A stretch of DNA of 26,051 nucleotides from positions 1-26,051 of the IMG/VR virus record IMGVR_UViG_3300015186_000011; one strand, written 5' to 3'. This DNA is from a virus. Taxonomy: Duplodnaviria > Heunggongvirae > Uroviricota > Caudoviricetes. This document shows, in pieces, positions 1-26,051 of the stretch; positions within the stretch are counted from its first letter, which is position 1, and each line of letters opens with the position of its first letter. Below the pieces are notes generated by a model. The model saw only the letters and a list, made by a program, of their open reading frames with translations, was not told the origin of the DNA and did no database searches. Both the position numbers and the translations under genes were made by a program.

Positions 1-1148
1 GAAGATGGATTAGAAACCACACCACCACTAACATCCATATTAGAAACACAATCTACAGTATATTTTTTATTTCCTACACCGTACATCAGGAATGTGGTCC
101 CTGTGGTAATATCAGGAGCAAATGTTGCAGTATATCCAGAGCCCCATTTGCCCACACCAAGACCAATTATCCCACCACCAGAAACAGGTGTTAACGTATC
201 CGTTATTACATACGCATTATCAGTACCATAAATAACCTTTCCTGTGTTAATGGCAGCTTGCCACGCGGCCCAGTCTATTGACTGAGATAATGAGTCAACA
301 AAAGGATATAAGGATTTTGCTTCAGAAATTGAAGAAAACCTCTCAGATAATGGATGATATTTCCCATCCCCAATTGCTCCGAATTGTTTTACATTTAAGA
401 AAAGAGCATTGTTTTCATGCTGAGTTATAGTTACAGCCCCGGCAAATGGCTGCCTTACACCAATTAATGCATCACCTTTTCCTTCTCCTGCGCTAGATAA
501 TTGCAGAAGAACATCTGCGGCACTGCCAGAAGGCACAGGTACACCTATAGGTTTACCATTGACGATACCAATGACAGTTTCTTCCAGTAAATGAACTGGA
601 GGAAGTGGTTCAATAAAATTATCTGGAACCCGTAATGTCCTGTTAATATTCACATTAACAATATTATCAACATAATTCTTTGTAGCTGCATCTTGAGGCT
701 TGGAAGGATCGCGCAAATTGCGGATGTAATTATTCAAAGCATCGTAATAGTTTGCCACAAATGATGGCTTGCGCAGCGCCAGGCTAAACCAACTGCGGAC
801 TTGCTGTATCAGCATCGTCAGCTTATCTAACGCGTCTTCATGCACCTCAGCGAAAAACTTTCCCTGATTTCGCAGATCAGTTTCCTGCGTAACCGGTAGC
901 TCTCGTGATATAGAAATCTGATAACCGTTAGCTAACGCCTTCGACAGAATTACATTACCGCCATTATATCCACCAGCCCCAGTGACAGTGTAATCAGTAT
1001 CAAGAGCCAGCACAGCGATATTTTCGTCAAGGTCAACCACCTGTACTGCCAGATCAGATTCCTTGAAAACCCTAAAGGTATACGGGAATGATGTCGTAAC
1101 GCCGTTACCGGTGTATTCGTTGTGGTCAACTTCGGTTGAGACCGTCAT
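1..1148 (-). CDS. Tailspike / tail fibre protein, partial (C-terminus runs past the window start); conserved N-terminal anchor domain plus beta-helix depolymerase-like region
   Basis: Minus-strand ATG at 1146-1148 preceded by a GGAGA Shine-Dalgarno. N-terminus MTVSTEVDHNEYTGNGVTTSFPYTFRVF carries the Y-x-G-x-G-V-T-T-x-F-P motif I recognise from phage tail fibre/tailspike N-terminal domains. Further in, NVKQFGAIGDGKYHP resembles the pectate-lyase-fold signature of polysaccharide depolymerases. The distal part (bases 1-700) is AT-rich. The reading frame is open to base 1. Confidence 0.7.
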   Translation of the reverse strand, partial: MTVSTEVDHNEYTGNGVTTSFPYTFRVFKESDLAVQVVDLDENIAVLALDTDYTVTGAGGYNGGNVILSKALANGYQISISRELPVTQETDLRNQGKFFAEVHEDALDKLTMLIQQVRSWFSLALRKPSFVANYYDALNNYIRNLRDPSKPQDAATKNYVDNIVNVNINRTLRVPDNFIEPLPPVHLLEETVIGIVNGKPIGVPVPSGSAADVLLQLSSAGEGKGDALIGVRQPFAGAVTITQHENNALFLNVKQFGAIGDGKYHPLSERFSSISEAKSLYPFVDSLSQSIDWAAWQAAINTGKVIYGTDNAYVITDTLTPVSGGGIIGLGVGKWGSGYTATFAPDITTGTTFLMYGVGNKKYTVDCVSNMDVSGGVVSNPS

Positions 1149-1200
1149 GTTAAATCTCCAGATAGTCGCAGCACCCGTTGCGCCGCATATCCGGTTATTC

Positions 1201-1268
1201 TATTACCTGAAAAACCACATATGGATAGACAACCCATAAATACGAACAGATATTACCTTTCAGGTGAT
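1201..1268 (-). promoter_or_regulatory. Conserved bipartite upstream element (copy A) ahead of the tailspike gene: TATTACC-N6-AACCACATATG, then TATTACCTTTCAGGT 50 bp away
   Basis: Plus-strand tattacc at 1201-1207 and 1251-1257, accacatatg at 1214-1223. The same arrangement recurs at 21198-21277 upstream of the portal operon. ACCTTTCAGGT is an ACCT-N3-AGGT inverted repeat. Confidence 0.5.
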
Positions 1269-1304
1269 TCGCAAAACGTGCTGGATAGCAAACAAATTAT
1301 TTGA

Positions 1305-1324
1305 TACTGTATAAACATACAGTT
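1305..1324. promoter_or_regulatory. LexA (SOS) box TACTGTATAAACATACAGTT
   Basis: Perfect CTGT-N8-ACAG with an AT-rich spacer (CTGT 1307-1310, ACAG 1319-1322), matching the E. coli LexA consensus TACTGTATATATATACAGTA. It lies about 20 bp upstream of the RBS of the 1344 gene and overlaps a TATAAA -10-like hexamer at 1310-1315. Confidence 0.65.
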
Positions 1325-1343
1325 ATTGCATGGAGAAGATAAG

Positions 1344-1601
1344 ATGCAGCAGTATCACTATCCACTGGAAGACGGATTTACCGAAAGGATTCACACGCCG
1401 GGAGGCGTCAGATCACTAGTGGAGGGATCGCACTTGATGAAATTACTCCGGGATCTCGATAAGGATGGATTTAATGTCGATGGCCCACTTGCCGAACTGA
1501 CTGCACTGATTAACTACGTCACCAGCTCACAGATGTCTATGCAGGATCTGCAAACACATCTCGACTATTGTGCCGAACAATTACGAAAGCAAACCAGATA
1601 A
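1344..1601 (+). CDS. Small (85 aa) standalone protein homologous to the C-terminal domain of the two antirepressors in this window; candidate SOS-inducible antirepressor
   Basis: ATG at 1344 with GGAG 8 nt upstream (the ORF track begins at a TTG at 1326). The product ...YPLEDGFTERIHTPGGVRSLVEGSHLMKLLRDLDKDGFNVDGPLAELTALINYV...DLQTHLDYC... aligns with the C-termini of the 1915..2607 and 3858..4802 products (YxPLKPGYRSLIHSPSGVLGLTENSLLMNLLN.LQEDGHDVSGAAAELTTMF...DIQTHAEY). Confidence 0.6.
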   Translation: MQQYHYPLEDGFTERIHTPGGVRSLVEGSHLMKLLRDLDKDGFNVDGPLAELTALINYVTSSQMSMQDLQTHLDYCAEQLRKQTR

Positions 1602-1741
1602 GGTTTGCAATTACCAAGCGGAGTGCTTATATTTACCTTTGCGGTAAATTTACATCGCACTCCTCTTGTGCCATAGTAATCGAGCACTGGCAAAATCCAG
1701 TGCCGGGATTGGTCTCCCGGATTACTACAGAGGCACATATG

Positions 1742-1760
1742 CCGCATAAGCGGTTTTTTT
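1742..1760 (+). terminator. Weak putative intrinsic terminator (short CCGC/GCGG stem followed by T7 run)
   Basis: ccgcataagcggttttttt. The stem is only 4 bp, so this is low confidence. Confidence 0.3.
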
Positions 1761-1914
1761 ATGTGTAAAGCGCACCTATTCTATGGTGGGCTGTGTGGGG
1801 GCACCGAAAGGTGCGCCGGGTTCCTTTGTAGCCGGTAAGACCAACTCTGCACAGTTCACCACCATCTGATTGGTCTCAGCGGTGGTGATTAACCTAACTA
1901 CAAAGGTGATCGCC

Positions 1915-2607
1915 ATGAATACCAAACCTTCCATCTTTTCCTTTGAGTCATCCTGCCAGATCCGTATGTTCATGATTGACGGAGAACCTTGGTTTGTCAC
2001 CAAAGATGTGTGCAATGCTTTGAATATTGATGTTACACAAGCGAGAAAACTTGATAAAAAAGGCTGGAACAAAAAGGGGCTGTATTCAATACAGACCCCT
2101 GGTGGAATACAAGAACTATCCATCGTTTCAGAATCAGGTCTCTACATCCTTATTCTGCGTTGCAAAGAGGCAATGACTGAGGGAACGAGAGCATTCAGAT
2201 TTCTTGAATGGGTTACAGGTGAGGTTCTTCCTCAGATCCGCCGCACCGGAAGTTACATTAAAAACTCGCTCCCGCAGGAAGAACGCATAAAGATGGTTGC
2301 CGACCAGGTAGCCAACGCCACGGCGTCAGCAGTGATGCAGGCGATGAAGATAGAGAACAAAACCTACAGTGCCCCACTGAAGCCCGGCTACCGCAGCCTG
2401 ATTCATTCGCCGTCTGGTGTTCTCGGCCTGACGGAGAACTCACTGCTGATGAATTTGCTGAACAAGTTACAGGAAGACGGGCACGATGTATCGGGCGCGG
2501 CAGCGGAGCTGACCACCATGTTCTGCTACATCGTCGGTGTGAGCAAATGCCTGCGTGATATCCAGACGCACGCGGAGTACATCAATGACAAGGCAGGGTT
2601 CTTCTGA
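1915..2607 (+). CDS. Phage antirepressor with BRO-N N-terminal domain and the shared antirepressor C-terminal domain
   Basis: ATG at 1915 preceded by AAGGTGA. N-terminus MNTKPSIFSFES..QIRMFMIDGEPWFVTKDVCNAL is a typical BRO-N signature. The C-terminal ~80 aa are near-identical to the C-terminus of the 3858..4802 product. Confidence 0.75.
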   Translation: MNTKPSIFSFESSCQIRMFMIDGEPWFVTKDVCNALNIDVTQARKLDKKGWNKKGLYSIQTPGGIQELSIVSESGLYILILRCKEAMTEGTRAFRFLEWVTGEVLPQIRRTGSYIKNSLPQEERIKMVADQVANATASAVMQAMKIENKTYSAPLKPGYRSLIHSPSGVLGLTENSLLMNLLNKLQEDGHDVSGAAAELTTMFCYIVGVSKCLRDIQTHAEYINDKAGFF

Positions 2608-2631
2608 CGGGCGGCGGCACATGGATGTGCC
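2373..2631. repeat. Left arm of a ~260-bp inverted repeat (partner 3834..4092), ~95% identical at DNA level
   Basis: Reverse complement of 3834-4092 matches 2373-2631 with only a few mismatches. The match spans the antirepressor C-terminal domain coding sequence and ~24 bp beyond the stop codons (cgggcggcggcaca[t/g]ggatgtgc). Confidence 0.7.
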
Positions 2632-2728
2632 TACAATTATCAATAATTGTTTACACTCGTTGCAGTTAAAAGCATTATACTCATGTTTAAAATTACCCGA
2701 TTGGTAAAGTCGATTGGTTGAGGTTCAT

Positions 2729-3055
2729 ATGAGCAGAAGATATGTCAAGGAGCTGGCTATAGAGTCTGGCACCCCTTTGGGTATCGTTCCTGGCTCCAAC
2801 TATGCCAAGGCTTTAAACCGAGACTCTGTCGTCAAAGTTATATCAAGAGACATGAATATGGTCGGAGACGATCTCAGACGGTCAGAAAATCGTGTTTATG
2901 CTGAATATATAGTAAAGAACGGAAAAAAAATTGCAGCGCCTGCTGGCGGAAAATGGGCAATAGTGACAGGGAAAAACTCAAATGCAAGAGGAAAACCAGA
3001 AGCTAAAGGAATGTCCTTCGACAAATATGCAAAAATCTATTGGGCAACCAAGTGA
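2729..3055 (+). CDS. Hypothetical protein (108 aa), first gene of a plus-strand cassette
   Basis: ATG at 2729 with GAGGT 5 nt upstream. Product MSRRYVKELAIESGTPLGIVPGSNYAKALNRD... has no family I can place. A CAATTATCAATAATTG inverted repeat lies upstream at 2634-2649. Confidence 0.45.
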   Translation: MSRRYVKELAIESGTPLGIVPGSNYAKALNRDSVVKVISRDMNMVGDDLRRSENRVYAEYIVKNGKKIAAPAGGKWAIVTGKNSNARGKPEAKGMSFDKYAKIYWATK

Positions 3056-3530
3056 TAACGAAGAAACTGAGTTCGAGGAAGTTGAGGAAGGGCTAAGTAA
3101 CGAGATCATTCAACACCCAGATGCCTTCACAAGAGTTCTTGATCGCCCTGAAATTCAGGAGATAGTTGTCGCTCACCATGCGTTTCAGGGTCCGCTTCCT
3201 CCCCCCTATCTGCTTCGCGGGTATCAGGATATTTTACCTGATGCCCCCGAACGCATCTTCCAGCTGACGGAGAAGGAGTTTGCTCACCGCCAGAAAATGG
3301 AGGAAAAGGCACTTGACGGGGCTATTAATAGAGATAAACGTGGGCAGTGGTTTGGCCTGAGTGCAACTATTTTTACAGTAGCTTGTGCAACATTATTAGG
3401 TTTAACAGGTCATGAAGTTCTAGCTGGCACAGTGATCGGTACAGTTGTTGCAGTGGCTGGTATTTTTGTTCTCAGACAAAAACCGAGCTTAAAGAAGAAC
3501 GCTGAAGATAAAACACCAGAAGAAGAGTAA
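2982..3530 (+). CDS. DUF2335-like predicted membrane protein (acidic N-terminal region, two C-terminal TM helices)
   Basis: Motif GPLPPPYLLRGYQDILPDAPERIFQLTEKEFAHRQKMEEKALDGAINRDKRGQWFG followed by hydrophobic segments matches my recollection of DUF2335. Start is ambiguous (ATG at 2982 or 3027); both overlap the upstream ORF in another frame. Confidence 0.55.
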   Translation: MQEENQKLKECPSTNMQKSIGQPSDNEETEFEEVEEGLSNEIIQHPDAFTRVLDRPEIQEIVVAHHAFQGPLPPPYLLRGYQDILPDAPERIFQLTEKEFAHRQKMEEKALDGAINRDKRGQWFGLSATIFTVACATLLGLTGHEVLAGTVIGTVVAVAGIFVLRQKPSLKKNAEDKTPEEE

Positions 3531-3553
3531 GCCCGCGACGCGGGCTTTTTTGT
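3531..3553 (+). terminator. Rho-independent terminator
   Basis: GCCCG-cgacg-CGGGC stem-loop followed by TTTTTTGT, immediately after the stop of the DUF2335-like gene. Confidence 0.7.
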
Positions 3554-3623
3554 GGGCGAAACAAAAGTCAGTGCTACACTCATTGACGCCACATTGAGGT
3601 GGTTTATAGATGGAAATTTCACA

Positions 3624-3785
3624 ATGAAAAAAGCATTTGCTGCACTGTTCGTTTTGTTGTCTCTGGTAGCTTCAACTCAGGCCTTTGCCGGTCGTTGTCA
3701 GCACGACAGCGACACTGCTGCTGACGGCTCCCGCTGCGGTGGGCGTTCTGCGGATTCCCGCCCGGGCGGCGGTGGCATTCGTTAA
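3624..3785 (+). CDS. Small putative secreted peptide (53 aa) with N-terminal signal peptide
   Basis: MKKAFAALFVLLSLVASTQAFA has signal-peptide character with an AxA cleavage motif. The mature part is Gly/Arg/Asp-rich with 2 Cys. RBS is weak and the gene is short, so confidence is low. Confidence 0.4.
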   Translation: MKKAFAALFVLLSLVASTQAFAGRCQHDSDTAADGSRCGGRSADSRPGGGGIR

Positions 3786-3807
3786 AAACAAGGCCGCGAA
3801 AGCGGCC

Positions 3808-3821
3808 TGTGACATGTCACG
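3808..3821. promoter_or_regulatory. Copy 1 of the 14-bp palindromic motif CGTGACATGTCACA (read on the minus strand), between convergent genes
   Basis: Perfect 12-bp palindrome GTGACATGTCAC at 3809-3820, just after a GGCCGC-GAAA-GCGGCC hairpin (3792-3807). The identical 14-mer recurs at 22254-22267 and 24519-24532. Confidence 0.6.
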
Positions 3822-3833
3822 ATAGTTTCGTTT

Positions 3834-4092
3834 TGCACATCCCTGTGCCGCCGCCCGTCAGAAGAACCCTGCCTTGTCGTTGATGTACTCCGCGTGCGTC
3901 TGGATATCACGCAGGCATTTGCTCACACCAACGATGTAACAGAACATGGTGGTCAGCTCCGCCGCCGCGCCCGATACATCGTGCCCGTCTTCCTGTAACT
4001 GGTTCAGCAGATTCATCAGCAGTGAGTTCTCCGTCAGACCGAGAACACCAGACGGAGAATGAATCAGACTGCGGTAGCCGGGCTTCAATGGA
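3834..4092. repeat. Right arm of the ~260-bp inverted repeat (partner 2373..2631)
   Basis: See left arm; covers the 3' end of the minus-strand antirepressor gene plus ~24 bp downstream. Confidence 0.7.
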
Positions 4093-4802
4093 TAACCATA
4101 ACATTTTGTCTGTGTTTTAATTGCCTCACGAAGCGCATCTAACATCTTGACTGCCACTTCATCATTCTCTGATGCAGATCCAGCAGGGAGATACTCCCCT
4201 TCAAGCGGAACCCGAGCAACAAGAGACAACGCTTCGGCAAATTGATCTTCACCAATTTCTTTGTACGAACAGCCAAAATGAGATTTCAGTGACGACCACA
4301 TGGTGATCATCGCCTTAGCCTGTTTTTCTTTTGGCAGAGACTGACCGCGACTCATGACGAGTTGTTTAATGGCTTCCTGCTGTTCAGTTGTTATTTTACC
4401 CGGCAACGCCTTTTTAGCTTTGCGTGGGTTAACCACATGGCCTTTAGTCCAGTACTCGTAGAGCACATCGTCACACTCTTCCTGATACTGGATTACCTTG
4501 TCGCGGATTTCAGGGCGGACTTTGTTAGGGCTGATGGTTTGCAGCCAACCTGCAAGTTTGCGTAAAGCAAGACAGATAACCAGACGACGCTGAGTATCAC
4601 CGGGGAGCTGAATGGTCATTTCGACCATGCAGCTCTTAAAGCGTTGTTGCAACTTGCGGAACTGCGTTTTCCAGTCCAGCCCCATACCTTCAACGACTGG
4701 TTTCATTGGGGTGTATGGTTCGCCGTTATGATTGACAACATAAAGCTCTGCGCCGTGGAATGGCACGTTGATAGTAGATACCGCTGTTGCTATACTCGTC
4801 AT
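3858..4802 (-). CDS. ant: P22 Ant-like antirepressor (AntA / P22_AR_N-type N-terminal domain plus shared C-terminal domain)
   Basis: 314-aa ORF with AGGAA RBS. N-terminus ...GAELYVVNHNGEPYTPMKPVVEGMGLDWKTQFRKL is antirepressor N-domain-like. It sits immediately downstream of an Arc-like gene, as in P22 immI. Confidence 0.75.
   Translation of the reverse strand: MTSIATAVSTINVPFHGAELYVVNHNGEPYTPMKPVVEGMGLDWKTQFRKLQQRFKSCMVEMTIQLPGDTQRRLVICLALRKLAGWLQTISPNKVRPEIRDKVIQYQEECDDVLYEYWTKGHVVNPRKAKKALPGKITTEQQEAIKQLVMSRGQSLPKEKQAKAMITMWSSLKSHFGCSYKEIGEDQFAEALSLVARVPLEGEYLPAGSASENDEVAVKMLDALREAIKTQTKCYGYPLKPGYRSLIHSPSGVLGLTENSLLMNLLNQLQEDGHDVSGAAAELTTMFCYIVGVSKCLRDIQTHAEYINDKAGFF
4768..4796 (+). promoter_or_regulatory. 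Sigma70-like promoter (TTGATA-17 bp-TATACT) firing antisense across the ant translation start
   Basis: -35 TTGATA 4768-4773, 17-bp spacer, -10 TATACT 4791-4796. Predicted start near 4803, directly opposite the ant start codon (4800-4802) and RBS. Confidence 0.5.
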
Positions 4803-4877
4803 GTCGTTAATTCCTATACGTAGTTTTACGATACTGAAGCCCTGACGGTCTGGCCACCGTGGGGCTTCGCTGTTTTA
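4803..4877 (+). ncRNA. sar: Candidate sar-like antisense small RNA (~75 nt) complementary to the ant ribosome-binding region
   Basis: A promoter at 4768-4796 and an intrinsic terminator on the same strand (nested hairpin GAAGCCC..ACGGT-ctggcc-ACCGT..GGGCTTC at 4836-4868, then GCTGTTTTAT) bracket a ~75-nt transcript in the arc-ant intercistronic region. This mirrors the sar antisense RNA of P22 immI. Confidence 0.45.
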
Positions 4878-5042
4878 TGCCACGCTATTCTTCTCACCAG
4901 TGAGTCCATACACTTTCCTCAGCTGATAGATAATCTCTGTATTGAACTTTCGGCATTCTTTTTCGCCATTTCTTTCAATAGCTAACTTCACATCGTCCGG
5001 AAAACGAACTCGTCGTTGACACATCTCTTTTGCTTTTTGCAT
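4875..5042 (-). CDS. arc: Arc-like ribbon-helix-helix repressor (55 aa)
   Basis: ATG at 5040-5042 with a strong TAAGGAGA Shine-Dalgarno (the track ORF starts at an upstream GTG). Product MQKAKEMCQRRVRFPDDVKLAIERNGEKECRKFNTEIIYQLRKVYG resembles P22 Arc (..FNLRWPREVLDLVRKVAEENGRSVNSEIYQRV..). It lies upstream of ant and divergent from an Mnt-like gene. Confidence 0.65.
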   Translation of the reverse strand: MQKAKEMCQRRVRFPDDVKLAIERNGEKECRKFNTEIIYQLRKVYGLTGEKNSVA

Positions 5043-5056
5043 TTCATATCTCCTTA

Positions 5057-5071
5057 GCCCCACCGTGGGGC
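5057..5071. promoter_or_regulatory. Palindromic operator candidate GCCCCACCGTGGGGC (Mnt-operator-like core CCACCGTGG) at the predicted +1 of the arc-ant promoter
   Basis: Near-perfect palindrome between the predicted Pant -10 and the arc RBS. The core matches, as I recall it, the P22 mnt operator core CCACGGTGG (reverse complement). The 12-mer CCACCGTGGGGC recurs at 4854-4865. Confidence 0.5.
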
Positions 5072-5077
5072 AAAATA

Positions 5078-5125
5078 ATTGTCACACCGTGCGTCATTGA
5101 TGTCAAGCACACGGTGAGGCATACT
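5078..5125. promoter_or_regulatory. Divergent overlapping promoters: Pant-like (minus strand) and Pmnt-like (plus strand)
   Basis: Minus strand: -35 TTGACA (plus coordinates 5101-5106), 17 bp, extended -10 TGtGACAAT (5078-5083). Plus strand: -35 TTGATG 5097-5102, 17 bp, -10 CATACT 5120-5125. Inverted CACCGTG / CACGGTG half-sites at 5085-5091 and 5110-5116. Confidence 0.5.
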
Positions 5126-5162
5126 TCAATCATTGCAAGTAACTCAATATTTGGTGAAGAAC

Positions 5163-5594
5163 ATGAGCAGAGAAGATCCACAACTAAGGATCAGACTTCC
5201 CGTTGAAGTAAAAGAAAAAATAGAAATTTCTGCAAAAGCCAATAAGCGATCAATGAACGCTGAAATAGTACAACGTCTTGACACCAGCTTTCTGAAAGAT
5301 ATTCATGAAGATGACGTAATTTCTGCTTATGAAGCAAAAATTATTGCAAACAATGCACGACATGAAATATCAAATATTATTTTCAAAAGAACCTTTAATG
5401 AAATTAATAAGAAAATAACACTTGGACATACAAGTTTTTATATAAACCTTAATGACCTTGAACTGGAATCACTTGCAGATAATGATTACCAGATCATCTT
5501 TGAAAAAACATTTAATAAGCTCAATGAACTAGGTTACATCATCTGTGAAAACTCATGGGATGCAGATGGTTTTGGAATTGAAATACCTGAATAG
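5163..5594 (+). CDS. mnt: Mnt-like ribbon-helix-helix repressor with an AT-rich C-terminal extension (143 aa)
   Basis: ATG at 5163 (track ORF starts at a TTG at 5133). N-terminus MSREDPQLRIRLPVEVKEKIEISAKANKRSMNAEIVQRL closely resembles P22 Mnt (MARDDPHFNFRMPMEVREKLKFRAEANGRSMNSELLQIV). The C-terminal ~95 aa have no match I recognise and the DNA turns markedly AT-rich. Confidence 0.7.
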   Translation: MSREDPQLRIRLPVEVKEKIEISAKANKRSMNAEIVQRLDTSFLKDIHEDDVISAYEAKIIANNARHEISNIIFKRTFNEINKKITLGHTSFYINLNDLELESLADNDYQIIFEKTFNKLNELGYIICENSWDADGFGIEIPE

Positions 5595-5607
5595 GAAGAA
5601 CAAAAGG

Positions 5608-5630
5608 CGTGTACATATTACACGTCTTTA
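5608..5630 (+). terminator. Hairpin CGTGTA-catat-TACACG followed by a T-rich tract; putative terminator or operator
   Basis: 6-bp inverted repeat with TCTTTAAT downstream, between the Mnt-like gene and the membrane-protein gene. Confidence 0.3.
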
Positions 5631-5684
5631 ATACAATTGAAAAACGCCACATTACTGATGTATGTTACAACAAGGAGCGATATT

Positions 5685-6248
5685 TTGAAAACCATATCTA
5701 TATTAAAGGTTGCATTAGGCGTCGCTATTATTTTGACTCTCTCAATATTGTTTTATTTTTACCACAAAAAAACTGCTATTGCTCTTGATGGTCACGCGGC
5801 AAACTCATTTTTCTCAGAGTACATAGTGCCGCTATCAGGAAGCGGTATAACAAATAAATATACTGACTATGACATCAAATATGGAATTGATGATGGGGAG
5901 ACTATTGTATTACATGTAATCATTAAAAACCTAATGACAGTAAATAAAAATACAGACTTCAACGATAAAAATACAATACATCACAACAACAGCAAAACAT
6001 TAATTTCTTATAGTAGCAACATCTATACGGATAAATACCTAAAATACATATCAGAAGATACAATAAAAGAAACCCGCGAAAAGTTAAAAAACATATATTG
6101 TGCATCCGGCAGTTTTCACAAATTATCGCCGCAAGAGCGTTTATTCTACGAAGCAAGAAAACAACGTAAGTCAATAATATTACATTATTATGCTGATTCA
6201 GGGGAGTCACTCATATTTAATATTGGGGTTTCCCCTGAATCATGCTAA
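5685..6248 (+). CDS. AT-rich moron: membrane-anchored protein of unknown function (~188 aa), candidate superinfection-exclusion or abortive-infection factor
   Basis: TTG start at 5685 with AGGAG 8 nt upstream (alternatives: ATG 5658, track TTG 5637). N-terminal hydrophobic helix ISILKVALGVAIILTLSILFYFY, then an Asn/Lys/Tyr-rich domain. GC content is far below the flanking phage genes. Confidence 0.5.
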   Translation: MKTISILKVALGVAIILTLSILFYFYHKKTAIALDGHAANSFFSEYIVPLSGSGITNKYTDYDIKYGIDDGETIVLHVIIKNLMTVNKNTDFNDKNTIHHNNSKTLISYSSNIYTDKYLKYISEDTIKETREKLKNIYCASGSFHKLSPQERLFYEARKQRKSIILHYYADSGESLIFNIGVSPESC

Positions 6249-6259
6249 AGGTGTTTAAC

Positions 6260-9200
6260 TCACCGCATCACCGGATCCACCTGGTTTATTAGTGGCGCAA
6301 TCCAGAACAGGTTATTGCCGGGTATCAGGGTTCGGACATTATGCACAATACGATCACCGGCATCACCATTCAACACTCCTGCGGTCACATCAATGATGCT
6401 ATCCGCAAGACCAAATGACGGTCCGAATAGAGATCCTACGAATCCACGACTGGCATACCTAGACTGTGTGCCAGTGCCAAATAAAGCCCCCAGCCCAACA
6501 GCACCACCAGTAGCCTTTTCAGCCATGTTGTTATATTCCATCAATGGCCCAAGAATACCGGATCTATCTATACCCTCAAGCACCAGCTTCTCTGGTGACC
6601 AGTCAACATTTTTCCCTTTCGATGCTTCTTTAAGCGCATAGACCAGTGAGCCAAGAGCAATCTGAAATGCAGTGCCATAATAAAATTGCGCAGTTCCTTC
6701 CTGTAACCCACCAAGTAGCGCACGGTTGTATGAAGCCGTTGTGAATGATTTAAACTGAAATATCGTTCGCCCCATTGGAGTACTCGCCCATAAAGGTGTG
6801 TCACCAATACCGGGGGTGATGATAGTGTTATTAACGTCTTTCAGAACCGCTGACTGGAATACTCCGGCAACGTACTGATCGTCCCATTTATCAAAGTTAC
6901 CAATGTGCCATCCATCAATTACCTCACCATGTTTCTCGAACTCACTGCGAATACGCGCAGCCATATTGTCGTTGATACCGAGTTTTGCCATGCGACGTGC
7001 AGAAAACGCACCAGACAAAATACCGTCTGACGTGAGCATTCCGTTCATGGATTTGTTTATGTCATTAAATCGATCCATGAGTGTCAGCTTGCCGAAGGCA
7101 TCAGTAATTCGCTCCATTCCTGCTTCGACTGCTGTTGTCCTGGAAGAACTGTCAACAAGATCACCAATTGCACGAGAACGTGAATGTAGTACAGTTTCCA
7201 ATCCAATCCCCATCTTCAACATCTCTTCTTTGCTGGCCTTAAATGCCGGTGATTGGGATATCTGAGAAGCATAGCCTTTCATGGTGTTACGGAAACCATT
7301 AACCATAACCCCTCTGGCCAGATCTGGAATAGCTGATACTGTCATTCCACCGAGTTTGGTCGTGAAGTTCACATCCCGCAGAAAAGCGCCAGCACGAACA
7401 AAAAACGAAGACGGGTCATCAGGCATACCATATGTACCAACAAGACGATCGCGTAATGCTGTTATGTCTCTGAGATCATTTGCTCTTGATTTTGAAAGTC
7501 TGGACTGTTCTTTCCGTAATTCCTTTTCGTACTTTCGCATTAATGAATCGAGTTTACCCTGAGGAACAACTTCACCATTGCTCTCATAACGTGCTTTCAG
7601 ATTTGCCACACTTTCGTCATATTTCGCCTTTATTTTTTCAGGCACTTCCCGTAACAGACTGTCATATTCGTCCTCAATTAATTGCAGACGCTCAGTCATA
7701 GTTCGTTTGCCAAATGTTCTCGTCAACTCAATTTCTGCTGCCGCTTCACGGATATGACGTTGCAGCACGTAATTCACATCACTTTCAAGATAATCCCTGA
7801 TAAGACTATCAGGAACATTTAATGTTCTTTCTTTCGTACTACCTGCGGCTTTTACAGAAAATACGCTGACAAAATCCTGTGGAACCTTAGCACCAGTAAT
7901 TTTATTAATTACGATATCCGCTGCAATTTCAGCATCCTCAGGATCCAGTGTTTTATTGCCTCTCGACCACCAGTCAACCAAAATACGTCGAAATTTATCG
8001 CGTTCACTGATTATTTTTCCAACTTTATATATACGTGGAAAATAGCTTGCCTGGCCTAATGCTTTCAGTTCTTCATCTGGCGGTAATAAACCAAGCTTTT
8101 GCATTTCAACCTTCACCCGATTTAATACAGTTCGCATCGCCTGCGCCGTTTCCTGAACAACAGGATTAGCATGCACATCACCGCTTCGCATAGCATTCCC
8201 AACCTGCTGACGAAATGAATCAAAACTCATGTCGCCACCATCAGCTTTATACTTTGCGTATGCCTGTTTATTTCCGACAACAACAGCAGCTTCTTCACGC
8301 TGCCATCCACGTGTACGGGTTTCTACAGCTACCGGTGTTTCAATCCCCCTTTCATTTCCTTTAAGGGTGAAATTATTTTCGGCTAACTCCAGCGTTGTTT
8401 TTCGCACTGTCTTGGACGGAGACTCCATTAACCTTGTCAAAGGAGTAAGATAGCTCCCTGCTTTCCATGCAGCCTTTCCAACCCACCCACCGGAAACAGG
8501 GGTTAAATCATCCAGAGTCGCTGTATCAATTTTCATAGCACCAACACTACCACCATCAGAAAGCGAAGCGGCAGCCCTGTCAGTCGCTGATGTAATGCTC
8601 ATATTATCAAGAGCATCAGCAACCTCACGCGTGGCTGCAGCCCGGACGGATGGCGAAAGCGCAACACCAGCACTGGCAAACACGCCGCTCATCATCGCAC
8701 CCGCTGCAACGTGAGCGGCACTTTCACCCCATGAGCGTGTTATTTGCTGATTATTCAGCACAACCTCGCTTAATGCTGTACCGGCAGCACCAATCGCAAT
8801 CTGTGAGCCAATACGCGCCAGTGCCCCTCCTTGAGCACCGGGGATAAACATTGACGCAACAGTAACCGGATCCATTCCCGCAGCAATACTGGCAAGAGTT
8901 CCAACTACGCCAGCATCAGACAATAAACGTCTGTCTTCATTTTCATCATCTATCTGCTGCTTAATCCACGCCGTTTCCTCTGGCGATCGGGAATCTGCAA
9001 ATTTCGCCCCCCAGTATTCATAACCGTGCAACTCATTTTTATCAGCATATGGGTTATAACCTTCGACCGGTTCAAACTGTCTGGCTGGTCGGAAAAAACC
9101 AGCCAGAATATTGTTCTGTCGCATTGCAGCCCCCCATACGGAAGGCTCCGGTGGCAATGGCTCAGGATTAGCCCCTTCCGGAAGGGCAACATCAAACCCA

Positions 9201-9274
9201 GTTTGTTCCGGCAAAACATTACCTGACGGGATCAGTCCGTTATTAAGATCTTCAGCTTGTGCATAAACTGGCAT
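6260..9274 (-). CDS. Large internal virion / ejection protein (1004 aa), T7 gp16-position analogue
   Basis: Last and largest ORF of the coupled structural operon; its start overlaps the upstream stop (TAATG at 9274). Ala/Gly-rich with coiled-coil segments. Assignment is by size and synteny only. Confidence 0.55.
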   Translation of the reverse strand: MPVYAQAEDLNNGLIPSGNVLPEQTGFDVALPEGANPEPLPPEPSVWGAAMRQNNILAGFFRPARQFEPVEGYNPYADKNELHGYEYWGAKFADSRSPEETAWIKQQIDDENEDRRLLSDAGVVGTLASIAAGMDPVTVASMFIPGAQGGALARIGSQIAIGAAGTALSEVVLNNQQITRSWGESAAHVAAGAMMSGVFASAGVALSPSVRAAATREVADALDNMSITSATDRAAASLSDGGSVGAMKIDTATLDDLTPVSGGWVGKAAWKAGSYLTPLTRLMESPSKTVRKTTLELAENNFTLKGNERGIETPVAVETRTRGWQREEAAVVVGNKQAYAKYKADGGDMSFDSFRQQVGNAMRSGDVHANPVVQETAQAMRTVLNRVKVEMQKLGLLPPDEELKALGQASYFPRIYKVGKIISERDKFRRILVDWWSRGNKTLDPEDAEIAADIVINKITGAKVPQDFVSVFSVKAAGSTKERTLNVPDSLIRDYLESDVNYVLQRHIREAAAEIELTRTFGKRTMTERLQLIEDEYDSLLREVPEKIKAKYDESVANLKARYESNGEVVPQGKLDSLMRKYEKELRKEQSRLSKSRANDLRDITALRDRLVGTYGMPDDPSSFFVRAGAFLRDVNFTTKLGGMTVSAIPDLARGVMVNGFRNTMKGYASQISQSPAFKASKEEMLKMGIGLETVLHSRSRAIGDLVDSSSRTTAVEAGMERITDAFGKLTLMDRFNDINKSMNGMLTSDGILSGAFSARRMAKLGINDNMAARIRSEFEKHGEVIDGWHIGNFDKWDDQYVAGVFQSAVLKDVNNTIITPGIGDTPLWASTPMGRTIFQFKSFTTASYNRALLGGLQEGTAQFYYGTAFQIALGSLVYALKEASKGKNVDWSPEKLVLEGIDRSGILGPLMEYNNMAEKATGGAVGLGALFGTGTQSRYASRGFVGSLFGPSFGLADSIIDVTAGVLNGDAGDRIVHNVRTLIPGNNLFWIAPLINQVDPVMR

Positions 9275-11991
9275 TATTTAGATCCCCACGAAAAGTAATC
9301 TTTAAATTTGTCCATACGTTCGTTATGCAGGCGCTGATACTGCTCATCCAGAGCGCGATGCTTGTCTTTGAAGTTTCGTATAGCCTGTCCACGCATAATT
9401 TCTTCCTGCTCGTACTGCTCCCATTCCTGCTGCATTTTCTTATAAGGTTCCCAATCTTCTAGTGATGGTTCCCAACGCATAGGACGCCCATGTTTGTTAT
9501 AAAACGGCTGGACCCGATCGATGCCATTTTCATCCTTAGTTCTTACCATAATGGCGTAATCACCATTACGAGGTGTTAACACGTCAGGGGTTATGAATAA
9601 TTCTCCATTAATACGACTCTCAGGGGTTTTTGTCTCAACTACAGGAGCATTACCTGACGTGATCCCAAGCAACGTCGGACTGGTTGTTATAATCTCTTTG
9701 CGCTCACCGTACATCAGCCGTTCTTTTTCAGCTTTCCACTGCGCCGCCTGCCAGCCTGACGGCCCATATTGATAAAGCGCCTCCGGTGCATATTTCATAA
9801 ACTGCGCTTCTCCGTTAACCTCGCTGATACTCCAGGTGCGGGCTATCTGCTGGTTGGTCATTTGCTTCGCTACGTCAGCGTTACCACCAGCAACGCGGTA
9901 GTTAATGTCATACAGCGTCTGATAGTCATTACGGAATCTAGCTGCTTCCGGCGTCTGGTCATCCGCAGACGGATCCCAACGGAACCACTGCGCCATATTG
10001 CTGACAGCAGAATTCATCGCCTTGCTGCGATCATTTTTGTACTCTTTTGAACTCTGCGTTGATGCCAATTGAGCTTTAAGAGCATCGGTCTGGTTGTACG
10101 TAAGGTTCTGCGCCTGCTCGATAGCCGCATCAGCAGACATGCCAGAATCAGTTAGTTGCTTAACAGTCAGATAAAAACCCTGCATATCCTTCGGCATATT
10201 TCCAATAGATGCATTGTCTGTTTCATATAACCGACTAAACAGTTCCGCCGCATTTTTAACCACTTCCTGATTGCTGGATCGGGATACTGCTGAAAGCTGC
10301 GTGATGACCTGCGAAGGCATTATGCCAGTCTGAGCCACAAGCCGAACAACCCCATCATGAGTGGAGGCATCATTAATACGAAAGTTCTGCGCCATTTCTG
10401 TGTAATCAGCAGCTTTCTGCATTGACTTGTTGCTTGGGTCTAATTTTTCACCTATTGTCAGCGCCTCATTGAATCTGCGTGAATCCCGTTGCGCCTGAAT
10501 TGCTTCATTTGATCTCTGAAGCAATGCAGACAATTTTCCGTAAGCATCGAGTTTTAACGCATAGTGAGGATCGTTAACCTCAGGCTTCACTTTCTGCATT
10601 TCTTCTTGCTGCTGAGAAGGAGGCAAATACTGAATTGCCTGGAATATTCTCGCGTTATCAATCGCTATATCCAGTTGATTGATTATTTTATCTGCGTTTT
10701 TTCCATACCCCCTGATGATGGTCTCCTGAGCCGGTATATAATCTGGAACCTCACCGTTATATAGCTGTGCCATGGTGTTATTAATAGCTGGCTCAAGCTG
10801 TTCTAATATTAACTTCCTTTGCTTTTCTATCTGACTATTAGCAAGGTTATCTATTTGATAAATAGTCAGCGGATCCATTCCAGTTTTATTTTTTCTATAT
10901 CGGGAAAGCCACCCTTGTGTTTCTGATGGAAGATTTCGGATAAATTCTTCTTCTGATATTTCACCTTTACGTGGATCACCGACTTTGGCGATCAGTTTAT
11001 CCACGTTACCCATCCCCCAGTTATATGCTGCTCCGGTCAATATTTCGGAACCGTACTTACCATACAGTTGATTTACATAGTCACTGGCGAGCATTTCATG
11101 CTGTTGTTCGTCCGTAGGGTTGTATTCAACGCCACGCTTGGCCGCCAGTTCTTTTCCTGTGCCCGGCATTAACTGGTATTTCCCCTGTGCTCTCTCTCCA
11201 GAAGATGTTATCGGTCCCTCAAGAAGACTACCATCAGGATTAAAATGTCGATCACCTGATTCAACAAGGCGTATGGCACGCATGTCCATGCCTCCAGAAT
11301 CATTTTTCTGAAACAGACCATTTAGCCATCCTTCTGGATTGGCAGCGGCATAATTCTTCGCCCGCATTTCTGTGGCACTGCGATCATCACTTTCTATTTC
11401 TTCCAGAATGCGTTCTTGTGACCATCCCCTGGCAGCTCCATATCTGGCAATGGCTACCATTCTGGAATTTCGGGCTAAGGTGGCAGTTTGCGGGTCATTC
11501 CAGGCATCCGCTTCATTTTGTATCCATAATTTTCTCGTTGCCTGATATTGCTCATCTTCATAGGCATTTGTCTGCCCTATCTCATGTCTGAGAACTCCAG
11601 TACTGAACTGAATTTTCTGTGTTCTGGCTTGTTGCAAAAACATATTTCTTGCTGCTTCATCAGTCAATGAAGCAGCTATTTCTTCCACATCCTGATCAAA
11701 TCCAGATATGTACTCTTGCCCCTTACCAATCGCATTTTTGCCTTGTTGTGCATAAAAACCGGTTTGAGGGTTATAAAGACGTTCATTGCTGCGCTGATTA
11801 AGCTGAAGGATGGCATCCTGAGACAATGCAACATTCGCTTTCTGCCTGGCTTCACCATATGCCACCGCATACTGATCTGCGACATTCGCCAGCACCTGAC
11901 CTGCTTGAGGAACATCGAAGGTCTGAAAACCACCGGTTTGCACACCACGACTTTGCACCTGACGTCCGGATATTGTTGGTACGACTGGCAT
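9274..11991 (-). CDS. Internal virion protein with a soluble lytic transglycosylase (SLT) domain (906 aa)
   Basis: True start is probably the ATG at 11991 (MPVVPTISG..), with GGAGG 6 nt upstream and a TAATG overlap with the preceding gene; the track ORF extends to 12066. SLT signature LVESGDRHFNP...SSGERAQGKYQLMPGTGKELA...TGAAYNWGMGNV lies at roughly 11000-11310. Confidence 0.65.
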   Translation of the reverse strand: MPVVPTISGRQVQSRGVQTGGFQTFDVPQAGQVLANVADQYAVAYGEARQKANVALSQDAILQLNQRSNERLYNPQTGFYAQQGKNAIGKGQEYISGFDQDVEEIAASLTDEAARNMFLQQARTQKIQFSTGVLRHEIGQTNAYEDEQYQATRKLWIQNEADAWNDPQTATLARNSRMVAIARYGAARGWSQERILEEIESDDRSATEMRAKNYAAANPEGWLNGLFQKNDSGGMDMRAIRLVESGDRHFNPDGSLLEGPITSSGERAQGKYQLMPGTGKELAAKRGVEYNPTDEQQHEMLASDYVNQLYGKYGSEILTGAAYNWGMGNVDKLIAKVGDPRKGEISEEEFIRNLPSETQGWLSRYRKNKTGMDPLTIYQIDNLANSQIEKQRKLILEQLEPAINNTMAQLYNGEVPDYIPAQETIIRGYGKNADKIINQLDIAIDNARIFQAIQYLPPSQQQEEMQKVKPEVNDPHYALKLDAYGKLSALLQRSNEAIQAQRDSRRFNEALTIGEKLDPSNKSMQKAADYTEMAQNFRINDASTHDGVVRLVAQTGIMPSQVITQLSAVSRSSNQEVVKNAAELFSRLYETDNASIGNMPKDMQGFYLTVKQLTDSGMSADAAIEQAQNLTYNQTDALKAQLASTQSSKEYKNDRSKAMNSAVSNMAQWFRWDPSADDQTPEAARFRNDYQTLYDINYRVAGGNADVAKQMTNQQIARTWSISEVNGEAQFMKYAPEALYQYGPSGWQAAQWKAEKERLMYGERKEIITTSPTLLGITSGNAPVVETKTPESRINGELFITPDVLTPRNGDYAIMVRTKDENGIDRVQPFYNKHGRPMRWEPSLEDWEPYKKMQQEWEQYEQEEIMRGQAIRNFKDKHRALDEQYQRLHNERMDKFKDYFSWGSK

Positions 11992-12536
11992 TATAATCCT
12001 CCGGGTAATCTGGTTCCTGCTGCTGCCCCGATTGGCGCAGGAGTGCTTTGAGTAAACGGACTCCACGTCCCACCAAACATCTGGTACGCACCGTATGCCT
12101 TCAGAGGCGCAGTGAGCAATGTTGTTGCTGCTCCCACATTCCCCTGTTTACGGGCTGAACTGGCTTCTGCTTTATAGTTGGCAGCCTGAACCTGATAACC
12201 GTAAGCCTCGCGTTGCGCGTTATTCACCGTCGTCAGCGAATCAAGAGCGCCAAACTGGGCAGTGTCGCCAAATATATCCAGCGCGTTACCGGTAGATAAA
12301 TCGGCGCCGGTCGCCCCCATTGTCGCCGCTTGAGTACCAAGCCGCTGTCGGGTCTCTCTGCGCCGTTGCTCAGCTTCAGCGTTACCTCTGTTTATTGCAT
12401 CATTTGCCTGAGCAGTGGCTATATCTGCGTTCGCTTCTGCAACCTTCGAGGCATACTTTCCCTGTTGGTACTGGGTGTATGCCTGAATGCCACTCATGGC
12501 GAGCATTGCGCCACCAGCAATAACCGGATCGCACAT
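11991..12536 (-). CDS. Putative internal virion protein (181 aa), gp14-position analogue
   Basis: Translationally coupled to both neighbours; Ala/Gln-rich; size and position match T7-like gp14. No family signature recognised. Confidence 0.45.
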   Translation of the reverse strand: MCDPVIAGGAMLAMSGIQAYTQYQQGKYASKVAEANADIATAQANDAINRGNAEAEQRRRETRQRLGTQAATMGATGADLSTGNALDIFGDTAQFGALDSLTTVNNAQREAYGYQVQAANYKAEASSARKQGNVGAATTLLTAPLKAYGAYQMFGGTWSPFTQSTPAPIGAAAGTRLPGGL

Positions 12537-13000
12537 TATTTTCTCTCCATGTGAAATCTGTGGAAATTAAGACCAAGAGCACCATAAGGCGCGGCTTCTT
12601 CAAGCCTGAATCCAAGCCAGTGCAGCCATGCTTTGGCAACATGGTTTCGCTCGTCGACGTAGTTTTCCAGGCGCGGATAAACTGCCAGCATCTGCTGCAA
12701 TACAGGTCGGCAGTGGCGAAGAAATGTCTTCTGATATTTTTCAATACGGCTGGTTCCTACCAGCCAGGGTGTACCATTGCCACCGATCATTGACGCCGGA
12801 GATACACCAAACATGGTTACCAGTTCTCCGTTCGCGAACCCTGACCAGGCCATAGTCGCAGTGCGAAGACCAACACGCAGCGCATCTTCGGTAGTCATCA
12901 GCGATACCGCATACAGTTCGTCAATATCAACCTGACGAACATCCGGCAAAATCATCTGAAGATGCTCTTCGGTGGCGGGAATAATTCGAACATCGATCAT
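12536..13000 (-). CDS. Putative internal virion protein (154 aa), gp13-position analogue
   Basis: Translationally coupled (shares one base with each neighbour); call is positional. Confidence 0.45.
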   Translation of the reverse strand: MIDVRIIPATEEHLQMILPDVRQVDIDELYAVSLMTTEDALRVGLRTATMAWSGFANGELVTMFGVSPASMIGGNGTPWLVGTSRIEKYQKTFLRHCRPVLQQMLAVYPRLENYVDERNHVAKAWLHWLGFRLEEAAPYGALGLNFHRFHMERK

Positions 13001-15465
13001 CAGAATCCCCCAACAGTAAGACGAGGAATAACGGCAAGAACAGACAGCGGCAACGGGTCAAGCTGACGGATTCTTACACGTCCGTTTTTGCCCCAGTTAC
13101 TGTCCAGTTTCACTTCTACTTTTCCGGTAGCGTCATCAACAGGATCATCGTAGAACTCGAATTCACGCTGTGGATATTCGTACCATTTACCGCCGGGCGT
13201 AGTCGCCCAGATGCCACGACTGGCATTCACAACCAGAGTAACGGACGGGATCACCTGTTTTTTGTCCAGCAGCGTTTCCTGTCCGTTAATGTTGATATCC
13301 AGTGTTTCGAATTCAGCAGTTATTGGCAGGCCGATGTGCACTACAGCCCCAGGTGATTCCAGCGTGACGGCACCTCCGGAAACCACTTTCTGTGGTTCCA
13401 CGTTCGCATCAGAGAGAATGTTTACGGTCTGGCCTTCAAGATGAGACAGGCCTCCAAATGTCCGGCGCGCCATCTGCCAGTTCGTGGTGGCCACATTCCT
13501 GAGGGATGGCGGGACGTTCCTGTTAGCACGAACCACTACAGCGGTATTGCTGGTTACAGAAATAATGTCGCAACGTAATTCTTTTGACACTTCAGTATCA
13601 GGATCAGTTCCGGTATAAGGGAACTGTAGTTGCGCGCCGACATCACTACTGGTGAAGTACGCACCACCAGAAACACTGATTGTATATTCCGCACGGTAAT
13701 CCCATTCACCAGAACCACCAGTGATGGTCATCGTTCTGTCAGACGTATTTCTTCCATCATAGCTAAGGCCAGAATCAACAAAGAAAGCATCTTCATCGCT
13801 GGTAAATAAACGGCTGGACAGTCGCTCTATGTATCTCACTGTTTGCCCGTTAACGGTTCGGTTAACGACGAAATACACCGCATCTTCATTGCCTTCGCTG
13901 ATACTGCATGTGCTTTCATATTTTCCGGTACTGGATTGTGGTGCCCATGCAAAAACCTGCTGATCACGCAAATAGGTCATCACCAGTAATTTACCGTCAT
14001 CACGAATGCAGAAGGCGCTGGAGTAAGGGACAATCGAGAAGCACCAGTCAACAATGCTGTGCTTCTGAAAAAGATGATTGGCAAGGATGGTCAGGTCGTT
14101 CCCCTGATAGCCGTCAACATCGAATGAGTAGGCCAGATCACGGACAACACTGCCTTTCTCCTGGACGAACAGAGCAATATTCGCCACGGCAATTGGTGGG
14201 ACATTGCTCGAGCCATTTGATCCCTGAGAGCTGAATGCAAATGATGATGGGGTAAGCACTTTGTTCTGGTCGCCAGTGATGACGTACTCACCTCCGGAAG
14301 TCAGCGCCACCAGCGAACCAACATCAATCAGGTGACGGATCTCATTAACCTGACGCCCGGCATAGGTGTAGATAATTCTGTCGTCATCCTGCGTAGGATT
14401 GCTTTTGCCAAAATCCTTATAATCCCCGGTACGGCTGGCCCAGATAGTCTGAGGGAACGCAGTCGATGCGGCGAAGTAAAGGCGTTGTTGATAATAAACA
14501 ACAGTGCCAGGATAACCGTTAATACTGTTCCAGGCATATTTAGCCCATTTATAGCTGGCATTATCCTCGCCAACTACCTGCGAAGGGATATAGGAAATCA
14601 CCTCGGCAGTTGCAGTAGTTCCATTTGCAGCAGAGATACGGGCAATGCCAAAACCACTGTGCAGATACTCCCACTCAATGCCGGTATCATCATCACCGGA
14701 TCCGCCCCAGCCATCCCATGATGTGCCTTCTGTATGCGAAGGGCGCAAAGTGCCTGTTTTGCCTGCTGTAACGGCGCGATAGTAGTTACTGTCTGCACGG
14801 CGAATATCGCCAATCGACGTACTCTTACTGGTTTCCCATACCGGCACAGAATCCACTGCAGGCTGTTCCAGATAGAACAATTTGCCTACCTGCTCCGCGC
14901 CAAAAATTGAGGCGCTTGCCGTTAACGTAATTGTCCCAGTGCTGGCGCTGGCATAAACCGTCACTGACTCGTCAATATTGATATCTTCAAATGGCCCGTT
15001 CTTCGTTACCACATCAACCAGTTGCCAGTTGTCATGCGCATAGCGGCGCAACTCTTTCGGCGGGTATGCCGGATGAACCAGCGTAAGCACGTCTGCGCTT
15101 TGCGTGAATTTAATTCGGAACAGATCGGCTTCAGTATATGGCGTGGCAATTTCATAAATAACATTGCTGCTGTTCAGCACCAACGCACCATCTTTGATAA
15201 CGCGCATGTACTGGTGTCCGAACTCCAGAGCATAAGTCTGAACCGTCGAGAACTGGAACGGGATCAGGCGGCATTTCCGATTTGGGTATTTGGCGGCACC
15301 GACAAAACGCGTACCAGGTCGATTCTCAACGCCGCCATACTGCCGCACGATAAAGTTATCGCACTTGCGCAATGCCACCTGGTACTTCGCCATGTCGATA
15401 CGACCGTACAACGACGGTCCAATCTCACCACCGGCAAAGCTGGGCTGGATCCAACTGATAGCCAT
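13000..15465 (-). CDS. Putative tail tubular protein B-like (821 aa)
   Basis: Size and order (202 aa then 821 aa directly after the capsid-associated genes) mirror T7 gp11 (196 aa) and gp12 (794 aa). No sequence-level confirmation. Confidence 0.5.
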   Translation of the reverse strand: MAISWIQPSFAGGEIGPSLYGRIDMAKYQVALRKCDNFIVRQYGGVENRPGTRFVGAAKYPNRKCRLIPFQFSTVQTYALEFGHQYMRVIKDGALVLNSSNVIYEIATPYTEADLFRIKFTQSADVLTLVHPAYPPKELRRYAHDNWQLVDVVTKNGPFEDINIDESVTVYASASTGTITLTASASIFGAEQVGKLFYLEQPAVDSVPVWETSKSTSIGDIRRADSNYYRAVTAGKTGTLRPSHTEGTSWDGWGGSGDDDTGIEWEYLHSGFGIARISAANGTTATAEVISYIPSQVVGEDNASYKWAKYAWNSINGYPGTVVYYQQRLYFAASTAFPQTIWASRTGDYKDFGKSNPTQDDDRIIYTYAGRQVNEIRHLIDVGSLVALTSGGEYVITGDQNKVLTPSSFAFSSQGSNGSSNVPPIAVANIALFVQEKGSVVRDLAYSFDVDGYQGNDLTILANHLFQKHSIVDWCFSIVPYSSAFCIRDDGKLLVMTYLRDQQVFAWAPQSSTGKYESTCSISEGNEDAVYFVVNRTVNGQTVRYIERLSSRLFTSDEDAFFVDSGLSYDGRNTSDRTMTITGGSGEWDYRAEYTISVSGGAYFTSSDVGAQLQFPYTGTDPDTEVSKELRCDIISVTSNTAVVVRANRNVPPSLRNVATTNWQMARRTFGGLSHLEGQTVNILSDANVEPQKVVSGGAVTLESPGAVVHIGLPITAEFETLDININGQETLLDKKQVIPSVTLVVNASRGIWATTPGGKWYEYPQREFEFYDDPVDDATGKVEVKLDSNWGKNGRVRIRQLDPLPLSVLAVIPRLTVGGF

Positions 15466-16073
15466 CAGGACAACCTCGCAATGGTAAACTCGTCAACCGG
15501 TGGCTGTGGTTCCTGTGATTCATTCTGGCTATGCGAGCCAGCACTAAGAATCACGCGATTGTACATATTGAGGGCAAACGTACCGAGGTCTGCATTCCCA
15601 GTCAGCGCCATGTTAATAGCTGCCGCAAGACGCCAGGCCAACGCCTCCATAAAAATGGCATCAAACATGTTCACATCTGAAACGCGAGAGACATACTTGA
15701 GCCATGCCTGCGGCTGGTCTGTGTAGATCAACTTTCCTGTTCCGTCGGTGTCTGCACCAACTTCGTACTGAACGCGCATTGCTGCTGTTGGATTGCGAAC
15801 ACCGGGAAGCATGATTTCAGTGATGCGCAGGCAATCAGACGGGTACTGATACGCATACGCCCAGTCAGGCGGTGGATTGCTCGTATCTGCAAGCGCCACG
15901 CGTTTGGTAGCAAAGTTCCAGTCAAAATCAGAAAGCACAGCATCACGACAGGCATCGAAATGCAGGGAACACTCCCCCGCCTCTTTGCTGGCCTCAGTCA
16001 GGCTATTGATGCTGCGACTGTTGCCGATATTCGACAGCGCGCGGTTGCAGATCTCGACAACAGAAGCCATCAC
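15465..16073 (-). CDS. Putative tail tubular protein A-like (202 aa)
   Basis: Position and size as for T7 gp11; coupled to neighbours (ATGA overlap at 16070-16073). Confidence 0.45.
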   Translation of the reverse strand: MMASVVEICNRALSNIGNSRSINSLTEASKEAGECSLHFDACRDAVLSDFDWNFATKRVALADTSNPPPDWAYAYQYPSDCLRITEIMLPGVRNPTAAMRVQYEVGADTDGTGKLIYTDQPQAWLKYVSRVSDVNMFDAIFMEALAWRLAAAINMALTGNADLGTFALNMYNRVILSAGSHSQNESQEPQPPVDEFTIARLS

Positions 16074-16399
16074 TCACCCCCGTTACCGTAAAGGGTTTCA
16101 GCAGCGGATTTATCCGGCTCGCCGGTTGCAGGTGCGATCGCCATGTCGGTGATCTGCAGGTCTGCGCTACGGTTAACGCCGTCATCAGTTTCGCGGGCAG
16201 ACAGTCCGCGAATTACCGCCTTAGCAGTAATCATCACTTCGGTTCCTACACCCTGCGGTTGCGCCTTGAGCTTATTCAGCGTGTCATTGTTCAACGTGAT
16301 GCAAAGCCCCCATGGATATTCGTCGCGGTTTTTGGTTTCTCCGCTCTCGTCCTGGTAGCTGTCGGTGCCGGTTTTGAGGTTGACCAGTTCCATATACAC
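16070..16399 (-). CDS. Hypothetical virion-associated protein (109 aa)
   Basis: ORF in the structural operon, coupled to the downstream gene; unknown family. Confidence 0.45.
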   Translation of the reverse strand: MYMELVNLKTGTDSYQDESGETKNRDEYPWGLCITLNNDTLNKLKAQPQGVGTEVMITAKAVIRGLSARETDDGVNRSADLQITDMAIAPATGEPDKSAAETLYGNGGE

Positions 16400-16409
16400 T
16401 CCTGCAATA

Positions 16410-16427
16410 AAGGGGCCGAAGCCCCTT
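16410..16427 (-). other. Intra-operon stem-loop AAGGGGC-ttcg-GCCCCTT (UUCG tetraloop on the minus strand)
   Basis: Perfect 7-bp stem between two structural genes, followed on the minus strand by only a short U-rich stretch. Likely an attenuator or mRNA-stability element rather than a full terminator. Confidence 0.4.
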
Positions 16428-16443
16428 GTCTGATACGCGAGGC

Positions 16444-16779
16444 TTACACGCCCAGTTCTTTGCGCTTATCTGCGATTTTCTCGCGAAGCGTTTCGGCTTT
16501 GGCGTTATGGTGCGGCTTCTCGTTAAAGAGCAGTTCATACTCTTCGCGGATCTTATCCAGATCGCCATCTTCGGCTGCATCGTTGATGGGTTTGGCACTG
16601 GTTACGGTTTCTGCTGCTTTACCTGTAACCTTTGCTTTCGCCGCCTTCGCTGCATCGTTGATGGGCTCCAGTGCACTACCTGGCTCGCCGTCGTATTCAA
16701 TTTCAGAGCCCTCCGGCCACAGGTTATTGTGGATATGAGAGAGGCGCAGAACGCGGTACTTCGGTTTCTCACCTGACAT
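16444..16779 (-). CDS. Hypothetical acidic protein (111 aa)
   Basis: ORF in the structural operon; Lys/Ala/Glu-rich; unknown family. Confidence 0.4.
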   Translation of the reverse strand: MSGEKPKYRVLRLSHIHNNLWPEGSEIEYDGEPGSALEPINDAAKAAKAKVTGKAAETVTSAKPINDAAEDGDLDKIREEYELLFNEKPHHNAKAETLREKIADKRKELGV

Positions 16780-16789
16780 CGATATCCCC

Positions 16790-17227
16790 TTAGCCGGTTA
16801 CTTTGGAGCGGATCGGATACGGCGTATTTGCATCAACATCCAGGTTAATGCCGGAAGTGAATTTGCCGGCCGTTAGTGGGCCAGTTGCGACGGAGTAGTT
16901 AACACGCAGATATCGCTGAACACCGGCAGGCACCTTTGCAGAAACAACTCGTTTACCTGCTGTCAGGGTAGCCTTTGCCAGTGCGCCACTATCATAAATA
17001 GTGGACCATGAGCTGTTATTCTCACTCGTCTGCAACTGGATGTTTACAGTTGCCTCACCACTTGCCGTGGCGGCTTCGTTAACCAGCGCCCAAAACTCAA
17101 GCGGGTAACCCACGCCGATATCGCGACGATTTCCATCAATTGGACCTAGATCGATTACGTCAGTAGAAGCCGCGGTATCAGTTACCGCCTGTGCTTCGGA
17201 GAACATCAACAGTTTGTCGGTGATCAT
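16790..17227 (-). CDS. Putative capsid decoration / minor structural protein (145 aa)
   Basis: Directly downstream of the major capsid gene with a GGAGAAAG RBS; Thr/Ser/Ala-rich beta-type composition. Functional call is positional. Confidence 0.4.
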   Translation of the reverse strand: MITDKLLMFSEAQAVTDTAASTDVIDLGPIDGNRRDIGVGYPLEFWALVNEAATASGEATVNIQLQTSENNSSWSTIYDSGALAKATLTAGKRVVSAKVPAGVQRYLRVNYSVATGPLTAGKFTSGINLDVDANTPYPIRSKVTG

Positions 17228-17241
17228 CTTCTTTCTCCATT

Positions 17242-17263
17242 AGTGGGTCTGTTACGACCCACT
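17242..17263 (-). other. Perfect 8-bp stem-loop AGTGGGTC-n6-GACCCACT immediately 3' of the major capsid gene
   Basis: No U-run follows on the coding strand; such hairpins after capsid genes typically stabilise the upstream transcript or partially attenuate read-through. Confidence 0.45.
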
Positions 17264-17278
17264 GGTTAATAACAGGCG

Positions 17279-18271
17279 TTACACCACACGGGCTTCTGTT
17301 TCCAGAAGCGCATCAGTTTCACGGATTGGTACACCACGGAATGAAGTCCACCACTCGCCTTCTGTCTCTTTTACGCTGATCGCCAGAGATGTTTTCTCCA
17401 GAGATTGCAGATCAAGAGCCTGGCCTACAGTGCGGTTCATGTAGAACACCGGGCGACCCATTCCACGGTTTGGAATGCGATGCAGTGCTTTAACCATCAA
17501 CTTCGCAATATTTGCGGCAGAGGAAGGTTCTGAAAGATTGCTGACATCGATGTTTGCAATGCGAACAACATAACGCCAGTCACGCAGAGCAAGTCCGTTG
17601 TCCCATTTGTAATGGGTGCGATAGCCTTCGTACTTGCCGCCATTAGCATCTTCCAGTGTCACCTGGCCTTTATCTTCCATCTGGATGCCAGCCTTCTGCC
17701 CTTTCGGGAAGATGCCATGCACGGTGTTTTCGCCCCACACCACTAACCAGATTGAGGTGTTATCTGTACCCGTGCCACCAGCATCAATGATGTTCTGAGC
17801 ATTACCTGCAGACAGGCTGGAATAGCGGGAGGACAGTCCCATAAACTGCTGAGGGTTAACGCTGGAATCACCATAAAACAGCGTCTGCGCCATCTGCTGA
17901 TTCATCGCTTCAATAAATGCGCGGTCTTCAGACAGGCGGAATTCGGCGGTATTGCCGTTCAGATCAGCCAGTGACTTATCGACTTCAGCATAGGTTTCCA
18001 GCATGCCAACGGAATCGGTTACCTGCACTGTGGTTGATTTGCTTGGCTGTACGCCATAGTTCAGCAAACGCCAGGTAGCTGAAGGTAAACCAGAACGAAT
18101 GGTGGTTCGGTGTCCGGTAGGAAGGTTCCCTTCGACAAAAGGCATATCCTGAAGGATCGGGTTAGTTTGACCGAGAAGCTCGATAATCTTATCGACTTTC
18201 CCGTTTGGATCGACGCGCTTACCCCAGTCAGCCAGCGTTAGCGCAGTTAAGCCTTTAACAGCCATTGTCAT
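17279..18271 (-). CDS. Major capsid protein (330 aa)
   Basis: Strong RBS AAGAGAGGAA; located right after the scaffold-like gene; size and order are typical of podovirus capsid genes; a 3' hairpin follows. Confidence 0.6.
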   Translation of the reverse strand: MTMAVKGLTALTLADWGKRVDPNGKVDKIIELLGQTNPILQDMPFVEGNLPTGHRTTIRSGLPSATWRLLNYGVQPSKSTTVQVTDSVGMLETYAEVDKSLADLNGNTAEFRLSEDRAFIEAMNQQMAQTLFYGDSSVNPQQFMGLSSRYSSLSAGNAQNIIDAGGTGTDNTSIWLVVWGENTVHGIFPKGQKAGIQMEDKGQVTLEDANGGKYEGYRTHYKWDNGLALRDWRYVVRIANIDVSNLSEPSSAANIAKLMVKALHRIPNRGMGRPVFYMNRTVGQALDLQSLEKTSLAISVKETEGEWWTSFRGVPIRETDALLETEARVV

Positions 18272-18279
18272 TTCCTCTC

Positions 18280-18981
18280 TTATTTGCCATAGAGCACTTC
18301 GGCCGCACTACGCTGGCCTTCATTACCACCGGTGACCATGCCATCTTCAGACATCGCCTTTCCGATTTTCACGAACGTTTTGACCAGATCAGGGTGATTA
18401 CCCAGCCCGGTGGTGTTCAGATATTCTTTGAGTTCAGGTGTCCCGAACTGGTCAAGCGCACGCTGTGCGGCGCTAAGGTTAGAAATCAACTTGTCGCCAC
18501 CGATTTCTTTGTCAGCTTTTACATCAGCAGCCCACTGCTCGGTTGTTTTCTGCCAGGCTTCTGCCTGGCGCTGCTGCACACCTGCCAGAATCTTCGGATA
18601 AGCATCAACCAGCTTTTGCGCTTGCTCGTTGGTCAGGTTAAGTTCTCGCGCCACCGGCTCGAATTCCTTCAACGCTTCTGTATCCAGCTCTACGCCTTCG
18701 GCAGCCTGAAACTCGTACTTCTCAGGCGCACCCTCTGGTTTATCGCCGTCCTTTTTTTCATCCTGCTTATCGTTTTCAGGCTTTTTGTCATCAGCAGGTT
18801 TATCGCCATCAGCAACAGGTTGTGGCTTATCACCTTCCGATTGTGATGGATCACCAACTGGAGCAGGGTTATCACCTGCAGGCGCTGACGGTTCTGACGC
18901 AGCCGGAGCTGCTCCACCATCGACTGGTTGCTCATTGCAAAGACGGCGATACAGCAAACGCTCAAATAAATTCATGATCAC
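18280..18981 (-). CDS. Putative scaffolding protein (233 aa)
   Basis: Highly acidic low-complexity N-terminal half (PAPVGDPSQSEGDKPQPVADGDKPADDKKPENDKQDEKKDGDKPEG) and helical C-terminal half; sits between portal and capsid genes. Confidence 0.55.
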   Translation of the reverse strand: MIMNLFERLLYRRLCNEQPVDGGAAPAASEPSAPAGDNPAPVGDPSQSEGDKPQPVADGDKPADDKKPENDKQDEKKDGDKPEGAPEKYEFQAAEGVELDTEALKEFEPVARELNLTNEQAQKLVDAYPKILAGVQQRQAEAWQKTTEQWAADVKADKEIGGDKLISNLSAAQRALDQFGTPELKEYLNTTGLGNHPDLVKTFVKIGKAMSEDGMVTGGNEGQRSAAEVLYGK

Positions 18982-19274
18982 TCCTGTTCACTGGCCTCTT
19001 TGGCCATCTTCAAATACTGTTCAGGGCAATGCGCCATAACGCGCTGAAACAGTTCCAGCGCCAGATTGCGTTGCCCCTCATTAAATGCCATTGCCATAGC
19101 GTCCATCGGTGAGATAGCGGAAAACACACGGCCTTTCTCCAGCACCGACCAGACAACGCGACGCCCCTGTTCACTGCTCATGACAAAGCGAATGTCATCA
19201 ATTTCACGCTGTGCCATGTCACGTTGTTTACGGGCGTTTTCTTCTTTCAGTTGATCATCTTCGTAATCTGTCAT
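18978..19274 (-). CDS. Hypothetical small protein (98 aa) between portal and scaffold genes
   Basis: Start overlaps the portal stop and the stop overlaps the scaffold start; unknown function. Confidence 0.45.
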   Translation of the reverse strand: MTDYEDDQLKEENARKQRDMAQREIDDIRFVMSSEQGRRVVWSVLEKGRVFSAISPMDAMAMAFNEGQRNLALELFQRVMAHCPEQYLKMAKEASEQE

Positions 19275-20950
19275 TGTGATTGCCCACCCTGACCACTAAC
19301 TGCATTCGCCATAGCTGACAAAACACTCGGATCCGAAGTTTTAGCTTCGCTTAGCGTCTTGGCGCCCTGTGCCGCCGCCATTCCCATCGCCATCATTTGT
19401 TGCTGCTGTTGCTGCTGTGCCCGTTGCTGGCGAGCCTGCTCAACCTGTTCCTGCGGAACAATGACGGTTGGAGACACTCCGGACATATCAGCGAATGCAT
19501 CGATCGCCTGATCAACGTTGAGTTTGTCGAGAGCTTCTGGTTTCGCTTGCGCAAGTTGACCAATGAAGTTGACCGTAGACGCCAGACTGGACAGGCCGAT
19601 AGACTTCTGCGCCTGAGCCATGACGGAAATGTATTCGACCTTCAGGGGCATACCTTCCATCGCGTCAGGCGGTGGCGGCAGCATGTTTTTACGCACCATC
19701 ATCGAGAAAGCGCGGTCAATGAGAGGATTAAGACATTCGTCGTTCAGACGCTCCAGAACCGGCCCCAACATCAGAAGTTTTTCTTCTTTCATTTCGATCA
19801 CCGCTTCAACAGGCATCGAGCGGGTATTGATGTTCTGCAACATCATGAACAGATCGACAAAGTAGGCGCTGTTAATGATTTGACGAGTGTCCTGAATGTC
19901 TGCCACCAAATCTGCTGTACTGGGGTTAACCAGATAAGCAGGCCTGAAGCCATCCTGACCAGTAATCTGATCGATATACGTGATGTCGCCAGGAAGAAGG
20001 GAGGCGCGCTGATTCTTGAGGGAAGTCGGAGCAACCATCGGCGGATTGGTGGCTTTATCAATCAACTGCGACTTGCGCTTCTGGAGAAGCTGCAATGCCT
20101 TAACAGGTCCAAGCGCCAGCATACCCGGGCATGATGATCCATAAACATCTTCGCCATTAACTTCCCAGCGCGGAGCCATAATTGGAAACTCATCAAATCC
20201 GGACTCACGCAACAACTTGTCGTTATCGCCACCAACCTCGTAATAAACCGATTTGAATGGCTTGTTCTTGCTATCCAGCTTCGATGTATCGCGGTCAATG
20301 TTCGGGTAAACCGAATGCATCACGTCAATCCACTTCTCGTAGTTGCCGCTTTCCCACATGCTTTTTACGGATTCGCTGACGTTATTTAGCCCGAACTCCT
20401 GAACAAGCTGACGAACAGTCATAGAGAACTTGCGAAAACAGGTGTCAACACTGCCACGAGGTGAGTTAGCCAGGTAGTAACTGCCTATCGGGAATGGCAT
20501 TGTGCGAATGATGTCCTCGTCATCCTCCAGCACTGCCATTGCACCAGTGCTGTATGTGCCGAGGCTTCCGTATAACTGCGGAAGAGACTGGTAGAGATTC
20601 GACTTATTGAACATATCGTTCATGCGGTTCTGAACTGCCTCAAGCCACAACTTAACAGGGCCATAATCCATCATTTCAGGATCTGGCGTAGCCAGGCGAA
20701 ACCACGGACGCGCGGGGCTTGTGATGCCTGACATCATGCCGCTGGCGAGAGTGCGCGCCGCCATAGTCCCGGTCGAATCAATAATGCGTGTATTGCGCCG
20801 ATCGTTACGGTTGGCCTCAGAAGTCAGAAAGCGGGAACCACGCGGGTTGATGTAATCACTCAACTCGCGCCAGTGCGGCTCGAACGACTGACGCTCGCTT
20901 TCAAGTTGTGCGAACTGTTTGTTCAATCGCTCTTTAGTTGTTTCCGCCAT
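19271..20950 (-). CDS. Portal (head-to-tail connector) protein, podovirus type (559 aa)
   Basis: Size, position downstream of terminase, and Gln-rich C-terminal tail (QQRAQQQQQQQMMAMGMAAAQG). RBS GGAG 9 nt upstream of the ATG at 20950. Confidence 0.7.
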   Translation of the reverse strand: MAETTKERLNKQFAQLESERQSFEPHWRELSDYINPRGSRFLTSEANRNDRRNTRIIDSTGTMAARTLASGMMSGITSPARPWFRLATPDPEMMDYGPVKLWLEAVQNRMNDMFNKSNLYQSLPQLYGSLGTYSTGAMAVLEDDEDIIRTMPFPIGSYYLANSPRGSVDTCFRKFSMTVRQLVQEFGLNNVSESVKSMWESGNYEKWIDVMHSVYPNIDRDTSKLDSKNKPFKSVYYEVGGDNDKLLRESGFDEFPIMAPRWEVNGEDVYGSSCPGMLALGPVKALQLLQKRKSQLIDKATNPPMVAPTSLKNQRASLLPGDITYIDQITGQDGFRPAYLVNPSTADLVADIQDTRQIINSAYFVDLFMMLQNINTRSMPVEAVIEMKEEKLLMLGPVLERLNDECLNPLIDRAFSMMVRKNMLPPPPDAMEGMPLKVEYISVMAQAQKSIGLSSLASTVNFIGQLAQAKPEALDKLNVDQAIDAFADMSGVSPTVIVPQEQVEQARQQRAQQQQQQQMMAMGMAAAQGAKTLSEAKTSDPSVLSAMANAVSGQGGQSQ

Positions 20951-20964
20951 TTCAATGACTCCGG

Positions 20965-21171
20965 TTACTGACCAAGCAGCGTTTTACCGCTGGTATTAGC
21001 GGTTGATGTGTCGCCCTGAGAACCGGTAAGCAGCGTAGAACTACGACCAGCAGCAGCGCGACGGCGACGTGTTTCTTCGTCGCGGGCATCAACAACGGCG
21101 GCATCCTGCTCCTGTGGTGCTGCCTGAACTTCTGGTGTTGCAGGCACTGATGGTGAGCTACCCATGCACAT
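20965..21171 (-). CDS. Hypothetical small protein (68 aa) directly upstream of the portal gene
   Basis: ATG at 21171 within CGGAGTCATTGAT-ATG; the portal gene has a near-identical initiation region CGGAGTCATTGAA-ATG. Low-complexity acidic/Arg-rich product, so coding status is uncertain. Confidence 0.35.
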   Translation of the reverse strand: MCMGSSPSVPATPEVQAAPQEQDAAVVDARDEETRRRRAAAGRSSTLLTGSQGDTSTANTSGKTLLGQ

Positions 21172-21197
21172 ATCAATGACTCCGTACGCAATTAAAT

Positions 21198-21277
21198 TAT
21201 TACCAATTTAACCACATATGATTTATTTATCGTAGAAGGTTGACATTTGACGCGTGAATTATTACCTTTCAGGTAAC
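21198..21277 (-). promoter_or_regulatory. Conserved bipartite upstream element (copy B) ahead of the portal operon
   Basis: Plus-strand tattacc 21198-21204, aaccacatatg 21210-21220, tattacctttcaggtaa 21260-21276. Same elements and order as 1201-1268 upstream of the tailspike gene. Confidence 0.5.
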
Positions 21278-21598
21278 TAAAGAGCTCATTCCGGCTACTA
21301 ACCTGACTGGCTTGTCGTTAAATTGAACAGGTGGAGTGAGATTTTATTTTGAGCAGTACGGCGTATGGCACATGCGCCGATAGCGGTCTGGATACGTTTA
21401 AGGGGCACCCTCCCTTGCTCGGGCAAACGAACCAGGTAGCCGGAATGTGCAAGTCGAGCGGTTTTATTCCGCGCACGGGGATTCACCATCCCGGCGATTC
21501 GGTGTGACGCCTCGGAAGAGACGAGGGTACAACGATGAGAGCATTTATGGAGCCGCGACAAAGTGTGGCGCCTTAACAGGCTAAGTGCTCTCAGCGTT

Positions 21599-21675
21599 GT
21601 GGCATTAGCTCAGTTGGACAGAGCAACCGCCTTCTAAGCGGTTGGTCGCAGGTTCGAATCCTGCATGCCACGCCA
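21599..21675 (+). tRNA. tRNA-Arg, anticodon UCU (reads AGA), with encoded CCA
   Basis: Cloverleaf read by hand: acceptor GTGGCAT/ATGCCAC, D-arm GCTC..GAGC, anticodon stem ACCGC/GCGGT with loop CTTCTAA (anticodon TCT), T-arm GCAGG-TTCGAAT-CCTGC, discriminator G and CCA. Acceptor stem differs from host argU as I recall it, consistent with a phage-borne copy. Confidence 0.8.
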
Positions 21676-21718
21676 GAATCACGCCTAAGGACCGTGATAC
21701 CAGAAGTTCCAGGTGCTT

Positions 21719-21761
21719 GGCGGTGATGGTTTCCCTTGAAGGACTATCACCGCCCTTTTTA
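21719..21761 (+). terminator. Rho-independent terminator downstream of the tRNA
   Basis: GGCGGTGAT...ATCACCGCC stem (9 bp) followed by CTTTTT. Confidence 0.6.
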
Positions 21762-21838
21762 CAGCAGGACGCCATTGCGATGACTTCATGCTGTAAACCC
21801 GTACAGCCACGGAAGGCAGAACTCATTGCTTCCAGTTC

Positions 21839-21862
21839 GCCCGGTTCGCCGGGCATTTTTTT
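21839..21862 (+). terminator. Rho-independent terminator-like hairpin immediately upstream of the Gp49-like gene RBS
   Basis: GCCCGG-ttcg-CCGGGC followed by ATTTTTTT; the AAGGTGAG RBS of the next gene starts right after the U-tract. Confidence 0.6.
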
Positions 21863-21878
21863 AAGGTGAGATTAGACT

Positions 21879-22250
21879 ATGAGTGACAAAGACATTGAAT
21901 CTGAAATTCAGGCTAAAGGTTTAGCCGCGCCGCGCGTTACGCCAGACCATATCGAGAGCATTATTGCTCAGGAGGCATATTTCACAGCAGAAGATGGTGT
22001 CTTTGGCGTAGCCATAAAAGCGAAACATACTGGCGGAGAGGTAAACTACCAGCCGCACGAATCACTTTCTCTGCTGACTTTCTGCGTTCTGGTGCTGCGC
22101 AACGGCTTCACCGTCACCGGAGAGAGCGCCTGTGCAAGCCCGGAAAACTTTGATGCGGAAATTGGTCGGAAGATTGCCCGGCAGAATGCTGTAAACAAAA
22201 TCTGGATGCTTGAAGGTTACTTGCTGAAGCAGAAGTTAAGCGAGCAATAA
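21879..22250 (+). CDS. Phage Gp49 / Sf6 gene-66 family protein (123 aa)
   Basis: MSDKDIESEIQAKGL...LSLLTFCVLVLRNGFTVTGESACASPENFDAEIGRKIARQNAVNKIW matches my recollection of this conserved small phage protein family. Confidence 0.6.
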   Translation: MSDKDIESEIQAKGLAAPRVTPDHIESIIAQEAYFTAEDGVFGVAIKAKHTGGEVNYQPHESLSLLTFCVLVLRNGFTVTGESACASPENFDAEIGRKIARQNAVNKIWMLEGYLLKQKLSEQ

Positions 22251-22253
22251 CAC

Positions 22254-22267
22254 CGTGACATGTCACA
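22254..22267. promoter_or_regulatory. Copy 2 of the 14-bp palindromic motif CGTGACATGTCACA
   Basis: Exact 14-mer starting 4 bp after the Gp49-like stop codon and just before the terminator hairpin. Confidence 0.6.
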
Positions 22268-22270
22268 AAC

Positions 22271-22298
22271 AGCCAGCCGATGAGCTGGCTTTGTTTTA
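22271..22298 (+). terminator. Rho-independent terminator (AGCCAGC-cgatga-GCTGGCT then TTGTTTTA), partly bidirectional
   Basis: 7-bp perfect stem with a U-run on the plus strand and an A-rich tract upstream; sits between the convergent Gp49-like and terminase large subunit genes. Confidence 0.65.
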
Positions 22299-22340
22299 TC
22301 CTCACCAGAGGATATCTCCGTCATTATCCCCGCTAACGGA

Positions 22341-23816
22341 TTAAGCATAGGGATCGTAATCTGTAATGGCCTTGCCTTGCTGGTTCTGCTGCCCGGGAAT
22401 TCGCAGACGCTTAGACACAGGGAACGCAAACGTCAGCAGTAGCGCATCGCCTTTACCCGGCGAACGCCCAAGCCGCTCCTTGATATCTTCCTTCGGTTCG
22501 ATAACGATTTTACCGTCCACTCGAACTTTGTACTCTGCCGCCGACAGGTCGTCCGCTGTTTCCTGGTCATCCAGCATGCCGCCCAGCCTCAGCCATGTCT
22601 TGCATGAGTTGAACATCTCCCCACGCTTGTTGAGCATCTGCGGGTCAGTAGACGCGCCACCGAACGGAACAAGTTGCCATGTGCGCCCCCAACCGTCACC
22701 GATTGACTTCAGCCCGGTACCGTAACCGAAGTCGATGAACACCGCGTCAGCCTGATACTGGTCTTCAAAGTCAGCGATACGCTTTGCCATAATCAGATCG
22801 TCAGTGGTCTTGTTGCCGGTCCACAGCACCTTACTGTGCAGCCCCTGCCGCAGATATATCACCGCGTCATCAACACCGGAGTATGCCGGGTCAACGCCGA
22901 TTATCACCGGAGCATGTGCAACCTGCGCAGCGGTGACCACCCGTTTCATTGCCTCGTCAGTAAGTCCGGTAGGGATAAACTGCAATTCAGATGCATCCGG
23001 GAATATGCCGCGCACACGGATTTTAACGAAGTCGCTATCTTCCCCGTAGTCATCAACCCATTTCTGCAACTGCTGTTTGTTAGTGCCTTCCACCGTCCGG
23101 CTGTCAATCTGCGCAGTTTTCCAGCGGTGTTTATATTTGCGGAAACATTCGCGGAAACGTCCGGTATTACGCGTCGGGTTTCCGAACGCCACCCAGATAA
23201 TCTCAGTGTCTTCGTCCGTTAGCGCACCCTCGGCAACTTCCCACACCAGATCCGCAATGTTCGACGCTTCATCGAATACCACAATGATGCGTTTGCGCTC
23301 GTTGTGTAGTCCGGCGAATGCCTCAGTGTTGTGCTCAGACCAGGGGATTGCGTCAGCTCGCCACCGCTTGTCGTGTCCAGGATCATTGCTGTACATCGCG
23401 GTAGCGGTACAGGTAAACCAGTCTTTCGTGATAGCAAGGTTCGACCACTTGATAATTTCCGGCCAGGTCTTCGTTCGTAGCTGGTTGTCGGTGTTGGCGG
23501 TCACCACAACCTTACAATCCTCGCAAGTGGACATGCCCCAGTTGATCAGCATTGAGATGAATGCGGATTTACCAATACCGTGACCAGAAGCACGTGCCAG
23601 CATAAGCGGCTGATATCGCGTCTCTGGATTCTGCAGGTGATCACGTATCTCTCGGAACGCATCAGCCTGCCATTGACGTGGGCCGGTAGCATGTGCCAGT
23701 TCAGTCCCCTCTTCCCCCCACGGGAACGCATAGAGGGCATAGCCAAGCGGATCGTGAGTGAACCCTGCAATATCCTCGATCAACTGCTCTTCAGGAGATA
23801 ACGCTGTATCTGTCAC
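22341..23816 (-). CDS. Terminase large subunit (491 aa)
   Basis: Size and order (after the small subunit, before portal); N-terminal ATPase-like region and C-terminal nuclease-like region with conserved acidic residues (VVFDEASN, IIGVDPAYSG). Confidence 0.8.
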   Translation of the reverse strand: MTDTALSPEEQLIEDIAGFTHDPLGYALYAFPWGEEGTELAHATGPRQWQADAFREIRDHLQNPETRYQPLMLARASGHGIGKSAFISMLINWGMSTCEDCKVVVTANTDNQLRTKTWPEIIKWSNLAITKDWFTCTATAMYSNDPGHDKRWRADAIPWSEHNTEAFAGLHNERKRIIVVFDEASNIADLVWEVAEGALTDEDTEIIWVAFGNPTRNTGRFRECFRKYKHRWKTAQIDSRTVEGTNKQQLQKWVDDYGEDSDFVKIRVRGIFPDASELQFIPTGLTDEAMKRVVTAAQVAHAPVIIGVDPAYSGVDDAVIYLRQGLHSKVLWTGNKTTDDLIMAKRIADFEDQYQADAVFIDFGYGTGLKSIGDGWGRTWQLVPFGGASTDPQMLNKRGEMFNSCKTWLRLGGMLDDQETADDLSAAEYKVRVDGKIVIEPKEDIKERLGRSPGKGDALLLTFAFPVSKRLRIPGQQNQQGKAITDYDPYA

Positions 23817-24409
23817 TGATTACCATCCTGACGTTCTTTGAGTCGCTTCCTGGCTGCCGCTATGCGATCAGCAATTGTCACATTCACATTAACATCCAGG
23901 CGTTCTTTGAATGCGTTGACGTCGACGTGCTTACCAATCAGTTCGAGGTTCTTCACCTTGTCAGGCCATTTAATTTTTTTGAGGATTGTCTCTATCGAAT
24001 CCTCGTTCATGTTCATGATGGTCGATGACAGATCAAAGCCACTAAGCGTAGTGCGCCAGATTTTCGGCCACTCGCGGATTGGCTTAAGGCTCCCATCGTC
24101 GTTGAGGATATCAATCACGTCCATCTGGTCGATCTCCACCAGGCGCATGAGAACGTAATCGGCACTGACGCGCATTCGTTTGTTGCGCTCCTCCATCAAC
24201 TCGGCAATCCGTTTTTGAATGCGTTCATCGCGCATCATGACACTGGCTTTAACTGCCGCTGTATTTGGGGAGAATCCTGCGTTAATCGCTGCCTGAGTCT
24301 GGTTTTCAGGCGTTTTGATGTATGACTGGCAATAAGCCTCCTGCATTGCGGTTAGTGGCTTAAATTGCGTTGATTTGCGTTTATAGGTTTTAGGTTCAGC
24401 AGGCATCAT
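23813..24409 (-). CDS. Terminase small subunit (~198 aa, Terminase_2-like)
   Basis: Probable start is the ATG pair MMPAEP.. at 24409 with a GGTGG RBS (track ORF extends to 24487). AINAGFSPNTAAVKASVMMRDERIQKRIAEL resembles the small-terminase HTH region. Stop overlaps the large subunit start. Confidence 0.7.
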   Translation of the reverse strand: MMPAEPKTYKRKSTQFKPLTAMQEAYCQSYIKTPENQTQAAINAGFSPNTAAVKASVMMRDERIQKRIAELMEERNKRMRVSADYVLMRLVEIDQMDVIDILNDDGSLKPIREWPKIWRTTLSGFDLSSTIMNMNEDSIETILKKIKWPDKVKNLELIGKHVDVNAFKERLDVNVNVTIADRIAAARKRLKERQDGNQ

Positions 24410-24451
24410 AACCACCCTGGTAATTGTTACCGTTGTGGTAATAGTACCATG

Positions 24452-24478
24452 CAAAATAAAGCCGCCATAGTTGGCGGC
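24452..24478 (-). terminator. Rho-independent terminator upstream of the terminase genes (tR'-like position)
   Basis: Minus strand GCCGCCA-acta-TGGCGGC followed by TTTATTTTG, between the 115-aa zinc-ribbon gene and the small terminase gene. Confidence 0.65.
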
Positions 24479-24518
24479 AGTATTCAAAACCCATCAAATT
24501 CATCATGCATAATCTACT

Positions 24519-24532
24519 CGTGACATGTCACA
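24519..24532. promoter_or_regulatory. Copy 3 of the 14-bp palindromic motif CGTGACATGTCACA, overlapping the stop codon of the zinc-ribbon gene
   Basis: Exact 14-mer; each half contains GTGACA, a 5/6 match to the -35 hexamer TTGACA, in both orientations. Confidence 0.6.
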
Positions 24533-24875
24533 CTATTAATTTAGTTTCATGCCAGCCTTTAGTCACCCAGCATTGCGAGTCACCATTACACGGGCATGAA
24601 TTAACGGGAACTTTCTCGCCGCACTTACCGCAACGTTTTCTGCTAATCGATTTTATACGCCCGCGCACGCGTGCATCATCCTGGCGGATCAGTAACGCTA
24701 TATACTCCCCAAATTCGTAAGGCGCACGCCCGGGGCGACGCGTGGCACAGTTACGCTCCAGCATTTCCTGCTCCTGCTTATCCAGCACCAGTTCAATTTT
24801 GCGCTCACCGGCGGCGGACTGCCGAGCGCGCTGCGCGGCTTTGCGTTCTGCGGGGGATTTAGCCACGAATCGCAC
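24528..24875 (-). CDS. Hypothetical basic protein with a C-terminal zinc-ribbon motif (115 aa from a GTG start; alternatively 78 aa from an internal ATG with AGGAG RBS)
   Basis: C-terminal CGKCGEKVPVNSCPCNGDSQC four-cysteine cluster; Arg/Lys-rich N-terminus. Last gene before the terminator and terminase genes, the position a late-gene regulator would occupy. Function is speculative. Confidence 0.45.
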   Translation of the reverse strand: MRFVAKSPAERKAAQRARQSAAGERKIELVLDKQEQEMLERNCATRRPGRAPYEFGEYIALLIRQDDARVRGRIKSISRKRCGKCGEKVPVNSCPCNGDSQCWVTKGWHETKLIV

Positions 24876-24981
24876 TCCACGCCAGATTGATTAATGACTC
24901 CCAGGTAATATAAACCCGGATACCAGCAGCCAGGCCGAAACCAATCACCATGGCATAAAGCAGAGCGTTGCACTTGTTCAT
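24859..24981 (-). CDS. Small hydrophobic peptide (40 aa), translationally coupled to the upstream Ead-like gene
   Basis: ATG at 24981 overlaps the upstream TGA (TGATG) and is preceded by a near-consensus AGGAGGTGA. Product MNKCNALLYAMVIGFGLAAGIRVYITWESLINLAWSAIRG is a single TM-like helix. Not in the ORF track because it is under 60 aa. Confidence 0.4.
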   Translation of the reverse strand: MNKCNALLYAMVIGFGLAAGIRVYITWESLINLAWSAIRG

Positions 24982-25907
24982 CACTTCACCTCCTGCGGCG
25001 GTTCTGGTAGCGGCATCCAGTGAGTTACGTCATCCAAGATATTTCCTGATAAATACGTGAAAGCTCTATATTTTTTGTAATCAATTGGATTTACAACCCA
25101 GTTCCAATATGCGGCCACGATTTCACCTTGACTAAATGCCAGTAACATTTTGGTGTCTTCCGGCATTCGATCACTACAGCTTATCCAACCATCCGGAGTT
25201 GCCGGAGTTGGTCCATCGAATTCGGGCATGTCAGGACCTTTTCTGATAGCTTTAGCCACCTCCAGCGGGTCATCGTAAAGCCAGTCGCCAGTTTGTGGGT
25301 GATTTGCTTCTGCAAGCTGCGCAGCCCATTCAAGACCATCTTTTTGACCTTGGAGATAATCAAGCGGCAACTCTTCATGATTACTTGCAGGTTCGGCACT
25401 ATGAAGCATGGCAGCGTGGCAGGCATCCTCTACGCCTTTAACTGCATCTGCGCAGTAGTTATAGCGATTGCATTCCACTAACTTCTGCTTGAGATTTTCA
25501 ATTGCTTGCGCGACATCATCCTGTATTTCCGGAACTGGCGGAACGGCTGTCTGCTGCTCTCGAACGTCATTAGTCGCTATCGGTTCTGCTGCCAACTGAC
25601 TGGCATATTTGTTAATGGTAACGATAAGCTCTTGCTCGGCCTCATCCAGACAATCACCGATACCTCGCCTGTCACCGTCAAAATCATCGAAATCGGCACG
25701 AATCTTGGCAACCTCCCGGATTGCGGACAACACTTCACCAGGAATAAGCCGAGAGTTGCCAGATAGTGCATTCTGCTCCAGCGATGCCAGAGCAATTCGT
25801 GCCAGTTCTTCCGCTTCTTCTGCTGGCAGTACAACGTTGCTACCAGGTCCGTATGTTTCGCGCCACTGCTGGATTGTCAGCAGGCGTTCTTTGGTAATAG
25901 TGATCAT
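24981..25907 (-). CDS. Ead/Ea22-like protein with C-terminal DUF551 domain (308 aa)
   Basis: C-terminal WISCSDRMPE...YWNW...VTHWMPLPEPP matches the DUF551 pattern common in lambdoid early regions; acidic central region; AAGGA RBS. Confidence 0.65.
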   Translation of the reverse strand: MITITKERLLTIQQWRETYGPGSNVVLPAEEAEELARIALASLEQNALSGNSRLIPGEVLSAIREVAKIRADFDDFDGDRRGIGDCLDEAEQELIVTINKYASQLAAEPIATNDVREQQTAVPPVPEIQDDVAQAIENLKQKLVECNRYNYCADAVKGVEDACHAAMLHSAEPASNHEELPLDYLQGQKDGLEWAAQLAEANHPQTGDWLYDDPLEVAKAIRKGPDMPEFDGPTPATPDGWISCSDRMPEDTKMLLAFSQGEIVAAYWNWVVNPIDYKKYRAFTYLSGNILDDVTHWMPLPEPPQEVK

Positions 25908-26050
25908 GCTGCGTTTCCTTCTTTCTTATTAACAATTACACCGTCATATATTTCATTAAGGTGCCCTCTCAACTCCATGCGCCTTAATGCAGATAACATG
26001 TAATCGCATTCAACCTGCTTATTTCCAGTAAATGGCTTATCGTCAGGATT
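25904..26050 (-). CDS. Hypothetical protein, 3' end only (start lies beyond the window end)
   Basis: Open minus-strand frame from the window edge ending in a TGA that overlaps the ATG of the Ead-like gene (ATGA coupling). Confidence 0.35.
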   Translation of the reverse strand, partial: NPDDKPFTGNKQVECDYMLSALRRMELRGHLNEIYDGVIVNKKEGNAA

Positions 26051-26051
26051 A

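What the first reader, a model, noticed from the sequence alone, without database searches (positions are those of the whole stretch)
1201..21277. Shared bipartite promoter-like element upstream of both the tailspike and portal operons
The two regions share, in the same order and orientation relative to the downstream minus-strand genes, ACCTGAAAGGTAATA (a palindromic ACCT-N3-AGGT core), then 27-39 bp later CATATGTGGTT-N5-GGTAATA, ending 26-55 nt before the start codon. Neither resembles a canonical sigma70 -35/-10 pair. This suggests a phage-specific late promoter or activator-binding site that co-regulates the head and tailspike genes. The ACCT-N3-AGGT palindrome also resembles the recognition motif reported for MqsA-type HTH regulators, which I flag only as a lead.
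Basis: seen in the sequence. Interest (0 to 1): 0.7.

Follow-up and report, generated by a model that had tools for sequence, protein, structure and literature searches.

The report
Repressor operator plus shared late promoter
The repeated sequence is real: its first half is one of many binding sites for the prophage's master repressor, and its second half is a conserved promoter-like core that heads the late-gene units of epsilon15-like phages, so this is orderly and largely expected phage regulation.

Summary
The window is an epsilon15/phiV10-like (Uetakevirus) prophage, 97% identical to phage TL-2011b.

Box 1 is not locus-specific. It is one copy of a 17-bp palindrome, ATTACC-N5-GGTAAT, found about 15 times in TL-2011b against 1.2 expected. 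The copies cluster around the repressor gene and overlap early promoters. The epsilon15 GenBank record already annotates the two homologous sites as repressor-binding. The ACCT-N3-AGGT (MqsA-like) core is incidental: only 13 of 61 sites keep it.

Box 2 is a near-palindrome (CCATATRTGG, here called the P-box) plus GGTT-N5-GGTAATA with a -10-like hexamer. It is conserved in 17 related genomes. It occurs once ahead of each late unit (portal/head, tailspike, lysis) and nowhere else.

Best reading: promoter cores lacking a -35, paired at fixed distance with an operator of the tetrameric SPC32H-type Rep. What binds the P-box is unresolved.

At the portal locus, box 1 also overlaps the -10 of a conserved opposite-strand promoter. 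That promoter heads a structured ~200-nt RNA matching no Rfam family, also present in P1 and Stx/cdtI phages.

The parts
1252..1268 (.). Box 1, tailspike locus: 17-bp Rep-type operator ATTACCTTTCAGGTGAT (1 arm mismatch). It lies between the LexA-controlled ant promoter and the tailspike promoter core.
   Evidence: The homologous epsilon15 site 19895-19911 is annotated protein_bind 'repressor'. Conserved in 6 of 6 phages.
1197..1224 (-). Box 2, tailspike locus: P-box CCATATGTGG (1224-1215), GGTT, 5 nt, GGTAATA (1207-1201), and the -10-like hexamers TAATAG/TAGAAT (1205-1197).
   Evidence: It sits at a fixed 50-bp frame distance from box 1 in 6 of 6 phages, although the sequence between them varies.
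21261..21277 (.). Box 1, portal locus: 17-bp Rep-type operator ATTACCTTTCAGGTAAC.
   Evidence: The homologous epsilon15 site 2931-2947 is annotated 'repressor'. Present in 17 of 17 genomes.
21196..21221 (-). Box 2, portal locus: P-box-like TCATATGTGG (21221-21212), GGTT, 5 nt, GGTAATA (21204-21198), and the -10-like hexamers TAATAA/AATAAT.
   Evidence: The GGTAAT lies where the right half of an operator 62 bp from box 1 would be, in 16 of 17 genomes.
21240..21268 (+). Inferred opposite-strand promoter 'P_left': -35 TTGACA (21240-21245), 17-nt spacer, -10 TACCTT (21263-21268) inside box 1.
   Evidence: TTGACn-N15-ATTACC is conserved in at least 11 of the 13 non-redundant genomes aligned, Pantoea being the clear exception, coordinates. 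Inference only; no transcription start data.
21345..21556 (+). Conserved structured leader RNA downstream of P_left.
   Evidence: 96% of cells paired, 9-10 pairs with compensatory changes, invariant G-U pairs that fix the strand. No Rfam match.
21599..21675 (+). tRNA-Arg(UCU), on the same strand as the leader RNA. Present in only some relatives.
20965..21171 (-). First gene of the 'portal operon': conserved 68-aa protein (epsilon15 gp3 homologue, phrog_831). The portal gene follows at 19271-20950(-).
1..1148 (-). 5' part of the tailspike gene (runs off the window).
   Evidence: N-terminus like epsilon15 gp20
1307..1322 (.). LexA box CTGTATAAACATACAG upstream of ant.
1344..1601 (+). ant: SPC32H-type small antirepressor.
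   Evidence: PDB 5d50 chain E, E=5e-47
1632..1648 (.). Further Rep-type operator. It starts at the last 2 nt of the -10 (TATATT, 1628-1633) of the promoter for the isrK/C4 RNA module.
2692..2708 (.). Further Rep-type operator (ATTACCCGATTGGTAAA).
24408..24442 (.). Two tandem Rep-type operators directly before the small-terminase start codon.
   Evidence: The epsilon15 homologue at 12-27 is annotated 'repressor'.

Best explanation
The 'bipartite element' is two different things kept at a fixed distance.

Box 1 is an operator (ATTACC-N5-GGTAAT) of the phage's master repressor. That repressor is a homologue of the tetrameric, DNA-looping Rep of Salmonella phage SPC32H. It is encoded outside this window and is inactivated by the LexA-controlled antirepressor Ant, which is encoded next to the tailspike copy.

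Box 2 is the core of a conserved rightward promoter. It has a -10-like hexamer inside or next to GGTAATA, no usable -35, and in place of the -35 a near-palindrome (CCATATRTGG, the P-box). This core heads each late transcription unit that has to restart after an opposite-strand insert: gp3-portal-head, tailspike, and (outside the window) lysis.

In the lysogen, a Rep tetramer would hold box 1 with one pair of DNA-binding domains. The other pair would hold the GGTAAT half-site, and perhaps the GGTT half-site-like repeats, in box 2. This would loop out and occlude the late promoter.

At the portal locus, box 1 additionally overlaps the -10/+1 of a divergent consensus-like promoter, P_left. P_left drives a structured leader RNA followed by tRNA-Arg and a small accessory gene.

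Shown: motif family, positions, conservation, spacing, protein homologies. Inferred: Rep binding to these copies, promoter activity, looping, and the identity of whatever reads the P-box.
For: The operator family is enriched: 15 sites in TL-2011b against 1.2 expected, and 6 in the window against 0.5 expected.

The sites flank the repressor gene (rep). They overlap predicted pL and pR promoters in a fixed geometry, -35-N21-ATTACC, usually with a second operator 62 bp upstream.

The epsilon15 record annotates the homologous sites upstream of gp3 and gp20 as repressor-binding.

TL-2011b gp10 matches SPC32H Rep (PDB 5d50_A, E=7e-42). The window's 1344-1601 gene matches Ant (5d50_E, E=5e-47).

Published work describes Rep as a tetramer that binds palindromic sites, with a looping-type tetramerisation domain (PMC9638917; PMC9986798).

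Box 2 is conserved in 17 genomes from at least 10 genera.

A degenerate box-2 pattern hits 3 times per genome (2 in Klebsiella phage vB_KpnP_BUCT711, where the lysis genes follow the tailspike). Every hit is on the late strand and at the head of a late unit. The unrelated controls, Pectobacterium phage ZF40 and HK022, have no hits.

In the lysis copy, box 2's TAATAR position is occupied by TATAAT or TATGAT.

The box 1 to box 2 frame distance is invariant: 62 bp in 16 of 17 portal regions and 50 bp in 6 of 6 tailspike regions. In the tailspike regions the intervening sequence is not conserved.

The TTGACn-N15-operator arrangement and the strand-specific structured RNA downstream support P_left.
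Against: No binding or transcription-start data could be consulted. The SPC32H and epsilon15 primary papers were not available.

Box 1 sits about 60-80 bp upstream of the presumed late transcription starts, which is not a classical occluding position. Box 2 offers only a half-site for Rep.

The -10 assignment is ambiguous: TAATAA lacks the conserved final T, and alternative hexamers shift by 1-3 nt.

Every relative found shares the same operator arms, so no covariation test between repressor specificity and box 1 was possible.

Read-through from the terminase genes into the portal unit is not excluded.

The box-2 census pattern was derived from the same instances it counts.
Confidence: 0.6

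Rival explanations
1. The P-box in box 2 is the binding site of a phage-encoded late activator. This would resemble P1 late promoters, which (from my own knowledge) combine a -10 with a palindrome in place of the -35, read by the activator Lpa. The Rep operator nearby would serve only neighbouring promoters (ant, P_left) or act as a safety lock.
For: The late cores lack a -35. The P-box is a perfect 14-bp palindrome, AACCATATATGGTT, in the phiV10 and Tyrion lysis copies, and sits at a constant distance from the -10 position. The motif is restricted to late-unit heads.
Against: No activator could be tied to it. The obvious candidate is the regulator encoded just upstream of the terminase genes (an epsilon15 gp49 homologue). 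It co-occurs instead with a different palindrome, GTGACATGTCAC, including in the unrelated phage ZF40, which has no P-box. P-box-like sequences also lie in the spacers of, or upstream of, early Rep-controlled promoters. A Rep operator accompanies the late core at the portal and tailspike units in every genome examined and at the lysis unit in the three relatives where one was recognisable (not TL-2011b), which argues that host RNA polymerase can use these promoters unaided.
Confidence: 0.25
2. One reading: box 1 plus box 2 together form one phage-specific late promoter or activator site that co-regulates head and tailspike genes.
For: Both boxes are shared, ordered and at locus-specific fixed spacing.
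Against: Box 1 occurs at about 15 places, including the integrase, pL, pR, replication-gene, antirepressor and terminase regions. It is annotated as a repressor site in epsilon15. Spacing differs between the loci (27, 39, and 30 nt at lysis).
Confidence: 0.07
3. At the portal locus, box 1 regulates only the opposite-strand promoter P_left (leader RNA, tRNA-Arg). Its proximity to box 2 simply reflects a compact divergent promoter region.
For: The geometry TTGACA-17-TACCTT places the operator over the -10/+1 and is conserved in nearly all genomes. The extra conserved blocks between the boxes exist only at this locus.
Against: The tailspike and lysis copies have no such divergent promoter yet keep an operator at fixed distance. 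The 62-bp frame to box 2's GGTAAT equals the commonest spacing between full operators.
Confidence: 0.2
4. An MqsA-type antitoxin/regulator binds the ACCT-N3-AGGT palindrome.
For: Both window copies contain ACCT-GAA-AGGT.
Against: Only 13 of 61 family members keep ACCT...AGGT, whereas the arms TTACC/GGTAA are invariant. No MqsA/MqsR is annotated in TL-2011b. The cognate candidate is Rep.
Confidence: 0.02
5. The shared sequence is a chance or recombination relic (a mosaic-boundary repeat) with no function.
For: Both loci lie at module junctions next to opposite-strand inserts.
Against: Shuffles never reproduce it. It is conserved base-for-base across genera while its flanks diverge.
Confidence: 0.02

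Closest known systems
Predicted repressor-binding sites of Salmonella phage epsilon15 (protein_bind features in GenBank NC_004775.2)
   Same: The same 17-bp palindrome ATTACC-N5-GGTAAT at the homologous positions upstream of gp3/portal (2931-2947), tailspike gp20 (19895-19911), small terminase (12-27) and the pL region.
   Different: These are predictions in an annotation record. Box 2, the P-box, the fixed spacing and P_left are not annotated there; the record marks predicted IHF and RNase III sites nearby instead.
SPC32H Rep/Ant lysis-lysogeny switch (PDB 5D50/5D4Z)
   Same: Homologous Rep (in the 97% relative TL-2011b) and Ant (in the window), a LexA box before ant, and the ant-tailspike divergent arrangement. 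Rep is a tetramer that binds palindromic sites (PMC9638917).
   Different: The rep gene is not in this window. Which operators were tested experimentally could not be checked because the papers were not available.
Phage P1: C1 repressor with operators scattered over the genome, and Lpa-dependent late promoters (-10 plus a palindrome instead of -35). Recalled from my own knowledge.
   Same: One repressor with many dispersed operators controlling separate operons; late promoters with a -10 and a palindrome where the -35 should be.
   Different: P1 operators are asymmetric and C1 is unrelated. P1 late promoters are not, as far as I recall, paired with C1 operators. No Lpa homologue was looked for. 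The palindrome centre here is about -26/-27 if the -10 assignment is right.
Stoperators of mycobacteriophages L5/Bxb1 (own knowledge)
   Same: Repressor sites spread through lytic genes, including positions with no promoter. Compare the tandem sites abutting the small-terminase start codon, 24408-24442.
   Different: Stoperators are asymmetric and orientation-dependent, and number about 30. Here the sites are palindromic and mostly promoter-associated.
Lambda CI looping between OL and OR, and other tetrameric looping repressors
   Same: Paired operators bridged by an oligomeric repressor.
   Different: The loops here would be very short (62 or 48-50 bp) and local to each promoter.
MqsA operator (ACCT-N2-4-AGGT)
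   Same: Both window copies happen to contain ACCT-N3-AGGT.
   Different: That core is not the conserved feature of the family (13 of 61 sites).

Membership tests
Uetakevirus (epsilon15/SPC32H-type) Rep operator | 17-bp palindrome ATTACC-N5-GGTAAT with an A/T-rich centre | tested here: met
   1252-1268 (1 arm mismatch) and 21261-21277 (1 mismatch). Family base counts.
Uetakevirus (epsilon15/SPC32H-type) Rep operator | Multiple copies per genome, clustered around the repressor gene and overlapping early promoters | tested here: met
   15 sites in TL-2011b against 1.2 expected. The pL and pR regions hold 2-3 each, with -35-N21-operator geometry.
Uetakevirus (epsilon15/SPC32H-type) Rep operator | Homologous position annotated or recognised as a repressor site in a reference phage | tested here: met
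   epsilon15 features 2931-2947 and 19895-19911.
Uetakevirus (epsilon15/SPC32H-type) Rep operator | Cognate Rep encoded by the same element | tested here: inconclusive
   No Rep homologue in the window. The 97%-identical TL-2011b encodes one (gp10; PDB 5d50_A, E=7e-42).
Uetakevirus (epsilon15/SPC32H-type) Rep operator | Direct binding by Rep | not testable with these tools
   Needs gel-shift (EMSA), footprinting or ChIP experiments.
Sigma-70 promoter (box 2) | -10 hexamer with A at position 2 and T at position 6 | tested here: inconclusive
   TAGAAT (1202-1197) and AATAAT (21201-21196) fit, and the lysis copy has TATAAT/TATGAT at the aligned place. The register differs by 1-3 nt between loci.
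Sigma-70 promoter (box 2) | -35 hexamer 16-18 bp upstream | tested here: not met
   The best candidates match 2-4 of 6 positions, and the consensus scan finds nothing on the late strand.
P1-type late promoter (Lpa-dependent) | -10 plus a palindrome replacing the -35 | tested here: met
   CCATATRTGG lies 9 nt upstream of the -10 position, and is a perfect 14-bp palindrome in the phiV10 and Tyrion lysis copies. This is an architectural resemblance only.
P1-type late promoter (Lpa-dependent) | Lpa-like activator encoded by the phage | not tested
   No Lpa sequence was compared. No activator could be linked to the P-box.
MqsA-type operator | Conserved ACCT-N2-4-AGGT palindrome | tested here: not met
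   Only 13 of 61 family sites keep it; positions 7 and 11 of the 17-mer vary.
MqsA-type operator | Adjacent mqsR/mqsA genes | tested here: not met
   None among the 59 annotated features of TL-2011b.
Known RNA families (for the leader RNA) | Match to an Rfam covariance model | tested here: not met
   No hit, even at E<=10.

The most novel reading that the evidence does not exclude
Box 1 at the portal locus is the switch for a Rep-controlled opposite-strand promoter. The ~200-nt structured transcript it drives belongs to a family for which I found no Rfam or literature match. The same RNA lies in the pL leaders of Stx2/cdtI lambdoid phages, between trnI and ban in P1, and in more than 120 viral contigs. 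It could act in cis on RNA polymerase as a put-like antiterminator that carries transcription through the terminators downstream. In parallel, the P-box cores would be a new class of late promoter, silenced by a short repressor loop rather than switched on by a Q- or Lpa-type factor.
Probability: 0.15. Interest if true: 0.7.

Novelty: new member of a known kind. Interest (0 to 1): 0.4.

Why it matters
This assigns a concrete regulatory layout to a widespread group of temperate podoviruses: epsilon15, phiV10, SPC32H and many enterobacterial prophages. One antirepressor-sensitive tetrameric repressor appears to sit at early promoters, at the head of the terminase genes, and next to each late promoter core.

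That gives a testable reason why inactivating Rep with Ant would be enough to start the whole lytic programme. It also supplies defined promoter and operator parts for reporter phages built on phiV10.

If box 2 turns out to need a dedicated factor, it would define the missing late regulator of this genus.

The by-product may matter more than the original finding. The conserved leader RNA is shared with P1 and Stx-type phages and matches no Rfam family, so it is a candidate new phage RNA family.

Tried and rejected
1. A canonical sigma-70 promoter at either locus: the scan found none on the late strand.

2. The regulator upstream of the terminase genes (gp49-like, window 24528-24875) as the P-box reader: rejected. 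The unrelated myovirus ZF40 carries a 61%-identical homologue but has no P-box and no operator motif. That protein instead co-occurs with GTGACATGTCAC.

3. The P-box as a Cro-type site: none is present in the rep-cro intergenic region of 5 phages.

4. The P-box as a fixed promoter element: its position relative to -35/-10 differs between early promoters (in the spacer, or upstream of the -35) and late cores.

5. A covariation test between repressor specificity and box 1: not possible. All Rep homologues found, down to 42% identity, keep the same operator arms.

6. A protein-seeded scan of viral contigs returned only near-identical E. coli relatives. Diversity came from the genome collection instead.

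7. Literature: Kropinski 2007 and Kim 2013/2016 are not held. The ZX5 paper tests the repressor and antirepressor but defines no operators. Searches for CCATATATGG and for the leader-RNA 18-mer found nothing relevant.

8. Known RNA families for the boxes or the leader RNA: none. HK022, the phage that carries the put antiterminator RNAs, shows no sequence similarity to the leader.

9. The small gene after the promoter downstream of cro (epsilon15 gp40 family) as a regulator candidate: no informative family match.

Full report
OBSERVATION. ACCTGAAAGGTAATA lies at 1251-1265(-) and 21260-21274(-). CATATGTGGTT-N5-GGTAATA lies at 1201-1223(-) and 21198-21220(-). Dinucleotide-preserving shuffles expect 0.04 and 0.00 copies even with mismatches allowed. 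The gaps between the boxes are 27 and 39 nt. Box 2 ends 52 nt before the tailspike ATG and 26 nt before the ATG of a 68-aa ORF that precedes the portal gene. Outside the boxes the two regions do not align.

WHAT THE WINDOW IS. It is an epsilon15/phiV10-like (Uetakevirus) prophage, 97.2% identical over 90% of its length to Escherichia phage TL-2011b, read on the reverse strand. The late genes run on the window's minus strand: small and large terminase, then gp3/portal through the virion proteins, then tailspike. They are interrupted by plus-strand inserts. Between the large terminase and gp3 lie a gene-66-like ORF and tRNA-Arg(UCU). Before the tailspike lie antirepressor modules.

BOX 1 IS A DISPERSED REPRESSOR OPERATOR. 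Relaxing the pattern shows that box 1 is one copy of the palindrome TTACCT-N3-AGGTAA, better written ATTACC-N5-GGTAAT.
- TL-2011b has 15 copies with at most 2 mismatches, against 1.2 expected. The window has 6, against 0.5 expected.
- The copies are intergenic. They lie before int, two between the repressor gene and the leftward early operon, two to three between the repressor and the cro-like gene, after cro, before a replication/recombination block, before the small terminase, before gp3, in the antirepressor region, and before the tailspike.
- At the leftward early promoter the layout is classical and conserved in six phages. A consensus -35 (TTGACA) is followed by a 17-nt spacer and a -10 whose last two bases begin the operator, and a second operator lies 62 bp upstream. 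The rep-cro region holds three operators.
- The epsilon15 RefSeq record annotates seven such 16-17-mers as 'protein_bind: repressor, lysogeny'. These include 2931-2947 (upstream of gp3/portal), 19895-19911 (upstream of tailspike gp20) and 12-27 (before the small terminase).
- The candidate binding protein is clear. TL-2011b gp10 is a homologue of SPC32H Rep (PDB 5d50_A, E=7e-42). The plus-strand gene at 1344-1601 is the cognate small antirepressor Ant (5d50_E, E=5e-47), preceded by a LexA box at 1307-1322.
- Papers that could be read describe Rep as a tetramer that binds palindromic sites through pairs of DNA-binding domains, with a p53-like, looping-type tetramerisation domain (PMC9638917; PMC9986798).
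- Rep itself is not encoded in the window.

THE MqsA LEAD. Among 61 distinct family sites, the arms TTACC and GGTAA are invariant. Positions 7 and 11 of the 17-mer, the T and A that create ACCT...AGGT, are free, and only 13 sites keep them. TL-2011b has no annotated MqsA or MqsR. The resemblance is incidental.

BOX 2 IS A CONSERVED LATE-UNIT HEAD. Box 2 is conserved at both homologous positions in epsilon15, phiV10, Tyrion, SPC32H and a Klebsiella phage whose Rep is only 45% identical. It is also conserved upstream of gp3 in ten further prophages from Scandinavium, Pseudescherichia, Kluyvera, Pseudocitrobacter, Erwinia, Citrobacter, Pantoea, Klebsiella and a contig labelled Pseudomonas.

A third copy sits upstream of the lysis cassette, outside this window. 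It reads (AA)CCATATATGGTT-TATTGTG-TATAAT or TATGAT. Box 2's TAATAA/TAATAG therefore aligns with a good -10 hexamer, and the upstream part is a palindrome, a perfect 14-mer in phiV10 and Tyrion. I call this palindrome the P-box.

A degenerate pattern covering these instances hits exactly three times per genome, and twice in the Klebsiella phage where the lysis genes follow the tailspike directly. Every hit is on the late strand. ZF40 and HK022 have none. That pattern was derived from the same instances, so the count is descriptive rather than an independent test.

No acceptable -35 exists. In the tailspike alignment a conserved GC hairpin and the ribosome-binding site follow box 2, as expected for a 5' untranslated region that starts just after it. 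I therefore read box 2 as the core of a promoter that restarts late transcription after each opposite-strand insert. This is an inference; no transcription-start data were available.

ARE THE BOXES COUPLED? Yes, by distance. Take the 17-bp frame whose right half is box 2's GGTAAT. It lies 62 bp from box 1 in 16 of 17 portal regions and 50 bp from box 1 in 6 of 6 tailspike regions. In the tailspike regions the 27-28 nt between the boxes are not conserved in sequence. Sixty-two bp is also the commonest spacing between full operators in these genomes: 9 of 26 neighbouring pairs.

Box 2 further contains half-site-like repeats, AACC-N6-GGTT-N5-GGTAA, related to the operator arms TTACC/GGTAA. The simplest mechanism is a Rep tetramer bridging box 1 and the half-site over the -10, so that host RNA polymerase is shut out in the lysogen. 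A Rep operator accompanies the late core upstream of gp3 and the tailspike in every genome examined, and upstream of the lysis genes in epsilon15, phiV10 and Tyrion. None was evident upstream of the TL-2011b lysis copy. This argues that these promoters can fire without a phage activator.

WHO READS THE P-BOX? This is unresolved. The gp49-like regulator encoded just upstream of the terminase genes has an N-terminus that looks ribbon-helix-helix-like by eye, a Cys-rich C-terminus, and belongs to phrog_536. It is not linked to the P-box. Pectobacterium phage ZF40 has a 61%-identical homologue but no P-box. P-box-like sequences also occur in the spacers of two early Rep-controlled promoters and just upstream of the -35 of the promoter after cro. 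They are absent from the rep-cro region. A dedicated late activator, as in P1's Lpa-dependent promoters, remains a live rival at about 0.25.

THE PORTAL LOCUS HAS A SECOND JOB. Between the boxes, only at this locus, lie the further conserved blocks GTCAAT-N4-CTACG-N2-AAATAA. Read on the window's plus strand they give TTGACn-N15-ATTACC. That is a consensus -35, a 17-nt spacer and a -10 (TACCTT, 21263-21268) inside box 1, conserved in nearly all genomes.

Downstream on that strand is a conserved ~200-nt region (21345-21556). It folds better on the plus strand (-36 against -25 kcal/mol). 96% of cells are paired, 9-10 pairs show compensatory changes, no shuffle reaches the observed covariation score, and several G-U pairs are invariant, which fixes the strand. 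tRNA-Arg follows in some phages only. Box 1 here is therefore also a classically placed operator for a divergent promoter.

THE LEADER RNA ELSEWHERE. The same RNA occurs in phage P1 between trnI and ban. It occurs just downstream of the cI terminator and a pL-like promoter in phage cdtI and Stx2 phages. It also occurs in more than 120 IMG/VR contigs (93 distinct versions among the 108 with enough flanking sequence). Where a tRNA is adjacent, it is always on the same strand. The helices hold up with 13 and with 39 diverse sequences. In the 39-sequence set, an alternative long-range pairing of the invariant GCACAU/AUGUGC segments competes with the 5' hairpin. There is no Rfam match, no literature hit for its invariant 18-mer, and no similarity to HK022. 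A cis-acting, put-like role is a guess, suggested by its position just after promoters and before terminators.

COMPARISON AND VERDICT. Box 1 is a member of the epsilon15/SPC32H Rep operator family, already predicted at these positions. Box 2 is a conserved core lacking a -35 that I could not find described. In architecture it resembles P1 late promoters, but it is paired with a repressor operator. Interest is moderate (0.4): the main result is orderly phage regulation in a known family, with an unresolved P-box reader and a possibly new leader RNA as the open ends.

Noticed in passing
window 21345-21556 (+); also L098 2001-2169 (P1, between trnI and ban), L099 2501-2687, L100 2001-2242: A conserved ~200-nt structured RNA with covariation-supported helices and strand-fixing G-U pairs. 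It has no Rfam or literature match. It is present in Uetakeviruses, P1-like phages, Stx2/cdtI lambdoid phages (in the pL leader) and more than 120 IMG/VR contigs, and often sits next to a co-oriented tRNA gene.
   Followed up: partly
window 3809-3820, 22255-22266, 24520-24531 (1-mismatch copy at 19211-19222): The perfect 12-bp palindrome GTGACATGTCAC sits 0-40 nt before intrinsic terminator hairpins at operon ends. The same holds in all relatives and in the unrelated myovirus ZF40, which shares only the gp49-like regulator (window 24528-24875, -). It is probably that regulator's site, with possible control of termination or antitermination into the terminase genes.
   Followed up: partly
window 1307-1322 and 1344-1601 (+): A LexA box (CTGTATAAACATACAG) lies in front of a homologue of the SPC32H small antirepressor Ant (PDB 5d50 chain E). 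This implies SOS induction through an antirepressor rather than repressor cleavage.
   Followed up: yes
window 1628-1866 (+) and 4804-4871 (+): Rfam matches to isrK (1684-1760), C4 antisense RNA (1779-1866) and sar RNA (4804-4871) indicate additional P1/P7-type and P22-type antirepressor control modules. The isrK/C4 promoter (-35 1605-1610, -10 1628-1633) is overlapped by a Rep-type operator at 1632-1648.
   Followed up: partly
window 24408-24442: Two tandem Rep-type operators, 18 bp apart, abut the small-terminase ribosome-binding site and start codon, just after a terminator. No promoter fits there, so they look like a roadblock (stoperator-like) or a block on read-through from the early operon.
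   Followed up: no
TL-2011b (L001) 5171/5233 and 8226/8288; epsilon15 (L002) 32554/32616; other relatives: Full operators come in pairs spaced exactly 62 bp centre to centre, flanking early promoters. That implies a very short loop for a tetrameric repressor.
   Followed up: partly
window 21599-21675 (+): tRNA-Arg(UCU) lies on the strand opposite to the late genes. It is present in TL-2011b, phiV10, SPC32H and BUCT711 but absent from epsilon15, Tyrion and ten other prophages, although the surrounding promoter and leader RNA are kept.
   Followed up: yes
window 20965-21171 (-): The first gene of the 'portal operon' is a conserved 68-aa protein (MCMGSSPS..., phrog_831, epsilon15 gp3 homologue) of unknown function, found ahead of the portal gene in all relatives.
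   Followed up: no

What the first reader, a model, noticed from the sequence alone, without database searches (positions are those of the whole stretch)
1305..1601. Perfect LexA box directly upstream of a standalone antirepressor-C-domain mini-gene
An SOS box matching the LexA consensus (CTGT-N8-ACAG, AT-rich spacer) sits about 20 bp upstream of the RBS of an 85-aa ORF. That ORF consists of essentially nothing but the C-terminal domain shared by the two full-length antirepressors in this window (BRO-N type at 1915-2607 and P22 Ant-like at 3858-4802). This fits the LexA-controlled antirepressor route to prophage induction known from coliphage 186 Tum and the Gifsy prophages, but here the candidate is a minimal single-domain protein and the phage also carries a P22-style immI region. 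It suggests SOS-triggered induction through a domain that could compete with, or mimic, the larger antirepressors.
Basis: partly seen in the sequence, partly recalled or inferred. Interest (0 to 1): 0.8.

Follow-up and report, generated by a model that had tools for sequence, protein, structure and literature searches.

The report
Known SOS-controlled phage antirepressor (Ant)

Summary
A LexA box (TACTGTATAAACATACAGTT, 1305-1324) lies 19 nt upstream of an 85-aa ORF (1344-1601). The ORF is 42% identical to the C-termini of the Bro-N (1915-2607) and P22_AR_N (3858-4802) antirepressors.

It is not new. The window is a phiV10/epsilon15-like (Uetakevirus) prophage. The ORF is 88% identical over its full length to SPC32H Ant (PDB 5D50 chain E), the published LexA-repressed antirepressor that disassembles the non-cleavable repressor Rep.

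- Synteny is the same: the gene is divergent from the tailspike and lies outside the immunity region.
- The box sits at the same place in all 18 orthologous loci examined.
- dN/dS is 0.04-0.07 against the Salmonella orthologues.
- All 35 phage records with the domain also encode a Rep homologue.

There is no support for the idea that the small protein competes with or mimics the larger antirepressors.

Extras:
- The larger antirepressors carry a diverged Ant domain and have their own controls: IsrK/C4 RNAs for one, Arc/Mnt/sar for the other.
- The domain has no Pfam or NCBIfam model.
- About 10% of complete E. coli genomes carry the gene, labelled "hypothetical protein" in every listed example.

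The parts
1253..1267 (.). Palindrome TTACCTTTCAGGTGA. It is a likely operator for the phage repressor Rep and lies upstream of the ant promoter, in the tailspike-ant intergenic region.
   Evidence: TTACC-N5-GGTAA with up to 1 mismatch occurs 6 times in the window against 0.39 expected, and 0 of 100 shuffles reached 6. The same palindrome is annotated 'repressor; lysogeny' in the epsilon15 record. It also occurs in the rep-cro intergenic regions of SPC32H and TL-2011b. Binding is inferred, not shown.
1282..1287 (+). Inferred -35 hexamer TGGATA of the ant promoter.
   Evidence: TGCTGGATAG is invariant in 9 aligned orthologous upstream regions, while the sequence between it and the box varies. 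The spacing to TACTGT is exactly 17 nt with no gaps. This is an inference; the transcription start was not mapped here.
1305..1324 (.). LexA (SOS) box TACTGTATAAACATACAGTT. Its left arm TACTGT (1305-1310) doubles as the inferred -10 hexamer.
   Evidence: Searches give the statistics. The box is at the same position in 18 of 18 orthologous loci: 12 have CTGT-N8-ACAG and 6 have ATGT-N8-ACAG. Its reverse complement matches the phage 186 p95 LexA operator at 19 of 20 positions. In the 186 record the annotated -10 is that same TACTGT.
1332..1335 (+). Ribosome-binding site GGAG, 8 nt before the ATG.
   Evidence: Read directly from the sequence. GCATGGAGA is invariant in the aligned orthologues.
1344..1601 (+). 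ant: an 85-aa antirepressor, orthologue of SPC32H Ant.
   Evidence: 88% identity to SPC32H_020 'ant anti-repressor protein'. PDB 5D50_E at E=4.1e-47. phrog_450 matched over its full length, E=9e-48. dN/dS is 0.04-0.07 against Salmonella orthologues. The protein is 100% identical in phage vB_EcoP_ZX5.
1684..1760 (+). IsrK-family sRNA with its own terminator (1741-1760). It is a neighbour and the first element of the next antirepressor module.
   Evidence: Rfam RF01394, 74.7 bits against a gathering score of 50. Terminator scan. isrK plus C4 follow ant in 9 of 16 related loci.
1779..1866 (+). C4-family antisense RNA (P1 immI type). Its loop CCUUUGUAG (1823-1831) is complementary to the RBS region of the next gene (1898-1906).
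   Evidence: Rfam RF01695, 78.6 bits against a gathering score of 45. The complementarity was read from the sequence.
1915..2607 (+). Bro-N antirepressor (230 aa) whose C-terminal ~80 aa are a diverged Ant domain.
   Evidence: Pfam Bro-N, 1.7e-13. 42% identity to Ant. 80% identity to vB_EcoP_ZX5 ORF4; overexpressing that protein cut lysogen titre about 1000-fold.
3858..4802 (-). P22_AR_N antirepressor (314 aa) with the same Ant-like C-terminal domain.
   Evidence: Pfam P22_AR_N, 2.9e-45, with no P22_AR_C. Residues 233-309 match 5D50_E at E=7.5e-14. The N-terminal 230 aa occur in 387 phage records, whereas the C-domain occurs in only 35.
4804..4871 (+). sar-family antisense RNA, between the arc-like gene and ant, antisense to that operon.
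   Evidence: Rfam RF00262, 44.8 bits against a gathering score of 43.
4875..5042 (-). Arc-like small repressor, first gene of the arc-ant operon.
   Evidence: PHROG 228 'Arc-like repressor', 3.4e-5. The TL-2011b orthologue is annotated 'Arc-like repressor'.
5163..5594 (+). Divergent Arc-domain (ribbon-helix-helix) protein in the position of P22 Mnt.
   Evidence: Pfam Arc, 1.1e-14. phrog_1388.

Best explanation
The segment 1282-1601 is the SOS-input module of a phiV10/epsilon15-like (Uetakevirus) prophage. It consists of a sigma-70 promoter overlapped by a LexA operator, followed by ant.

Proposed sequence of events:
1. In the lysogen, host LexA sits on the box at 1305-1324. The box covers the -10 hexamer and the likely transcription start, so ant stays silent.
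2. DNA damage activates RecA, LexA cleaves itself, and ant is transcribed.
3. The 85-aa Ant protein binds the phage repressor Rep. Rep is an HTH protein with no S24 self-cleavage domain.
4. Ant breaks the DNA-binding Rep tetramer into dimers that bind DNA only weakly.
5. Lytic genes are derepressed.

What is shown and what is inferred:
- Shown here: the box, the ORF, its orthology, the conserved box position, purifying selection, and co-occurrence with Rep.
- Shown elsewhere, for SPC32H: LexA control, Ant-Rep binding, and tetramer disassembly.
- Inferred for this prophage: that the same events occur. Its own rep gene lies outside the window.
For: Orthology.
- 88% identity to SPC32H Ant over residues 2-84, annotated 'ant anti-repressor protein'.
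- PDB 5D50 chain E 'Anti-repressor protein', E=4.1e-47.

Synteny. The gene is divergent from the tailspike and far from the immunity region in SPC32H, phiV10, epsilon15, Tyrion, BUCT554 and Klebsiella phages.

LexA box.
- A unique near-consensus 20-mer.
- Present at the same place, 18-23 nt before the ATG, in 18 of 18 orthologous loci from 11 or more genera or phage lineages. The spacer bases and upstream flank vary.
- The epsilon15 box is identical to the phage 186 p95 LexA operator, and the window box is its reverse complement at 19 of 20 positions. In the 186 record the annotated -10 is TACTGT.

Coding constraint. dN/dS is 0.04-0.07 against Salmonella orthologues, with dS saturated.

Target.
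- All 35 phage records with an Ant homologue also have a Rep homologue, out of 50,697 records.
- In the nearest complete phage, TL-2011b (97% identity over 90% of the window), gp10 matches 5D50 chain A 'Repressor' at E=3e-41.
- That protein has HTH_3 and no Peptidase_S24 domain.

Published mechanism, through citing papers.
- LexA cleavage leads to Ant synthesis and inhibition of the repressor.
- Rep's C-terminal CAD domain mediates tetramerisation and Ant binding.
Against: - The rep gene is not in the window: tblastn found nothing. The cognate target of this particular copy is therefore unverified.
- E. coli-type Rep is only 42% identical to SPC32H Rep while Ant is 88% identical. Binding of this Ant to its own Rep is an extrapolation.
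- The two primary papers could not be read here. Details of LexA control in SPC32H rest on my memory of the 2013 abstract plus secondary citations.
- The promoter hexamers are inferred, and the consensus scan did not call them.
- Six orthologous loci have ATGT instead of CTGT in one half-site.
Confidence: 0.9

Rival explanations
1. The LexA box gates a longer SOS operon running ant-isrK-C4-BroN antirepressor. On this view the downstream Bro-N::Ant-domain protein, or IsrK acting in trans, is the main inducer and the 85-aa protein is accessory.
For: - No canonical terminator lies between the ant stop (1601) and isrK (1684). The first one is isrK's own, at 1741-1760.
- isrK plus C4 follow ant on the same strand in 9 of 16 related loci, often about 85 nt after the stop codon.
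- In Gifsy-1, read-through past the isrK terminator feeds an antirepressor gene, and short IsrK activates its translation in trans.
- The ZX5 homologue of the Bro-N protein behaves as an antirepressor when overexpressed.
Against: - SPC32H, epsilon15 and BUCT554 have ant followed directly by a terminator or by convergent structural genes, with no isrK/C4/Bro-N module. Ant is nevertheless the published SOS antirepressor there.
- isrK has its own promoter-like sites at 1605-1633 and 1649-1677.
- C4 is predicted to block the Bro-N RBS.
- In phiV10 the Bro-N gene's Ant domain is frameshifted, while the small ant is intact.
Confidence: 0.08
2. The small protein acts mainly on the larger antirepressors: it competes with them for the repressor, or forms mixed oligomers with their homologous C-terminal domains. 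It would then be a modulator rather than the primary inducer.
For: - All three proteins share one domain with 21 invariant positions.
- SPC32H Ant is oligomeric, a tetramer, so mixed oligomers are conceivable.
Against: - No data point to this.
- The small gene is the ancestral, universal member and is present in all 35 records. The fused forms are present in only some lineages.
- The paralogues are only 42% identical.
- In SPC32H, Ant acts on Rep without any large partner.
Confidence: 0.03
3. The box is a chance palindrome and the ORF is a decayed fragment of an antirepressor gene that is not expressed.
For: - The ORF is short and has no Pfam or NCBIfam hit.
- It is annotated 'hypothetical protein' in all listed E. 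coli genome hits.
Against: - 0 of 100 shuffles give such a 20-mer.
- The box is conserved in 18 of 18 loci.
- dN/dS is 0.04-0.07.
- The ORF matches a crystallised protein over its full length.
- It is present at 95-99% identity in 529 of 5426 complete E. coli genomes.
Confidence: 0.01

Closest known systems
SPC32H Ant / Rep / LexA switch of epsilon15-like Salmonella phages (Kim & Ryu 2013, J Virol 87:11775; Kim et al. 2016, PNAS 113:E2480; PDB 5D50, 5D4Z)
   Same: - The protein is the same: 88% identity, 85 aa against 86 aa.
- The gene position is the same, divergent from the tailspike.
- The LexA box has the same distance from the start codon.
- The same kind of repressor (HTH, no S24 domain) is present in all relatives.
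   Different: - The host lineage is E. coli.
- The box spacer is the reverse complement of the SPC32H spacer (ATAAACAT against ATGTTTAT).
- The partner Rep of E. coli relatives is only about 42% identical to SPC32H Rep.
- Here ant is followed by two extra antirepressor modules that SPC32H lacks.
Coliphage 186 Tum (p95 SOS operon)
   Same: - A LexA box overlaps the promoter, with TACTGT serving as the -10.
- The operator sequence is nearly identical.
- The antirepressor inactivates a non-cleavable repressor, and its gene lies outside the immunity region.
   Different: There is no sequence homology (BLASTP E=0.06). Tum is 146 aa with a DinI-like half; Ant is 85 aa with a different fold family.
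Gifsy GfoA/GftA/GfhA and N15 AntC (LexA-controlled small antirepressors; Lemire et al. 2011, PMC3121763)
   Same: They are small proteins under direct LexA control, encoded away from the immunity region. They bind and release a non-cleavable repressor, and cross-talk between heteroimmune repressors has been documented.
   Different: In Gifsy the antirepressor is the second gene of a dinI-led operon; there is no dinI here. No Gifsy record appeared among the tblastn hits of Ant. From my memory of the 2013 abstract, SPC32H Ant was described as structurally distinct from these.
P22 immI (mnt / arc-ant / sar) and P1 immI (c4-icd-ant); Gifsy-1 isrK-orf45-anrP
   Same: The two neighbouring large antirepressor genes are wired in these ways. 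One has Arc-like and Arc-domain regulators plus a sar RNA hit. The other has IsrK plus C4 RNAs, with a C4 loop complementary to the RBS.
   Different: These controls do not apply to the 85-aa gene. Both large proteins have swapped their C-terminal domain for the Ant-type domain: there is no P22_AR_C.
vB_EcoP_ZX5 ORF4 'anti-repressor' (Li et al. 2022, PMC9782041)
   Same: It is an E. coli Uetakevirus whose small Ant is 100% identical and which has a LexA box. Its ORF4 is 80% identical to the window's Bro-N protein, and the Ant-like C-terminal half is essentially identical.
   Different: That study tested only the Bro-N protein. It did not mention the small ant gene or SPC32H, and in the record the small gene is 'hypothetical protein'.

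Membership tests
SPC32H-type Ant (Uetakevirus LexA-controlled antirepressor; PDB 5D50_E; phrog_450) | Full-length sequence homology to SPC32H Ant | tested here: met
   88% identity over residues 2-84. 5D50_E at E=4.1e-47. phrog_450 at E=9e-48, covering 84 of 88 profile positions.
SPC32H-type Ant (Uetakevirus LexA-controlled antirepressor; PDB 5D50_E; phrog_450) | Single-domain protein of about 86 aa | tested here: met
   85 aa. Nearly all of the 136 homologous clusters are 85-86 aa.
SPC32H-type Ant (Uetakevirus LexA-controlled antirepressor; PDB 5D50_E; phrog_450) | Gene outside the immunity region, divergent from the tailspike gene | tested here: met
   In the window the tailspike N-terminus ends at 1147(-) and ant starts at 1344(+). 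The layout is the same in SPC32H, phiV10, epsilon15, Tyrion, BUCT554 and Klebsiella phages.
SPC32H-type Ant (Uetakevirus LexA-controlled antirepressor; PDB 5D50_E; phrog_450) | LexA operator overlapping the ant promoter | tested here: met
   A box is present and positionally conserved in 18 of 18 loci. This holds at sequence level only; LexA binding cannot be tested with these tools.
SPC32H-type Ant (Uetakevirus LexA-controlled antirepressor; PDB 5D50_E; phrog_450) | Cognate Rep-type repressor (HTH, no self-cleavage domain) in the same phage | tested here: inconclusive
   rep is not inside the window. All 35 phage records with Ant have a Rep homologue. TL-2011b gp10 matches 5D50_A at 3e-41 and has no S24 domain.
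SPC32H-type Ant (Uetakevirus LexA-controlled antirepressor; PDB 5D50_E; phrog_450) | Ant binds Rep and dissociates its tetramer | not testable with these tools
   Known for SPC32H only, through citing papers.
Phage 186 Tum family | Sequence homology to Tum, with a DinI-like C-terminal half | tested here: not met
   BLASTP gave 16.5 bits, E=0.06. There is no DinI Pfam hit.
Phage 186 Tum family | LexA box overlapping the -10 of the promoter | tested here: met
   The same TACTGT arm is present, and the operator is nearly identical to p95. This is a functional analogy only.
Gifsy GfoA/GftA-type antirepressors | Homology to GfoA/GftA/FsoA | tested here: inconclusive
   tblastn of Ant against 50,697 phage records at E<=1e-5 returned only Uetakevirus-type records. 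Whether the Gifsy records are in that collection was not checked, and no direct pairwise test was run.
Gifsy GfoA/GftA-type antirepressors | LexA-controlled operon led by a dinI homologue | tested here: not met
   ant is the first gene after the box and no dinI-like ORF is present.
P22 Ant (immI) | P22_AR_N plus P22_AR_C domains | tested here: not met
   The 85-aa ORF has neither domain. The 314-aa neighbour has P22_AR_N only.
P22 Ant (immI) | Control by Mnt/Arc repressors and sar antisense RNA | tested here: not met
   These elements flank the 314-aa gene at 3858-4802, not the 85-aa gene.

The most novel reading that the evidence does not exclude
The Ant fold may be a portable 'warhead' that targets Rep. 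In this locus three proteins carry it, each under a different input:
- LexA/SOS controls the 85-aa Ant.
- IsrK and C4 RNAs control the Bro-N fusion.
- Arc, Mnt and sar control the P22_AR_N fusion.

All three would converge on one Rep-type repressor, or on heteroimmune Rep alleles, forming a multi-input induction and anti-immunity hub. LexA-driven read-through from ant into isrK might additionally couple the SOS response to the second antirepressor.

The evidence is comparative only:
- The domain, standalone or fused, occurs in 35 of 50,697 phage records, and all 35 encode Rep.
- The N-terminal part of the P22_AR_N fusion occurs in 387 records, including Stx phages that lack the domain.
- Elsewhere the domain is fused to AntA, Bro-N, pRha and ORF6N N-termini.
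- The ZX5 Bro-N fusion reduces lysogeny when overexpressed.
Probability: 0.35. Interest if true: 0.5.

Novelty: already known. Interest (0 to 1): 0.25.

Why it matters
For the finding as stated, it matters little. It rediscovers a switch that is already characterised genetically and structurally.

The practical value is in annotation. The gene and its LexA box are present in 529 of 5426 complete E. coli genomes, and every listed example is labelled 'hypothetical protein'. PHROG 450 is labelled 'unknown function'. Neither Pfam nor NCBIfam has a model for it, although a crystal structure exists. Transferring the Ant annotation would identify the SOS induction route of a common family of O-antigen-modifying E. 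coli and Salmonella prophages.

The side observation is a testable hypothesis about how modular antirepressors are built. The same domain appears to be the variable, repressor-matched C-terminal module of larger antirepressors that sit under RNA-based or Arc/Mnt control. It would also explain how one prophage can integrate several signals.

Tried and rejected
- Primary papers. Kim & Ryu 2013 (DOI and PMC3807360) and Kim et al. 2016 (PMC4983836) are not held. I used citing papers instead, together with my memory of the abstracts.
- Family libraries. Pfam and NCBIfam scans of the 85-aa ORF found no family. DUF724 scored 17.6 bits against a cut-off of 38.4, which is noise.
- Rep in the window. 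tblastn with SPC32H and TL-2011b Rep found nothing. The window ends about 1.5 kb past the terminase small-subunit gene, whereas rep lies about 6 kb past it in TL-2011b.
- Homology to 186 Tum. None was found.
- Other LexA boxes.
  - The perfect CTGT-N8-ACAG at 21791-21806 has the GC-rich spacer AAACCCGT and lies inside ORF 21605-21856(-), so I judged it chance.
  - One-mismatch boxes are no commoner than in shuffles: 8 against 9.1 expected.
  - Neither large antirepressor gene has a box.
- Promoter scan. The consensus scan did not call a promoter at the box. The promoter assignment rests on conservation and on the 186 precedent. An alternative pairing, TTGATA at 1301-1306 with TATTGC at 1324-1329, was rejected because the second hexamer is GATTGC in most orthologues.
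- Source genome. The genome-contig scan returned only 8 loci. No complete E. coli genome matches the 5-kb region at 99% or better, so the source genome and its own rep gene were not identified.
- Structure prediction was not run. A solved structure at 88% identity makes it unnecessary.
Full report
**1. What is in the sequence**

The 20-mer TACTGTATAAACATACAGTT occupies 1305-1324, with CTGT at 1307-1310 and ACAG at 1319-1322.

- It is the only site in 26 kb within three mismatches of the LexA consensus TACTGTATATATATACAGTA. None of 100 dinucleotide-preserving shuffles produced one.
- The bare CTGT-N8-ACAG pattern occurs twice against 0.28 expected.
- The second copy, at 21791, has a GC-rich spacer and lies inside an ORF, so I treat it as chance.
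- One-mismatch versions are no commoner than in shuffles.

GGAG at 1332-1335 and ATG at 1344 open an 85-aa ORF that ends at 1601. The box therefore ends 7 nt before the RBS and 19 nt before the start codon.

The ORF is 42% identical to the C-termini of two larger proteins:

| Protein | Coordinates | Alignment to the ORF | E-value |
|---|---|---|---|
| Bro-N protein | 1915-2607(+) | 74 aa | 6e-20 |
| P22_AR_N protein | 3858-4802(-) | 76 aa | 4e-16 |

Pfam confirms both N-terminal domains. The two large proteins differ at a single residue over their last ~78 aa. Their 3' ends form a 292-nt inverted repeat.

**2. What it is**

The window is a phiV10/epsilon15-like podovirus prophage of the genus Uetakevirus. 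Phage TL-2011b matches 90% of the window at 97% identity, and the left end of the window is the conserved tailspike N-terminus.

- A tblastn search of the 85-aa protein against 50,697 phage records found 35 records, all of this group.
- Among them, the SPC32H gene SPC32H_020 is annotated 'ant: anti-repressor protein' and is 88% identical.
- The protein matches PDB 5D50 chain E, 'Anti-repressor protein' (86 aa), at E=4e-47 over its full length. Chain A of that entry is the repressor.
- PHROG 450, an 88-position profile labelled 'unknown function', is matched end to end.
- Pfam and NCBIfam have no model for it.

**3. Published mechanism**

I could not open the two primary papers, but other papers summarise them.

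[quoted passage not shown] This is attributed to Kim and Ryu 2013 among others.
- SPC32H Rep binds DNA as a tetramer. [quoted passage not shown]
- Rep's C-terminal domain mediates both tetramerisation and Ant binding.

From my own memory of the 2013 abstract: Rep is not cleaved during the SOS response. Ant is repressed by LexA at a site overlapping its promoter. A single-base change in that site makes the sibling phage SPC32N constitutively lytic. Ant homologues were noted in other temperate podoviruses.

**4. Conservation of the arrangement**

I compared the region upstream of ant in 18 orthologous loci:

- phages SPC32H, epsilon15, phiV10, ZX5, Tyrion, BUCT554 and three Klebsiella phages;
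- prophages in Citrobacter (two), Pseudocitrobacter, Scandinavium, Kluyvera, Superficieibacter, Buttiauxella and K. pneumoniae.

Findings:

- All 18 have a LexA-type box 18-23 nt before the ATG. Twelve have CTGT-N8-ACAG, and six have ATGT-N8-ACAG with a perfect AT spacer.
- The spacer varies (ATAAACAT, ATGTTTAT, ACATAAAT, GTATTTAT and others), and so does the flank upstream of the box. The half-sites are fixed. This is the pattern expected of a constrained operator.
- In a nine-locus alignment, TGCTGGATAG is invariant exactly 17 nt upstream of TACTGT.
- I therefore infer -35 = TGGATA (1282-1287) and -10 = TACTGT (1305-1310). The latter is the left arm of the box.
- The phage 186 record gives the same design for p95. 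Its annotated -10 is TACTGT, inside the LexA site TACTGTATGTTTATACAGTA.
- That 20-mer is identical to the epsilon15 ant box. It matches the reverse complement of the window box at 19 of 20 positions.

The ORF is under strong purifying selection. dN/dS is 0.04-0.07 against Salmonella orthologues at about 78% nucleotide identity. It is not a decayed fragment.

**5. The target**

rep is not in the window. Even so:

- Every one of the 35 phage records with Ant also has a homologue of SPC32H Rep. Only one further record has Rep without Ant.
- In TL-2011b the homologue is gp10. It is 42% identical to SPC32H Rep and matches 5D50 chain A at 3e-41.
- gp10 has an HTH_3 domain but no S24 peptidase domain. 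It would therefore need an antirepressor for SOS induction.
- Ant is far better conserved than Rep between the Salmonella and E. coli lineages: 88% against 42%.
- One possible reason is that a gene sitting far from the immunity region has to work with whichever rep allele recombination brings in. This is inference. It echoes the cross-reactivity described for the Gifsy antirepressors.

**6. Relation to other LexA-controlled antirepressors**

- The analogy with 186 Tum is functional and even extends to the operator sequence. The proteins are unrelated (E=0.06), and Ant has no DinI-like part.
- The Gifsy antirepressors sit second in a dinI-led operon, and there is no dinI here.
The family is SPC32H Ant.

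**7. The neighbours**

Rfam finds three RNAs at or above gathering score: IsrK (1684-1760), C4 (1779-1866) and sar (4804-4871).

IsrK and C4:
- They lie between ant and the Bro-N gene.
- The C4 loop CCUUUGUAG (1823-1831) is the exact complement of CUACAAAGG (1898-1906), which covers the Bro-N RBS. This is the P1 immI logic.
- The isrK-plus-antirepressor layout matches the Gifsy-1 isrK-orf45-anrP locus.
- The same RNA pair follows ant in 9 of 16 related loci.

sar and the Arc-type regulators:
- sar lies between the Arc-like ORF (4875-5042, minus strand) and the 314-aa gene.
- An Arc-domain ORF is divergent at 5163-5594.
- The 314-aa protein lacks P22_AR_C. Its only PDB match is 5D50_E, for residues 233-309.

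Each of the three Ant-domain genes thus has its own control system, and only the small one has a LexA box.

**8. Distribution of the domain**

- A profile search of 1.84 billion representative proteins found only 60 clusters. They are either standalone proteins of about 85-95 aa or C-terminal fusions.
- The fusion partners are AntA, Bro-N, Phage_pRha and ORF6N, plus P22_AR_N in this window.
- Among phage records, the fused-type domain is confined to the same 35 Rep-bearing records.
- The N-terminal 230 aa of the 314-aa protein occur in 387 records, including many Stx phages.
- This fits a modular design in which the C-terminal Ant domain is the part matched to the Rep-type repressor.
- The caveat is that all carriers belong to one phage lineage, so co-occurrence and ancestry are confounded.

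One experiment bears on this. In E. coli phage vB_EcoP_ZX5, overexpression of ORF4 lowered the lysogen titre from about 10^9 to 10^6. It also reduced repressor transcription by 75%. ORF4 is 80% identical to the window's Bro-N protein overall and essentially identical in the Ant-like half. That paper does not mention SPC32H. It left the small ant gene, which is 100% identical to the window's, as 'hypothetical protein', even though a LexA box precedes it.

**9. Verdict**

- The feature is the canonical, already characterised SOS switch of epsilon15-like phages, not a new minimal variant.
- Nothing indicates competition with, or mimicry of, the larger antirepressors.
- Novelty: already known. Interest is low.
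- Two modest points remain: an annotation gap, and a testable hypothesis about modular, multi-input antirepression. On the gap, 529 of 5426 complete E. coli genomes carry the box plus gene, labelled 'hypothetical protein' in all listed examples.

Noticed in passing
window 1253-1267, 1633-1647, 2693-2707, 21262-21276, 24409-24423, 24427-24441: The palindrome TTACC-N5-GGTAA occurs 6 times (allowing up to 1 mismatch) against 0.39 expected. It is annotated as a repressor-binding site in the epsilon15 record. It also lies in the rep-cro intergenic regions of SPC32H and TL-2011b. It is probably the Rep operator, scattered over several promoters as the C1 operators are in P1. One copy sits just upstream of the ant promoter. 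Another overlaps the promoter-like sites in front of isrK.
   Followed up: partly
window 1684-1866 and 1898-1906: IsrK and C4 RNA genes (Rfam) lie between ant and the Bro-N antirepressor gene. The C4 loop CCUUUGUAG (1823-1831) is exactly complementary to CUACAAAGG, which covers the Bro-N RBS. No canonical terminator separates ant from isrK, so SOS-driven transcripts may read into this module. The isrK plus C4 pair follows ant in 9 of 16 related loci.
   Followed up: partly
window 2339-2630 and 3835-4126: A 292-nt inverted repeat, 91% complementary, is formed by the 3' ends of the two convergent large antirepressor genes. It brackets a 1.2-kb cargo segment holding a phrog_10654 ORF, a DUF2335 membrane protein and a small signal-peptide ORF at 3624-3785. 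In related E. coli prophages the cargo between these genes differs, for example a YafO toxin or DUF4760. The repeats may therefore act as anchors for inversion or cassette exchange.
   Followed up: no
window 4804-4871: A sar antisense RNA hit lies just above the Rfam gathering score (44.8 against 43 bits). It sits between the Arc-like ORF and the P22_AR_N antirepressor gene, on the opposite strand.
   Followed up: no
window 21791-21806: A second perfect CTGT-N8-ACAG (CTGTAAACCCGTACAG) has a GC-rich spacer and lies inside ORF 21605-21856(-), near the tRNA gene. It is probably chance.
   Followed up: partly
window 21599-21675: tRNA-Arg (anticodon TCT) lies among the head genes, as in SPC32H.
   Followed up: no
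L012 (phiV10) 3071-3750: In phiV10 the Ant-like C-terminal domain of the Bro-N gene is split into two pieces, PhiV10p23 plus PhiV10p22. This is an apparent frameshift. The small LexA-controlled ant is intact.
   Followed up: no
window 1344-1601 compared with rep of relatives (L002 33739-34335, L003 5306-5890): Ant is 88% identical between the E. coli and Salmonella lineages, whereas their Rep repressors are only about 42% identical. This suggests that Ant tolerates, or cross-reacts with, divergent Rep alleles.
   Followed up: partly
E. coli complete genomes and family libraries: The box-plus-ant segment is present in 529 of 5426 complete E. coli genomes, and every listed hit is annotated 'hypothetical protein'. 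phrog_450 is labelled 'unknown function'. Neither Pfam nor NCBIfam has a model, although a crystal structure exists.
   Followed up: yes

What the first reader, a model, noticed from the sequence alone, without database searches (positions are those of the whole stretch)
1344..4802. Three paralogous copies of one antirepressor C-terminal domain on different N-terminal scaffolds within 3.5 kb
The same ~80-aa C-terminal domain appears as a standalone 85-aa protein (diverged), fused to a BRO-N domain, and fused to a P22 Ant-type N-terminal domain. Two copies are ~95% identical at the DNA level while the third has diverged. This looks like modular domain shuffling of the putative repressor-targeting module, and may allow several induction inputs (SOS, Arc/Mnt-controlled, other) to converge on one target.
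Basis: seen in the sequence. Interest (0 to 1): 0.6.

Follow-up and report, generated by a model that had tools for sequence, protein, structure and literature searches.

The report
Three antirepressors sharing one warhead domain
A temperate E. coli phage of the epsilon15/phiV10 type carries three antirepressor genes that share one repressor-binding domain (solved for Salmonella phage SPC32H), and each gene sits behind a different classical control circuit, which makes the swappable N-terminal halves of phage antirepressors testable.

Summary
One ~80-aa domain occurs three times.

- **ant-S:** an 85-aa protein at 1344-1601.
- **ant-B:** a BRO-N fusion at 1915-2607.
- **ant-P:** a P22_AR_N fusion at 3858-4802, minus strand.

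The ant-B and ant-P copies form a 292-nt inverted repeat. It is 95.7% identical over the 234-nt core, with 9 synonymous and 1 non-synonymous difference. The standalone copy is 39-44% identical to them.

The domain is the SPC32H antirepressor Ant (PDB 5D50_E): E 4e-47 for ant-S and 7.5e-14 for the ant-P domain. Pfam has no model for it.

Each gene has its own control.

- **ant-S:** a LexA box.
- **ant-B:** a P1-immI / Gifsy-1-type isrK-C4 antisense leader. Its b2 target covers the ribosome-binding site.
- **ant-P:** a P22-immI set of Mnt-like, Arc-like and sar elements.

Relatives keep the leader and the C-domain but swap the N-domain (BRO-N, AntA, ORF6N). ant-P matches lambdoid and P22-like Ant proteins for 203 residues, then replaces P22_AR_C with this domain. 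The domain always co-occurs with the SPC32H-type repressor. C4 loops co-vary with their targets in 7 orthogonal classes, while Rep stays nearly invariant.

Two of the circuits look like secondary-immunity locks rather than induction sensors. Binding to Rep was not tested. I rate it a new variant of a known kind.

The parts
1305..1324 (+). LexA (SOS) box TACTGTATAAACATACAGTT, 20 nt upstream of the ant-S start codon
   Evidence: Exact CTGT-N8-ACAG at 1307-1322. The box is kept at the same position in 6 related loci, with a variable spacer.
1344..1601 (+). ant-S: standalone 85-aa antirepressor, orthologue of SPC32H Ant
   Evidence: PDB 5D50_E, E 4.1e-47, aligned over residues 2-84. 88% identity to the SPC32H ant locus by tblastn. 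phrog_450. No Pfam family.
1649..1677 (+). Promoter-like site (TTTACA-17-CATAGT, extended -10) placed to start transcription at isrK nucleotide 1
   Evidence: Promoter scan. isrK 5' end at 1684.
1684..1760 (+). isrK-type RNA carrying the a1 (1709-1715) and b1 (1725-1733) sites, with its own terminator (1741-1761)
   Evidence: Rfam RF01394, 74.7 bits against a gathering score of 50. c4-a1b1 RF03163, 37.9 bits, below gathering. Terminator. a1/b1 complementarity to C4.
1779..1866 (+). C4-type antisense RNA; b' loop at 1823-1831 (CCUUUGUAG), a' stretch at 1838-1844 (AGACCAA)
   Evidence: Rfam RF01695, 78.6 bits against 45, full length 1-87. MFE fold.
1870..1906 (+). ant-B leader with C4 targets a2 (1870-1876, TTGGTCT) and b2 (1898-1906, CTACAAAGG); b2 overlaps the Shine-Dalgarno sequence of ant-B
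   Evidence: Exact complementarity. Both sites co-vary with a'/b' across 90 modules.
1915..2607 (+). ant-B: BRO-N domain (1960-2232), linker, then Ant-type C-domain (2365-2604)
   Evidence: Pfam Bro-N E 2e-13. C-domain alignment. phrog_450, E 8e-37, on residues 162-243. 967 homologues, the listed ones full-length BRO-N proteins across Enterobacteriaceae.
2339..2630 (+). Left arm of the 292-nt inverted repeat (linker end, C-domain, 3' hairpin)
2714..3785 (+). Variable cargo cassette between the arms: phrog_10654 ORF (2714-3055), DUF2335 membrane protein (2982-3530), terminator (3529-3547), 53-aa signal-peptide protein (3624-3785)
   Evidence: The cassette content differs between otherwise collinear loci.
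3835..4126 (-). Right arm of the inverted repeat
3858..4802 (-). ant-P: P22_AR_N domain (4434-4769), shared Ant middle region down to 4194, then Ant-type C-domain (3861-4100) in place of P22_AR_C
   Evidence: Pfam P22_AR_N E 2.9e-45 and no P22_AR_C hit. PDB 5D50_E, E 7.5e-14, on residues 233-309. Residues 1-203 collinear and largely identical with CUS-3 and Stx2-1717 Ant (near-identical from residue 90), then a sharp break. Those two proteins carry PF10548.
4768..4871 (+). Psar-like promoter (4768-4796) and sar antisense RNA (4804-4871), covering the ant-P ribosome-binding site
   Evidence: Rfam RF00262, 44.8 bits against 43, which is marginal. Promoter scan. sar also found in L001, L004 and L006.
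4875..5042 (-). arc-like ribbon-helix-helix gene, 55 aa, upstream of and co-oriented with ant-P
   Evidence: phrog_228 'Arc-like repressor', E 1.8e-5. No Pfam hit above threshold. Annotated 'Arc-like repressor' in TL-2011b.
5054..5106 (-). Pant-like promoter (5106-5078, TTGACA-17-GACAAT) followed by the palindrome GCCCCAC-C-GTGGGGC (5054-5074), an Mnt-operator-like site; a second inverted repeat (5080-5091 / 5110-5121) flanks the -35
   Evidence: The region is conserved in 5 loci. The resemblance to the P22 mnt operator core (CCACGGTGG) is from memory.
5163..5594 (+). mnt-like gene, divergent from arc/ant-P; N-terminal Arc/Mnt ribbon-helix-helix domain
   Evidence: Pfam Arc PF03869, E 1.2e-14. 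phrog_1388.

Best explanation
The window is the tailspike-proximal accessory region of an epsilon15/phiV10-like (Uetakevirus) temperate phage of E. coli. Its closest relative is TL-2011b. It encodes three antirepressors that share one effector domain: the fold of SPC32H Ant, which as a tetramer binds two dimers of the phage repressor Rep and takes them off the operator.

The effector is constant. What differs is the lock in front of it.

1. **ant-S** is the bare domain behind a LexA box. SOS induction makes Ant, which inactivates Rep and induces the prophage. This is the SPC32H mechanism.
2. **ant-B** is BRO-N plus the domain, behind a P1-immI / Gifsy-1-type leader: promoter, isrK (a1/b1), terminator, C4 (a'/b'), a2/b2, then the gene.
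   - C4 RNA made in the lysogen pairs with a2 and with b2, which covers the ribosome-binding site, and blocks translation in cis and in trans.
   - The short IsrK RNA carries decoy sites a1/b1 and can titrate C4.
   - The a'/b' sequences come in at least 7 mutually orthogonal classes while Rep is nearly invariant. The lock therefore sets a second, RNA-coded immunity specificity, as in P1 versus P7. A superinfecting phage with a different C4 class can express its antirepressor and break the resident's repression.
3. **ant-P** is the N-terminal 203 residues of a P22/lambdoid-type Ant, with its own P22-immI controls (Mnt-like, Arc-like, sar). Its P22_AR_C end has been replaced by the Uetakevirus domain, which re-targets an imported module to the local repressor.

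**Shown here:** domain homology, gene anatomy, regulatory elements, RNA-target covariation, mosaic boundaries, co-distribution with Rep.

**Inferred:** that the two fused domains bind Rep, the direction of C4/IsrK control, and the heteroimmunity role.
For: **Domain identity**
- ant-S matches PDB 5D50_E at E 4e-47 and the ant-P C-domain at E 7.5e-14.
- The family-wide conserved core is shown.
- PMC9638917 describes SPC32H Ant as a tetramer that binds two Rep dimers and breaks the Rep tetramer.

**Both fused copies are under purifying selection**
- 9 synonymous and 1 non-synonymous difference over 78 codons.

**Link to Rep**
- TL-2011b, 98% identical to the window over the 76% of the query region it covers, encodes a Rep homologue of 5D50_A, E 6.6e-42.
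- All 34 phage records with the domain also have Rep. 35 of the 36 records with a full-length Rep match also carry the domain family.
- In 1.84 billion representative proteins the family has only 57 clusters.
- ant-P keeps the P22-type N-terminal 203 aa but swaps P22_AR_C for this domain.
- ZX5 ORF4 (BRO-N plus a C-domain 97.5% identical; its Rep is 98.5% identical to TL-2011b's) lowered the prophage titre from 1e9 to 1e6 when over-expressed (PMC9782041).

**Controls**
- LexA box.
- isrK 74.7 bits, C4 78.6 bits, sar 44.8 bits.
- Promoter-like sites end 7 nt before the isrK and sar 5' ends.
- Mnt-like protein with an Arc domain, E 1.2e-14.

**C4 pairing, from 90 modules in 81 loci**
- Cis pairing: a1 89/90, a2 90/90, b1 90/90, b2 85/90.
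- 7 classes. Between classes, 0 of 558 combinations pair at both sites.
- All 8 loci with two or more modules carry different classes.
- One identical Rep sequence is found with 5 different C4 classes, and Rep differs by 3 or fewer of 194 residues across 24 contigs.

**Published models**
- Gifsy-1 IsrK activates translation of the downstream antirepressor AnrP (PMC4825925).
- P1/P7 heteroimmunity is ascribed to immI (PMC6906374).
Against: - No binding or induction data exist for these proteins.
- The cognate Rep lies outside the window and was inferred from TL-2011b and IMG/VR relatives.
- ant-S and the fused domains are only about 40% identical, so they could have different partners or interfaces.
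- A-type Ant identity does not track Rep identity. Salmonella phages have Ant at 88% but Rep at 42%.
- The sar hit is barely above threshold, and the Arc-like protein has only weak profile support.
- There is no icd/orf45-type coupled leader ORF that overlaps the ant-B start. The only candidate is a 28-codon ORF inside C4 that ends 47 nt upstream. Details of translational control may therefore differ from P1 and Gifsy-1.
- The ZX5 evidence is over-expression only.
- The AlphaFold monomer model of ant-B has low confidence in the C-domain (pLDDT 41-60).
Confidence: 0.65

Rival explanations
1. Division of labour by target. ant-S inactivates the phage's own Rep. The diverged B/C-type domain of ant-B and ant-P binds a different protein, such as a repressor of other resident prophages or a host factor. 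The three genes would then not converge on one target.
For: - The A-type and B/C-type domains are only 39-44% identical.
- B/C-type copies are optional add-ons. Salmonella epsilon15/SPC32H-type phages have only ant-S.
- Trans-acting antirepressors that cross-talk between prophages are known (PMC3121763).
Against: - B/C-type domains were found only in phage records that encode the SPC32H-type Rep, and only together with an A-type copy.
- Their divergence across genera roughly parallels Rep: 100/76/54% against 100/78/45%.
- ZX5 ORF4, a B-type fusion, shifted ZX5's own lysis-lysogeny balance (PMC9782041).
- 31 core positions are invariant between the two types.
Confidence: 0.2
2. The shared domain is only a tetramerisation module. 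The antirepressor (or other) activity of ant-B and ant-P lies in their N-terminal BRO-N and P22_AR_N domains.
For: - SPC32H Ant is a tetramer (PMC9638917).
- The N-terminal families (BRO-N, AntA, ORF6N, pRha, P22_AR_N) are the ones conventionally annotated 'antirepressor'.
- The monomer model of the C-domain is poorly defined, as expected for an obligate oligomer.
Against: - In SPC32H the 86-aa domain alone is the antirepressor and was crystallised with Rep (PDB 5D50).
- A generic oligomerisation module should not be confined to phages of one repressor type (34 of 34 records; only 57 clusters in 1.84 billion proteins).
- ant-P exchanged exactly this part relative to P22-like and lambdoid Ant proteins, which serve a different repressor class.
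- The N-domains are freely swapped while the C-domain and Rep stay constant.
Confidence: 0.1
3. Recombination debris. The extra copies are by-products of mosaic phage recombination in a hypervariable moron region and have no selected function. The inverted repeat merely marks a recent insertion.
For: - The region is a recombination hot spot with variable cassettes and insertions.
- phiV10's copy is frameshifted.
- One degraded prophage shows junctions inside the arms.
Against: - Synonymous changes outnumber non-synonymous 9 to 1 between the arms.
- Intact fusions with intact leaders occur in 469 of 5426 complete E. coli genomes and in 71 of 80 IMG/VR loci.
- Compensatory changes keep the C4-target pairing intact.
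- Co-resident C4 modules are always of different class, 8 of 8.
Confidence: 0.05

Closest known systems
SPC32H Ant-Rep antirepression system (Salmonella phage SPC32H; PDB 5D50/5D4Z; Kim & Ryu 2013, Kim et al. 2016)
   Same: ant-S is an 85-aa orthologue (E 4e-47; 88% identical). It has a LexA box and lies in the same position next to the tailspike gene of an epsilon15-like genome. The closest relative encodes the Rep homologue.
   Different: SPC32H and epsilon15 carry only this one gene. Here the same domain is also the C-terminal part of two larger proteins with other controls. The E. coli Rep is only about 42% identical to SPC32H Rep.
P22 immI region (mnt / Pant-arc-sar-ant)
   Same: A P22_AR_N antirepressor, preceded by an arc-like gene, a sar antisense RNA over the ant ribosome-binding site, a divergent mnt-like gene and an Mnt-operator-like palindrome at the promoter.
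   Different: The P22_AR_C domain is absent and replaced by the SPC32H-type domain. hhalign finds no relationship between the two domains (probability 0.5%). The Mnt-like protein is 143 aa with an extra C-terminal part. The host phage is not P22-like.
P1/P7 immI (c4-icd-ant) and Gifsy-1 isrK-orf45-anrP
   Same: The order is the same: a1/b1 (isrK), C4, a2/b2, antirepressor. b2 lies over the ribosome-binding site. Specificity is carried by short loop sequences, as in P1 versus P7. The isrK terminator allows read-through into the antirepressor gene (PMC4825925; PMC6906374).
   Different: No icd/orf45-type coupled ORF overlaps the antirepressor start. At least 7 specificity classes are seen instead of two, sometimes stacked two or three per genome. 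The antirepressor ends in the SPC32H-type domain. Similarity to the P1 Ant and AnrP proteins was not tested.
Domain shuffling among phage BRO-N / KilA-N / AntA / ORF6N / Rha regulators (Iyer, Koonin & Aravind 2002; cited from memory)
   Same: The same N-terminal families recombine with different C-terminal domains.
   Different: Here the exchange is caught at near-identical DNA level, with sharp boundaries between a conserved RNA leader and a conserved C-domain. The C-terminal partner has a solved structure in complex with its target.
Trans-acting LexA-controlled antirepressors of Gifsy/Fels-2 prophages (Lemire et al. 2011, PMC3121763)
   Same: Prophage induction works through small SOS-controlled antirepressors rather than repressor cleavage, and several antirepressors can act on a repressor.
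   Different: Those proteins are a different family (Tum/GfoA type) and were not compared here. In that system, several prophages each carry one gene; here one phage carries several genes that share a domain.

Membership tests
SPC32H-type small antirepressor Ant | About 86-aa protein homologous over its full length to SPC32H Ant | tested here: met
   phmmer against PDB 5D50_E: E 4.1e-47, residues 2-84 aligned to 3-85. 88% identity to the SPC32H ant locus.
SPC32H-type small antirepressor Ant | LexA operator in the promoter (SOS control) | tested here: met
   TACTGTATAAACATACAGTT at 1305-1324, conserved in 6 related loci. LexA binding itself was not tested.
SPC32H-type small antirepressor Ant | Cognate SPC32H-type Rep encoded by the same phage | not testable with these tools
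   Rep is not in the window. It is present in TL-2011b (E 6.6e-42 to 5D50_A), in all 34 phage records that carry the domain, and in 24 of 24 matched IMG/VR contigs.
SPC32H-type small antirepressor Ant | Tetramer that binds Rep dimers and releases them from DNA | not testable with these tools
   No multimer prediction or PDB coordinates were available. The monomer model has low confidence in the C-domain.
P22 immI antirepressor module | P22_AR_N domain at the N-terminus of Ant | tested here: met
   PF10547, E 2.9e-45, residues 12-123.
P22 immI antirepressor module | P22_AR_C domain at the C-terminus of Ant | tested here: not met
   No PF10548 hit, whereas CUS-3 and Stx2-1717 Ant have it at E 5e-29 and 1e-29. 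The alignment breaks at residue 203. hhalign probability 0.5%.
P22 immI antirepressor module | arc upstream in the same operon, divergent mnt, sar antisense RNA over the ant ribosome-binding site | tested here: met
   Mnt-like protein: Pfam Arc E 1.2e-14. Arc-like protein: PHROG only, E 1.8e-5. sar: 44.8 bits against 43. The promoter, palindrome and sar positions fit. The arc and sar evidence is marginal.
P1 immI / Gifsy-1 isrK-C4-controlled antirepressor | C4 antisense RNA with the family's structure | tested here: met
   RF01695, 78.6 bits against a gathering score of 45, model positions 1-87.
P1 immI / Gifsy-1 isrK-C4-controlled antirepressor | Upstream a1/b1 element (isrK) and downstream a2/b2 targets complementary to the C4 loops, with b2 at the ribosome-binding site | tested here: met
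   isrK 74.7 bits against 50. 7-nt and 9-nt exact complementarity. Co-variation across 7 classes in 90 modules, and 0 of 558 cross-class pairs match at both sites.
P1 immI / Gifsy-1 isrK-C4-controlled antirepressor | Small leader ORF (icd / orf45) translationally coupled to the antirepressor gene | tested here: not met
   The only candidate is a 28-codon ORF, 1783-1868, inside C4. It ends 47 nt before the ant-B ATG and does not overlap it (read).
P1 immI / Gifsy-1 isrK-C4-controlled antirepressor | Antirepressor protein homologous to P1 Ant1/2 or Gifsy-1 AnrP | not tested
   The sequences of P1 Ant and AnrP were not compared.
BRO-N domain proteins | Bro-N (PF02498) domain | tested here: met
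   E 2e-13, 51.2 bits against a cutoff of 25.6. AlphaFold pLDDT 72-82 over most of this part.

The most novel reading that the evidence does not exclude
E. coli Uetakeviruses share essentially one repressor and one antirepressor 'warhead' domain. They diversify superinfection immunity through interchangeable locks: at least 7 orthogonal C4 antisense-RNA specificities, sometimes stacked two or three per genome and always of different class, plus an imported P22-type Mnt/Arc/sar lock re-fitted with the local warhead. This would be a combinatorial, RNA-coded heteroimmunity arms race on a constant protein core. The freely swapped N-terminal domains (BRO-N, AntA, ORF6N, P22_AR_N) would be target-independent adaptor or sensor parts.
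Probability: 0.4. Interest if true: 0.75.

Novelty: new variant of a known kind. Interest (0 to 1): 0.6.

Why it matters
**1. A function for an unannotated domain.** The C-terminal domain of many 'BRO-N / AntA / ORF6N / Ant' prophage proteins gets a concrete, structure-backed function. The 85-aa gene is labelled 'hypothetical protein' in every E. coli row listed, and its DNA is present in 529 of 5426 complete E. coli genomes. Pfam has no model for the domain.

**2. A natural domain-swap experiment.** The same P22-type N-terminal 203 residues carry P22_AR_C in P22-like and lambdoid phages, and the SPC32H-type domain here. This argues that the C-terminal domain sets target specificity. It makes the long-unclear role of the N-terminal 'antirepressor' domains directly testable.

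**3. A tractable heteroimmunity system.** It offers a P1/P7-style RNA-coded heteroimmunity system with many orthogonal alleles on a constant repressor. That is relevant to prophage competition, to the induction of prophages in pathogenic E. coli (TL-2011b comes from an EHEC outbreak strain), and to orthogonal RNA regulators.

Tried and rejected
- **Remote homology between the domain and P22_AR_C.** hhalign of a 21-sequence family alignment against CUS-3/1717 C-termini gave probability 0.5%. Rejected.
- **Pfam assignment of the domain.** None found, only a sub-threshold DUF724 hit.
- **Structure route.** The AlphaFold2 model of ant-B from a 31-sequence alignment had mean pLDDT 60, and 41-60 in the C-domain. 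That is too poor for a fold search, so none was run.
- **Interface-residue check.** The two SPC32H primary papers are not held and no PDB coordinates are accessible.
- **The inverted repeat as an invertible switch.**
  - A synthetic 'inverted cassette' query matched one of 5426 genomes at 80% coverage or more.
  - That genome, MS 196-1, is a degraded prophage in which a second, oppositely oriented C4-led ORF6N gene replaces ant-P.
  - The IMG/VR census shows such convergent pairs are a regular architecture.
  - No evidence for programmed inversion. The arms probably serve ordinary homologous recombination.
- **Allelic diversity at the P22-type promoter/operator.** The region is nearly invariant in 6 loci.
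- **Lock-step co-divergence of Ant types with Rep.** Inconsistent.
- **A formal count of structure pairs on the MAFFT alignment A6.** Abandoned because the a2 region was misaligned by gaps. Pairing was counted per sequence in a script instead.

Full report
**1. What is in the sequence**

ORF listing and profile searches show three genes inside 1344-4802.
- ant-S, 1344-1601 (+), 85 aa.
- ant-B, 1915-2607 (+), with a Bro-N domain (E 2e-13).
- ant-P, 3858-4802 (-), with a P22_AR_N domain (E 2.9e-45).

The last 80 residues of ant-B and ant-P are 96% identical. They align with the whole of ant-S at 39-40% identity, with 31 invariant columns. Within-window tblastn E-values are 1e-14 to 5e-18.

At DNA level the two long copies form a 292-nt inverted repeat, 2339-2630 / 3835-4126, 91% complementary.
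- Over the domain core (2374-2607) there are 10 differences in 234 nt (95.7%). Nine are synonymous.
- The repeat continues 23 nt past both stop codons, through a conserved hairpin.

The 9:1 ratio also shows that both copies have been kept functional since they diverged.

**2. What the domain is**

- ant-S matches chain E of PDB 5D50 ('Anti-repressor protein') at E 4e-47.
- The C-terminal 77 residues of ant-P match the same chain at E 7.5e-14.
- That entry is the complex of the Salmonella phage SPC32H repressor Rep with its antirepressor Ant.
- A citing paper summarises Ant as a tetramer that binds two Rep dimers and breaks the Rep tetramer (PMC9638917). I could not read the primary papers.
- Pfam has no model for the domain. 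PHROGs lists it as phrog_450, 'unknown function'.
- The family is small: 57 clusters among 1.84 billion representative proteins. Most are 80-100-aa standalone proteins. A few are C-terminal fusions to AntA, Bro-N, Phage_pRha or ORF6N.

**3. Genomic setting**

- The window is about 98% identical to Escherichia phage TL-2011b over the 76% of the 1150-6300 query that TL-2011b covers. It is collinear with phiV10, a Uetakevirus.
- The three genes lie between the tailspike gene and a 1004-aa virion protein gene.
- TL-2011b has the same three genes.
- Its gp10 is a homologue of SPC32H Rep: 5D50_A, E 6.6e-42.

**4. Three different controls**

(a) **ant-S.** A LexA box, TACTGTATAAACATACAGTT, lies 20 nt upstream of ant-S. 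It is conserved in six related loci with a variable spacer. This is the SPC32H arrangement.

(b) **ant-B.** Rfam finds isrK (74.7 bits; 1684-1760) and a C4 antisense RNA (78.6 bits; 1779-1866) directly upstream of ant-B. A sub-threshold c4-a1b1 match overlaps isrK.
- A promoter-like site ends 7 nt before isrK. The isrK terminator is at 1741-1761.
- The C4 hairpin-2 loop (CCUUUGUAG) is exactly complementary to 1898-1906, which overlaps the ant-B Shine-Dalgarno sequence.
- The single-stranded AGACCAA is complementary to 1870-1876 and to the isrK loop at 1709-1715.
- This is the a1/b1 - C4 - a2/b2 - ant layout of P1 immI. It is also the isrK - orf45 - anrP layout of Gifsy-1, where IsrK in trans activates translation of the antirepressor AnrP (PMC4825925).

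(c) **ant-P.** A sar RNA lies at 4804-4871 (44.8 bits, marginal), with a promoter-like site ending 7 nt upstream. The other elements reproduce P22 immI:
- an arc-like gene (4875-5042);
- a strong promoter-like site (5106-5078);
- a GCCCCAC-C-GTGGGGC palindrome at its start site;
- a divergent mnt-like gene (Arc domain, E 1.2e-14).

**5. Comparative evidence that the C-domain is the target-specific part**

(i) **N-domain swapping.** In E. coli prophages collinear with the window, the blocks [ant-S - isrK - C4 - leader] and [C-domain + hairpin] are conserved. The segment between them, roughly 1890/1917 to 2334, encodes BRO-N, AntA or ORF6N.

(ii) **C-domain swapping.** ant-P is collinear and largely identical with the Ant proteins of the P22-like phage CUS-3 and of Stx2 phage 1717 for residues 1-203, and near-identical from about residue 90. 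It then diverges abruptly. Those proteins end in P22_AR_C and ant-P ends in the SPC32H-type domain. The two C-domains are unrelated by hhalign.

(iii) **Co-distribution with Rep.** In 50,697 phage records the domain occurs in 34, all of which also encode a Rep homologue. Conversely, 35 of the 36 records with a full-length Rep match carry the domain family.

(iv) **Experiment in a relative.** In phage ZX5, over-expressing ORF4 lowered the prophage titre from 1e9 to 1e6 (PMC9782041). ORF4 is a BRO-N fusion with a C-domain 97.5% identical to the window's. ZX5's Rep is 98.5% identical to TL-2011b's. That paper does not mention the SPC32H-type small Ant encoded next door.

**6. The C4 lock comes in orthogonal classes**

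Eighty IMG/VR loci with a 99-100% identical ant-S were fetched.
- 71 have at least one fused copy within 5 kb.
- 8 have a convergent P22_AR_N copy, as in the window.
- 6 have a convergent second C4-led BRO-N or AntA gene.
- One has three C4-led genes.

Across 90 isrK-C4-leader modules (35 distinct sequences), a' takes 3 forms and b' takes 4 forms, in 7 combinations.
- The cis targets change in step: a1 89/90, a2 90/90, b1 90/90 and b2 85/90 are fully paired. The other five b2 sites pair 7 of 8 nt.
- No C4 class pairs at both sites with the leader of another class (0 of 558).
- All 8 loci with two or more modules carry different classes.
- Rep differs by at most 3 of 194 residues in 24 matched contigs. 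One identical Rep sequence occurs with five C4 classes.

This is the logic reported for P1 and P7, whose heteroimmunity is ascribed to small differences in immI (PMC6906374). The P22-type control region shows no such diversity in six loci.

**7. Frequency**

- ant-S DNA is present in 529 of 5426 complete E. coli genomes. In every listed row where a feature is annotated, it is labelled 'hypothetical protein'.
- The B/C-type arm is in 469 genomes, with 582 places. Roughly a hundred genomes therefore carry two or three fused copies.

**8. Interpretation**

The best reading is one effector domain behind three locks.
- ant-S is the SOS-inducible inducer.
- ant-B and ant-P are secondary-immunity modules of the P1 and P22 kinds, fitted with the local Rep-binding domain.

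That the fused domains bind Rep, and that C4 classes set heteroimmunity, are inferences. The main rival is that the diverged B/C-type domain has another partner. A pure oligomerisation role and 'recombination debris' are less likely, for the reasons given under each rival.

The inverted repeat is best seen as a consequence of two convergent genes sharing a module, and as a substrate for homologous recombination. It is not a programmed switch.

**9. Novelty**

Every component is known: SPC32H Ant/Rep, P22 immI, P1 immI / IsrK, and BRO-N-type domain shuffling. Four things are not found in the annotations or in the papers I could search.
- The solved Ant domain is recognised as the C-terminal module of multi-domain antirepressors.
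- A P22-type Ant has been re-targeted by a swap of its C-domain.
- One phage co-houses the three classical antirepressor control systems.
- The C4 classes are multiple, orthogonal and stackable.

I rate it a new variant of a known kind, with interest 0.6.

Noticed in passing
window 21599-21675 and 21791-21806: A tRNA-Arg(TCT) gene sits among the minus-strand structural genes. About 115 nt downstream there is a second exact CTGT-N8-ACAG motif, with a GC-rich spacer. It precedes a plus-strand ORF, 21879-22250, of unknown function (phrog_322).
   Followed up: partly
window 1601-1627: This is an insertion hot spot between ant-S and isrK. TL-2011b, L003 and L006 carry extra minus-strand genes here, a YafO-family toxin among them, which the window lacks.
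   Followed up: partly
L002 (phiV10) 5212-5441: The BRO-N antirepressor gene of phiV10 is split by a frameshift inside the C-domain and annotated as p23 plus p22. It is either a pseudogene or a sequencing error.
   Followed up: partly
L022 (IMGVR_UViG_3300045988_096329) 5341-9716: One viral contig has three C4-led BRO-N antirepressor genes (+, -, +), each with a different C4 class. With the small Ant that makes four copies of the domain.
   Followed up: partly
L010 (E. coli MS 196-1) 3966-8600: In this degraded prophage the BRO-N gene's C-domain is followed by the sequence that normally lies 3' of ant-P. A reversed ORF6N gene with its own isrK/C4 leader replaces ant-P, arc and mnt. The junctions fall inside the C-domain repeat, so the shared domain acts as a recombination site.
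   Followed up: yes
window 3624-3785: A 53-aa protein with a signal peptide (MKKAFAALFVLLSLVASTQAFA...) is conserved next to the 3' end of ant-P in many prophages. It is followed by a bidirectional terminator at 3791-3808. Function unknown.
   Followed up: no
window 5001-6248: GC content falls to 0.34 over the mnt-like gene and the following 203-aa ORF (phrog_8033, unknown function). This suggests a foreign origin for this part of the immI-like module.
   Followed up: no
window 1344-1601 and homologues in RefSeq: Homologues of the small Ant are annotated 'hypothetical protein' in the listed E. coli rows (the DNA is in 529 complete genomes) and in most phage records, despite 88% identity to a crystallised antirepressor. 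This is an annotation gap.
   Followed up: yes
window 2714-3055 / 2982-3530: Two cassette ORFs overlap by 74 nt in different frames: phrog_10654 and the DUF2335 membrane protein. RefSeq annotates both in related prophages.
   Followed up: no

What the first reader, a model, noticed from the sequence alone, without database searches (positions are those of the whole stretch)
2373..4092. ~260-bp near-identical inverted repeat bracketing a 1.2-kb three-gene cassette
The 3' ends of the two convergent antirepressor genes plus ~24 bp of downstream non-coding DNA form an inverted repeat at ~95% identity, far higher than the rest of the two genes. That argues for recent gene conversion or recombination. 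Inverted repeats of this length are substrates for RecA-mediated inversion, which would flip the enclosed cassette (2632-3833) and swap the 3' ends of the two antirepressor genes.
Basis: seen in the sequence. Interest (0 to 1): 0.65.

Follow-up and report, generated by a model that had tools for sequence, protein, structure and literature searches.

The report
Shared antirepressor domain forms inverted repeat
Two facing antirepressor genes of an E. coli prophage end in the same repressor-binding domain, so their ends form a 255-bp inverted repeat around a swappable cargo cassette; related prophages show that recombination between such repeats has occasionally flipped the cassette, but this is ordinary phage mosaicism, not a switch.

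Summary
The arms 2376-2630 and 3835-4089 are 244/255 (95.7%) complementary, and their flanks match no better than chance. Each arm is one protein domain plus 23 nt after the stop codon. The domain is homologous to the small antirepressor of Salmonella phage SPC32H (PDB 5D50).

It ends a BRO-N gene on the left and a P22_AR_N gene on the right. A third, diverged copy stands alone behind a LexA box.

The claim of recent gene conversion is not supported. Synonymous divergence between the arms is 0.19 and dN/dS is 0.03. Arm pairs within a genome (96.3%) are no more alike than arms from different genomes (96.3%).

The arm is a module shared across the population, joined to at least six N-terminal sequence types. 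It has a sharp junction to at least six alternative downstream sequences, one of them the tail. The cassette also occurs next to a single arm.

The inversion idea is partly supported on an evolutionary timescale. Thirty-three complete E. coli genomes (three configurations) and two IMG/VR contigs carry a flipped cassette. Their arm pairs are unusually alike (97.4-100%).

No invertase is present, and orientation is fixed within lineages. This is a new member of a known kind and of modest interest.

The parts
1307..1322 (+). Perfect LexA box CTGTATAAACATACAG upstream of the small antirepressor gene.
   Evidence: One search finds it with 0 mismatches. The surrounding sequence is shown.
1344..1601 (+). 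Stand-alone small antirepressor of 85 aa. It is a third, diverged copy of the domain that the arms encode.
   Evidence: It matches PDB 5D50_E (SPC32H Ant) at E=4e-47 and PHROG 450. It is 42% identical to the arm domain.
1684..1760 (+). isrK-type Hfq-binding sRNA with its terminator.
   Evidence: Rfam RF01394 scores 74.7 bits against a gathering score of 50. A terminator lies at 1741-1754.
1779..1866 (+). C4 antisense RNA of the P1/P7 immI type, in the leader of the BRO-N gene.
   Evidence: Rfam RF01695 scores 78.6 bits against a gathering score of 45, E=4e-14.
1915..2607 (+). Left antirepressor gene: a Bro-N N-terminal domain followed by the shared C-terminal Ant domain.
   Evidence: Pfam Bro-N E=2e-13 and PHROG 130/450. 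The start codon is taken from the annotated orthologues. The homologue in phage ZX5 lowers lysogeny when overexpressed (PMC9782041).
2376..2630 (+). Left arm of the inverted repeat: 229 nt of coding sequence, the stop codon and 23 nt after it.
2608..2630 (+). The 23-nt post-stop element CGGGCGGCGGCACATGGATGTGC, which forms the inner end of the left arm. The cassette starts at the next base.
2631..3834 (+). Variable cargo cassette (moron slot) of 1204 nt enclosed by the arms.
   Evidence: At least six alternative sequences (five cassette heads, or the convergent tail) follow the arm at exactly this junction in relatives. Promoter-like sites lie at 2650-2693.
2729..3055 (+). Cassette gene 1, a hypothetical protein of 108 aa.
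   Evidence: PHROG 10654, E=1e-65. It is annotated as a CDS in relatives.
2982..3530 (+). Cassette gene 2, a DUF2335 membrane protein.
   Evidence: Pfam PF10097 E=1.6e-15. PHROG 3996, functional category 'moron'.
3529..3547 (+). Intrinsic terminator hairpin followed by a T run, after the DUF2335 gene.
3624..3785 (+). Cassette gene 3, a 53-aa signal-peptide protein. It is the conserved 'tail' of the slot and is present in nearly all relatives.
   Evidence: PHROG 14503, 'membrane associated protein', E=2e-40. Architecture survey.
3791..3808 (-). Intrinsic terminator for the minus strand, which ends the right antirepressor transcript.
   Evidence: sequence.
3835..4089 (-). Right arm of the inverted repeat.
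   Evidence: It is 100% identical to the TL-2011b arm.
3858..4802 (-). Right antirepressor gene: a P22_AR_N N-terminal domain followed by the shared C-terminal Ant domain.
   Evidence: Pfam PF10547 E=2.9e-45. Residues 233-309 match 5D50_E at E=7.5e-14.
4804..4871 (+). sar antisense RNA of the P22 immI type, with a promoter-like site at 4768-4796.
   Evidence: Rfam RF00262 scores 44.8 bits against a gathering score of 43. Promoter scan.
4875..5042 (-). Arc-like small repressor gene, upstream of ant on the same strand.
   Evidence: The DNA is identical to the TL-2011b CDS annotated 'Arc-like repressor'. It had no Pfam hit here. A promoter-like site lies at 5106-5078 on the minus strand.
5163..5594 (+). 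Mnt-like gene with an Arc-family ribbon-helix-helix domain, divergent from arc-ant.
   Evidence: Pfam PF03869 E=1.2e-14. Annotated in relatives.

Best explanation
The inverted repeat is a by-product of domain sharing. Two convergent antirepressor genes, with unrelated N-terminal halves and different control circuits, both end in the same ~76-residue domain. The left gene is controlled by isrK/C4 RNA and the right gene by Mnt/Arc/sar. The shared domain is a homologue of the SPC32H small antirepressor, which binds the phage repressor, and it is followed by 23 conserved nucleotides.

The DNA identity is held by strong purifying selection on the domain. It is also held by continual homologous exchange of this module among E. 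coli phiV10/TL-2011b-like (Uetakevirus) prophages. It does not come from recent conversion between the two copies in this genome.

The arm on one side and the conserved 53-aa gene plus terminator ('tail') on the other act as homologous flanks. Between them, autonomous cargo cassettes (morons) are exchanged.

Because the two arms are inverted, rare homologous recombination between them can flip the cassette. A flip swaps the gene ends, which differ by only one amino acid (K/Q). It also re-assigns the minus-strand terminator and the downstream cassette from one antirepressor transcript to the other. This has happened a few times in the family. Here it is a slow evolutionary process, not a regulated switch.

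Shown: the anatomy, the homology, the population pattern and the flipped relatives. Inferred: repressor binding by the fused domains, co-transcription of the cassette with the upstream gene, and homologous recombination as the flipping mechanism.
For: Repeat and boundaries.

Domain identity: the arm domain matches PDB 5D50_E at E=7.5e-14, and the stand-alone paralogue matches at E=4e-47. The outer boundary of the arm coincides with the start of that homology.

Selection: 9 synonymous, 1 non-synonymous and 1 non-coding difference; dS 0.19, dN/dS 0.03.

No concerted evolution: within-genome identity is 0.9626 and between-genome identity 0.9628.

Module character:
- The arm is joined to at least six distinct N-terminal sequence types. 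They span Bro-N variants, P22_AR_N, ORF6N and AntA/AntB.
- In 64 other viral contigs, P22_AR_N homologues carry a different C-terminus.
- The 112 arm copies give 100 haplotypes. All four gametes occur in 269/630 site pairs, and Rm is at least 16.
- The arm is more diverged from the nearest relative (8/255) than its flanks are (2/506 and 0/425).

Slot: a sharp junction to at least six alternative downstream sequences lies exactly after the 23 nt. The same outer genes enclose different cassettes.

Flips:
- MS 196-1, SCU-387 plus 30 others, and CUVET21-H2 carry a flipped cassette, as do IMG/VR loci L024 and L083.
- The same cassette, with identical proteins, occurs in both orientations next to the same P22_AR_N/arc/mnt context: L084 against L086 and L088.
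- Arm identity in flipped loci is 0.974-1.000, against a mean of 0.96 in 24-27 unflipped loci (p=0.0006; p=0.001).

Regulatory context.

Experimental support from the literature: the ZX5 BRO-N antirepressor promotes the lytic route (PMC9782041). [quoted passage not shown]
Against: - No pair of genomes was found that differs only by the inversion. The inverted form of the window and the un-inverted form of L084 each gave 0 records at 80% coverage or more. Flips by double crossover with an inverted donor therefore cannot be excluded.
- The link between flipping and arm identity was noticed post hoc, rests on five loci and assumes they are independent.
- The two IMG/VR cases could be orientation errors of short-read assembly, which would themselves be favoured by near-identical arms.
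- Repressor binding by the fused domains is inferred from 42% identity to the stand-alone Ant. They might target a different repressor.
- Promoters and terminators are consensus matches only.
- SNPs were too few to map a crossover.
Confidence: 0.78

Rival explanations
1. Recent gene conversion or recombination between the two copies within this genome produced the near-identity.
For: The repeat ends sharply and includes 23 non-coding nucleotides, so protein selection alone does not explain it. Some genomes do have homogenised pairs: L083 is 100% identical and L085 is 99.6% identical in the coding part.
Against: - dS between the window's arms is 0.19.
- Its pair identity of 0.957 is at or below the population median. 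Any two arms from different genomes are equally similar.
- The right arm is identical to that of TL-2011b.
- The left arm's 8 private differences match the right arm at only 3 interleaved sites.
- The 23 nt are conserved in more than 100 arms regardless of any partner.
Confidence: 0.06
2. The repeat is a frequently flipping, RecA-dependent polymorphism in this lysogen. Flipping would rewire which antirepressor transcript carries the cassette and which gene has a terminator.
For: Perfect stretches of 50, 37, 35 and 27 bp exist within the arms. Flipped relatives exist. After a flip the BRO-N gene would gain the 3791-3808 terminator and the P22-type ant gene would read into the cassette.
Against: - All 31 genomes of the SCU-387-type lineage have the same orientation.
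- All three genomes with the window's architecture are unflipped, and none is flipped.
- No isolated phage in the phage collection is flipped.
- From general knowledge, 4.3% divergence should strongly depress homologous recombination through mismatch repair.
Confidence: 0.1
3. The repeat belongs to a programmed site-specific inversion or cassette-insertion system. The 23-nt imperfect palindrome GGCACA(T/G)GGATGTGC(C) at each inner arm end would be the recombination site.
For: Every cassette type begins at exactly the same base after the 23 nt. The element also occurs on its own between two cassettes in MS 196-1.
Against: - No recombinase or invertase gene lies in the region, either in the window (Pfam) or in eight annotated relatives.
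- The lone element in MS 196-1 is explained by a 10-nt microhomology junction.
- Flipped loci have homogenised coding parts of the arms, as expected for homologous rather than site-specific exchange.
- Conserved flanks (arm and tail) are enough to explain cassette swapping.
Confidence: 0.04
4. The repeat acts at the RNA level. A read-through transcript would fold into a 255-bp hairpin, or produce antisense RNA to the opposite antirepressor gene, and so silence it.
For: The geometry allows it, and both flanking circuits already use antisense RNAs (C4 and sar).
Against: Terminators at 3529-3547 (+) and 3791-3808 (-) lie between the arms. Most relatives have only one arm, so the module does not depend on pairing. 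This was not tested directly.
Confidence: 0.02

Closest known systems
SPC32H (epsilon15-like) Rep/Ant antirepression system. The small LexA-controlled antirepressor is in PDB 5D50 (Kim & Ryu 2013 J Virol; Kim et al. 2016 PNAS; cited from memory and via PMC7380047 and PMC9638917).
   Same: The stand-alone gene at 1344-1601, with its LexA box, is a close orthologue (E=4e-47). The arms encode a homologous domain (E=7.5e-14; 42% identity to the window's own stand-alone copy).
   Different: In the arms the domain is fused to the C-terminus of large BRO-N and P22_AR_N proteins. Those genes lack a LexA box and sit under RNA-based or Mnt/Arc-based control. Repressor binding by the fused form is untested.
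P22 immI region (mnt, arc, sar, ant).
   Same: The gene order, strands, sar RNA, Arc-family Mnt-like gene and P22_AR_N domain of the right-hand unit all match.
   Different: The P22-type C-terminal domain is replaced by the SPC32H-Ant-like domain. In 64 other viral contigs the same N-terminal part carries a different C-terminus.
P1/P7 immI (c4 antisense RNA controlling ant) and the Gifsy-1 isrK-orf45-anrP locus (PMC4825925).
   Same: isrK and C4 RNA genes lie directly upstream of an antirepressor-like gene on the same strand.
   Different: The downstream protein is a Bro-N fusion with the Ant domain. No antQ-type antiterminator was examined. Regulation is inferred from Rfam matches only.
Homologous-recombination inversions between inverted repeats in bacterial chromosomes, for example the prophage-mediated large rearrangements in E. 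coli O157:H7 (PMC8743559) and S. aureus (PMC6778178).
   Same: Inverted homologous segments act as breakpoints, both orientations are seen among relatives, and no dedicated recombinase is involved.
   Different: The scale is 1-2.4 kb inside a single prophage. The arms are only 255 bp and about 96% identical. The arms are functional domain-coding sequence, so a flip leaves both genes intact.
Site-specific invertible segments of phages (Mu G/Gin, P1 C/Cin, Salmonella Hin). This comparison rests on general knowledge.
   Same: An inverted repeat brackets a segment, and inversion would swap the 3' ends of two convergent genes.
   Different: There is no invertase gene and there are no short crossover sites. 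Orientation is fixed within lineages, and the swapped ends are virtually identical, so no alternative protein results.
Morons and cargo hot spots of temperate phages flanked by conserved genes. This comparison rests on general knowledge; PHROGs places two of the cassette genes in its 'moron' category.
   Same: These are autonomous promoter-gene-terminator units of variable content at a fixed position, exchanged through conserved flanks.
   Different: One of the conserved flanks is itself duplicated in inverted orientation, which adds inversion to the repertoire of rearrangements.

Membership tests
SPC32H-type small antirepressor domain (PDB 5D50, PHROG 450) | Significant sequence homology to the solved Ant chain over the whole domain. 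| tested here: met
   Arm domain: E=7.5e-14, residues 233-309 against 3-79 of 86. Stand-alone copy: E=4e-47. PHROG 450 matches all three copies.
SPC32H-type small antirepressor domain (PDB 5D50, PHROG 450) | LexA/SOS-controlled promoter. | tested here: not met
   A perfect LexA box lies only upstream of the stand-alone gene, at 1307-1322. None lies upstream of the two fused genes. The feature is therefore met for the stand-alone copy and not for the arms' genes.
SPC32H-type small antirepressor domain (PDB 5D50, PHROG 450) | Binds the phage repressor and dissociates its tetramer. | not testable with these tools
   The only indirect support is that the BRO-N homologue of phage ZX5 reduces lysogeny when overexpressed (PMC9782041).
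P22-type immI (right-hand unit) | A divergent Mnt-like gene, an Arc-like gene upstream of ant on the same strand, a sar antisense RNA between arc and ant, and an Ant with a P22_AR_N domain. | tested here: met
   PF03869 E=1.2e-14 and PF10547 E=2.9e-45. sar scores 44.8 bits against a gathering score of 43. The Arc-like CDS is known from the annotation of identical TL-2011b DNA, although it had no Pfam hit here.
P22-type immI (right-hand unit) | P22-type Ant C-terminal domain. | tested here: not met
   The protein matches only P22_AR_N in Pfam. Its C-terminus is the 5D50-like domain.
P1/P7 c4-ant and Gifsy-1 isrK-anrP type control (left-hand unit) | C4 and/or isrK RNA gene directly upstream of an antirepressor-like gene on the same strand. 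| tested here: met
   RF01695 scores 78.6 bits and RF01394 scores 74.7 bits, at 1684-1866. The Bro-N gene starts at 1915.
Programmed site-specific inversion switch (Hin/Gin/Cin-type, shufflon) | A dedicated recombinase gene next to the invertible segment. | tested here: not met
   No recombinase domain was found in any ORF from 1326 to 6248. None is annotated within about 3-4 kb in the relatives.
Programmed site-specific inversion switch (Hin/Gin/Cin-type, shufflon) | Both orientations coexist within a clone or lineage. | tested here: not met
   All 31 genomes of one lineage are flipped. All three genomes with the window's architecture are unflipped. Read-level data were not available.
Homologous-recombination inversion between inverted repeats | Inverted homology with uninterrupted identical stretches long enough for RecA-type pairing. 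| tested here: met
   The repeat is 255 bp with perfect runs of 50, 37, 35 and 27 bp. The threshold of roughly 25-30 bp comes from general knowledge.
Homologous-recombination inversion between inverted repeats | Relatives carry the enclosed segment in both orientations, with breakpoints inside the repeats. | tested here: met
   L084 and L085 against L086, L088 and L087 for one cassette. L083 against L076 and L059. L024 against L039. L004 for the window's own cassette.
Homologous-recombination inversion between inverted repeats | A pair of genomes that differ only by the inversion. | tested here: not met
   Synthetic inverted and un-inverted queries found 0 records at 80% coverage or more among 5,426 E. 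coli genomes.
Homologous-recombination inversion between inverted repeats | A footprint of exchange in the repeats (homogenisation or chimerism). | tested here: inconclusive
   Flipped loci have arm identity of 0.974-1.000 against a mean of 0.96 (p=0.0006, 5 v 24 loci; p=0.001, 5 v 27 loci). The test was post hoc, has n=5, and an assembly artefact is possible for two loci. Crossover mapping failed.
Moron / cargo cassette | Own promoter and terminator, variable presence at a fixed site, and content unrelated to neighbouring functions. | tested here: met
   At least five alternative cassette heads follow the arm at the same base, and clustering gave twelve inter-arm sequence types. Promoter-like and terminator-like sites are consensus matches only. 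PHROG assigns the category 'moron' to two of the genes.

The most novel reading that the evidence does not exclude
The prophage would run three separately wired antirepressor genes: SOS/LexA, isrK/C4 RNA and Mnt/Arc/sar. All three would deliver the same repressor-binding domain. The DNA identity of that shared domain would make it an active recombination module. Within lysogen populations it would flip the enclosed cargo cassette at measurable frequency. That would switch the cassette's read-through expression and the terminator between the two antirepressor operons. Across phages it would shuffle the sensor halves of the antirepressor genes.
Probability: 0.12. Interest if true: 0.55.

Novelty: new member of a known kind. 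Interest (0 to 1): 0.34.

Why it matters
The result shows how a functional protein domain can double as a recombination handle. One ~76-residue antirepressor domain, kept about 96% identical across E. coli Uetakevirus-like prophages, links interchangeable regulatory N-terminal halves to a slot for cargo genes. Where two copies face each other, the slot can be flipped without damaging either gene.

For annotation, these 'BRO-N' and 'P22_AR_N' proteins are probably true antirepressors that use an SPC32H-Ant-like effector domain. A single prophage may therefore integrate up to three induction inputs.

For assembly and comparative work, the result flags a 255-bp inverted repeat at which cassette orientation can truly differ between strains, or be mis-assembled. 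It does not reveal a new mechanism.

Tried and rejected
1. I searched for an exact inversion partner. The window with its cassette inverted in silico gave no record at 80% coverage or more, only the partial case MS 196-1. The flipped SCU-387 locus, un-inverted in silico, also gave none, only halves.
2. I tried to map a crossover point from SNPs in the arms of L084-L088. There were too few informative sites.
3. I tested whether the left arm's private variants came from the right arm. Only 3 of 8 sites match, and they are interleaved, so there is no conversion tract.
4. The scan of species-representative genomes found only two distant relatives (68-71% identity), in Superficieibacter and Scandinavium. 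It gave no further convergent pairs.
5. A second IMG/VR scan with the N-terminal part of the right gene returned the same contigs, plus 64 Ant homologues with other C-termini. It gave no new flipped loci.
6. The same junction query found no flipped case among isolated phages.
7. The primary SPC32H papers could not be read. Statements about that system rest on PDB 5D50, on a secondary description (PMC9638917) and on memory.
8. I considered the 23-nt element as a site-specific recombination site and rejected it. There is no recombinase, and its lone copy in MS 196-1 is explained by microhomology.
9. I considered an assembly artefact or chance repeat for the window and rejected it, because the repeat recurs in many genomes.


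Full report
**1. Observation.**

The repeat is real. The repeat finder gives arms 2339-2630 and 3835-4126 (292 nt, 91% complementary). Counting in register gives a sharply bounded core at 2376-2630 / 3835-4089 with 244/255 matches (95.7%). In the same register the outer flank matches at 26% and the inner flank at 30%, which is chance level (alignment).

The left gene's stop codon is at 2605-2607 and the right gene's is at 3858-3860. The last 23 nt of each arm are therefore non-coding. That 23-mer occurs only at these two places in the window, against 0 expected from shuffles. Three ORFs lie between the arms.

**2. Anatomy of the locus.**

Reading left to right:
- A perfect LexA box at 1307-1322.
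- An 85-aa gene at 1344-1601.
- An isrK sRNA at 1684-1760 and a C4 antisense RNA at 1779-1866 (Rfam).
- A Bro-N-domain gene at 1915-2607 (Pfam).
- The cassette at 2631-3834. It holds a 108-aa hypothetical gene, a DUF2335 membrane protein, a terminator at 3529-3547 and a 53-aa signal-peptide protein. It also holds a minus-strand terminator at 3791-3808.
- On the minus strand, a P22_AR_N-domain gene at 3858-4802.
- A sar antisense RNA at 4804-4871.
- An Arc-like gene at 4875-5042 (annotation of identical TL-2011b DNA).
- A divergent Mnt-like Arc-family gene at 5163-5594.

The two convergent genes therefore belong to two different, well-known antirepressor control circuits. The left one is of the P1/P7 c4 and Gifsy-1 isrK-anrP type (PMC4825925). 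The right one is of the P22 immI type.

The window is a phiV10/TL-2011b-like (Uetakevirus) E. coli phage or prophage. Positions 3835-6259 are 100% identical to TL-2011b. Positions 1870-3055 are 99-100% identical to a prophage common in E. coli, except within the arm.

**3. What the arms encode.**

Residues 233-309 of the right protein match the 86-aa antirepressor of Salmonella phage SPC32H (PDB 5D50 chain E) at E=7.5e-14. The high-identity DNA begins where that homology begins.

The stand-alone 85-aa gene behind the LexA box matches the same chain at E=4e-47. It is 42% identical to the arm domain.

The two large proteins share 83% identity over their last 101 residues and are otherwise only marginally similar. 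Each arm is thus one complete protein domain plus 23 nt, and the window holds three copies of that domain.

SPC32H Ant is described as a tetramer that binds two repressor dimers and breaks the repressor tetramer (PMC9638917). The BRO-N homologue of phage ZX5 lowers lysogeny when overexpressed (PMC9782041). That the fused domains bind the repressor is an inference.

**4. Population survey.**

A scan of IMG/VR with the 78-aa domain gave 79 loci. I mapped them locally together with annotated E. coli loci, using the scripts.

The arm is the C-terminus of at least six N-terminal sequence types. They span several Bro-N variants, P22_AR_N, ORF6N and AntA/AntB. Conversely, 64 other viral contigs carry P22_AR_N homologues with a different C-terminus.

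The homology ends at exactly the same base, 23 nt after the stop, in more than 100 arms. At least six unrelated sequences follow it. Five are cassette heads, which begin with promoter-like sites. The sixth is the convergent 'tail', that is, the 53-aa gene and terminator.

The commonest architecture has a single arm, with the small ant gene, a BRO-N-type gene, the arm, an optional cassette and the tail. About 30 loci have a convergent pair. The same outer genes enclose different cassettes, including a YafO-like toxin, a 210-aa protein, a 174-aa membrane protein and the DUF2335 set.

The window's own cassette is common next to a single arm with no second arm. At least 25 listed E. coli records and phage EC.W1-9 show this.

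**5. Test of 'recent gene conversion'.**

Of the 11 differences between the window's arms, 9 are synonymous, one changes K to Q and one is non-coding. This gives dS=0.19 and dN/dS=0.03.

Across 30 within-genome pairs the coding identity averages 0.9626. Across 6,186 between-genome pairs it averages 0.9628. The window's value is 0.957, so the two copies in a genome are no more alike than any two copies in the population.

The arms are highly recombinant. The 112 copies give 100 haplotypes, 269 of 630 site pairs show all four gametes, and Rm is at least 16. Twenty-eight of 35 informative coding sites are third positions.

Between the window and its nearest relative the arm differs at 8/255 sites, while the flanks differ at 2/506 and 0/425. 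Only 3 of those 8 sites match the window's other arm, and they are interleaved with sites that do not.

The identity therefore reflects purifying selection plus population-wide exchange of a shared module. It does not reflect a recent event between these two copies.

**6. Test of 'inversion substrate'.**

The window with its cassette inverted in silico found no full match in 5,426 complete E. coli genomes. It did pick out strain MS 196-1. There the DUF2335 cassette lies inverted relative to the small-ant/BRO-N frame, follows an ORF6N-type gene that ends in the arm, and is joined to a second, YafO-type cassette.

A frame-anchored query (small ant + arm + reversed tail) found the flipped state in 33 of 560 matching genomes. 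These fall into three configurations: MS 196-1, CUVET21-H2, and SCU-387 with 30 others that gave identical scores.

At least 71 genomes have a tail-arm convergent junction. By genome count the flipped state is therefore not rare, but it represents few lineages.

In SCU-387 the right-hand context (P22_AR_N ant, arc, mnt) is the same as in the window, and the cassette is co-oriented with the right gene. The same cassette, encoding identical proteins, is unflipped next to the same right-hand genes in strains 2016C04-116 and KC-Dl-1. It occurs next to a single arm in EC5654.

Two IMG/VR loci (L024, L083) are also flipped relative to loci that carry a 98-99% identical cassette.

The five flipped loci have arm-arm coding identities of 1.000, 0.996, 0.987, 0.978 and 0.974. 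The mean in 24-27 unflipped loci is 0.96 (Mann-Whitney p=0.0006 and p=0.001). Only 20% of random arm pairs reach 0.974.

This pattern is expected if the flips arose by homologous exchange between the arms with associated conversion. It is equally expected if only unusually similar arms recombine. Caveats:
- The test was post hoc.
- There are only five loci, and their independence is unproven.
- For the two short-read-derived contigs, near-identical arms could themselves cause orientation errors.

No pair of genomes differing only by the flip was found. Orientation is constant within lineages. No isolated phage is flipped.

**7. Mechanism and rivals.**

The best-supported reading is as follows.
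- The repeat exists because two convergent genes share an effector domain.
- The arm and the tail are the conserved flanks of a moron slot.
- Rare homologous recombination between the inverted arms can flip the slot.

A flip would leave both proteins essentially unchanged, since they differ by one K/Q residue. It would move the minus-strand terminator to the BRO-N gene and place the cassette downstream of the P22-type ant gene (inference).

The arms contain perfect runs of 50, 37, 35 and 27 bp. Exchange is therefore possible, but at 4.3% divergence it should be infrequent (general knowledge of mismatch-repair barriers).

The rivals fare as follows.
- A site-specific switch is unlikely. No recombinase lies in the window's ORFs or in eight annotated relatives. 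The isolated 23-nt element in MS 196-1 is explained by a 10-nt microhomology (CGGGCGGCGG) with the end of the 53-aa gene.
- An RNA-level role for the repeat is untested. Terminators lie between the arms, and single-arm genomes predominate, which both argue against it.

**8. Comparison with what is known, and novelty.**

Each component belongs to a described family:
- the SPC32H-type Ant domain;
- the P22 immI region;
- c4/isrK-controlled antirepressors;
- morons;
- inversions between inverted repeats driven by homologous recombination (for example PMC8743559).

As far as I could find, three points have not been described:
- the fusion of the SPC32H-Ant-like domain to BRO-N, P22_AR_N, ORF6N and AntA proteins;
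- its role as the conserved junction of a cargo slot;
- the occasional cassette flips between two such copies.

This makes the finding a new member of known kinds, useful for annotation and for understanding mosaicism, but not surprising to a phage geneticist. The module at about 96% identity appears confined to E. coli-type prophages. Species-representative genomes gave only two relatives, at 68-71% identity, in other Enterobacteriaceae.

**9. Verdict.**

- Recent conversion in this genome is not supported.
- The repeat as a substrate for homologous inversion is supported historically in relatives.
- An active or programmed flip is not supported.

Interest is modest.

Noticed in passing
window 1307-1601: A perfect LexA box (CTGTATAAACATACAG) lies 21 nt upstream of an 85-aa gene. 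That gene is a close orthologue (E=4e-47) of the structurally solved SPC32H small antirepressor. It is a third, diverged copy (42% aa identity) of the domain encoded by the arms.
   Followed up: yes
window 1684-1866 and 4804-4871: Rfam finds isrK and C4 antisense RNA genes in the leader of the BRO-N gene. It also finds a P22-type sar RNA between the arc-like gene and the right ant gene. The window thus has three antirepressor genes under three different known control circuits.
   Followed up: partly
window 3809-3820: A perfect 12-bp palindrome, GTGACATGTCAC, directly abuts the minus-strand terminator hairpin at 3791-3808. It is conserved in all 'tail' junctions of relatives and could be a protein-binding site.
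   Followed up: no
L004 (E. coli MS 196-1) 6055-6090: Two cargo cassettes are joined through a 10-nt microhomology (CGGGCGGCGG). The microhomology is shared by the 23-nt post-stop element and the 3' end of the 53-aa gene. The join truncates that gene and leaves a lone copy of the 23-nt element.
   Followed up: partly
window 1870-6259: The window is a mosaic. Positions 3835-6259 are 100% identical to phage TL-2011b. Positions 1870-3055 are 99-100% identical to a widespread E. coli prophage (L003). The left arm is the exception, differing at 8/255 sites, so the arm is more diverged than its flanks.
   Followed up: partly
L083 (IMG/VR UViG_3300045988_096329) 4600-9600: This contig carries three arm copies and an additional inverted unit (P22_AR_N-like fragment, Bro-N variant and arm) beside the flipped cassette. 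Its two cassette-flanking arms are identical over the whole coding part.
   Followed up: partly
window 21791-21806 and 21599-21675: A second perfect CTGT-N8-ACAG motif (CTGTAAACCCGTACAG) lies about 70 nt upstream of ORF 21879-22250. A tRNA-Arg(TCT) gene lies just before it.
   Followed up: no
window 3624-3785: This gene encodes a 53-aa protein with a signal peptide and a two-cysteine, Gly/Arg-rich mature part. It is conserved in nearly every relative regardless of cassette content. Its function is unknown.
   Followed up: no
L106-L169 (IMG/VR): Sixty-four viral contigs encode P22_AR_N antirepressor homologues that are 79-85% identical over the first 205-224 residues. They end in a different C-terminal domain (...[27 protein letters not shown]). 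This pattern is consistent with C-terminal effector-domain swapping between immunity groups.
   Followed up: partly

What the first reader, a model, noticed from the sequence alone, without database searches (positions are those of the whole stretch)
2729..3785. Accessory cassette of three unknown genes between the antirepressor genes
The cassette is transcribed opposite to the surrounding phage genes and is delimited by the inverted repeat and terminators. It encodes a 108-aa soluble protein, a DUF2335-like two-TM membrane protein with an acidic N-terminal domain, and (after a strong terminator) a 53-aa signal-peptide-bearing peptide. The first two ORFs overlap out of frame, so the start of the second is uncertain. 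It has the layout of a moron and none of the products has an assigned function, which makes it a candidate accessory function such as superinfection exclusion, defence or anti-defence.
Basis: inference. Interest (0 to 1): 0.6.

Follow-up and report, generated by a model that had tools for sequence, protein, structure and literature searches.

The report
Mobile two-gene DUF2335 phage cargo
The region holds a swappable two-gene unit (a small basic protein plus a DUF2335 inner-membrane protein) that recurs as a pair in many temperate phages, followed by a separate gene for a small secreted peptide; nobody has tested what the pair does, but it looks like an accessory membrane-acting system, not a core phage gene.

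Summary
The three ORFs, the out-of-frame overlap, the 292-nt inverted repeat and the terminators are all real. But this is not one three-gene cassette.

ORF1 (2729-3055) and ORF2 (2982-3530, DUF2335) form a self-contained unit of about 0.9 kb: promoter, 15-bp palindrome, two overlapping genes, terminator. It is one of at least five alternative cargos in a swap hotspot of TL-2011b/epsilon15-like E. coli prophages. ORF3 (3624-3785) is a separate unit that stays in place whatever the cargo.

New here: ORF1 belongs to an unannotated partner family that gene callers usually miss. A homologue lies directly upstream of, and overlapping, almost every DUF2335 gene examined (92 of 103 sources). These sit in podo-, myo- and lambdoid prophages, phage-plasmids and an Avs8 defence island. 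Partner charge and DUF2335 N-terminal charge are anticorrelated (r = -0.68), which suggests a complex.

No homology was found to any known toxin-antitoxin, defence, Rex or Sie family.

The promoter carries the palindrome that marks nearly every promoter of this phage family, including the repressor/cro region. The unit is therefore probably silent in the lysogen, which weakens the lysogen-expressed defence reading.

My best guess, inferred only, is a two-component membrane system used in phage conflict. Function is untested.

The parts
2339..2630 (+). Left arm of the 292-nt inverted repeat. It is the C-terminal domain of the BRO-N antirepressor plus 23 nt, and forms the left border of the cargo slot.
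   Evidence: 91% complementary to 3835-4126; homology to relatives with other cargo ends at 2630-2655.
2650..2678 (+). Sigma-70-like promoter of the ORF1-ORF2 unit (TTTACA, 17 nt, CATTAT).
   Evidence: 9 of 12 matches. The same promoter is conserved upstream of the module in the Enterobacter island L009. This is a consensus match only; no transcript data are available.
2693..2707 (.). 15-bp palindrome TTACC-CGATT-GGTAA between the -10 and the Shine-Dalgarno sequence. It is an operator-like site shared with most promoters of epsilon15/phiV10-like phages.
   Evidence: 6 sites in the window against 0.39 expected; 14 sites in phiV10; 11 exact sites in EC.W1-9 against 0.035 expected; invariant half-sites upstream of the module in all enterobacterial contexts.
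2729..3055 (+). ORF1: a 108-aa basic soluble protein, a member of an unannotated DUF2335-partner family. It has a conserved N-terminal core, a variable middle and a conserved C-terminal FDKYAKLYWATK.
   Evidence: phrog_10654. No Pfam, NCBIfam or PADLOC hit. The AF2 model is poor (pLDDT 45).
2982..3530 (+). ORF2: a 182-aa DUF2335 protein with an acidic N-terminal region, a conserved GPLPPP..Y..HR..ME..RGQ segment and a C-terminal two-helix membrane hairpin. It overlaps ORF1 by 74 nt in the +1 frame.
3529..3547 (+). Intrinsic terminator of the ORF1-ORF2 unit. It is also the right recombination border shared by all alternative cargos.
   Evidence: dG -13.9; homology with TL-2011b, L103, L104 and L105 resumes at 3527-3530.
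3583..3611 (+). Possible promoter of ORF3 (TTGACG, 16-17 nt, TATAGA/ATAGAT), with the palindrome CCAC-N6-GTGG (3589-3602) in the spacer. No TTACC-N5-GGTAA site is present.
   Evidence: Read from the sequence. A similar TTGATG plus GCCACA..TGTGGC arrangement lies upstream of the Rahnella homologue. The scan did not detect it, so the evidence is weak.
3624..3785 (+). ORF3: a 53-aa precursor of a secreted 31-aa peptide with two Cys (GxCQHxxDTAxDGSRCGGRSxDSRPGG conserved). It is a separate, conserved transcription unit.
   Evidence: (phrog_14503). It is present without ORF1-ORF2 in about 460 E. coli genomes and in TL-2011b.
3791..3808 (-). Hairpin terminator with its T-run on the - strand, at the end of the P22-type ant gene. 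On the + strand the hairpin follows ORF3.
   Evidence: Annotated as a terminator in phiV10.
3835..4126 (-). Right arm of the inverted repeat. It is the C-terminal domain of the P22_AR_N antirepressor.

Best explanation
Window 2632-3547 is a self-contained, horizontally mobile bicistronic module. It consists of a promoter, a 15-bp palindromic operator-like site, a small basic cytoplasmic protein (ORF1), a DUF2335 inner-membrane protein (ORF2) whose start overlaps the end of ORF1 in the +1 frame, and a terminator. It occupies a cargo-swap hotspot beside the antirepressor genes of a TL-2011b/epsilon15-like prophage.

Shown:
- The pair is conserved as a pair across very different temperate phages.
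- The module is mobile and dispensable.
- It has no detectable relation to any characterised family.

Inferred:
- ORF1 binds the oppositely charged cytoplasmic N-terminal region of ORF2, and translational coupling sets their ratio.
- ORF2 oligomerises through its small-residue-rich second membrane helix and acts on the inner membrane.
- The small partner holds ORF2 in check or triggers it. The pair would then work like a toxin-antitoxin or Rex-type two-component membrane system used in phage-phage or phage-host conflict (exclusion, abortive infection or addiction).
- Because the promoter carries the phage family's operator-like palindrome, the module is probably off in the stable lysogen and comes on with the early genes at induction or infection.

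ORF3 is a separate unit that encodes a secreted disulfide peptide of unknown role.
For: Pair conservation:
- An ORF1 homologue lies directly upstream, on the same strand and overlapping the DUF2335 start, in Salmonella, Klebsiella, Enterobacter, Rahnella, phage-plasmid and metagenomic loci.
- With an iterated HMM it is found in 92 of 103 sources. The misses are loci without DUF2335, genes cut at contig ends, and five divergent cases.
- The frame offset is the same in nearly all loci, with overlaps of 4-80 nt.
- Two further partner representatives (P0051, P0053) proved adjacent to DUF2335 when looked up, and the loci show the same for others (P0049 is the L012 partner, P0050 the L015 partner).

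Complex:
- Partner net charge and DUF2335 N-terminal net charge are anticorrelated (r = -0.68, n = 20 clusters, permutation p about 0.0009). The signs are swapped in L085, L088 and L089.
- ORF1 evolves faster than ORF2 (45-51% against about 80% identity).
- ORF1 is poorly ordered in AF2.

Mobility and accessory status:
- Flanking genes are heterogeneous: Bro-N, terminases, Rep3/ParA, Q antiterminator, baseplate, HicA, Abi_2.
- The slot holds five alternative cargos, including a YafO_toxin pair.
- Deletion variants exist.

Conflict context:
- In Enterobacter the module directly follows Avs8A/PD-lambda-4_A (1781 bits) and an Abi_2-like gene, and precedes an IS3 element.

Membrane effector:
- Two hydrophobic helices. 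The second reads GTVIGTVVA, a GxxxGxxxA pattern.
- AF2 predicts a long juxtamembrane helix running into the first membrane helix.

Regulation. In phage ZX5, repressor overexpression abolishes lytic transcripts (PMC9782041).
Against: - There is no experimental datum on toxicity, membrane effect, interaction or phage exclusion.
- No homology was found to any toxin, antitoxin, Abi, Rex or Sie family.
- Both structure models are of low confidence and the fold searches were empty.
- If the module is repressed in the lysogen, it cannot protect the lysogen as a classical prophage defence would.
- In several gut-phage loci the pair sits co-directionally just upstream of the terminase genes. That could equally indicate a role in the phage's own lytic programme.
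- The charge correlation is not corrected for phylogeny. Part of each protein is encoded by shared nucleotides, although in the window the acidity lies outside the overlap.
- Defence-island adjacency rests on one lineage.
Confidence: 0.4

Rival explanations
1. Lytic-cycle helper or host-takeover function. The pair is an early, repressor-controlled gene set that modifies the host inner membrane for the phage's own benefit. Examples would be control of lysis timing, inhibition of cell division as P1 icd does next to ant, or exclusion of secondary infection during lytic growth.
For: - The operator-like palindrome at the promoter is the same as at the other early and late promoters of this phage family.
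- The module lies beside the antirepressor control regions, with C4, isrK and sar RNAs on either side.
- In several divergent phages the pair sits directly upstream of, and co-directional with, the terminase genes.
- Lysogens of ZX5 show no phenotype (PMC9782041).
Against: - The module is dispensable. Near-identical phages lack it or carry unrelated cargo in the same slot.
- It has no fixed position in phage genomes.
- It also occurs outside prophages, next to Avs8A and an IS element.
Confidence: 0.22
2. Superinfection exclusion at the DNA-entry step. ORF2 sits in the inner membrane and blocks genome injection of related podoviruses, as P22 SieA or T4 Imm do, with ORF1 as an assembly or regulatory factor.
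For: - ORF2 is an inner-membrane protein.
- It lies in the region between the tail fibre and injection-protein genes that corresponds to the position of sieA next to mnt-arc-ant in P22.
- PHROGs files the family under the moron/host takeover category.
Against: - No similarity to SieA was found (BLASTP E = 1.0; hhalign probability 1.4%).
- By the positive-inside distribution of charges, almost the whole protein is cytoplasmic and only a loop of about 4-8 residues faces the periplasm.
- Known Sie proteins do not need a cytoplasmic partner.
- Repression in the lysogen would defeat the purpose.
Confidence: 0.13
3. Regulatory device. ORF1 is a nucleic-acid-binding protein that recognises the TTACC-N5-GGTAA palindrome, giving autoregulation and possibly interference with the phage repressor network. 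ORF2 sequesters ORF1 at the membrane through its acidic, DNA-mimicking N-terminal region.
For: - The palindrome travels with the module as the only copy within 9-16 kb in unrelated backbones. The half-sites are invariant while the flanks diverge.
- ORF1 is strongly basic and the ORF2 N-terminus strongly acidic, with compensating changes across the family.
- The module lies among antirepressor genes.
Against: - ORF1 has no recognisable DNA-binding fold or motif and no similarity to the phage repressor or cro-like protein.
- Divergent modules (L015, L020, L050 and Firmicute phages) lack the palindrome but keep the pair.
- The palindrome's distribution in phiV10 and EC.W1-9 is explained more simply by the CI-like repressor.
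Confidence: 0.1
4. Toxin-antitoxin addiction module in the strict sense. ORF2 is a membrane toxin, and ORF1 is a labile antitoxin that also autoregulates. Its role would be to stabilise the mobile element.
For: - The architecture fits: a small, faster-evolving, poorly ordered upstream gene overlapping a larger downstream gene.
- The same slot holds a YafO_toxin pair in TL-2011b.
- In phage-plasmids the pair lies between the replication initiator and parA.
- HicA toxins occur among the neighbours.
Against: - No family-level match was found to any toxin or antitoxin.
- The promoter palindrome is phage-wide and not private to the module.
- Variants with a frameshifted ORF1 exist in public assemblies, though they may be sequencing errors.
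Confidence: 0.1

Closest known systems
Lambda RexA/RexB (two-component abortive-infection system of a prophage)
   Same: Both are two adjacent phage genes encoding a soluble component and an inner-membrane component. Both sit next to the immunity and regulatory genes of a temperate phage, and both are dispensable for the phage.
   Different: No sequence relation was found (hhalign probability 1.3% and 0.2%). RexB has four membrane helices, ORF2 has two. rexAB is co-transcribed with cI in the lysogen, whereas this module's promoter carries an operator-like site that predicts repression. Gene order and sizes differ, and here the two genes overlap by 74 nt.
Type II toxin-antitoxin cassettes, such as the YafO-family pair that occupies the same slot in phage TL-2011b
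   Same: Both are compact two-gene operons with a small upstream gene overlapping a larger downstream one. Both have an own promoter with a palindrome and are interchangeable cargo at the same locus, bounded by the same left flank and terminator.
   Different: ORF2 is a membrane protein with no toxin-family match, and ORF1 has no antitoxin DNA-binding domain. The overlap is unusually long. The palindrome is shared with the whole phage genome.
P22 SieA and the immI region (mnt-arc-sar-ant)
   Same: The genomic neighbourhood matches. This window has an arc-like gene, a sar RNA and a P22_AR_N ant right next to the cassette, and membrane-protein genes nearby.
   Different: ORF2 is unrelated to SieA and is almost wholly cytoplasmic apart from the membrane hairpin.
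Morons of lambdoid phages (HK97/lambda type: promoter, gene and terminator inserted between backbone genes)
   Same: The unit is autonomous with its own promoter and terminator. It is present or absent between close relatives, and it is inserted downstream of Q, beside tail genes or in the baseplate cluster in other phages.
   Different: G+C content does not deviate from the backbone. Expression in the lysogen is doubtful because of the operator-like palindrome.
Dispersed repressor operators of phage P1 (C1) or mycobacteriophage L5 (gp71 stoperators); comparison from my own knowledge
   Same: One short site is repeated at many promoters around the genome, including those of accessory genes and the antirepressor operon.
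   Different: Here the site is a perfect 5-N5-5 palindrome. Its binder has not been identified experimentally, and the site also accompanies the module outside this phage family.

Membership tests
DUF2335 (Pfam PF10097) | Match to the family HMM above the gathering score | tested here: met
   57.2 bits against a cutoff of 25, E = 1.6e-15, residues 73-122 covering the full 50-position model.
DUF2335 (Pfam PF10097) | Predicted membrane protein (hydrophobic helices after the conserved segment) | tested here: met
   Two segments have Kyte-Doolittle 19-residue means above 1.5, at about 123-141 and 143-166. AF2 predicts helices 88-141 and 145-165.
Moron (autonomous accessory transcription unit in a phage backbone) | Own promoter and own terminator | tested here: inconclusive
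   The terminator is clear. The promoter is only a 9-of-12 consensus match, although it is conserved with the module in another genus. No transcript data are available.
Moron (autonomous accessory transcription unit in a phage backbone) | Present in some and absent from other closely related phages | tested here: met
   TL-2011b is 99.7% identical to the right of 3530 but carries different cargo. phiV10 lacks it. Five cargo types were found.
Moron (autonomous accessory transcription unit in a phage backbone) | Expressed from the repressed prophage | not testable with these tools
   The operator-like palindrome at +8 to +22 argues against it. RNA-seq of a lysogen is needed.
Moron (autonomous accessory transcription unit in a phage backbone) | Base composition different from the backbone | tested here: not met
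   G+C is 0.43-0.48 across 2700-3600 against 0.45-0.55 in the flanks.
Type II toxin-antitoxin system | Two small co-directional genes in one operon, antitoxin usually first | tested here: met
   Architecture only.
Type II toxin-antitoxin system | Homology of either product to a known toxin or antitoxin family | tested here: not met
   No hit in Pfam, NCBIfam or PADLOC. No PDB relative was found by profile search.
Type II toxin-antitoxin system | Toxicity of one product, neutralised by the other | not testable with these tools
   Requires expression experiments.
Lambda RexAB-type abortive infection | Sequence or profile similarity to RexA or RexB | tested here: not met
   hhalign probabilities of 1.3% (ORF2 family against RexB) and 0.2% (ORF1 family against RexA).
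P22 SieA superinfection exclusion | Sequence or profile similarity to SieA | tested here: not met
   BLASTP E = 1.0 and hhalign probability 1.4%.
Catalogued anti-phage defence systems (PADLOC-DB v2.0.0) | HMM match of any component | tested here: not met
   ORF1, ORF2 and ORF3 give no significant hit. The best is an MTase_II match at E = 0.034 for ORF2. The Enterobacter copies also give none.
Avs8 / PD-lambda-4 (two-gene operon Avs8A + Avs8B) | Being the second gene (Avs8B) of the system | tested here: inconclusive
   In Enterobacter the module directly follows Avs8A, but neither protein matches any PD-Lambda-4 model. I did not confirm that the library contains a B-component model, and I could not fetch the published Avs8B accession to compare. 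Avs8B is reported as dispensable and without known homology (bioRxiv 10.1101/2025.07.02.662641). On this evidence I treat it as adjacency, not membership.

The most novel reading that the evidence does not exclude
The partner-plus-DUF2335 pair is a widespread, so far unrecognised family of phage-borne two-component membrane systems. It would be a new class of exclusion, abortive-infection or anti-defence module, present in temperate phages of Proteobacteria, Firmicutes, Actinobacteria and Spirochaetes. Its small component has been overlooked because gene callers discard the overlapping ORF. In the enterobacterial branch it is wired to a 15-bp palindrome that it carries along between unrelated phages.
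Probability: 0.3. Interest if true: 0.7.

Novelty: new variant of a known kind. Interest (0 to 1): 0.5.

Why it matters
DUF2335 proteins are annotated in thousands of genomes with no function, and their obligate small partner is mostly not annotated at all. Three results turn a hypothetical protein into a defined system that can be cloned as a unit of about 0.9 kb and tested:
- The two always come as an overlapping pair.
- Their charges co-vary.
- The pair moves as a unit between phage types and into a defence island.

The locus also defines a cargo-swap hotspot in TL-2011b/epsilon15-like prophages, bounded by the antirepressor gene on the left and a shared terminator on the right. About 10% of complete E. 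coli genomes carry this backbone region (ORF3 and its flanks). The hotspot holds at least five alternative small cassettes, one of them toxin-antitoxin-like, which makes it a compact place to mine for conflict genes.

Finally, the dispersed TTACC-N5-GGTAA palindrome gives a testable map of the repressor regulon of this phage family.

Tried and rejected
1. Programmed frameshift fusing ORF1 to ORF2. The frame offset is conserved family-wide and fused proteins exist in public assemblies (P0004). However, the ORF2 frame opens only 15 nt before its ATG in the window. Every locus has an in-frame ATG, often with a Shine-Dalgarno sequence. The fusions and truncations map to homopolymer runs (A8 at 2923-2930, A5 near 2972) in short-read-derived contigs. 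Rejected in favour of independent, coupled initiation.
2. 'DUF2335 phospholipase' in two T6SS effector papers. In my reading this is a slip for DUF2235 (Tle1). It is not relevant here.
3. Structure-based annotation. The AF2 models have pLDDT 45 (ORF1) and 60 (ORF2). Foldseek against BFVD and PDB gave only two weak viral matches (E 0.003-0.01; unnamed proteins, not examined) and noise. The afdb50 library was unavailable.
4. The giant protein P0055, hit by the ORF1 profile, is a repeat artefact at 0.2 bits per repeat.
5. The palindrome as an RNA hairpin of the boxB type. The stem is weak (dG -3.1), the loops are not conserved, and at some promoters the site overlaps the -10 or +1, so it could not be fully transcribed. 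A DNA operator is preferred.
6. The palindrome as a LexA box or MqsA site. The pattern differs. The only good LexA box in the region is at 1307-1322.
7. ORF1 as a relative of the phage repressor or cro: no similarity.
8. The module as the Avs8B component: no PADLOC match.
9. The genome-contig scan returned only 2 loci, so no statistics on bacterial chromosomal context were possible.
10. Inversion of the segment between the 292-nt repeats: no inverted arrangement was seen among the relatives examined. It was not searched for systematically.
Full report
**What is there**

The window is a TL-2011b/epsilon15-like (Uetakevirus-type) E. coli prophage or phage. The structural operon runs leftward from 6260. 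Terminase genes lie near 22341-24487. From 3530 onward the DNA is 99.7% identical to phage TL-2011b.

The finding's coordinates hold three real ORFs on the + strand:
- ORF1 is at 2729-3055. It encodes 108 aa, has pI 10.0 and has no hydrophobic segment.
- ORF2 is at 2982-3530 and encodes 182 aa. Its Pfam DUF2335 score is 57.2 bits against a cutoff of 25. It has an acidic N-terminus and two C-terminal hydrophobic helices.
- ORF3 is at 3624-3785 and encodes 53 aa. It has a signal sequence ending AFA|G and a 31-aa mature peptide with two Cys.

ORF1 and ORF2 overlap by 74 nt, with ORF2 in the +1 frame. A strong terminator lies at 3529-3547 (dG -13.9) and a second hairpin at 3791-3808. The 292-nt inverted repeat (2339-2630 and 3835-4126, 91%) is the shared C-terminal domain of the two antirepressor genes, BRO-N type at 1912-2607 (+) and P22_AR_N type at 3858-4802 (-).

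The cassette is co-directional with the upstream BRO-N ant gene. And, as shown next, it is not one three-gene unit.

**Two units, not one**

Relatives that carry other genes in this position share sequence with the window up to 2630-2655 and again from 3527-3530, which is exactly the foot of the terminator hairpin. At least five alternative cargos sit between these borders:
- ORF1+ORF2, found in 68 of 5426 complete E. coli genomes at high identity. A more distant (Enterobacter) copy used as query matches 104 genomes.
- A 59-aa gene plus a YafO_toxin-family gene in TL-2011b (26.3 bits against a cutoff of 25).
- A DUF4760 protein (L103).
- An overlapping 72-aa plus 125-aa pair in ETEC H10407 (L104).
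- A 210-aa protein (L105).

ORF3 stays in place in all of them. It is matched in most of the 532 E. coli genomes with any hit, and in Klebsiella phages. ORF3 therefore belongs to the backbone, or forms the right border of the hotspot. It has its own possible promoter.

Curiously, an ORF3 homologue also follows the ORF1-ORF2 module directly in a Rahnella lambdoid prophage downstream of Q. One also follows it in Klebsiella phage BUCT711. The linkage therefore recurs, but it is not obligatory.

**The pair is a conserved, mobile module with an overlooked partner gene**

Database searches with ORF1 found almost nothing. There were 7 clusters in 5.8 billion proteins, and 12 representatives in 1.84 billion with a profile. 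ORF2 homologues, by contrast, occur across Enterobacteriaceae.

Reading the DNA upstream of those ORF2 homologues showed why. An ORF1 homologue is present every time, starting 259 nt before the DUF2335 start and overlapping it by 77 nt, but gene callers had usually skipped it. This was seen in Salmonella, Klebsiella and Enterobacter.

The same holds at greater distance:
- Rahnella and metagenomic loci have a 116-aa partner with a 32-35 nt overlap.
- A phage-plasmid of Enterobacter kobei has a 160-aa partner.
- One locus has a partner of only 60 aa.

A scan of IMG/VR with the DUF2335 alignment returned 80 loci. An HMM of ORF1, iterated on six-frame ORFs, found a partner immediately upstream on the same strand in 92 of 103 sources. 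The exceptions were:
- two loci with no DUF2335 gene;
- four with the gene at a contig edge;
- five divergent cases.

The frame relation is the same in nearly all loci, with DUF2335 in the +1 frame, and overlaps range from 4 to 80 nt. Two further partner representatives, looked up afterwards, are also followed by an overlapping DUF2335 gene.

The partner has a conserved core of about 55 aa (AGSVLxIxPxxxY ... DWxxVGxDxxK). In the enterobacterial branch it also has a variable middle and a conserved C-terminal FDKYAKLYWATK. It has no Pfam family and falls only into PHROGs of unknown function.

Within the overlap, the ORF1 frame is the conserved one and the first 25 or so residues of ORF2 drift freely. 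The ATG at 2982 is nevertheless conserved and carries a Shine-Dalgarno sequence in several homologues, while the ATG at 3027 is not conserved. I therefore take 2982 as the start, as RefSeq does. GenBank's EC.W1-9 record uses the second ATG.

**Accessory, not core**

The two ORFs flanking the module on each side, in 31 DUF2335 clusters, are heterogeneous. They include Bro-N, large and small terminases, Rep3/ParA, HicA, the Q antiterminator, Mu-like head genes, tail protein L and Abi_2.

In one E. coli myovirus group the module sits inside the baseplate/tail-fibre cluster, and related phages match only about 82% of that region, perhaps because they lack the module. Deletion variants exist (P0007; H75).

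In Enterobacter the module, with 96 nt of its upstream region, follows Avs8A. Avs8A matches PADLOC PD-Lambda-4_A at 1781 bits over its full length. An Abi_2-like gene lies further upstream and an IS3 element follows.

Avs8 is a validated capsid-sensing STAND defence whose second gene, Avs8B, is dispensable (bioRxiv 10.1101/2025.07.02.662641; bioRxiv 10.64898/2026.01.04.697583). Neither ORF1 nor ORF2 matches a PD-Lambda-4 model. I did not verify that the library holds an Avs8B model, so I treat this as defence-island adjacency, not membership.

**Evidence for a complex**

Across 20 clusters, the net charge of the partner and the net charge of the DUF2335 region before the GPLPPP motif are anticorrelated. 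Pearson r is -0.68 with permutation p about 0.0009, and r is -0.71 after thinning close relatives.

Most pairs are basic partner with acidic N-terminus (window: +11 and -11). In three lineages the signs are swapped together. In the window the acidity lies outside the overlap, so shared nucleotides do not explain it.

ORF1 also evolves faster than ORF2 (45-51% against about 80% identity between genera). AF2 models ORF1 poorly (pLDDT 45). Both features are common in small regulatory partners, but neither proves anything.

ORF2 is predicted to have cytoplasmic helices and a long helix (88-141) that runs into the first membrane helix. Its second membrane helix reads GTVIGTVVA, a GxxxGxxxA pattern of the kind that packs helices in channel-forming proteins (my own knowledge). 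Positive charges on both sides of the hairpin place nearly all of the protein in the cytoplasm.

**Regulation**

Upstream of ORF1 lie a TTTACA-17-CATTAT promoter (2650-2678) and the palindrome TTACC-CGATT-GGTAA (2693-2707), followed by GAGGT and the ATG. The half-sites are invariant upstream of every enterobacterial copy of the module, while the spacer and flanks vary.

The palindrome is not private to the module:
- The window has 6 sites with at most one mismatch, against 0.39 expected.
- phiV10 has 14 such sites.
- EC.W1-9, which carries this cassette, has 11 exact sites against 0.035 expected.

These sites lie between genes, ahead of transcription units. Two lie between the CI-like repressor and the cro-like gene, and two at the start of the leftward early operon. 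Each alternative cargo whose upstream region showed an exact site carries one (L002, L104, L105; none was found for the DUF4760 cargo in L103).

I infer that this is the operator of the phage's CI-like repressor, arranged as a dispersed network like that of P1 C1. The cargo slot would then be repressed in the lysogen and switched on at induction or infection.

Published work on phage ZX5 fits this. Its repressor is identical to that of phiV10, and it carries this cassette. Repressor overexpression abolished lysis-gene transcripts, the BRO-N protein acted as an antirepressor, and lysogeny changed no tested host phenotype (PMC9782041).

One observation remains unexplained. The palindrome is also the sole copy within 9-16 kb when the module sits in unrelated backbones: the Avs8A island, a lambdoid prophage and a SEN34-like myovirus. 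This could reflect recent escape from epsilon15-like phages, or a host-encoded or module-encoded binder. ORF1 shows no similarity to the repressor or cro-like protein.

**What it most likely does**

No search links either protein to a characterised family. Searches covered Pfam, NCBIfam, PADLOC, PDB profiles, Foldseek, and direct profile comparisons with RexA, RexB and SieA.

I rest the functional guess on the following:
- the anatomy, a small partner translationally coupled to a membrane hairpin protein;
- the charge covariation;
- mobility and dispensability;
- toxin-antitoxin-like alternative cargo in the same slot;
- the defence-island copy.

From these I commit, at about 0.4, to a two-component membrane system used in phage conflict, with ORF1 controlling ORF2.

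The main rival, at about 0.2, is an early lytic-cycle helper or host-takeover function. The operator and the terminase-proximal position in some phages favour it. Injection-blocking exclusion, a membrane-sequestered regulator and strict toxin-antitoxin addiction are less likely but not excluded.

ORF3 is a separate secreted peptide with a strongly conserved mature sequence and no assigned function.

**Verdict**

But it is not a single three-gene moron, and its expression in the lysogen is doubtful. The proteins are already in public databases as hypothetical or DUF2335. What is new is the obligate partner family, the module concept, the cargo hotspot and the operator network. I rate it as a new variant of a known kind (phage accessory two-gene cassette), with interest 0.5.

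Noticed in passing
window 1307-1322 and 1344-1601: A perfect LexA box (CTGTATAAACATACAG) sits directly upstream of an 85-aa gene. That gene is a free-standing copy of the C-terminal domain shared by both antirepressors (42% identity over 76 aa). The domain therefore occurs three times within 3 kb, and the small copy looks like an SOS-controlled antirepressor.
   Followed up: partly
window 1684-1760, 1779-1866 and 4804-4871: Rfam finds isrK (74.7 bits) and C4 antisense RNA (78.6 bits) in the long leader of the BRO-N ant gene. It also finds sar RNA (44.8 bits) opposite the leader of the P22-type ant gene. Two different immI-style RNA control systems therefore flank the cassette.
   Followed up: no
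window 1253, 1633, 2693, 21262, 24409, 24427; phiV10 (L106) and EC.W1-9 (L107) genome-wide: The 15-bp palindrome TTACC-N5-GGTAA marks most promoters of this phage family, including the repressor/cro intergenic region. EC.W1-9 has 11 exact copies against 0.035 expected. It is probably the repressor operator of a dispersed regulon.
   Followed up: yes
L009 4707; L012 4339; L057 7594: The same palindrome accompanies the ORF1-DUF2335 module as the only copy within 9-16 kb in non-epsilon15 backbones: an Avs8A island, a lambdoid prophage and a SEN34-like myovirus. This is unexplained.
   Followed up: partly
window 5100-6250: A low-GC block (0.30-0.36) holds an Arc-domain 143-aa protein (5163-5594) and a 203-aa protein with an N-terminal membrane helix (5637-6248; phrog_8033). 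The latter has a weak TIR/ThsB-like PADLOC hit (E = 0.006) and no similarity to P22 SieA. This is another candidate accessory unit.
   Followed up: partly
L009-L011 668-4519 (Enterobacter): A full-length Avs8A/PD-lambda-4_A homologue (1781 bits) lies directly upstream of the module. An Abi_2/PD-T4-5-like gene lies before it and an IS3 element after the module.
   Followed up: partly
window 2923-2930 (A8 run in ORF1): Public short-read assemblies contain frameshifted, truncated or ORF1-ORF2 fused versions (P0004-P0006) that map to homopolymer runs. They are probably sequencing errors and not programmed slippage.
   Followed up: partly
L002 4303-5002; L103 2465-3004; L104 2417-3003; L105 2649-3281: The alternative cargos of the same slot are a 59-aa plus YafO_toxin pair, a DUF4760 protein, an overlapping 72-aa plus 125-aa pair, and a 210-aa protein. 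An exact TTACC-N5-GGTAA palindrome lies upstream of the cargo in L002, L104 and L105 (none was found for L103), and none of the cargos is in PADLOC.
   Followed up: partly
window 21599-21675: A tRNA-Arg (anticodon TCT) gene lies among the head and packaging genes.
   Followed up: no
window 3589-3602; L013 about 5600: The possible ORF3 promoter has a palindrome in its spacer (CCAC-N6-GTGG here, GCCACA-TT-TGTGGC in the Rahnella homologue). This hints at separate regulation of the secreted peptide.
   Followed up: no

What the first reader, a model, noticed from the sequence alone, without database searches (positions are those of the whole stretch)
3808..24532. A 14-bp perfect palindrome CGTGACATGTCACA occurs three times, always at a gene 3' end next to a terminator
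The exact 14-mer is found at 3808-3821, 22254-22267 and 24519-24532. Three exact copies of a 14-mer in 26 kb cannot be chance. Each lies within a few bp of a stop codon and beside an intrinsic terminator hairpin, at junctions between the accessory cassettes and core modules; copies 2 and 3 flank the terminase gene pair. Each half contains GTGACA, a 5/6 match to a -35 hexamer, in both orientations. Possibilities include a binding site for a dimeric phage regulator (for example the late-gene activator or antiterminator acting near the tR'-like terminator at 24452-24478), or a recombination/module-boundary sequence. I cannot match it to any operator consensus I know.
Basis: seen in the sequence. 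Interest (0 to 1): 0.75.

Follow-up and report, generated by a model that had tools for sequence, protein, structure and literature searches.

The report
Phage regulator's conserved palindromic DNA site
The repeated palindrome is very probably the DNA docking site of a small, uncharacterised phage protein encoded right beside one copy; gene and site travel together through many unrelated phages, and the site resembles the bacterial chromosome-organising site matS with one central base missing.

Summary
The three copies are real and not chance. The perfect palindrome is 12 bp (GTGACATGTCAC); the 14-mer is asymmetric, and the copy at 3808 lies on the minus strand. The window is an epsilon15/phiV10-like prophage. 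All three copies keep their positions in phiV10 and epsilon15 although the flanks have diverged.

The key result concerns copy 3, which overlaps the stop codon of the 112-115-aa protein (epsilon15 gp49 / N15 gp46 family, PHROG 536). Homologues of that protein occur in unrelated phage types: epsilon15-like podoviruses, myovirus ZF40, Pantoea AH07, P2-like Yersinia phages and N15-like plasmid prophages. Nearly all of them end in, or within 10 nt of, a GTGAC-NN-GTCAC palindrome, whatever lies downstream. In Vibrio siphoviruses the nearest copy lies about 230 nt downstream.

Spacing is strictly 2 bp: 208 hits against 0-3 for any other spacer. The flanks are Y/R, giving YGTGACNNGTCACR.

I conclude this is the protein's cognate operator. 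Its action is inferred only: probably a roadblock or insulator at operon ends, with LacI-O3-like autoregulation. The late-promoter/-35 reading is not supported. The half-sites equal matS (MatP), but the spacer is one bp shorter. Homology to MatP is unproven.

The parts
24519..24532 (.). Site (a): YGTGAC-AT-GTCACR palindrome (core 24520-24531). It overlaps the TGA stop (24528-24530) of the regulator gene. This is the primary, always-conserved copy.
   Evidence: Present in 79 of 80 close IMG/VR relatives. Same register in 22 of 26 species-level prophages and in epsilon15, 65FD, Omnitron, N15, KpLi5, AH07 and Yersinia P2-like phages.
24528..24875 (-). Gene for the 112-115-aa regulator (epsilon15 gp49 / phiV10 p55 / N15 gp46 family; PHROG 536). 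Annotated homologues start at codon 4 (about 24866). It has a basic N-terminal helix, a strand-helix-helix segment and a C-terminal Cys4 motif.
24453..24478 (-). Intrinsic terminator (hairpin 24461-24478 plus T-run) that ends the early operon, 40 nt past site (a).
22254..22267 (.). Site (b): a palindrome between the terL-proximal hairpin and the stop codon of the convergent cargo gene.
   Evidence: Conserved in phiV10 (2262) and epsilon15 (2142). Present in 51 of 76 relatives, next to at least 5 different cargo genes.
22271..22297 (+). Terminator hairpin shared by the cargo gene (plus strand) and the end of the terS-terL unit.
21879..22250 (+). Cargo (moron) gene of Pfam family PF13876 (N4 gp49 / Sf6 gene 66). 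Its stop lies 3 nt before site (b).
3808..3821 (.). Site (c): a palindrome at the distal end of the late region, abutting a terminator. Here it is preceded by the arc-ant cassette.
   Evidence: The equivalent copies phiV10 19493 and epsilon15 19517 lie at the end of the structural operon.
3783..3808 (-). Intrinsic terminator (hairpin 3791-3808 plus T-run) immediately after site (c).
19210..19223 (.). Degenerate copy with one mismatch in a half-site (GTGCC), inside a coding region. Probably not functional.
   Evidence: Present in phiV10 (5306) but absent from epsilon15.

Best explanation
The palindrome is the cognate double-stranded DNA recognition site of the small phage protein encoded at 24528-24866/75 (minus strand). 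The full site is 14 bp, YGTGAC-NN-GTCACR: two GTGAC half-sites at a fixed 2-bp spacing.

The protein and a site that overlaps or abuts its own stop codon form a self-contained module. That module has been passed among many temperate phages of Enterobacterales and Vibrionales. A symmetric dimer, or two dimers on 7-bp subsites, would bind the two half-sites.

Steps shown here:
- gene-site co-inheritance;
- strict spacing and symmetry;
- positional conservation of three copies in epsilon15-like phages;
- selective conservation of the motif while its flanks diverge.

Steps inferred:
- Physical binding by this protein.
- The regulatory outcome. Every copy lies in transcribed DNA at the end of a transcription unit, in the order gene stop, site, terminator, and not at a conserved promoter. 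I therefore think the bound protein acts mainly as an elongation roadblock or insulator at operon boundaries.
- Self-limitation at its own gene. RNA polymerase stalled at a site covering the stop codon would yield stop-less transcripts, as LacI does at O3.

The confidence of 0.6 applies to the statement as a whole. I put about 0.8 on 'this is the protein's binding site' and about 0.35 on the roadblock/autoregulation outcome specifically.
For: 1. Three exact copies occur where about 0.02 are expected.

2. The same three positions hold in phiV10 and epsilon15 (about 77% identity overall), with the 12-mer intact and the flanks diverged.

3. Homologues at 32-65% identity occur in ZF40, AH07, N15, KpLi5 and Yersinia P2-like phages. 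Each has GTGAC-NN-GTCAC on or beside its stop codon, and each genome carries 1-3 copies where 0.03-0.05 are expected. In Vibrio K233 the nearest copy lies about 230 nt downstream.

4. Larger samples agree: 79 of 80 IMG/VR relatives, 49 of 52 loci in the Yersinia/Vibrio-type set and 22 of 26 species-level prophages in identical register. The downstream sequence falls into at least 8 unrelated classes.

5. Spacing control: the N2 spacer gives 20, 132 and 56 hits in three locus sets. Every other spacer (N0-N6) gives 0-3, the everted arrangement gives 0, and P2, which lacks the gene, has 0.

6. Flanks are Y at -1 and R at +1 in 65 of 67 distinct contexts. The two sides vary independently, as expected for half-site readout rather than RNA pairing.

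7. The protein has a basic helix, a strand-helix-helix pattern and four invariant C-terminal Cys. PHROG 536 is labelled 'transcriptional regulator'.

8. The stop codon of the upstream gene lies 0-10 nt from the site in nearly all contexts. The LacI-O3 roadblock is an established precedent (PMC3711431).
Against: - No binding experiment exists, and none can be simulated here.
- The half-sites are invariant across lineages, so there is no protein-DNA specificity covariation to clinch the pairing.
- Some homologues lack a site at the stop: Vibrio (+226 to +238 nt), two Erwinia/Pantoea prophages (+193 and +284), E. sichuanensis (none) and Aeromonas (degenerate).
- Site (b) is dispensable. It is absent in 25 of 76 relatives and point-mutated in 4.
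- A strong roadblock at (b) would hinder late transcription, unless the portal unit has its own promoter. That promoter is inferred only from the ATTACC dyads.
Confidence: 0.6

Rival explanations
1. Late-promoter / Q-like module. The palindrome supplies a -35 (GTGACA) or a Q-binding-element-like site for the 115-aa protein. That protein then activates or antiterminates late transcription through the tR'-like terminator in front of terS.
For: - The gene sits where lambda Q sits, as the last early gene directly upstream of the late operon.
- A -10-like hexamer lies 17-18 bp after GTGACA in three unrelated spacers: CATGAT here, TAAATT in epsilon15 and 65FD, TAACAT in Omnitron.
- A terminator follows closely.
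- In Vibrio K233, copies lie upstream of the holin gene and 19 nt before the terS start codon.
Against: - In the class-(ii) relatives the palindrome is followed at once by an RBS and a 70-aa ORF, with no -10. The CATGAT here is part of that ORF's remnant.
- N15, KpLi5 and the K233 copies are also followed directly by an RBS and ATG.
- Copies (b) and (c) have no -10 and abut terminators.
- Phages with their own Q or Ogr also carry the pair.
- There is no similarity to any Q family.
- Intragenic copies occur in N15 repA, AH07 Q and ZF40.
Confidence: 0.12
2. Host-factor site. The motif is a matS-like or SlmA-box-like sequence bound by host MatP (or SlmA). That would tie phage DNA to Ter-macrodomain or nucleoid-occlusion machinery.
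For: - The half-sites are identical to matS, GTGAC[AG]N[TC]GTCAC (PMC3603311 and PMC3116907).
- The outer 4 bp and the 12-bp length match the SlmA box.
- All hosts found fall in the MatP-bearing clade.
Against: - The spacer is 2 bp in 208 occurrences, against 2 with 3 bp. A 1-bp change rotates the half-sites by about 36 degrees.
- Binding by a host factor would not explain why the site is welded to the stop codon of one particular phage gene.
- E. coli and Salmonella prophages avoid true matS (PMC3603311).
- SlmA-box positions 5 and 8 differ (from my own knowledge of the consensus GTGAGTACTCAC).
Confidence: 0.07
3. Recombination / module-boundary sequence. The palindrome is a crossover or cleavage hotspot at which cassettes are exchanged.
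For: - Homology between relatives breaks exactly at the motif edge at sites (a), (b) and (c).
- At least 5 different cargo genes end 4-5 nt from site (b).
- The unit at (c) sits next to an inverted ant-like gene relative to phiV10.
- The left flank of epsilon15 site (c) resembles the 3' end of the regulator gene.
Against: - Any conserved functional element inside variable DNA will look like a joint.
- No dedicated recombinase or nuclease co-occurs with it.
- 12-14 bp is too short for homologous recombination.
- Intragenic copies in N15, ZF40 and AH07 are not at joints.
- It does not explain the fixed register with the stop codon.
Confidence: 0.08
4. RNA-level element. The transcript forms a small hairpin bound by the protein's arginine-rich N-terminus and zinc motif (N/boxB-like or Mu Com-like), controlling termination or translation of the next gene.
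For: - All copies lie in transcribed regions, next to terminators or directly 5' of an RBS.
- The N-terminal helix is Arg/Lys-rich.
- The protein carries a small zinc motif, like Com (from my own knowledge).
Against: - The hairpin is marginal: -1.2 kcal/mol, z = 0.
- The stem bases are invariant, without covariation, while the 'loop' centre varies. That is the opposite of known RNA-hairpin recognition.
- The flanking Y/R positions vary independently.
- Strict two-fold symmetry is typical of duplex DNA sites.
Confidence: 0.08

Closest known systems
matS / MatP (Ter macrodomain organiser of E. coli and relatives)
   Different: matS is 13 bp (N3 spacer) whereas this site is 12 bp (N2) without exception in the window. 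The sites are carried by phages, not by the chromosome terminus. The protein lacks MatP's four-helix bundle and coiled coil and has a Cys4 motif instead. No sequence homology is detectable (hhalign probability 0.1%).
LacI autoregulation by roadblock at O3
   Same: An operator lies at the 3' end of the regulator's own gene. There, bound protein truncates the transcript before the stop codon and the product is SsrA-tagged (PMC3711431).
   Different: Nothing here has been shown experimentally. In this case the operator actually contains the stop codon, and further copies sit beside terminators of other units.
Lambda-type Q gene - QBE/pR' - tR' late switch
   Same: The last early gene encodes a small zinc-containing DNA-binding protein. 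Its DNA site lies immediately downstream, and a terminator sits in front of the late genes.
   Different: There is no conserved promoter or pause element at the site, and no homology to Q. The pair also occurs in phages that have their own Q or Ogr. Extra copies lie at operon ends and inside genes.
SlmA-binding site (GTGAGTACTCAC)
   Same: It is a 12-bp palindrome with the same outer GTGA...TCAC (PMC3116907).
   Different: The inner four bases differ (CATG versus GTAC). SlmA is a host TetR-family protein with no link to the phage gene.
Omega (pSM19035) and other ribbon-helix-helix regulators that read 7-bp subsites
   Same: The half-site centres are 7 bp apart, and TGTCACR resembles the omega heptad WATCACW. 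Inverted subsites are bound by dimers of dimers (from my own knowledge).
   Different: There is a single inverted pair rather than an array. The fold assignment is not confirmed.

Membership tests
matS (MatP site) | 13-bp consensus GTGAC[AG]N[TC]GTCAC | tested here: not met
   The window has 3 sites with an N2 spacer and none with N3. Across all regulator-bearing loci the count is 208 N2 against 2 N3. Consensus taken from PMC3603311.
matS (MatP site) | Bound by MatP; confined to the chromosomal Ter region | not testable with these tools
   The sites are phage-borne. Prophages of E. coli and Salmonella are reported to lack matS.
MatP protein family (PF06303 + PF17414) | Sequence or fold homology of the partner protein to MatP | tested here: inconclusive
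Ribbon-helix-helix DNA-binding proteins | N-terminal beta strand followed by two helices, dimerising to insert a two-stranded sheet into the major groove | tested here: inconclusive
Lambda-type Q / late promoter module | A promoter (-10 at fixed distance) and promoter-proximal pause associated with the binding element | tested here: not met
   Class-(ii) relatives, N15, KpLi5 and K233 have an RBS and ATG directly after the site and no -10.
Lambda-type Q / late promoter module | Regulator homologous to a Q family | tested here: not met
   No Pfam, NCBIfam or PDB sequence match.
CRP site | TGTGA-N6-TCACA | tested here: not met
   Here the sequence is TGTGA-N4-TCAC(G/A). The consensus is from my own knowledge.
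cos / pac packaging site | Coincides with physical genome ends, or is recognised by terminase | tested here: not met
   The phiV10 record starts inside the palindrome only because the record ends at the p55 stop codon. terL is PacB/Sf6-like, i.e. headful. The motif co-occurs with the regulator in cos phages (N15, P2-like) that have unrelated terminases.
N15 SopB centromere (IR1-4) | GTGCGACC-NN-GGTCGCAC | tested here: not met
   The sequence differs (PMC7205306 Table 4). The N15 copies of our motif are at 28550, 33237 and 39269.
3'-operator roadblock autoregulation (LacI-O3 type) | An operator for the gene's own product at the 3' end of the gene | tested here: met
   The stop codon lies inside the site, or within 10 nt upstream of it, in well over 100 loci, provided the protein is the binder.
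3'-operator roadblock autoregulation (LacI-O3 type) | Truncated stop-less transcripts and SsrA tagging when the protein is bound | not testable with these tools
   Needs 3' end mapping and tagging assays.

The most novel reading that the evidence does not exclude
Temperate phages of the MatP-bearing gamma-proteobacteria carry a compact MatP/matS-like system of their own. It would consist of a ribbon-helix-helix protein, evolutionarily related to or convergent with MatP, that reads GTGAC half-sites at a spacing one bp shorter than matS. That spacing would keep it orthogonal to the host. The protein would mark or bridge a few landmarks on the phage genome, organising or insulating it, or interfering with Ter, MukBEF or divisome functions. 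The family could also bear on the unexplained origin of MatP.
Probability: 0.12. Interest if true: 0.85.

Novelty: new variant of a known kind. Interest (0 to 1): 0.6.

Why it matters
- It gives a widespread, unnamed phage protein family a concrete, testable DNA target. About 18% of complete E. coli genomes carry this prophage segment, and homologues occur in at least six phage types.
- It points to an unusual regulatory layout: an operator fused to the regulator's own stop codon, with further copies paired with terminators at operon ends. That may be a general way for phages to insulate transcription units and to limit the regulator's own level.
- The identity of the half-sites with matS, at a spacing that should avoid MatP, raises a directly testable question: is there cross-talk, or deliberate orthogonality, between phage and host chromosome-organising systems?
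- The motif is also a practical landmark for annotating module boundaries in epsilon15-like prophages and reporter phages such as phiV10.

Tried and rejected
- **cos site.** Suggested because the phiV10 record begins inside the palindrome. Rejected: the record simply ends at the p55 stop codon, and the terminase is the headful type.
- **N15 SopB centromere.** Rejected on sequence.
- **Prophage-repressor operator.** The epsilon15 record annotates 'repressor' sites near terS, but these are a different dyad, ATTACC-N5-GGTAAT.
- **CRP, LexA and other host consensus sites.** Spacing or sequence do not fit.
- **Site (b) as part of the PF13876 moron cassette.** Rejected: 23 loci have (b) with other cargo genes and 4 have the moron without it.
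- **Sequence homology to MatP.** hhalign is negative. My third protein search, with MatP as query, returned only near-identical E. coli sequences, so no diverse MatP profile could be built.
- **Structure.** The AF2 monomer has low confidence and Foldseek against PDB was uninformative.
- **Literature.** A search for the motif string gave no hits. The phiV10 and ZX5 papers say nothing about it.

Full report
**What is in the window.** The window is an epsilon15/phiV10-like (Uetakevirus) prophage, 97% identical over 90% of its length to Escherichia phage TL-2011b. Its late (virion) operon lies on the minus strand. Related segments occur in 978 of 5426 complete E. coli genomes.

**Checking the observation.** CGTGACATGTCACA is exact at 22254-22267 (+), 24519-24532 (+) and 3808-3821 (minus strand).
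- The 14-mer is not a perfect palindrome. The perfect palindrome is the 12-bp core GTGACATGTCAC.
- The generalised motif GTGACNNGTCAC is expected about 0.02 times in the window and occurs three times.
- A one-mismatch copy at 19210-19223 lies inside a gene. It is shared with phiV10 but not with epsilon15, so I treat it as probably non-functional.

- Copy 3 contains the TGA stop of the 115-aa ORF and lies 40 nt before the terminator hairpin 24461-24478.
- Copy 2 lies 3 nt after the stop of a plus-strand PF13876 cargo gene and 3 nt before hairpin 22271-22290.
- Copy 1 abuts hairpin 3791-3808, but lies 36 nt beyond the stop of the ant-like gene.

**Conservation within the phage family.** phiV10 and epsilon15 each carry the 12-mer at the same three places:
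- (a) on the stop codon of the last early gene (p55/gp49), in front of a terminator and terS;
- (b) between the hairpin after terL and a convergent cargo gene;
- (c) at the end of the structural operon, directly before its terminator. In epsilon15 this copy again contains the stop codon of the last gene.

Epsilon15 is only about 77% identical overall and its intergenic flanks are largely different, yet the 12-mer is intact at all three places.

The phiV10 record begins inside the palindrome only because the depositors ended the record at the p55 stop codon. That fact, together with the PacB/Sf6-type (headful) terminase, removes the cos-site idea.

Among 80 close IMG/VR relatives:
- Site (a) is present in 79.
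- Site (b) is present in 51 of 76 informative loci. It sits next to at least five different cargo genes whose stop codons end 4-5 nt from it, is absent in 25 of the 76, and carries a point mutation in four of those.

So (a) is the primary copy and (b) is dispensable.

**The decisive comparison.** The 115-aa protein has no Pfam or NCBIfam match. It falls in PHROG 536, labelled 'transcriptional regulator'. tblastn found homologues in 151 phage records of quite different kinds. I fetched representatives and read the DNA at the end of each homologue:

| Phage (type, identity to the window protein) | Site at or near the regulator's stop codon | Other copies in that genome |
|---|---|---|
| Pectobacterium ZF40 (myovirus, 65%) | GTGACATGTCAC, 3 nt after the stop | two |
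| Pantoea AH07 (59%) | GTGACCTGTCAC on the stop | one exact copy |
| Yersinia P2-like phages (about 42%) | GTGACGCGTCAC on the stop | none |
| N15 and Klebsiella KpLi5 (about 35%) | GTGACTGGTCAC on the stop | two in N15 |
| Citrobacter Omnitron, Salmonella 65FD | GTGACATGTCAC on the stop | not examined |
| Vibrio K233 (33%) | nearest copy about 230 nt downstream | three in all, including one 19 nt before the terS start |

Each of these genomes holds 1-3 copies where 0.03-0.05 are expected.

Larger samples agree.
- All but three of the 52 loci examined in the Yersinia/Vibrio-type set have a palindrome at or within 10 nt of the stop. The exceptions are the two Vibrio-type loci, where it lies about 240 nt downstream, and one distant homologue.
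- 22 of 26 species-level prophages have the TGA stop inside the palindrome in the same register. They come from Citrobacter, Klebsiella, Kluyvera, Pantoea, Erwinia, Rosenbergiella, Yersinia and other genera.
- What follows the site is unrelated from case to case: at least four different terminators, LexA-box promoters, or the RBS of another gene.
- In close relatives the homology breaks exactly after ...GTCACGA.

The gene and its site are therefore one module.

**Anatomy of the site.**
- With the same half-sites, a 2-bp spacer gives 20, 132 and 56 hits in three locus sets. Spacers of 0, 1, 3, 4, 5 or 6 bp give 0-3 each, and the everted arrangement gives none. Phage P2, which lacks the gene, has none.
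- In 65 of 67 distinct contexts the base before the core is a pyrimidine and the base after it a purine. In the 20 sites of the eight complete genomes the two sides vary independently: TT 5, CC 5, mixed 10. That is what half-site readout of duplex DNA predicts, and not what an RNA stem predicts.
- The central two bases are lineage-specific: AT, GC, TG/CA, AC.
- As RNA the palindrome folds with only -1.2 kcal/mol.

All of this fits a symmetric dimeric DNA-binding protein that reads YGTGAC twice.

**The protein.** An alignment of divergent members shows:
- a basic N-terminal helix;
- a short hydrophobic strand-like segment (KIELVL) followed by two helices, a ribbon-helix-helix-like pattern;
- four invariant C-terminal cysteines, plus one in helix A.

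**Relation to known sites.**
- matS, the MatP site of the E. coli terminus, is GTGAC[AG]N[TC]GTCAC (PMC3603311, PMC3116907). The phage motif is matS with the central base removed.
- MatP binds through a ribbon-helix-helix domain (from my own knowledge).
- All hosts found belong to the MatP-bearing clade.
- However, the spacing differs without exception in the window, and profile comparison with MatP is negative.
- Prophages are reported to avoid true matS.

So this is a resemblance, not membership.

The SlmA box shares only the outer GTGA...TCAC. The N15 SopB centromere is a different sequence. The 'repressor' sites annotated in epsilon15 are a different dyad, ATTACC-N5-GGTAAT. That dyad also occurs in this window, just upstream of terS and of the portal unit.

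**How it most likely works.**

*Shown:* co-inheritance of gene and site, symmetry and spacing, and positional conservation.

*Inferred:* the protein binds the site.

The promoter reading fails the comparative test.
- In class-(ii) relatives the site is followed at once by AAGGTG-ATG and a 70-aa ORF. The spacer in this window, including its -10-like CATGAT, is a deletion remnant of that ORF.
- N15, KpLi5 and two K233 copies are likewise followed directly by an RBS.
- Phages with their own Q or Ogr also have the pair.

What the copies share is that they lie in transcribed DNA at the end of a unit, in the order gene stop, site, terminator. The upstream stop codon lies 0-10 nt from the site, or inside it.

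A protein bound there would stall RNA polymerase before the stop codon is transcribed. That is how LacI limits its own synthesis at O3 (PMC3711431). This explains the otherwise odd rule that the reading frame never runs through the site. I therefore favour an elongation roadblock or insulator, with self-limitation at (a) and reinforcement of the bidirectional terminators at (b) and (c).

This is compatible with late expression only if the terS and portal units have their own promoters, as the ATTACC dyads suggest. That step is inference.

Antitermination, looping between sites and genome organisation remain open.

**Rivals.**
- A module-boundary or recombination role fits the exact coincidence of mosaic joints with the motif. 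It lacks a recombinase and does not explain the intragenic copies or the stop-codon register.
- A host-factor (MatP) site does not explain the linkage to one phage gene or the spacing.
- An RNA element is contradicted by invariant stems, a variable centre and a negligible folding energy.

**Novelty.** I found no paper containing the motif and no characterised member of the protein family. It is a regulator-operator pair, which is a known kind. Three features are unusual and apparently undescribed: the operator is fused to the regulator's stop codon across many phage lineages, auxiliary copies are paired with terminators, and the half-sites are those of matS. I rate it a new variant of a known kind, of moderate to good interest. 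The regulatory mechanism needs experiments.

Noticed in passing
window 24426-24442, 24408-24424, 21261-21277, 2692-2708, 1252-1268: A second over-represented dyad, ATTACC-N5-GGTAAY, gives 10 strand hits where 0.17 are expected. It lies just upstream of terS, upstream of the gp3/portal unit, and in the right-hand accessory region. The epsilon15 record calls the equivalent sites 'repressor' binding sites. They probably mark the promoters or operators of separate late units.
   Followed up: partly
L130, L132, L137, L143, L144, L156, L165, L167, L169, L170, L174, L179 (IMG/VR contigs): Unrelated, mostly high-GC environmental phage contigs carry dense arrays (6-12 per 300 bp) of GTGACA/TGTCAC half-sites in direct and inverted order, next to DUF1376-like or primase-like ORFs. 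No PHROG 536 homologue was detected in the fragments. This may be a different system that uses the same half-site.
   Followed up: partly
window 3780-3880 versus L002 (phiV10) 19440-19570: The motif-plus-terminator unit is identical in both phages. The 3' end of the ant/Bro-like gene (..CAAGGCAGGGTTCTTCTGA) lies on opposite sides of it, in opposite orientation. This is an inversion or mosaic joint right at the motif.
   Followed up: partly
L007 10269-10481 versus window 24479-24518: The 40-nt spacer between site (a) and the terminator in this window is a deletion remnant of a 70-aa ORF (MPKIRYDLEDMRDN...) that is present in about a third of close relatives.
   Followed up: yes
L269, L270, L274 (Citrobacter werkmanii, Pseudocitrobacter, Kluyvera prophages), 30-40 nt after the regulator stop: LexA-box-like CTGT-N8-ACAG sequences follow site (a) in some relatives. 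This suggests that an SOS-controlled gene, perhaps an antirepressor, is inserted there.
   Followed up: no
L087 (Vibrio phage K233) 19491: This phage carries one true 13-bp matS (GTGACACCGTCAC) in addition to three 12-bp sites.
   Followed up: no
L086 and L215-L256 (Yersinia P2-like prophages), 24-30 nt after the site: A conserved extra half-site (GTGACG.. or ..GCGTCAC) lies downstream of the full palindrome, separated from it by an AT-rich stretch and followed by a terminator.
   Followed up: partly
window 2982-3530 (+), 3858-4802 (-) and 4875-5063 (-): The accessory cassette carries a YafO-family toxin homologue and a P22-like arc-ant (immI-type) pair, as annotated in TL-2011b.
   Followed up: no
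L003 (epsilon15) 26618-26629: A degenerate copy (GTGACATGGCAT) overlaps the TGA stop of the Rz gene in the same register as the true sites. It may be a decayed site or a chance match.
   Followed up: no

What the first reader, a model, noticed from the sequence alone, without database searches (positions are those of the whole stretch)
4768..5163. P22 immI-like immunity module (mnt, arc, sar-like RNA, ant) inside a T7-like structural genome
The Mnt-like and Arc-like proteins are divergently transcribed from overlapping promoters, with an Mnt-operator-like palindrome (core CCACCGTGG) at the predicted +1 of the arc-ant promoter. Downstream of arc, a promoter-terminator pair on the opposite strand should produce a ~75-nt RNA antisense to the ant translation start, as P22 sar does. 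The 12-mer CCACCGTGGGGC appears a second time inside that terminator hairpin (4854-4865), which hints at a second repressor site or RNA-DNA dual use. The module is combined with T7-like tail and internal-virion genes rather than P22 ones, so the genome is mosaic.
Basis: partly seen in the sequence, partly recalled or inferred. Interest (0 to 1): 0.6.

Follow-up and report, generated by a model that had tools for sequence, protein, structure and literature searches.

The report
P22-type antirepressor control module with sar
This stretch is a real but fairly ordinary prophage "immunity I" cassette: two small repressors and an antisense RNA that keep an antirepressor gene silent, of the kind first described in Salmonella phage P22, here carried by an epsilon15/phiV10-like E. 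coli phage (TL-2011b) and wired slightly differently.

Summary
The window is 99.9% identical here to Escherichia phage TL-2011b. It encodes, in P22 immI order, an Mnt-like repressor (5163-5594 +), an Arc-like repressor (4875-5042 -) and an Ant antirepressor (3858-4802 -). An antisense RNA at 4804-4871 (+) passes Rfam's curated threshold for sar (44.8 bits against 43).

The palindrome GCCCCACCGTGGGGC (5057-5071) starts at the predicted +1 of the arc-ant promoter. It matches the P22 Mnt operator at 11 of 15 positions, in the same place.

- There are three operators with a CAC-N-GTG core, at 5057-5071, 5081-5095 and 5106-5120.
- The two promoters lie back to back and overlap only in their -35 hexamers.
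- Mnt has a long C-terminal domain unlike that of P22 Mnt.

The sar promoter -10 sits at the same offset in 48 of 51 ant starts, and the terminator stem covaries.

The second copy of CCACCGTGGGGC (4854-4865) is real. But it is polymorphic among near-identical prophages and absent from other lineages, so it is probably incidental.

"T7-like" should read epsilon15/phiV10-like. Verdict: a variant of a known system, of modest interest.

The parts
3858..4802 (-). ant, antirepressor gene (314 aa)
   Evidence: Pfam P22_AR_N E 2.9e-45 over residues 12-123. It is 39% identical to P22 Ant over 219 aa, E 1e-42. The C-terminal roughly 100 aa are not similar to P22 Ant.
4768..4796 (+). Psar, promoter of the antisense RNA, lying inside ant codons 3-12 (-35 TTGATA 4768-4773, -10 TATACT 4791-4796, TG extension)
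   Evidence: Consensus scan, 10 of 12 matches. A TAnnnT hexamer lies at the same offset (ant nt 7-12, antisense strand) in 48 of 51 distinct related ant starts, against 12 or fewer at any other offset. The P22 Psar -10 is the same TATACT at the same place.
4803..4874 (+). sar-like antisense RNA, about 70-74 nt. SL1 is 4803-4832 with the anti-Shine-Dalgarno UUCCU at 4811-4815. SL2, the terminator hairpin, is 4836-4868, followed by a U run at 4873-4876.
   Evidence: Rfam RF00262 at 4804-4871, 44.8 bits against a gathering score of 43. Fold -24.1 kcal/mol, z -2.6. The same two-hairpin fold appears in about 50 related sequences. Covariation in the stems: 0 of 500 shuffles reach the observed score.
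4854..4865 (+). Second copy of CCACCGTGGGGC, forming the 3' arm of the sar terminator hairpin
   Evidence: Exact repeat. It is polymorphic: G4861T in L002, L017, L018, L020, L022 and L026. It is absent from the other lineages.
4875..5042 (-). arc-like gene (55 aa), a distant Arc/Mnt-family ribbon-helix-helix protein
   Evidence: 33% identical to P22 Arc over 40 aa from residue 1. hhalign is in register, probability 36%. Pfam Arc scores 12.8 bits, below the cut-off of 20.4, and 11 of 15 family members match, best E 1.8e-4. A profile search hits Arc chains at E 0.08-0.2 in register. R, P, V and the R..N.E motif are shared in the alignment.
5057..5071 (.). Site C, GCCCCACCGTGGGGC, operator at +1 to +15 of Pant. 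It is the positional and sequence counterpart of the P22 Mnt operator.
   Evidence: 11 of 15 positions identical to P22 GGTCCACGGTGGACC read on the arc strand, at the same distance from the -10. A palindrome with the CAC-N-GTG core is present here in all 12 genome loci and nearly all 50 viral-contig variants. The centre base 5064 is C or G in different prophages.
5078..5106 (-). Pant, the arc-ant promoter (-35 TTGACA 5106-5101, -10 GACAAT 5083-5078, TG extension), predicted +1 about 5071
   Evidence: Consensus scan, 10 of 12 matches. The hexamers are invariant or nearly so across related loci.
5081..5095 (.). Site B, GTCACACCGTGCGTC, operator in the Pant spacer. It is the positional counterpart of the P22 Arc operator but has a different sequence.
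   Evidence: Matches GNCNCACNGTGNGNC. Only three matches with at most 1 mismatch occur in the window, all in this region, against 0.69 expected. Identical in 11 of 12 genome loci and nearly all viral-contig variants.
5097..5125 (+). Pmnt, the predicted mnt promoter (-35 TTGATG 5097-5102, 17-bp spacer, -10 CATACT 5120-5125), predicted +1 about 5132
   Evidence: Read from the sequence. It is below the scan's threshold, at 8 of 12 matches. TTGATG-17-CATAAT is conserved at this position in the related loci. The -35 hexamer overlaps that of Pant by 2 bp.
5106..5120 (.). Site A, AGCACACGGTGAGGC, operator in the Pmnt spacer
   Evidence: One mismatch to GNCNCACNGTGNGNC. In nearly all other loci this site is GCCCCACNGTGGGG. 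The window's lineage carries a diverged version.
5163..5594 (+). mnt-like gene (143 aa): an N-terminal Arc/Mnt ribbon-helix-helix domain plus a C-terminal domain of about 95 aa of unknown kind
   Evidence: Pfam Arc E 1.1e-14. Best PDB sequence match is P22 Mnt 1MNT, E 3.5e-7. 32% identical to P22 Mnt. AlphaFold model pLDDT 82.7; Foldseek's top hit is Arc 1PAR for the N-terminus, and there is no convincing match for the C-terminus. 260 relatives clustered at 90% identity.

Best explanation
This is a working immunity-I ("ant moron") cassette of the P22 type. It sits between the ejection/internal-virion genes and the tailspike region of an epsilon15/phiV10-like E. coli prophage.

Proposed mechanism, inferred by homology with P22:
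- In the lysogen, the Mnt-like repressor is made from the weak promoter Pmnt (5097-5125).
- It binds the palindrome at the start of the arc-ant transcript (site C, 5057-5071) and keeps Pant (5106-5078) off, so no antirepressor is made.
- After infection or derepression, Pant fires and makes Arc-like protein and Ant.
- Arc-like protein then shuts Pant down by binding in its spacer (site B, 5081-5095).
- A roughly 70-nt antisense RNA is made from Psar inside the first codons of ant. It ends at the hairpin next to the arc stop codon. It pairs with the ant ribosome-binding site (AGGAA, 4811-4815) and blocks Ant translation.
- Ant that is made would inactivate a prophage main repressor.

Differences from P22:
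- Pant and Pmnt lie back to back, sharing only 2 bp of their -35 hexamers.
- Each promoter has its own operator in its spacer (site B and site A), and Pant has a third at +1 (site C).
- All three operators share a CAC-N-GTG core.
- Both repressors carry the same Q-x-R-x-R residues on the DNA-reading strand.
- Mnt carries a long, different C-terminal domain.

What is shown: the parts, their homology, their positions and their conservation. What is inferred: transcription, binding, which repressor binds which site, and the target of Ant.
For: Identity of the window:
- 99.9% identical to phage TL-2011b over 3800-5700.
- RefSeq annotates Ant and an "Arc-like repressor" there.

Proteins:
- Ant: P22_AR_N E 2.9e-45 and 39% identity to P22 Ant.
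- Mnt-like: Pfam Arc E 1.1e-14, best PDB match 1MNT, Foldseek top hit Arc.
- Arc-like: in-register weak similarity to Arc by four methods.
- An alignment of all four repressors keeps the strand and the R..N.E motif in register. The DNA-facing residues are Q/R/R in both window proteins, against H/N/R in P22 Mnt and Q/N/R in P22 Arc.

sar RNA:
- The Rfam hit is above the gathering score.
- The Psar -10 is kept at one offset in 48 of 51 ant starts, although the Ant proteins differ in type.
- The two-hairpin fold is kept, with many different inner-stem sequences.
- The outer terminator stem is 99% paired. Four of its 8 pairs change on both sides. No shuffle (0 of 500) reaches the covariation score, and slid controls are far lower.
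- The U run lies only on the sar strand.

Operators:
- Site C matches the P22 Mnt operator at 11 of 15 positions, in the same position.
- Three sites fit GNCNCACNGTGNGNC within 64 bp and none elsewhere in 26 kb.
- The layout is conserved in 12 genera-level loci and about 48 of 50 viral-contig variants.

Position:
- The module lies between the internal-virion genes and the tailspike region, as the P22 "ant moron" does (PMC2629481).
Against: - Nothing here shows transcription, RNA accumulation or protein-DNA binding.
- The Arc-like protein is below Pfam's Arc cut-off (12.8 against 20.4 bits), and its monomer model is poor (pLDDT 58.8).
- Which repressor binds which of the three sites cannot be decided. 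The DNA-reading residues of both proteins and site B are nearly invariant, so there is no covariation to use.
- Both proteins may bind all the sites.
- Site A is diverged in this lineage.
- The main repressor that Ant would target lies outside the window.
- The deposited TL-2011b sequence has a frameshift in mnt. If real, that phage lacks Mnt.
Confidence: 0.85

Rival explanations
1. The parts are the same but the protein-to-site assignment differs. One repressor, for example the Mnt-like protein acting as a higher oligomer through its C-terminal domain, occupies all three CAC-N-GTG sites. The Arc-like protein either competes for the same sites or acts mainly at sites A and B, shutting both promoters as P22 Arc does.
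For: Both proteins have the same Q-x-R-x-R DNA-facing residues. All three sites fit one 15-bp pattern. Sites A and C are the same type (CCCCAC-N-GTGGGG) in most loci, while site C is of the site-B type in the Mixta and Xenorhabdus loci. P22 Arc represses both promoters, and here that would need two sites.
Against: By position, site B corresponds to the P22 Arc operator and site C to the P22 Mnt operator. Site C matches the P22 Mnt operator at 11 of 15 positions, and the Mnt-like protein keeps P22 Mnt's Arg2 and Arg10.
Confidence: 0.25
2. The second 12-mer (4854-4865) is a working second operator. A multimeric Mnt-like protein would bridge site C and the sar terminator 206 bp away, forming a loop or roadblock between arc and ant. 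Alternatively, the sar 3' arm would pair with the complementary arc leader.
For: The 12-mer repeat is exact and includes the full 9-bp core CCACCGTGG. Shuffles give 0.12 copies of the core on average, and 1 of 100 reaches 2.
Against: G4861T breaks the core in prophages over 99% identical to the window (L002, L017, L018, L020, L022, L026). The broken form also occurs in a second lineage (L045, L058), so it is probably ancestral. In the window the G only turns a U-U mismatch into a U-G pair in the stem. Apart from the window's own lineage, 40 of the other 41 distinct arc-ant spacers lack the core; the one exception, L079, has an unrelated CACAGTG. The left half of the site does not fit the operator pattern. 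GGGGCTTC is part of the hairpin shared with P22.
Confidence: 0.1
3. The module is a decaying remnant that no longer regulates anything. The hairpin would be just a terminator and the palindrome just a 5' stem-loop that stabilises the arc-ant mRNA.
For: Ant morons are often degraded in P22-like phages (PMC2629481). Broken versions exist: L060 has lost the promoters and site B, L094 has lost arc, and the TL-2011b record has a frameshifted mnt. A palindrome at +1 would also form a GC-rich 5' hairpin in the RNA.
Against: All three ORFs are intact in the window and in 36 complete E. coli genomes. The promoter hexamers, the three sites, the Psar -10 and both RNA stems are conserved across genera, with compensatory changes. 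That is not expected without selection.
Confidence: 0.05
4. The two ribbon-helix-helix proteins are antitoxin-type or plasmid-type regulators unrelated to ant control.
For: There is a weak FitA-like RHH hit (E 8.8e-5, below the cut-off) and a TprA-like hit (E 4e-4, far below the cut-off) for the Mnt-like protein.
Against: Stronger matches go to Arc/Mnt. No toxin gene is adjacent. In nearly all of the related loci examined (all 12 genome loci and all but a few degraded viral-contig variants) the pair flanks the same promoter region and is followed by sar and an antirepressor gene.
Confidence: 0.03

Closest known systems
Immunity I region (immI, "ant moron") of Salmonella phage P22: mnt, Pmnt/Pant, arc, sar, ant
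   Same: - Same genes in the same order and orientation, at the same place in the late region, after the ejection-protein genes.
- Ant has the P22_AR_N domain.
- Mnt and Arc are Arc/Mnt-family ribbon-helix-helix proteins.
- An operator lies at +1 of Pant with the same 9-bp core, CCACGGTGG on the arc strand.
- A second operator lies in the Pant spacer.
- The antisense RNA starts next to the ant start codon, from a -10 TATACT within ant codons 3-4, and ends at a hairpin abutting the arc stop codon.
   Different: - Pant and Pmnt are back to back, with predicted start sites about 61 bp apart, rather than superimposed with start sites about 37 bp apart.
- There are three operators instead of two, all with a CAC-N-GTG core.
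- The operator in the Pant spacer bears no resemblance to the P22 Arc operator (ATGATAGAAGCACTCTACTAT).
- Both repressors carry Q/R/R on the recognition strand, against H/N/R and Q/N/R in P22.
- Mnt is 143 aa with a different C-terminal domain, instead of 83 aa with a coiled-coil tetramerisation tail.
- Psar has a good -35 (TTGATA), against a poor one in P22.
- The host phage is epsilon15/phiV10-like, not P22-like.
Rfam family sar RNA (RF00262)
   Same: - Full-length match, 68 of 68 model positions, above the gathering score.
- Two hairpins, with the anti-Shine-Dalgarno sequence in the first.
- The terminator stem GAAGCCCUGAC...GGGGCUUC is shared with P22.
   Different: - The score is only just above threshold (44.8 against 43; P22 itself scores 97.8).
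- SL1 has a different sequence.
- Relatives in other genera score below threshold (34 bits) or are not detected at E 0.01 or better, although they keep the fold.
Escherichia phage TL-2011b (NC_019445) and related E. coli prophages
   Same: - 99.9% identical over 3800-5700 and 98% over 3530-17694.
- Ant and an "Arc-like repressor" are already annotated there.
   Different: - The record carries one extra G after window position 5188, which frameshifts mnt. It therefore annotates a 113-aa hypothetical protein and no Mnt.
- sar, the promoters and the operators are not annotated.
- The left 3.5 kb of the window differs from TL-2011b.

Membership tests
P22 immI (ant moron) module | Gene order: mnt divergent from arc-ant, with an intergenic control region | tested here: met
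   ORFs at 5163-5594 (+), 4875-5042 (-) and 3858-4802 (-). The order is the same in 12 genome loci.
P22 immI (ant moron) module | Antirepressor homologous to P22 Ant | tested here: met
   P22_AR_N E 2.9e-45. 39% identity over 219 aa. The C-terminal third is not similar.
P22 immI (ant moron) module | Mnt: Arc/Mnt-type ribbon-helix-helix N-terminal domain | tested here: met
   Pfam Arc at 54.5 bits against a cut-off of 20.4. 1MNT is the best PDB match, E 3.5e-7. Foldseek's top hit is Arc 1PAR.
P22 immI (ant moron) module | Mnt: short C-terminal coiled-coil tetramerisation tail (83-aa protein) | tested here: not met
   [not shown]
P22 immI (ant moron) module | Arc: member of Pfam Arc (PF03869) | tested here: inconclusive
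   12.8 bits against a cut-off of 20.4; 11 of 15 relatives match, best E 1.8e-4. In-register alignments to Arc. The monomer model is of low confidence.
P22 immI (ant moron) module | Mnt operator at the Pant start site | tested here: met
   Sequence level only. Site C at 5057-5071 matches the P22 operator at 11 of 15 positions at the same offset from the -10. Binding cannot be tested here.
P22 immI (ant moron) module | Arc operator in the Pant spacer | tested here: inconclusive
   A conserved palindrome (site B) lies in the spacer. Its sequence is unrelated to the P22 Arc operator.
P22 immI (ant moron) module | Pant and Pmnt superimposed on opposite strands | tested here: not met
   In P22 the hexamers interdigitate. 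Here the -35 hexamers overlap by 2 bp and the promoters point away from each other.
Rfam sar RNA (RF00262) | Covariance-model score at or above the gathering score | tested here: met
   44.8 bits against 43, E 3e-6 for the whole window.
Rfam sar RNA (RF00262) | Antisense to the ant ribosome-binding site, with the promoter inside the ant 5' end and the terminator at the arc stop codon | tested here: met
   Coordinates. The layout matches the annotated P22 sar. The -10 is conserved in 48 of 51 ant starts.
Rfam sar RNA (RF00262) | Two-hairpin structure maintained by compensatory change | tested here: met
   92.8% of cells are paired, 7 pairs change on both sides, and 0 of 500 shuffles reach the score.
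Rfam sar RNA (RF00262) | The RNA is made and represses ant translation | not testable with these tools
   Needs RNA-seq or a Northern blot, and reporter assays.
T7-like podoviruses | T7-type structural module | tested here: inconclusive
   PHROG hits to internal virion proteins, tail tubular proteins and a head-tail adaptor. The 821-aa tail protein is 83-99% identical to those of phiV10/SPN1S-type phages and only 30-45% identical to "tail tubular protein B" of distant podoviruses. The close kin are epsilon15/phiV10-like temperate phages, not T7.

The most novel reading that the evidence does not exclude
The module represents a widespread, undescribed branch of immI, found in E. coli, Citrobacter, Enterobacter, Yersinia pestis, Proteus, Xenorhabdus and others. 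In this branch the Arc-like and Mnt-like repressors have converged on, or kept, one recognition code (Q-x-R-x-R reading CAC-N-GTG). They would compete or cooperate on three operators that flank two back-to-back promoters. The new C-terminal domain of Mnt would act as an oligomerisation or signal-sensing domain that sets when antirepressor is released.
Probability: 0.3. Interest if true: 0.5.

Novelty: new variant of a known kind. Interest (0 to 1): 0.33.

Why it matters
The finding shows that the classic P22 antirepressor switch, antisense RNA included, is a portable cassette. It also works in epsilon15/phiV10-like prophages of pathogenic E. coli, and in prophages of many other Enterobacterales.

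It improves annotation of TL-2011b-like prophages:
- sar, the three operators and the promoters are not annotated.
- mnt is mis-called in the reference record.

The three-operator layout and the two homologous repressors with the same recognition residues offer a compact natural system. It could be used to study how ribbon-helix-helix proteins divide closely similar sites between them.

Antirepressors can induce co-resident prophages, including Stx phages. How this ant gene is controlled may therefore matter for prophage induction in EHEC strains.

Tried and rejected
- A single-sequence search of the PDB with the Arc-like protein returned only spurious TAL-effector repeat hits.
- Pfam and NCBIfam gave no hit for the Arc-like protein at default thresholds.
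- The AlphaFold monomer model of the Arc-like protein was too poor (pLDDT 58.8) to use for fold search.
- RNAalifold on MAFFT alignments recovered only the outer terminator stem, because the inner stems differ in length and bulge position. I therefore used per-sequence folds and counted pairs only for columns that are in register.
- I looked for covariation between repressor residues and operator bases to assign proteins to sites. The DNA-reading residues and site B are nearly invariant, so the test has no power.
- I looked for a P22-style Pmnt superimposed on Pant and found no plausible hexamers.
- Literature searches for TL-2011b and for immI/Mnt/Arc found no description of this module in TL-2011b or epsilon15-like phages.
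- I considered and rejected the toxin-antitoxin reading: no adjacent toxin gene, and the better matches are to Arc/Mnt.
Full report
**What the window is**

- Positions 3800-5700 are 99.9% identical to Escherichia phage TL-2011b (NC_019445). About 35 complete E. coli genomes carry the same region at about 96% identity.
- RefSeq annotates TL-2011b with "anti-repressor Ant" and "Arc-like repressor". The module lies between the large internal-virion/ejection genes and the tailspike/O-acetyltransferase region.
- PHROG hits and tblastn show the structural genes are closest to phiV10/SPN1S-type (epsilon15-like) temperate podoviruses. Relationship to tail-tube B proteins of T7-like phages is only remote. 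"T7-like" is therefore imprecise. The mosaic point stands, because other sequenced epsilon15-like phages lack this cassette.

**Check of the observation**

- All coordinates hold.
- The promoter scan finds TTGATA-17-TATACT at 4768-4796 (+) and TTGACA-17-GACAAT at 5106-5078 (-), both with a TG extension.
- GCCCCACCGTGGGGC is a perfect 15-bp palindrome at 5057-5071. It starts at the predicted +1 of the arc-ant promoter (Pant).
- CCACCGTGGGGC occurs exactly twice, at 4854 and 5060. The 9-bp core CCACSGTGG averages 0.12 copies in shuffles.
- The antisense RNA folds into two hairpins.

**The proteins**

- Ant (3858-4802, -) has the P22_AR_N domain (E 2.9e-45) and is 39% identical to P22 Ant over its first 219 residues.
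- The Mnt-like protein (5163-5594, +) has the following properties:
  - It matches Pfam Arc at 54.5 bits.
  - Its best solved-structure match is P22 Mnt (1MNT, E 3.5e-7).
  - The Foldseek top hit of its model is Arc.
  - Beyond residue about 50 it differs from P22 Mnt. It is 143 aa, with a confidently modelled alpha/beta domain that has no convincing structural relative.
- The 55-aa Arc-like protein is a distant relative:
  - It scores below Pfam's cut-off (12.8 against 20.4 bits; 11 of 15 relatives match).
  - It aligns with P22 Arc from residue 1 by BLASTP, hhalign and profile search.
- In a joint alignment all four repressors keep the strand, the Pro and the R..N.E motif in register.
- The DNA-facing strand residues are Q/R/R in both window proteins. 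They are H/N/R in P22 Mnt and Q/N/R in P22 Arc.
- No toxin gene is adjacent, so the antitoxin reading is rejected.

**The antisense RNA**

- Rfam's sar model matches 4804-4871 (+) over its full length at 44.8 bits, against a gathering score of 43. P22 itself scores 97.8.
- As in the annotated P22 region, the RNA starts at the base next to the ant start codon.
- Its -10 (TATACT) is the reverse of ant codons 3-4. Its terminator abuts the arc stop codon.
- In related loci the antirepressor genes are of several unrelated types. Even so, a TAnnnT hexamer sits at the same offset on the antisense strand in 48 of 51 distinct ant starts, against 12 or fewer at any other offset.
- About 50 distinct homologous sequences fold into the same two hairpins. 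The anti-Shine-Dalgarno sequence lies in the first hairpin, and the inner terminator stems have many different sequences.
- On columns that are in register:
  - 92.8% of cells pair.
  - Seven pairs change on both sides.
  - None of 500 shuffles reaches the observed covariation score.
  - Slid controls are far lower.
- The U run lies only on the sar strand.

**The control region**

I collected 11 loci from different genera: Raoultella, Kluyvera, Citrobacter, Rouxiella, Pluralibacter, Dryocola, Proteus, Mixta, Yersinia pestis and Xenorhabdus. I also collected 80 viral contigs giving 50 distinct upstream regions.

Nearly all share one layout. Read from mnt towards arc, it runs:
- The Pmnt -10 (CATAAT in most loci; CATACT here).
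- Site A (GCCCCAC-N-GTGGGG in most loci; AGCACACGGTGAGGC here, 5106-5120), lying in the 17-bp Pmnt spacer.
- The two -35 hexamers (TTGATG and TTGACA), overlapping by 2 bp.
- Site B (GTCACACCGTGCGTC, 5081-5095, almost invariant), lying in the Pant spacer and touching its -10.
- Site C (5057-5071), at +1.

In the window the three sites are the only matches to GNCNCACNGTGNGNC with at most 1 mismatch.

Comparison with P22:
- Site C matches the P22 Mnt operator (GGTCCACGGTGGACC) at 11 of 15 positions and lies at the same distance from the -10.
- The differences fall at the outer positions. This fits the replacement of His6 and Asn8 of Mnt while Arg2 and Arg10 are kept. That link is my inference from published Mnt genetics, not tested here.
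- Site B occupies the position of the P22 Arc operator but is unrelated in sequence.
- In P22 the two promoters are superimposed. Here they are back to back.
- The central base of site C varies (C or G) between near-identical prophages, as expected for an unspecified centre.

**The second 12-mer**

- It is real but is not conserved.
- A G4861T variant (CCACCGTTGGGC) occurs in E. coli prophages that are 97.6-99.5% identical in this region. It also occurs in a second lineage whose Mnt is only 67% identical, so it is probably the older state.
- In the window the G merely turns a U-U mismatch into a U-G pair in the terminator stem.
- Outside the window's own lineage, 40 of the other 41 distinct arc-ant spacers lack the core. 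The one exception, L079, carries an unrelated CACAGTG.
- Part of the 12-mer (GGGGCTTC and its neighbours) belongs to the hairpin shared with P22.
- I rate a function as a second operator at about 10%.

**Mechanism**

- By homology with P22 (background from PMC2629481, and the primary papers it cites), Mnt keeps Pant off in the lysogen.
- Arc limits Pant after it fires.
- sar blocks ant translation by pairing with its ribosome-binding site.
- Ant inactivates a main repressor.
- The parts and their conservation are shown. Transcription, binding, the assignment of proteins to sites and Ant's target are inferred.
- Because both repressors carry the same recognition residues and all sites share one core, cross-binding is a serious alternative.

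**Novelty**

- The kind of system is textbook.
- The instance is already deposited and partly annotated, and sar passes a curated model.
- Three things appear not to be described. My searches found nothing, but they cover open-access papers only:
  - the three-operator, back-to-back promoter layout;
  - the long Mnt;
  - the breadth of this branch (260 protein clusters).
- I file it as a variant of a known kind, of modest interest.

Noticed in passing
window 1684-2607: Rfam isrK (1684-1760, 74.7 bits) and C4 antisense RNA (1779-1866, 78.6 bits) lie directly upstream of a Bro-N domain ORF (1870-2607, Pfam Bro-N 2e-13). This looks like a second antirepressor-like cassette, of the P1/Gifsy type and controlled by an antisense RNA, about 2 kb from the sar/ant cassette.
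   Followed up: no
window 5188 (TL-2011b record NC_019445/JQ011317): The deposited TL-2011b sequence has one extra G here. This frameshifts mnt, so the record annotates a 113-aa hypothetical protein instead of the 143-aa Mnt-like protein. It is either a sequencing error or a real mnt mutant.
   Followed up: partly
L020 (E. coli SCU-387, NZ_CP051688) 330-470: This prophage is recombinant within sar itself. The ant 5' end, Psar and hairpin 1 are P22-type. Hairpin 2 and arc are window-type. The terminator hairpin therefore acts as a recombination junction between exchangeable ant genes and the arc/mnt control unit. CUS-3 annotates a "boundary sequence" at this spot.
   Followed up: partly
[not shown]
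   Followed up: partly
L060 and L094 (IMG/VR contigs), upstream of mnt: These are natural degraded versions. In L060 a deletion fuses site A to site C and removes both -35 hexamers and site B, probably by recombination between the repeated operators. L094 keeps sites A and B with mutated hexamers but has lost site C and arc.
   Followed up: no
window 5685-6248 (+): A 187-aa protein with an N-terminal membrane helix (phrog_8033, unknown function) sits between mnt and the ejection-protein gene. That is the position P22 sieA occupies. No sequence similarity to SieA was tested.
   Followed up: no
window 2982-3530 (+) and 3624-3785 (+): A DUF2335 membrane protein, which RefSeq names a YafO-family toxin, and a small secreted or lipoprotein-like ORF (MKKAFAALFVLLSLVASTQAFAG...) lie just downstream of ant. 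They are probably further moron genes.
   Followed up: no
window 1-3530 versus 3530-17694: The window is 98% identical to TL-2011b from 3530 to 17694. To the left of that the similarity is patchy (86-97%) and rearranged. The window is therefore a TL-2011b relative rather than TL-2011b itself. A tRNA gene lies at 21599-21672.
   Followed up: no
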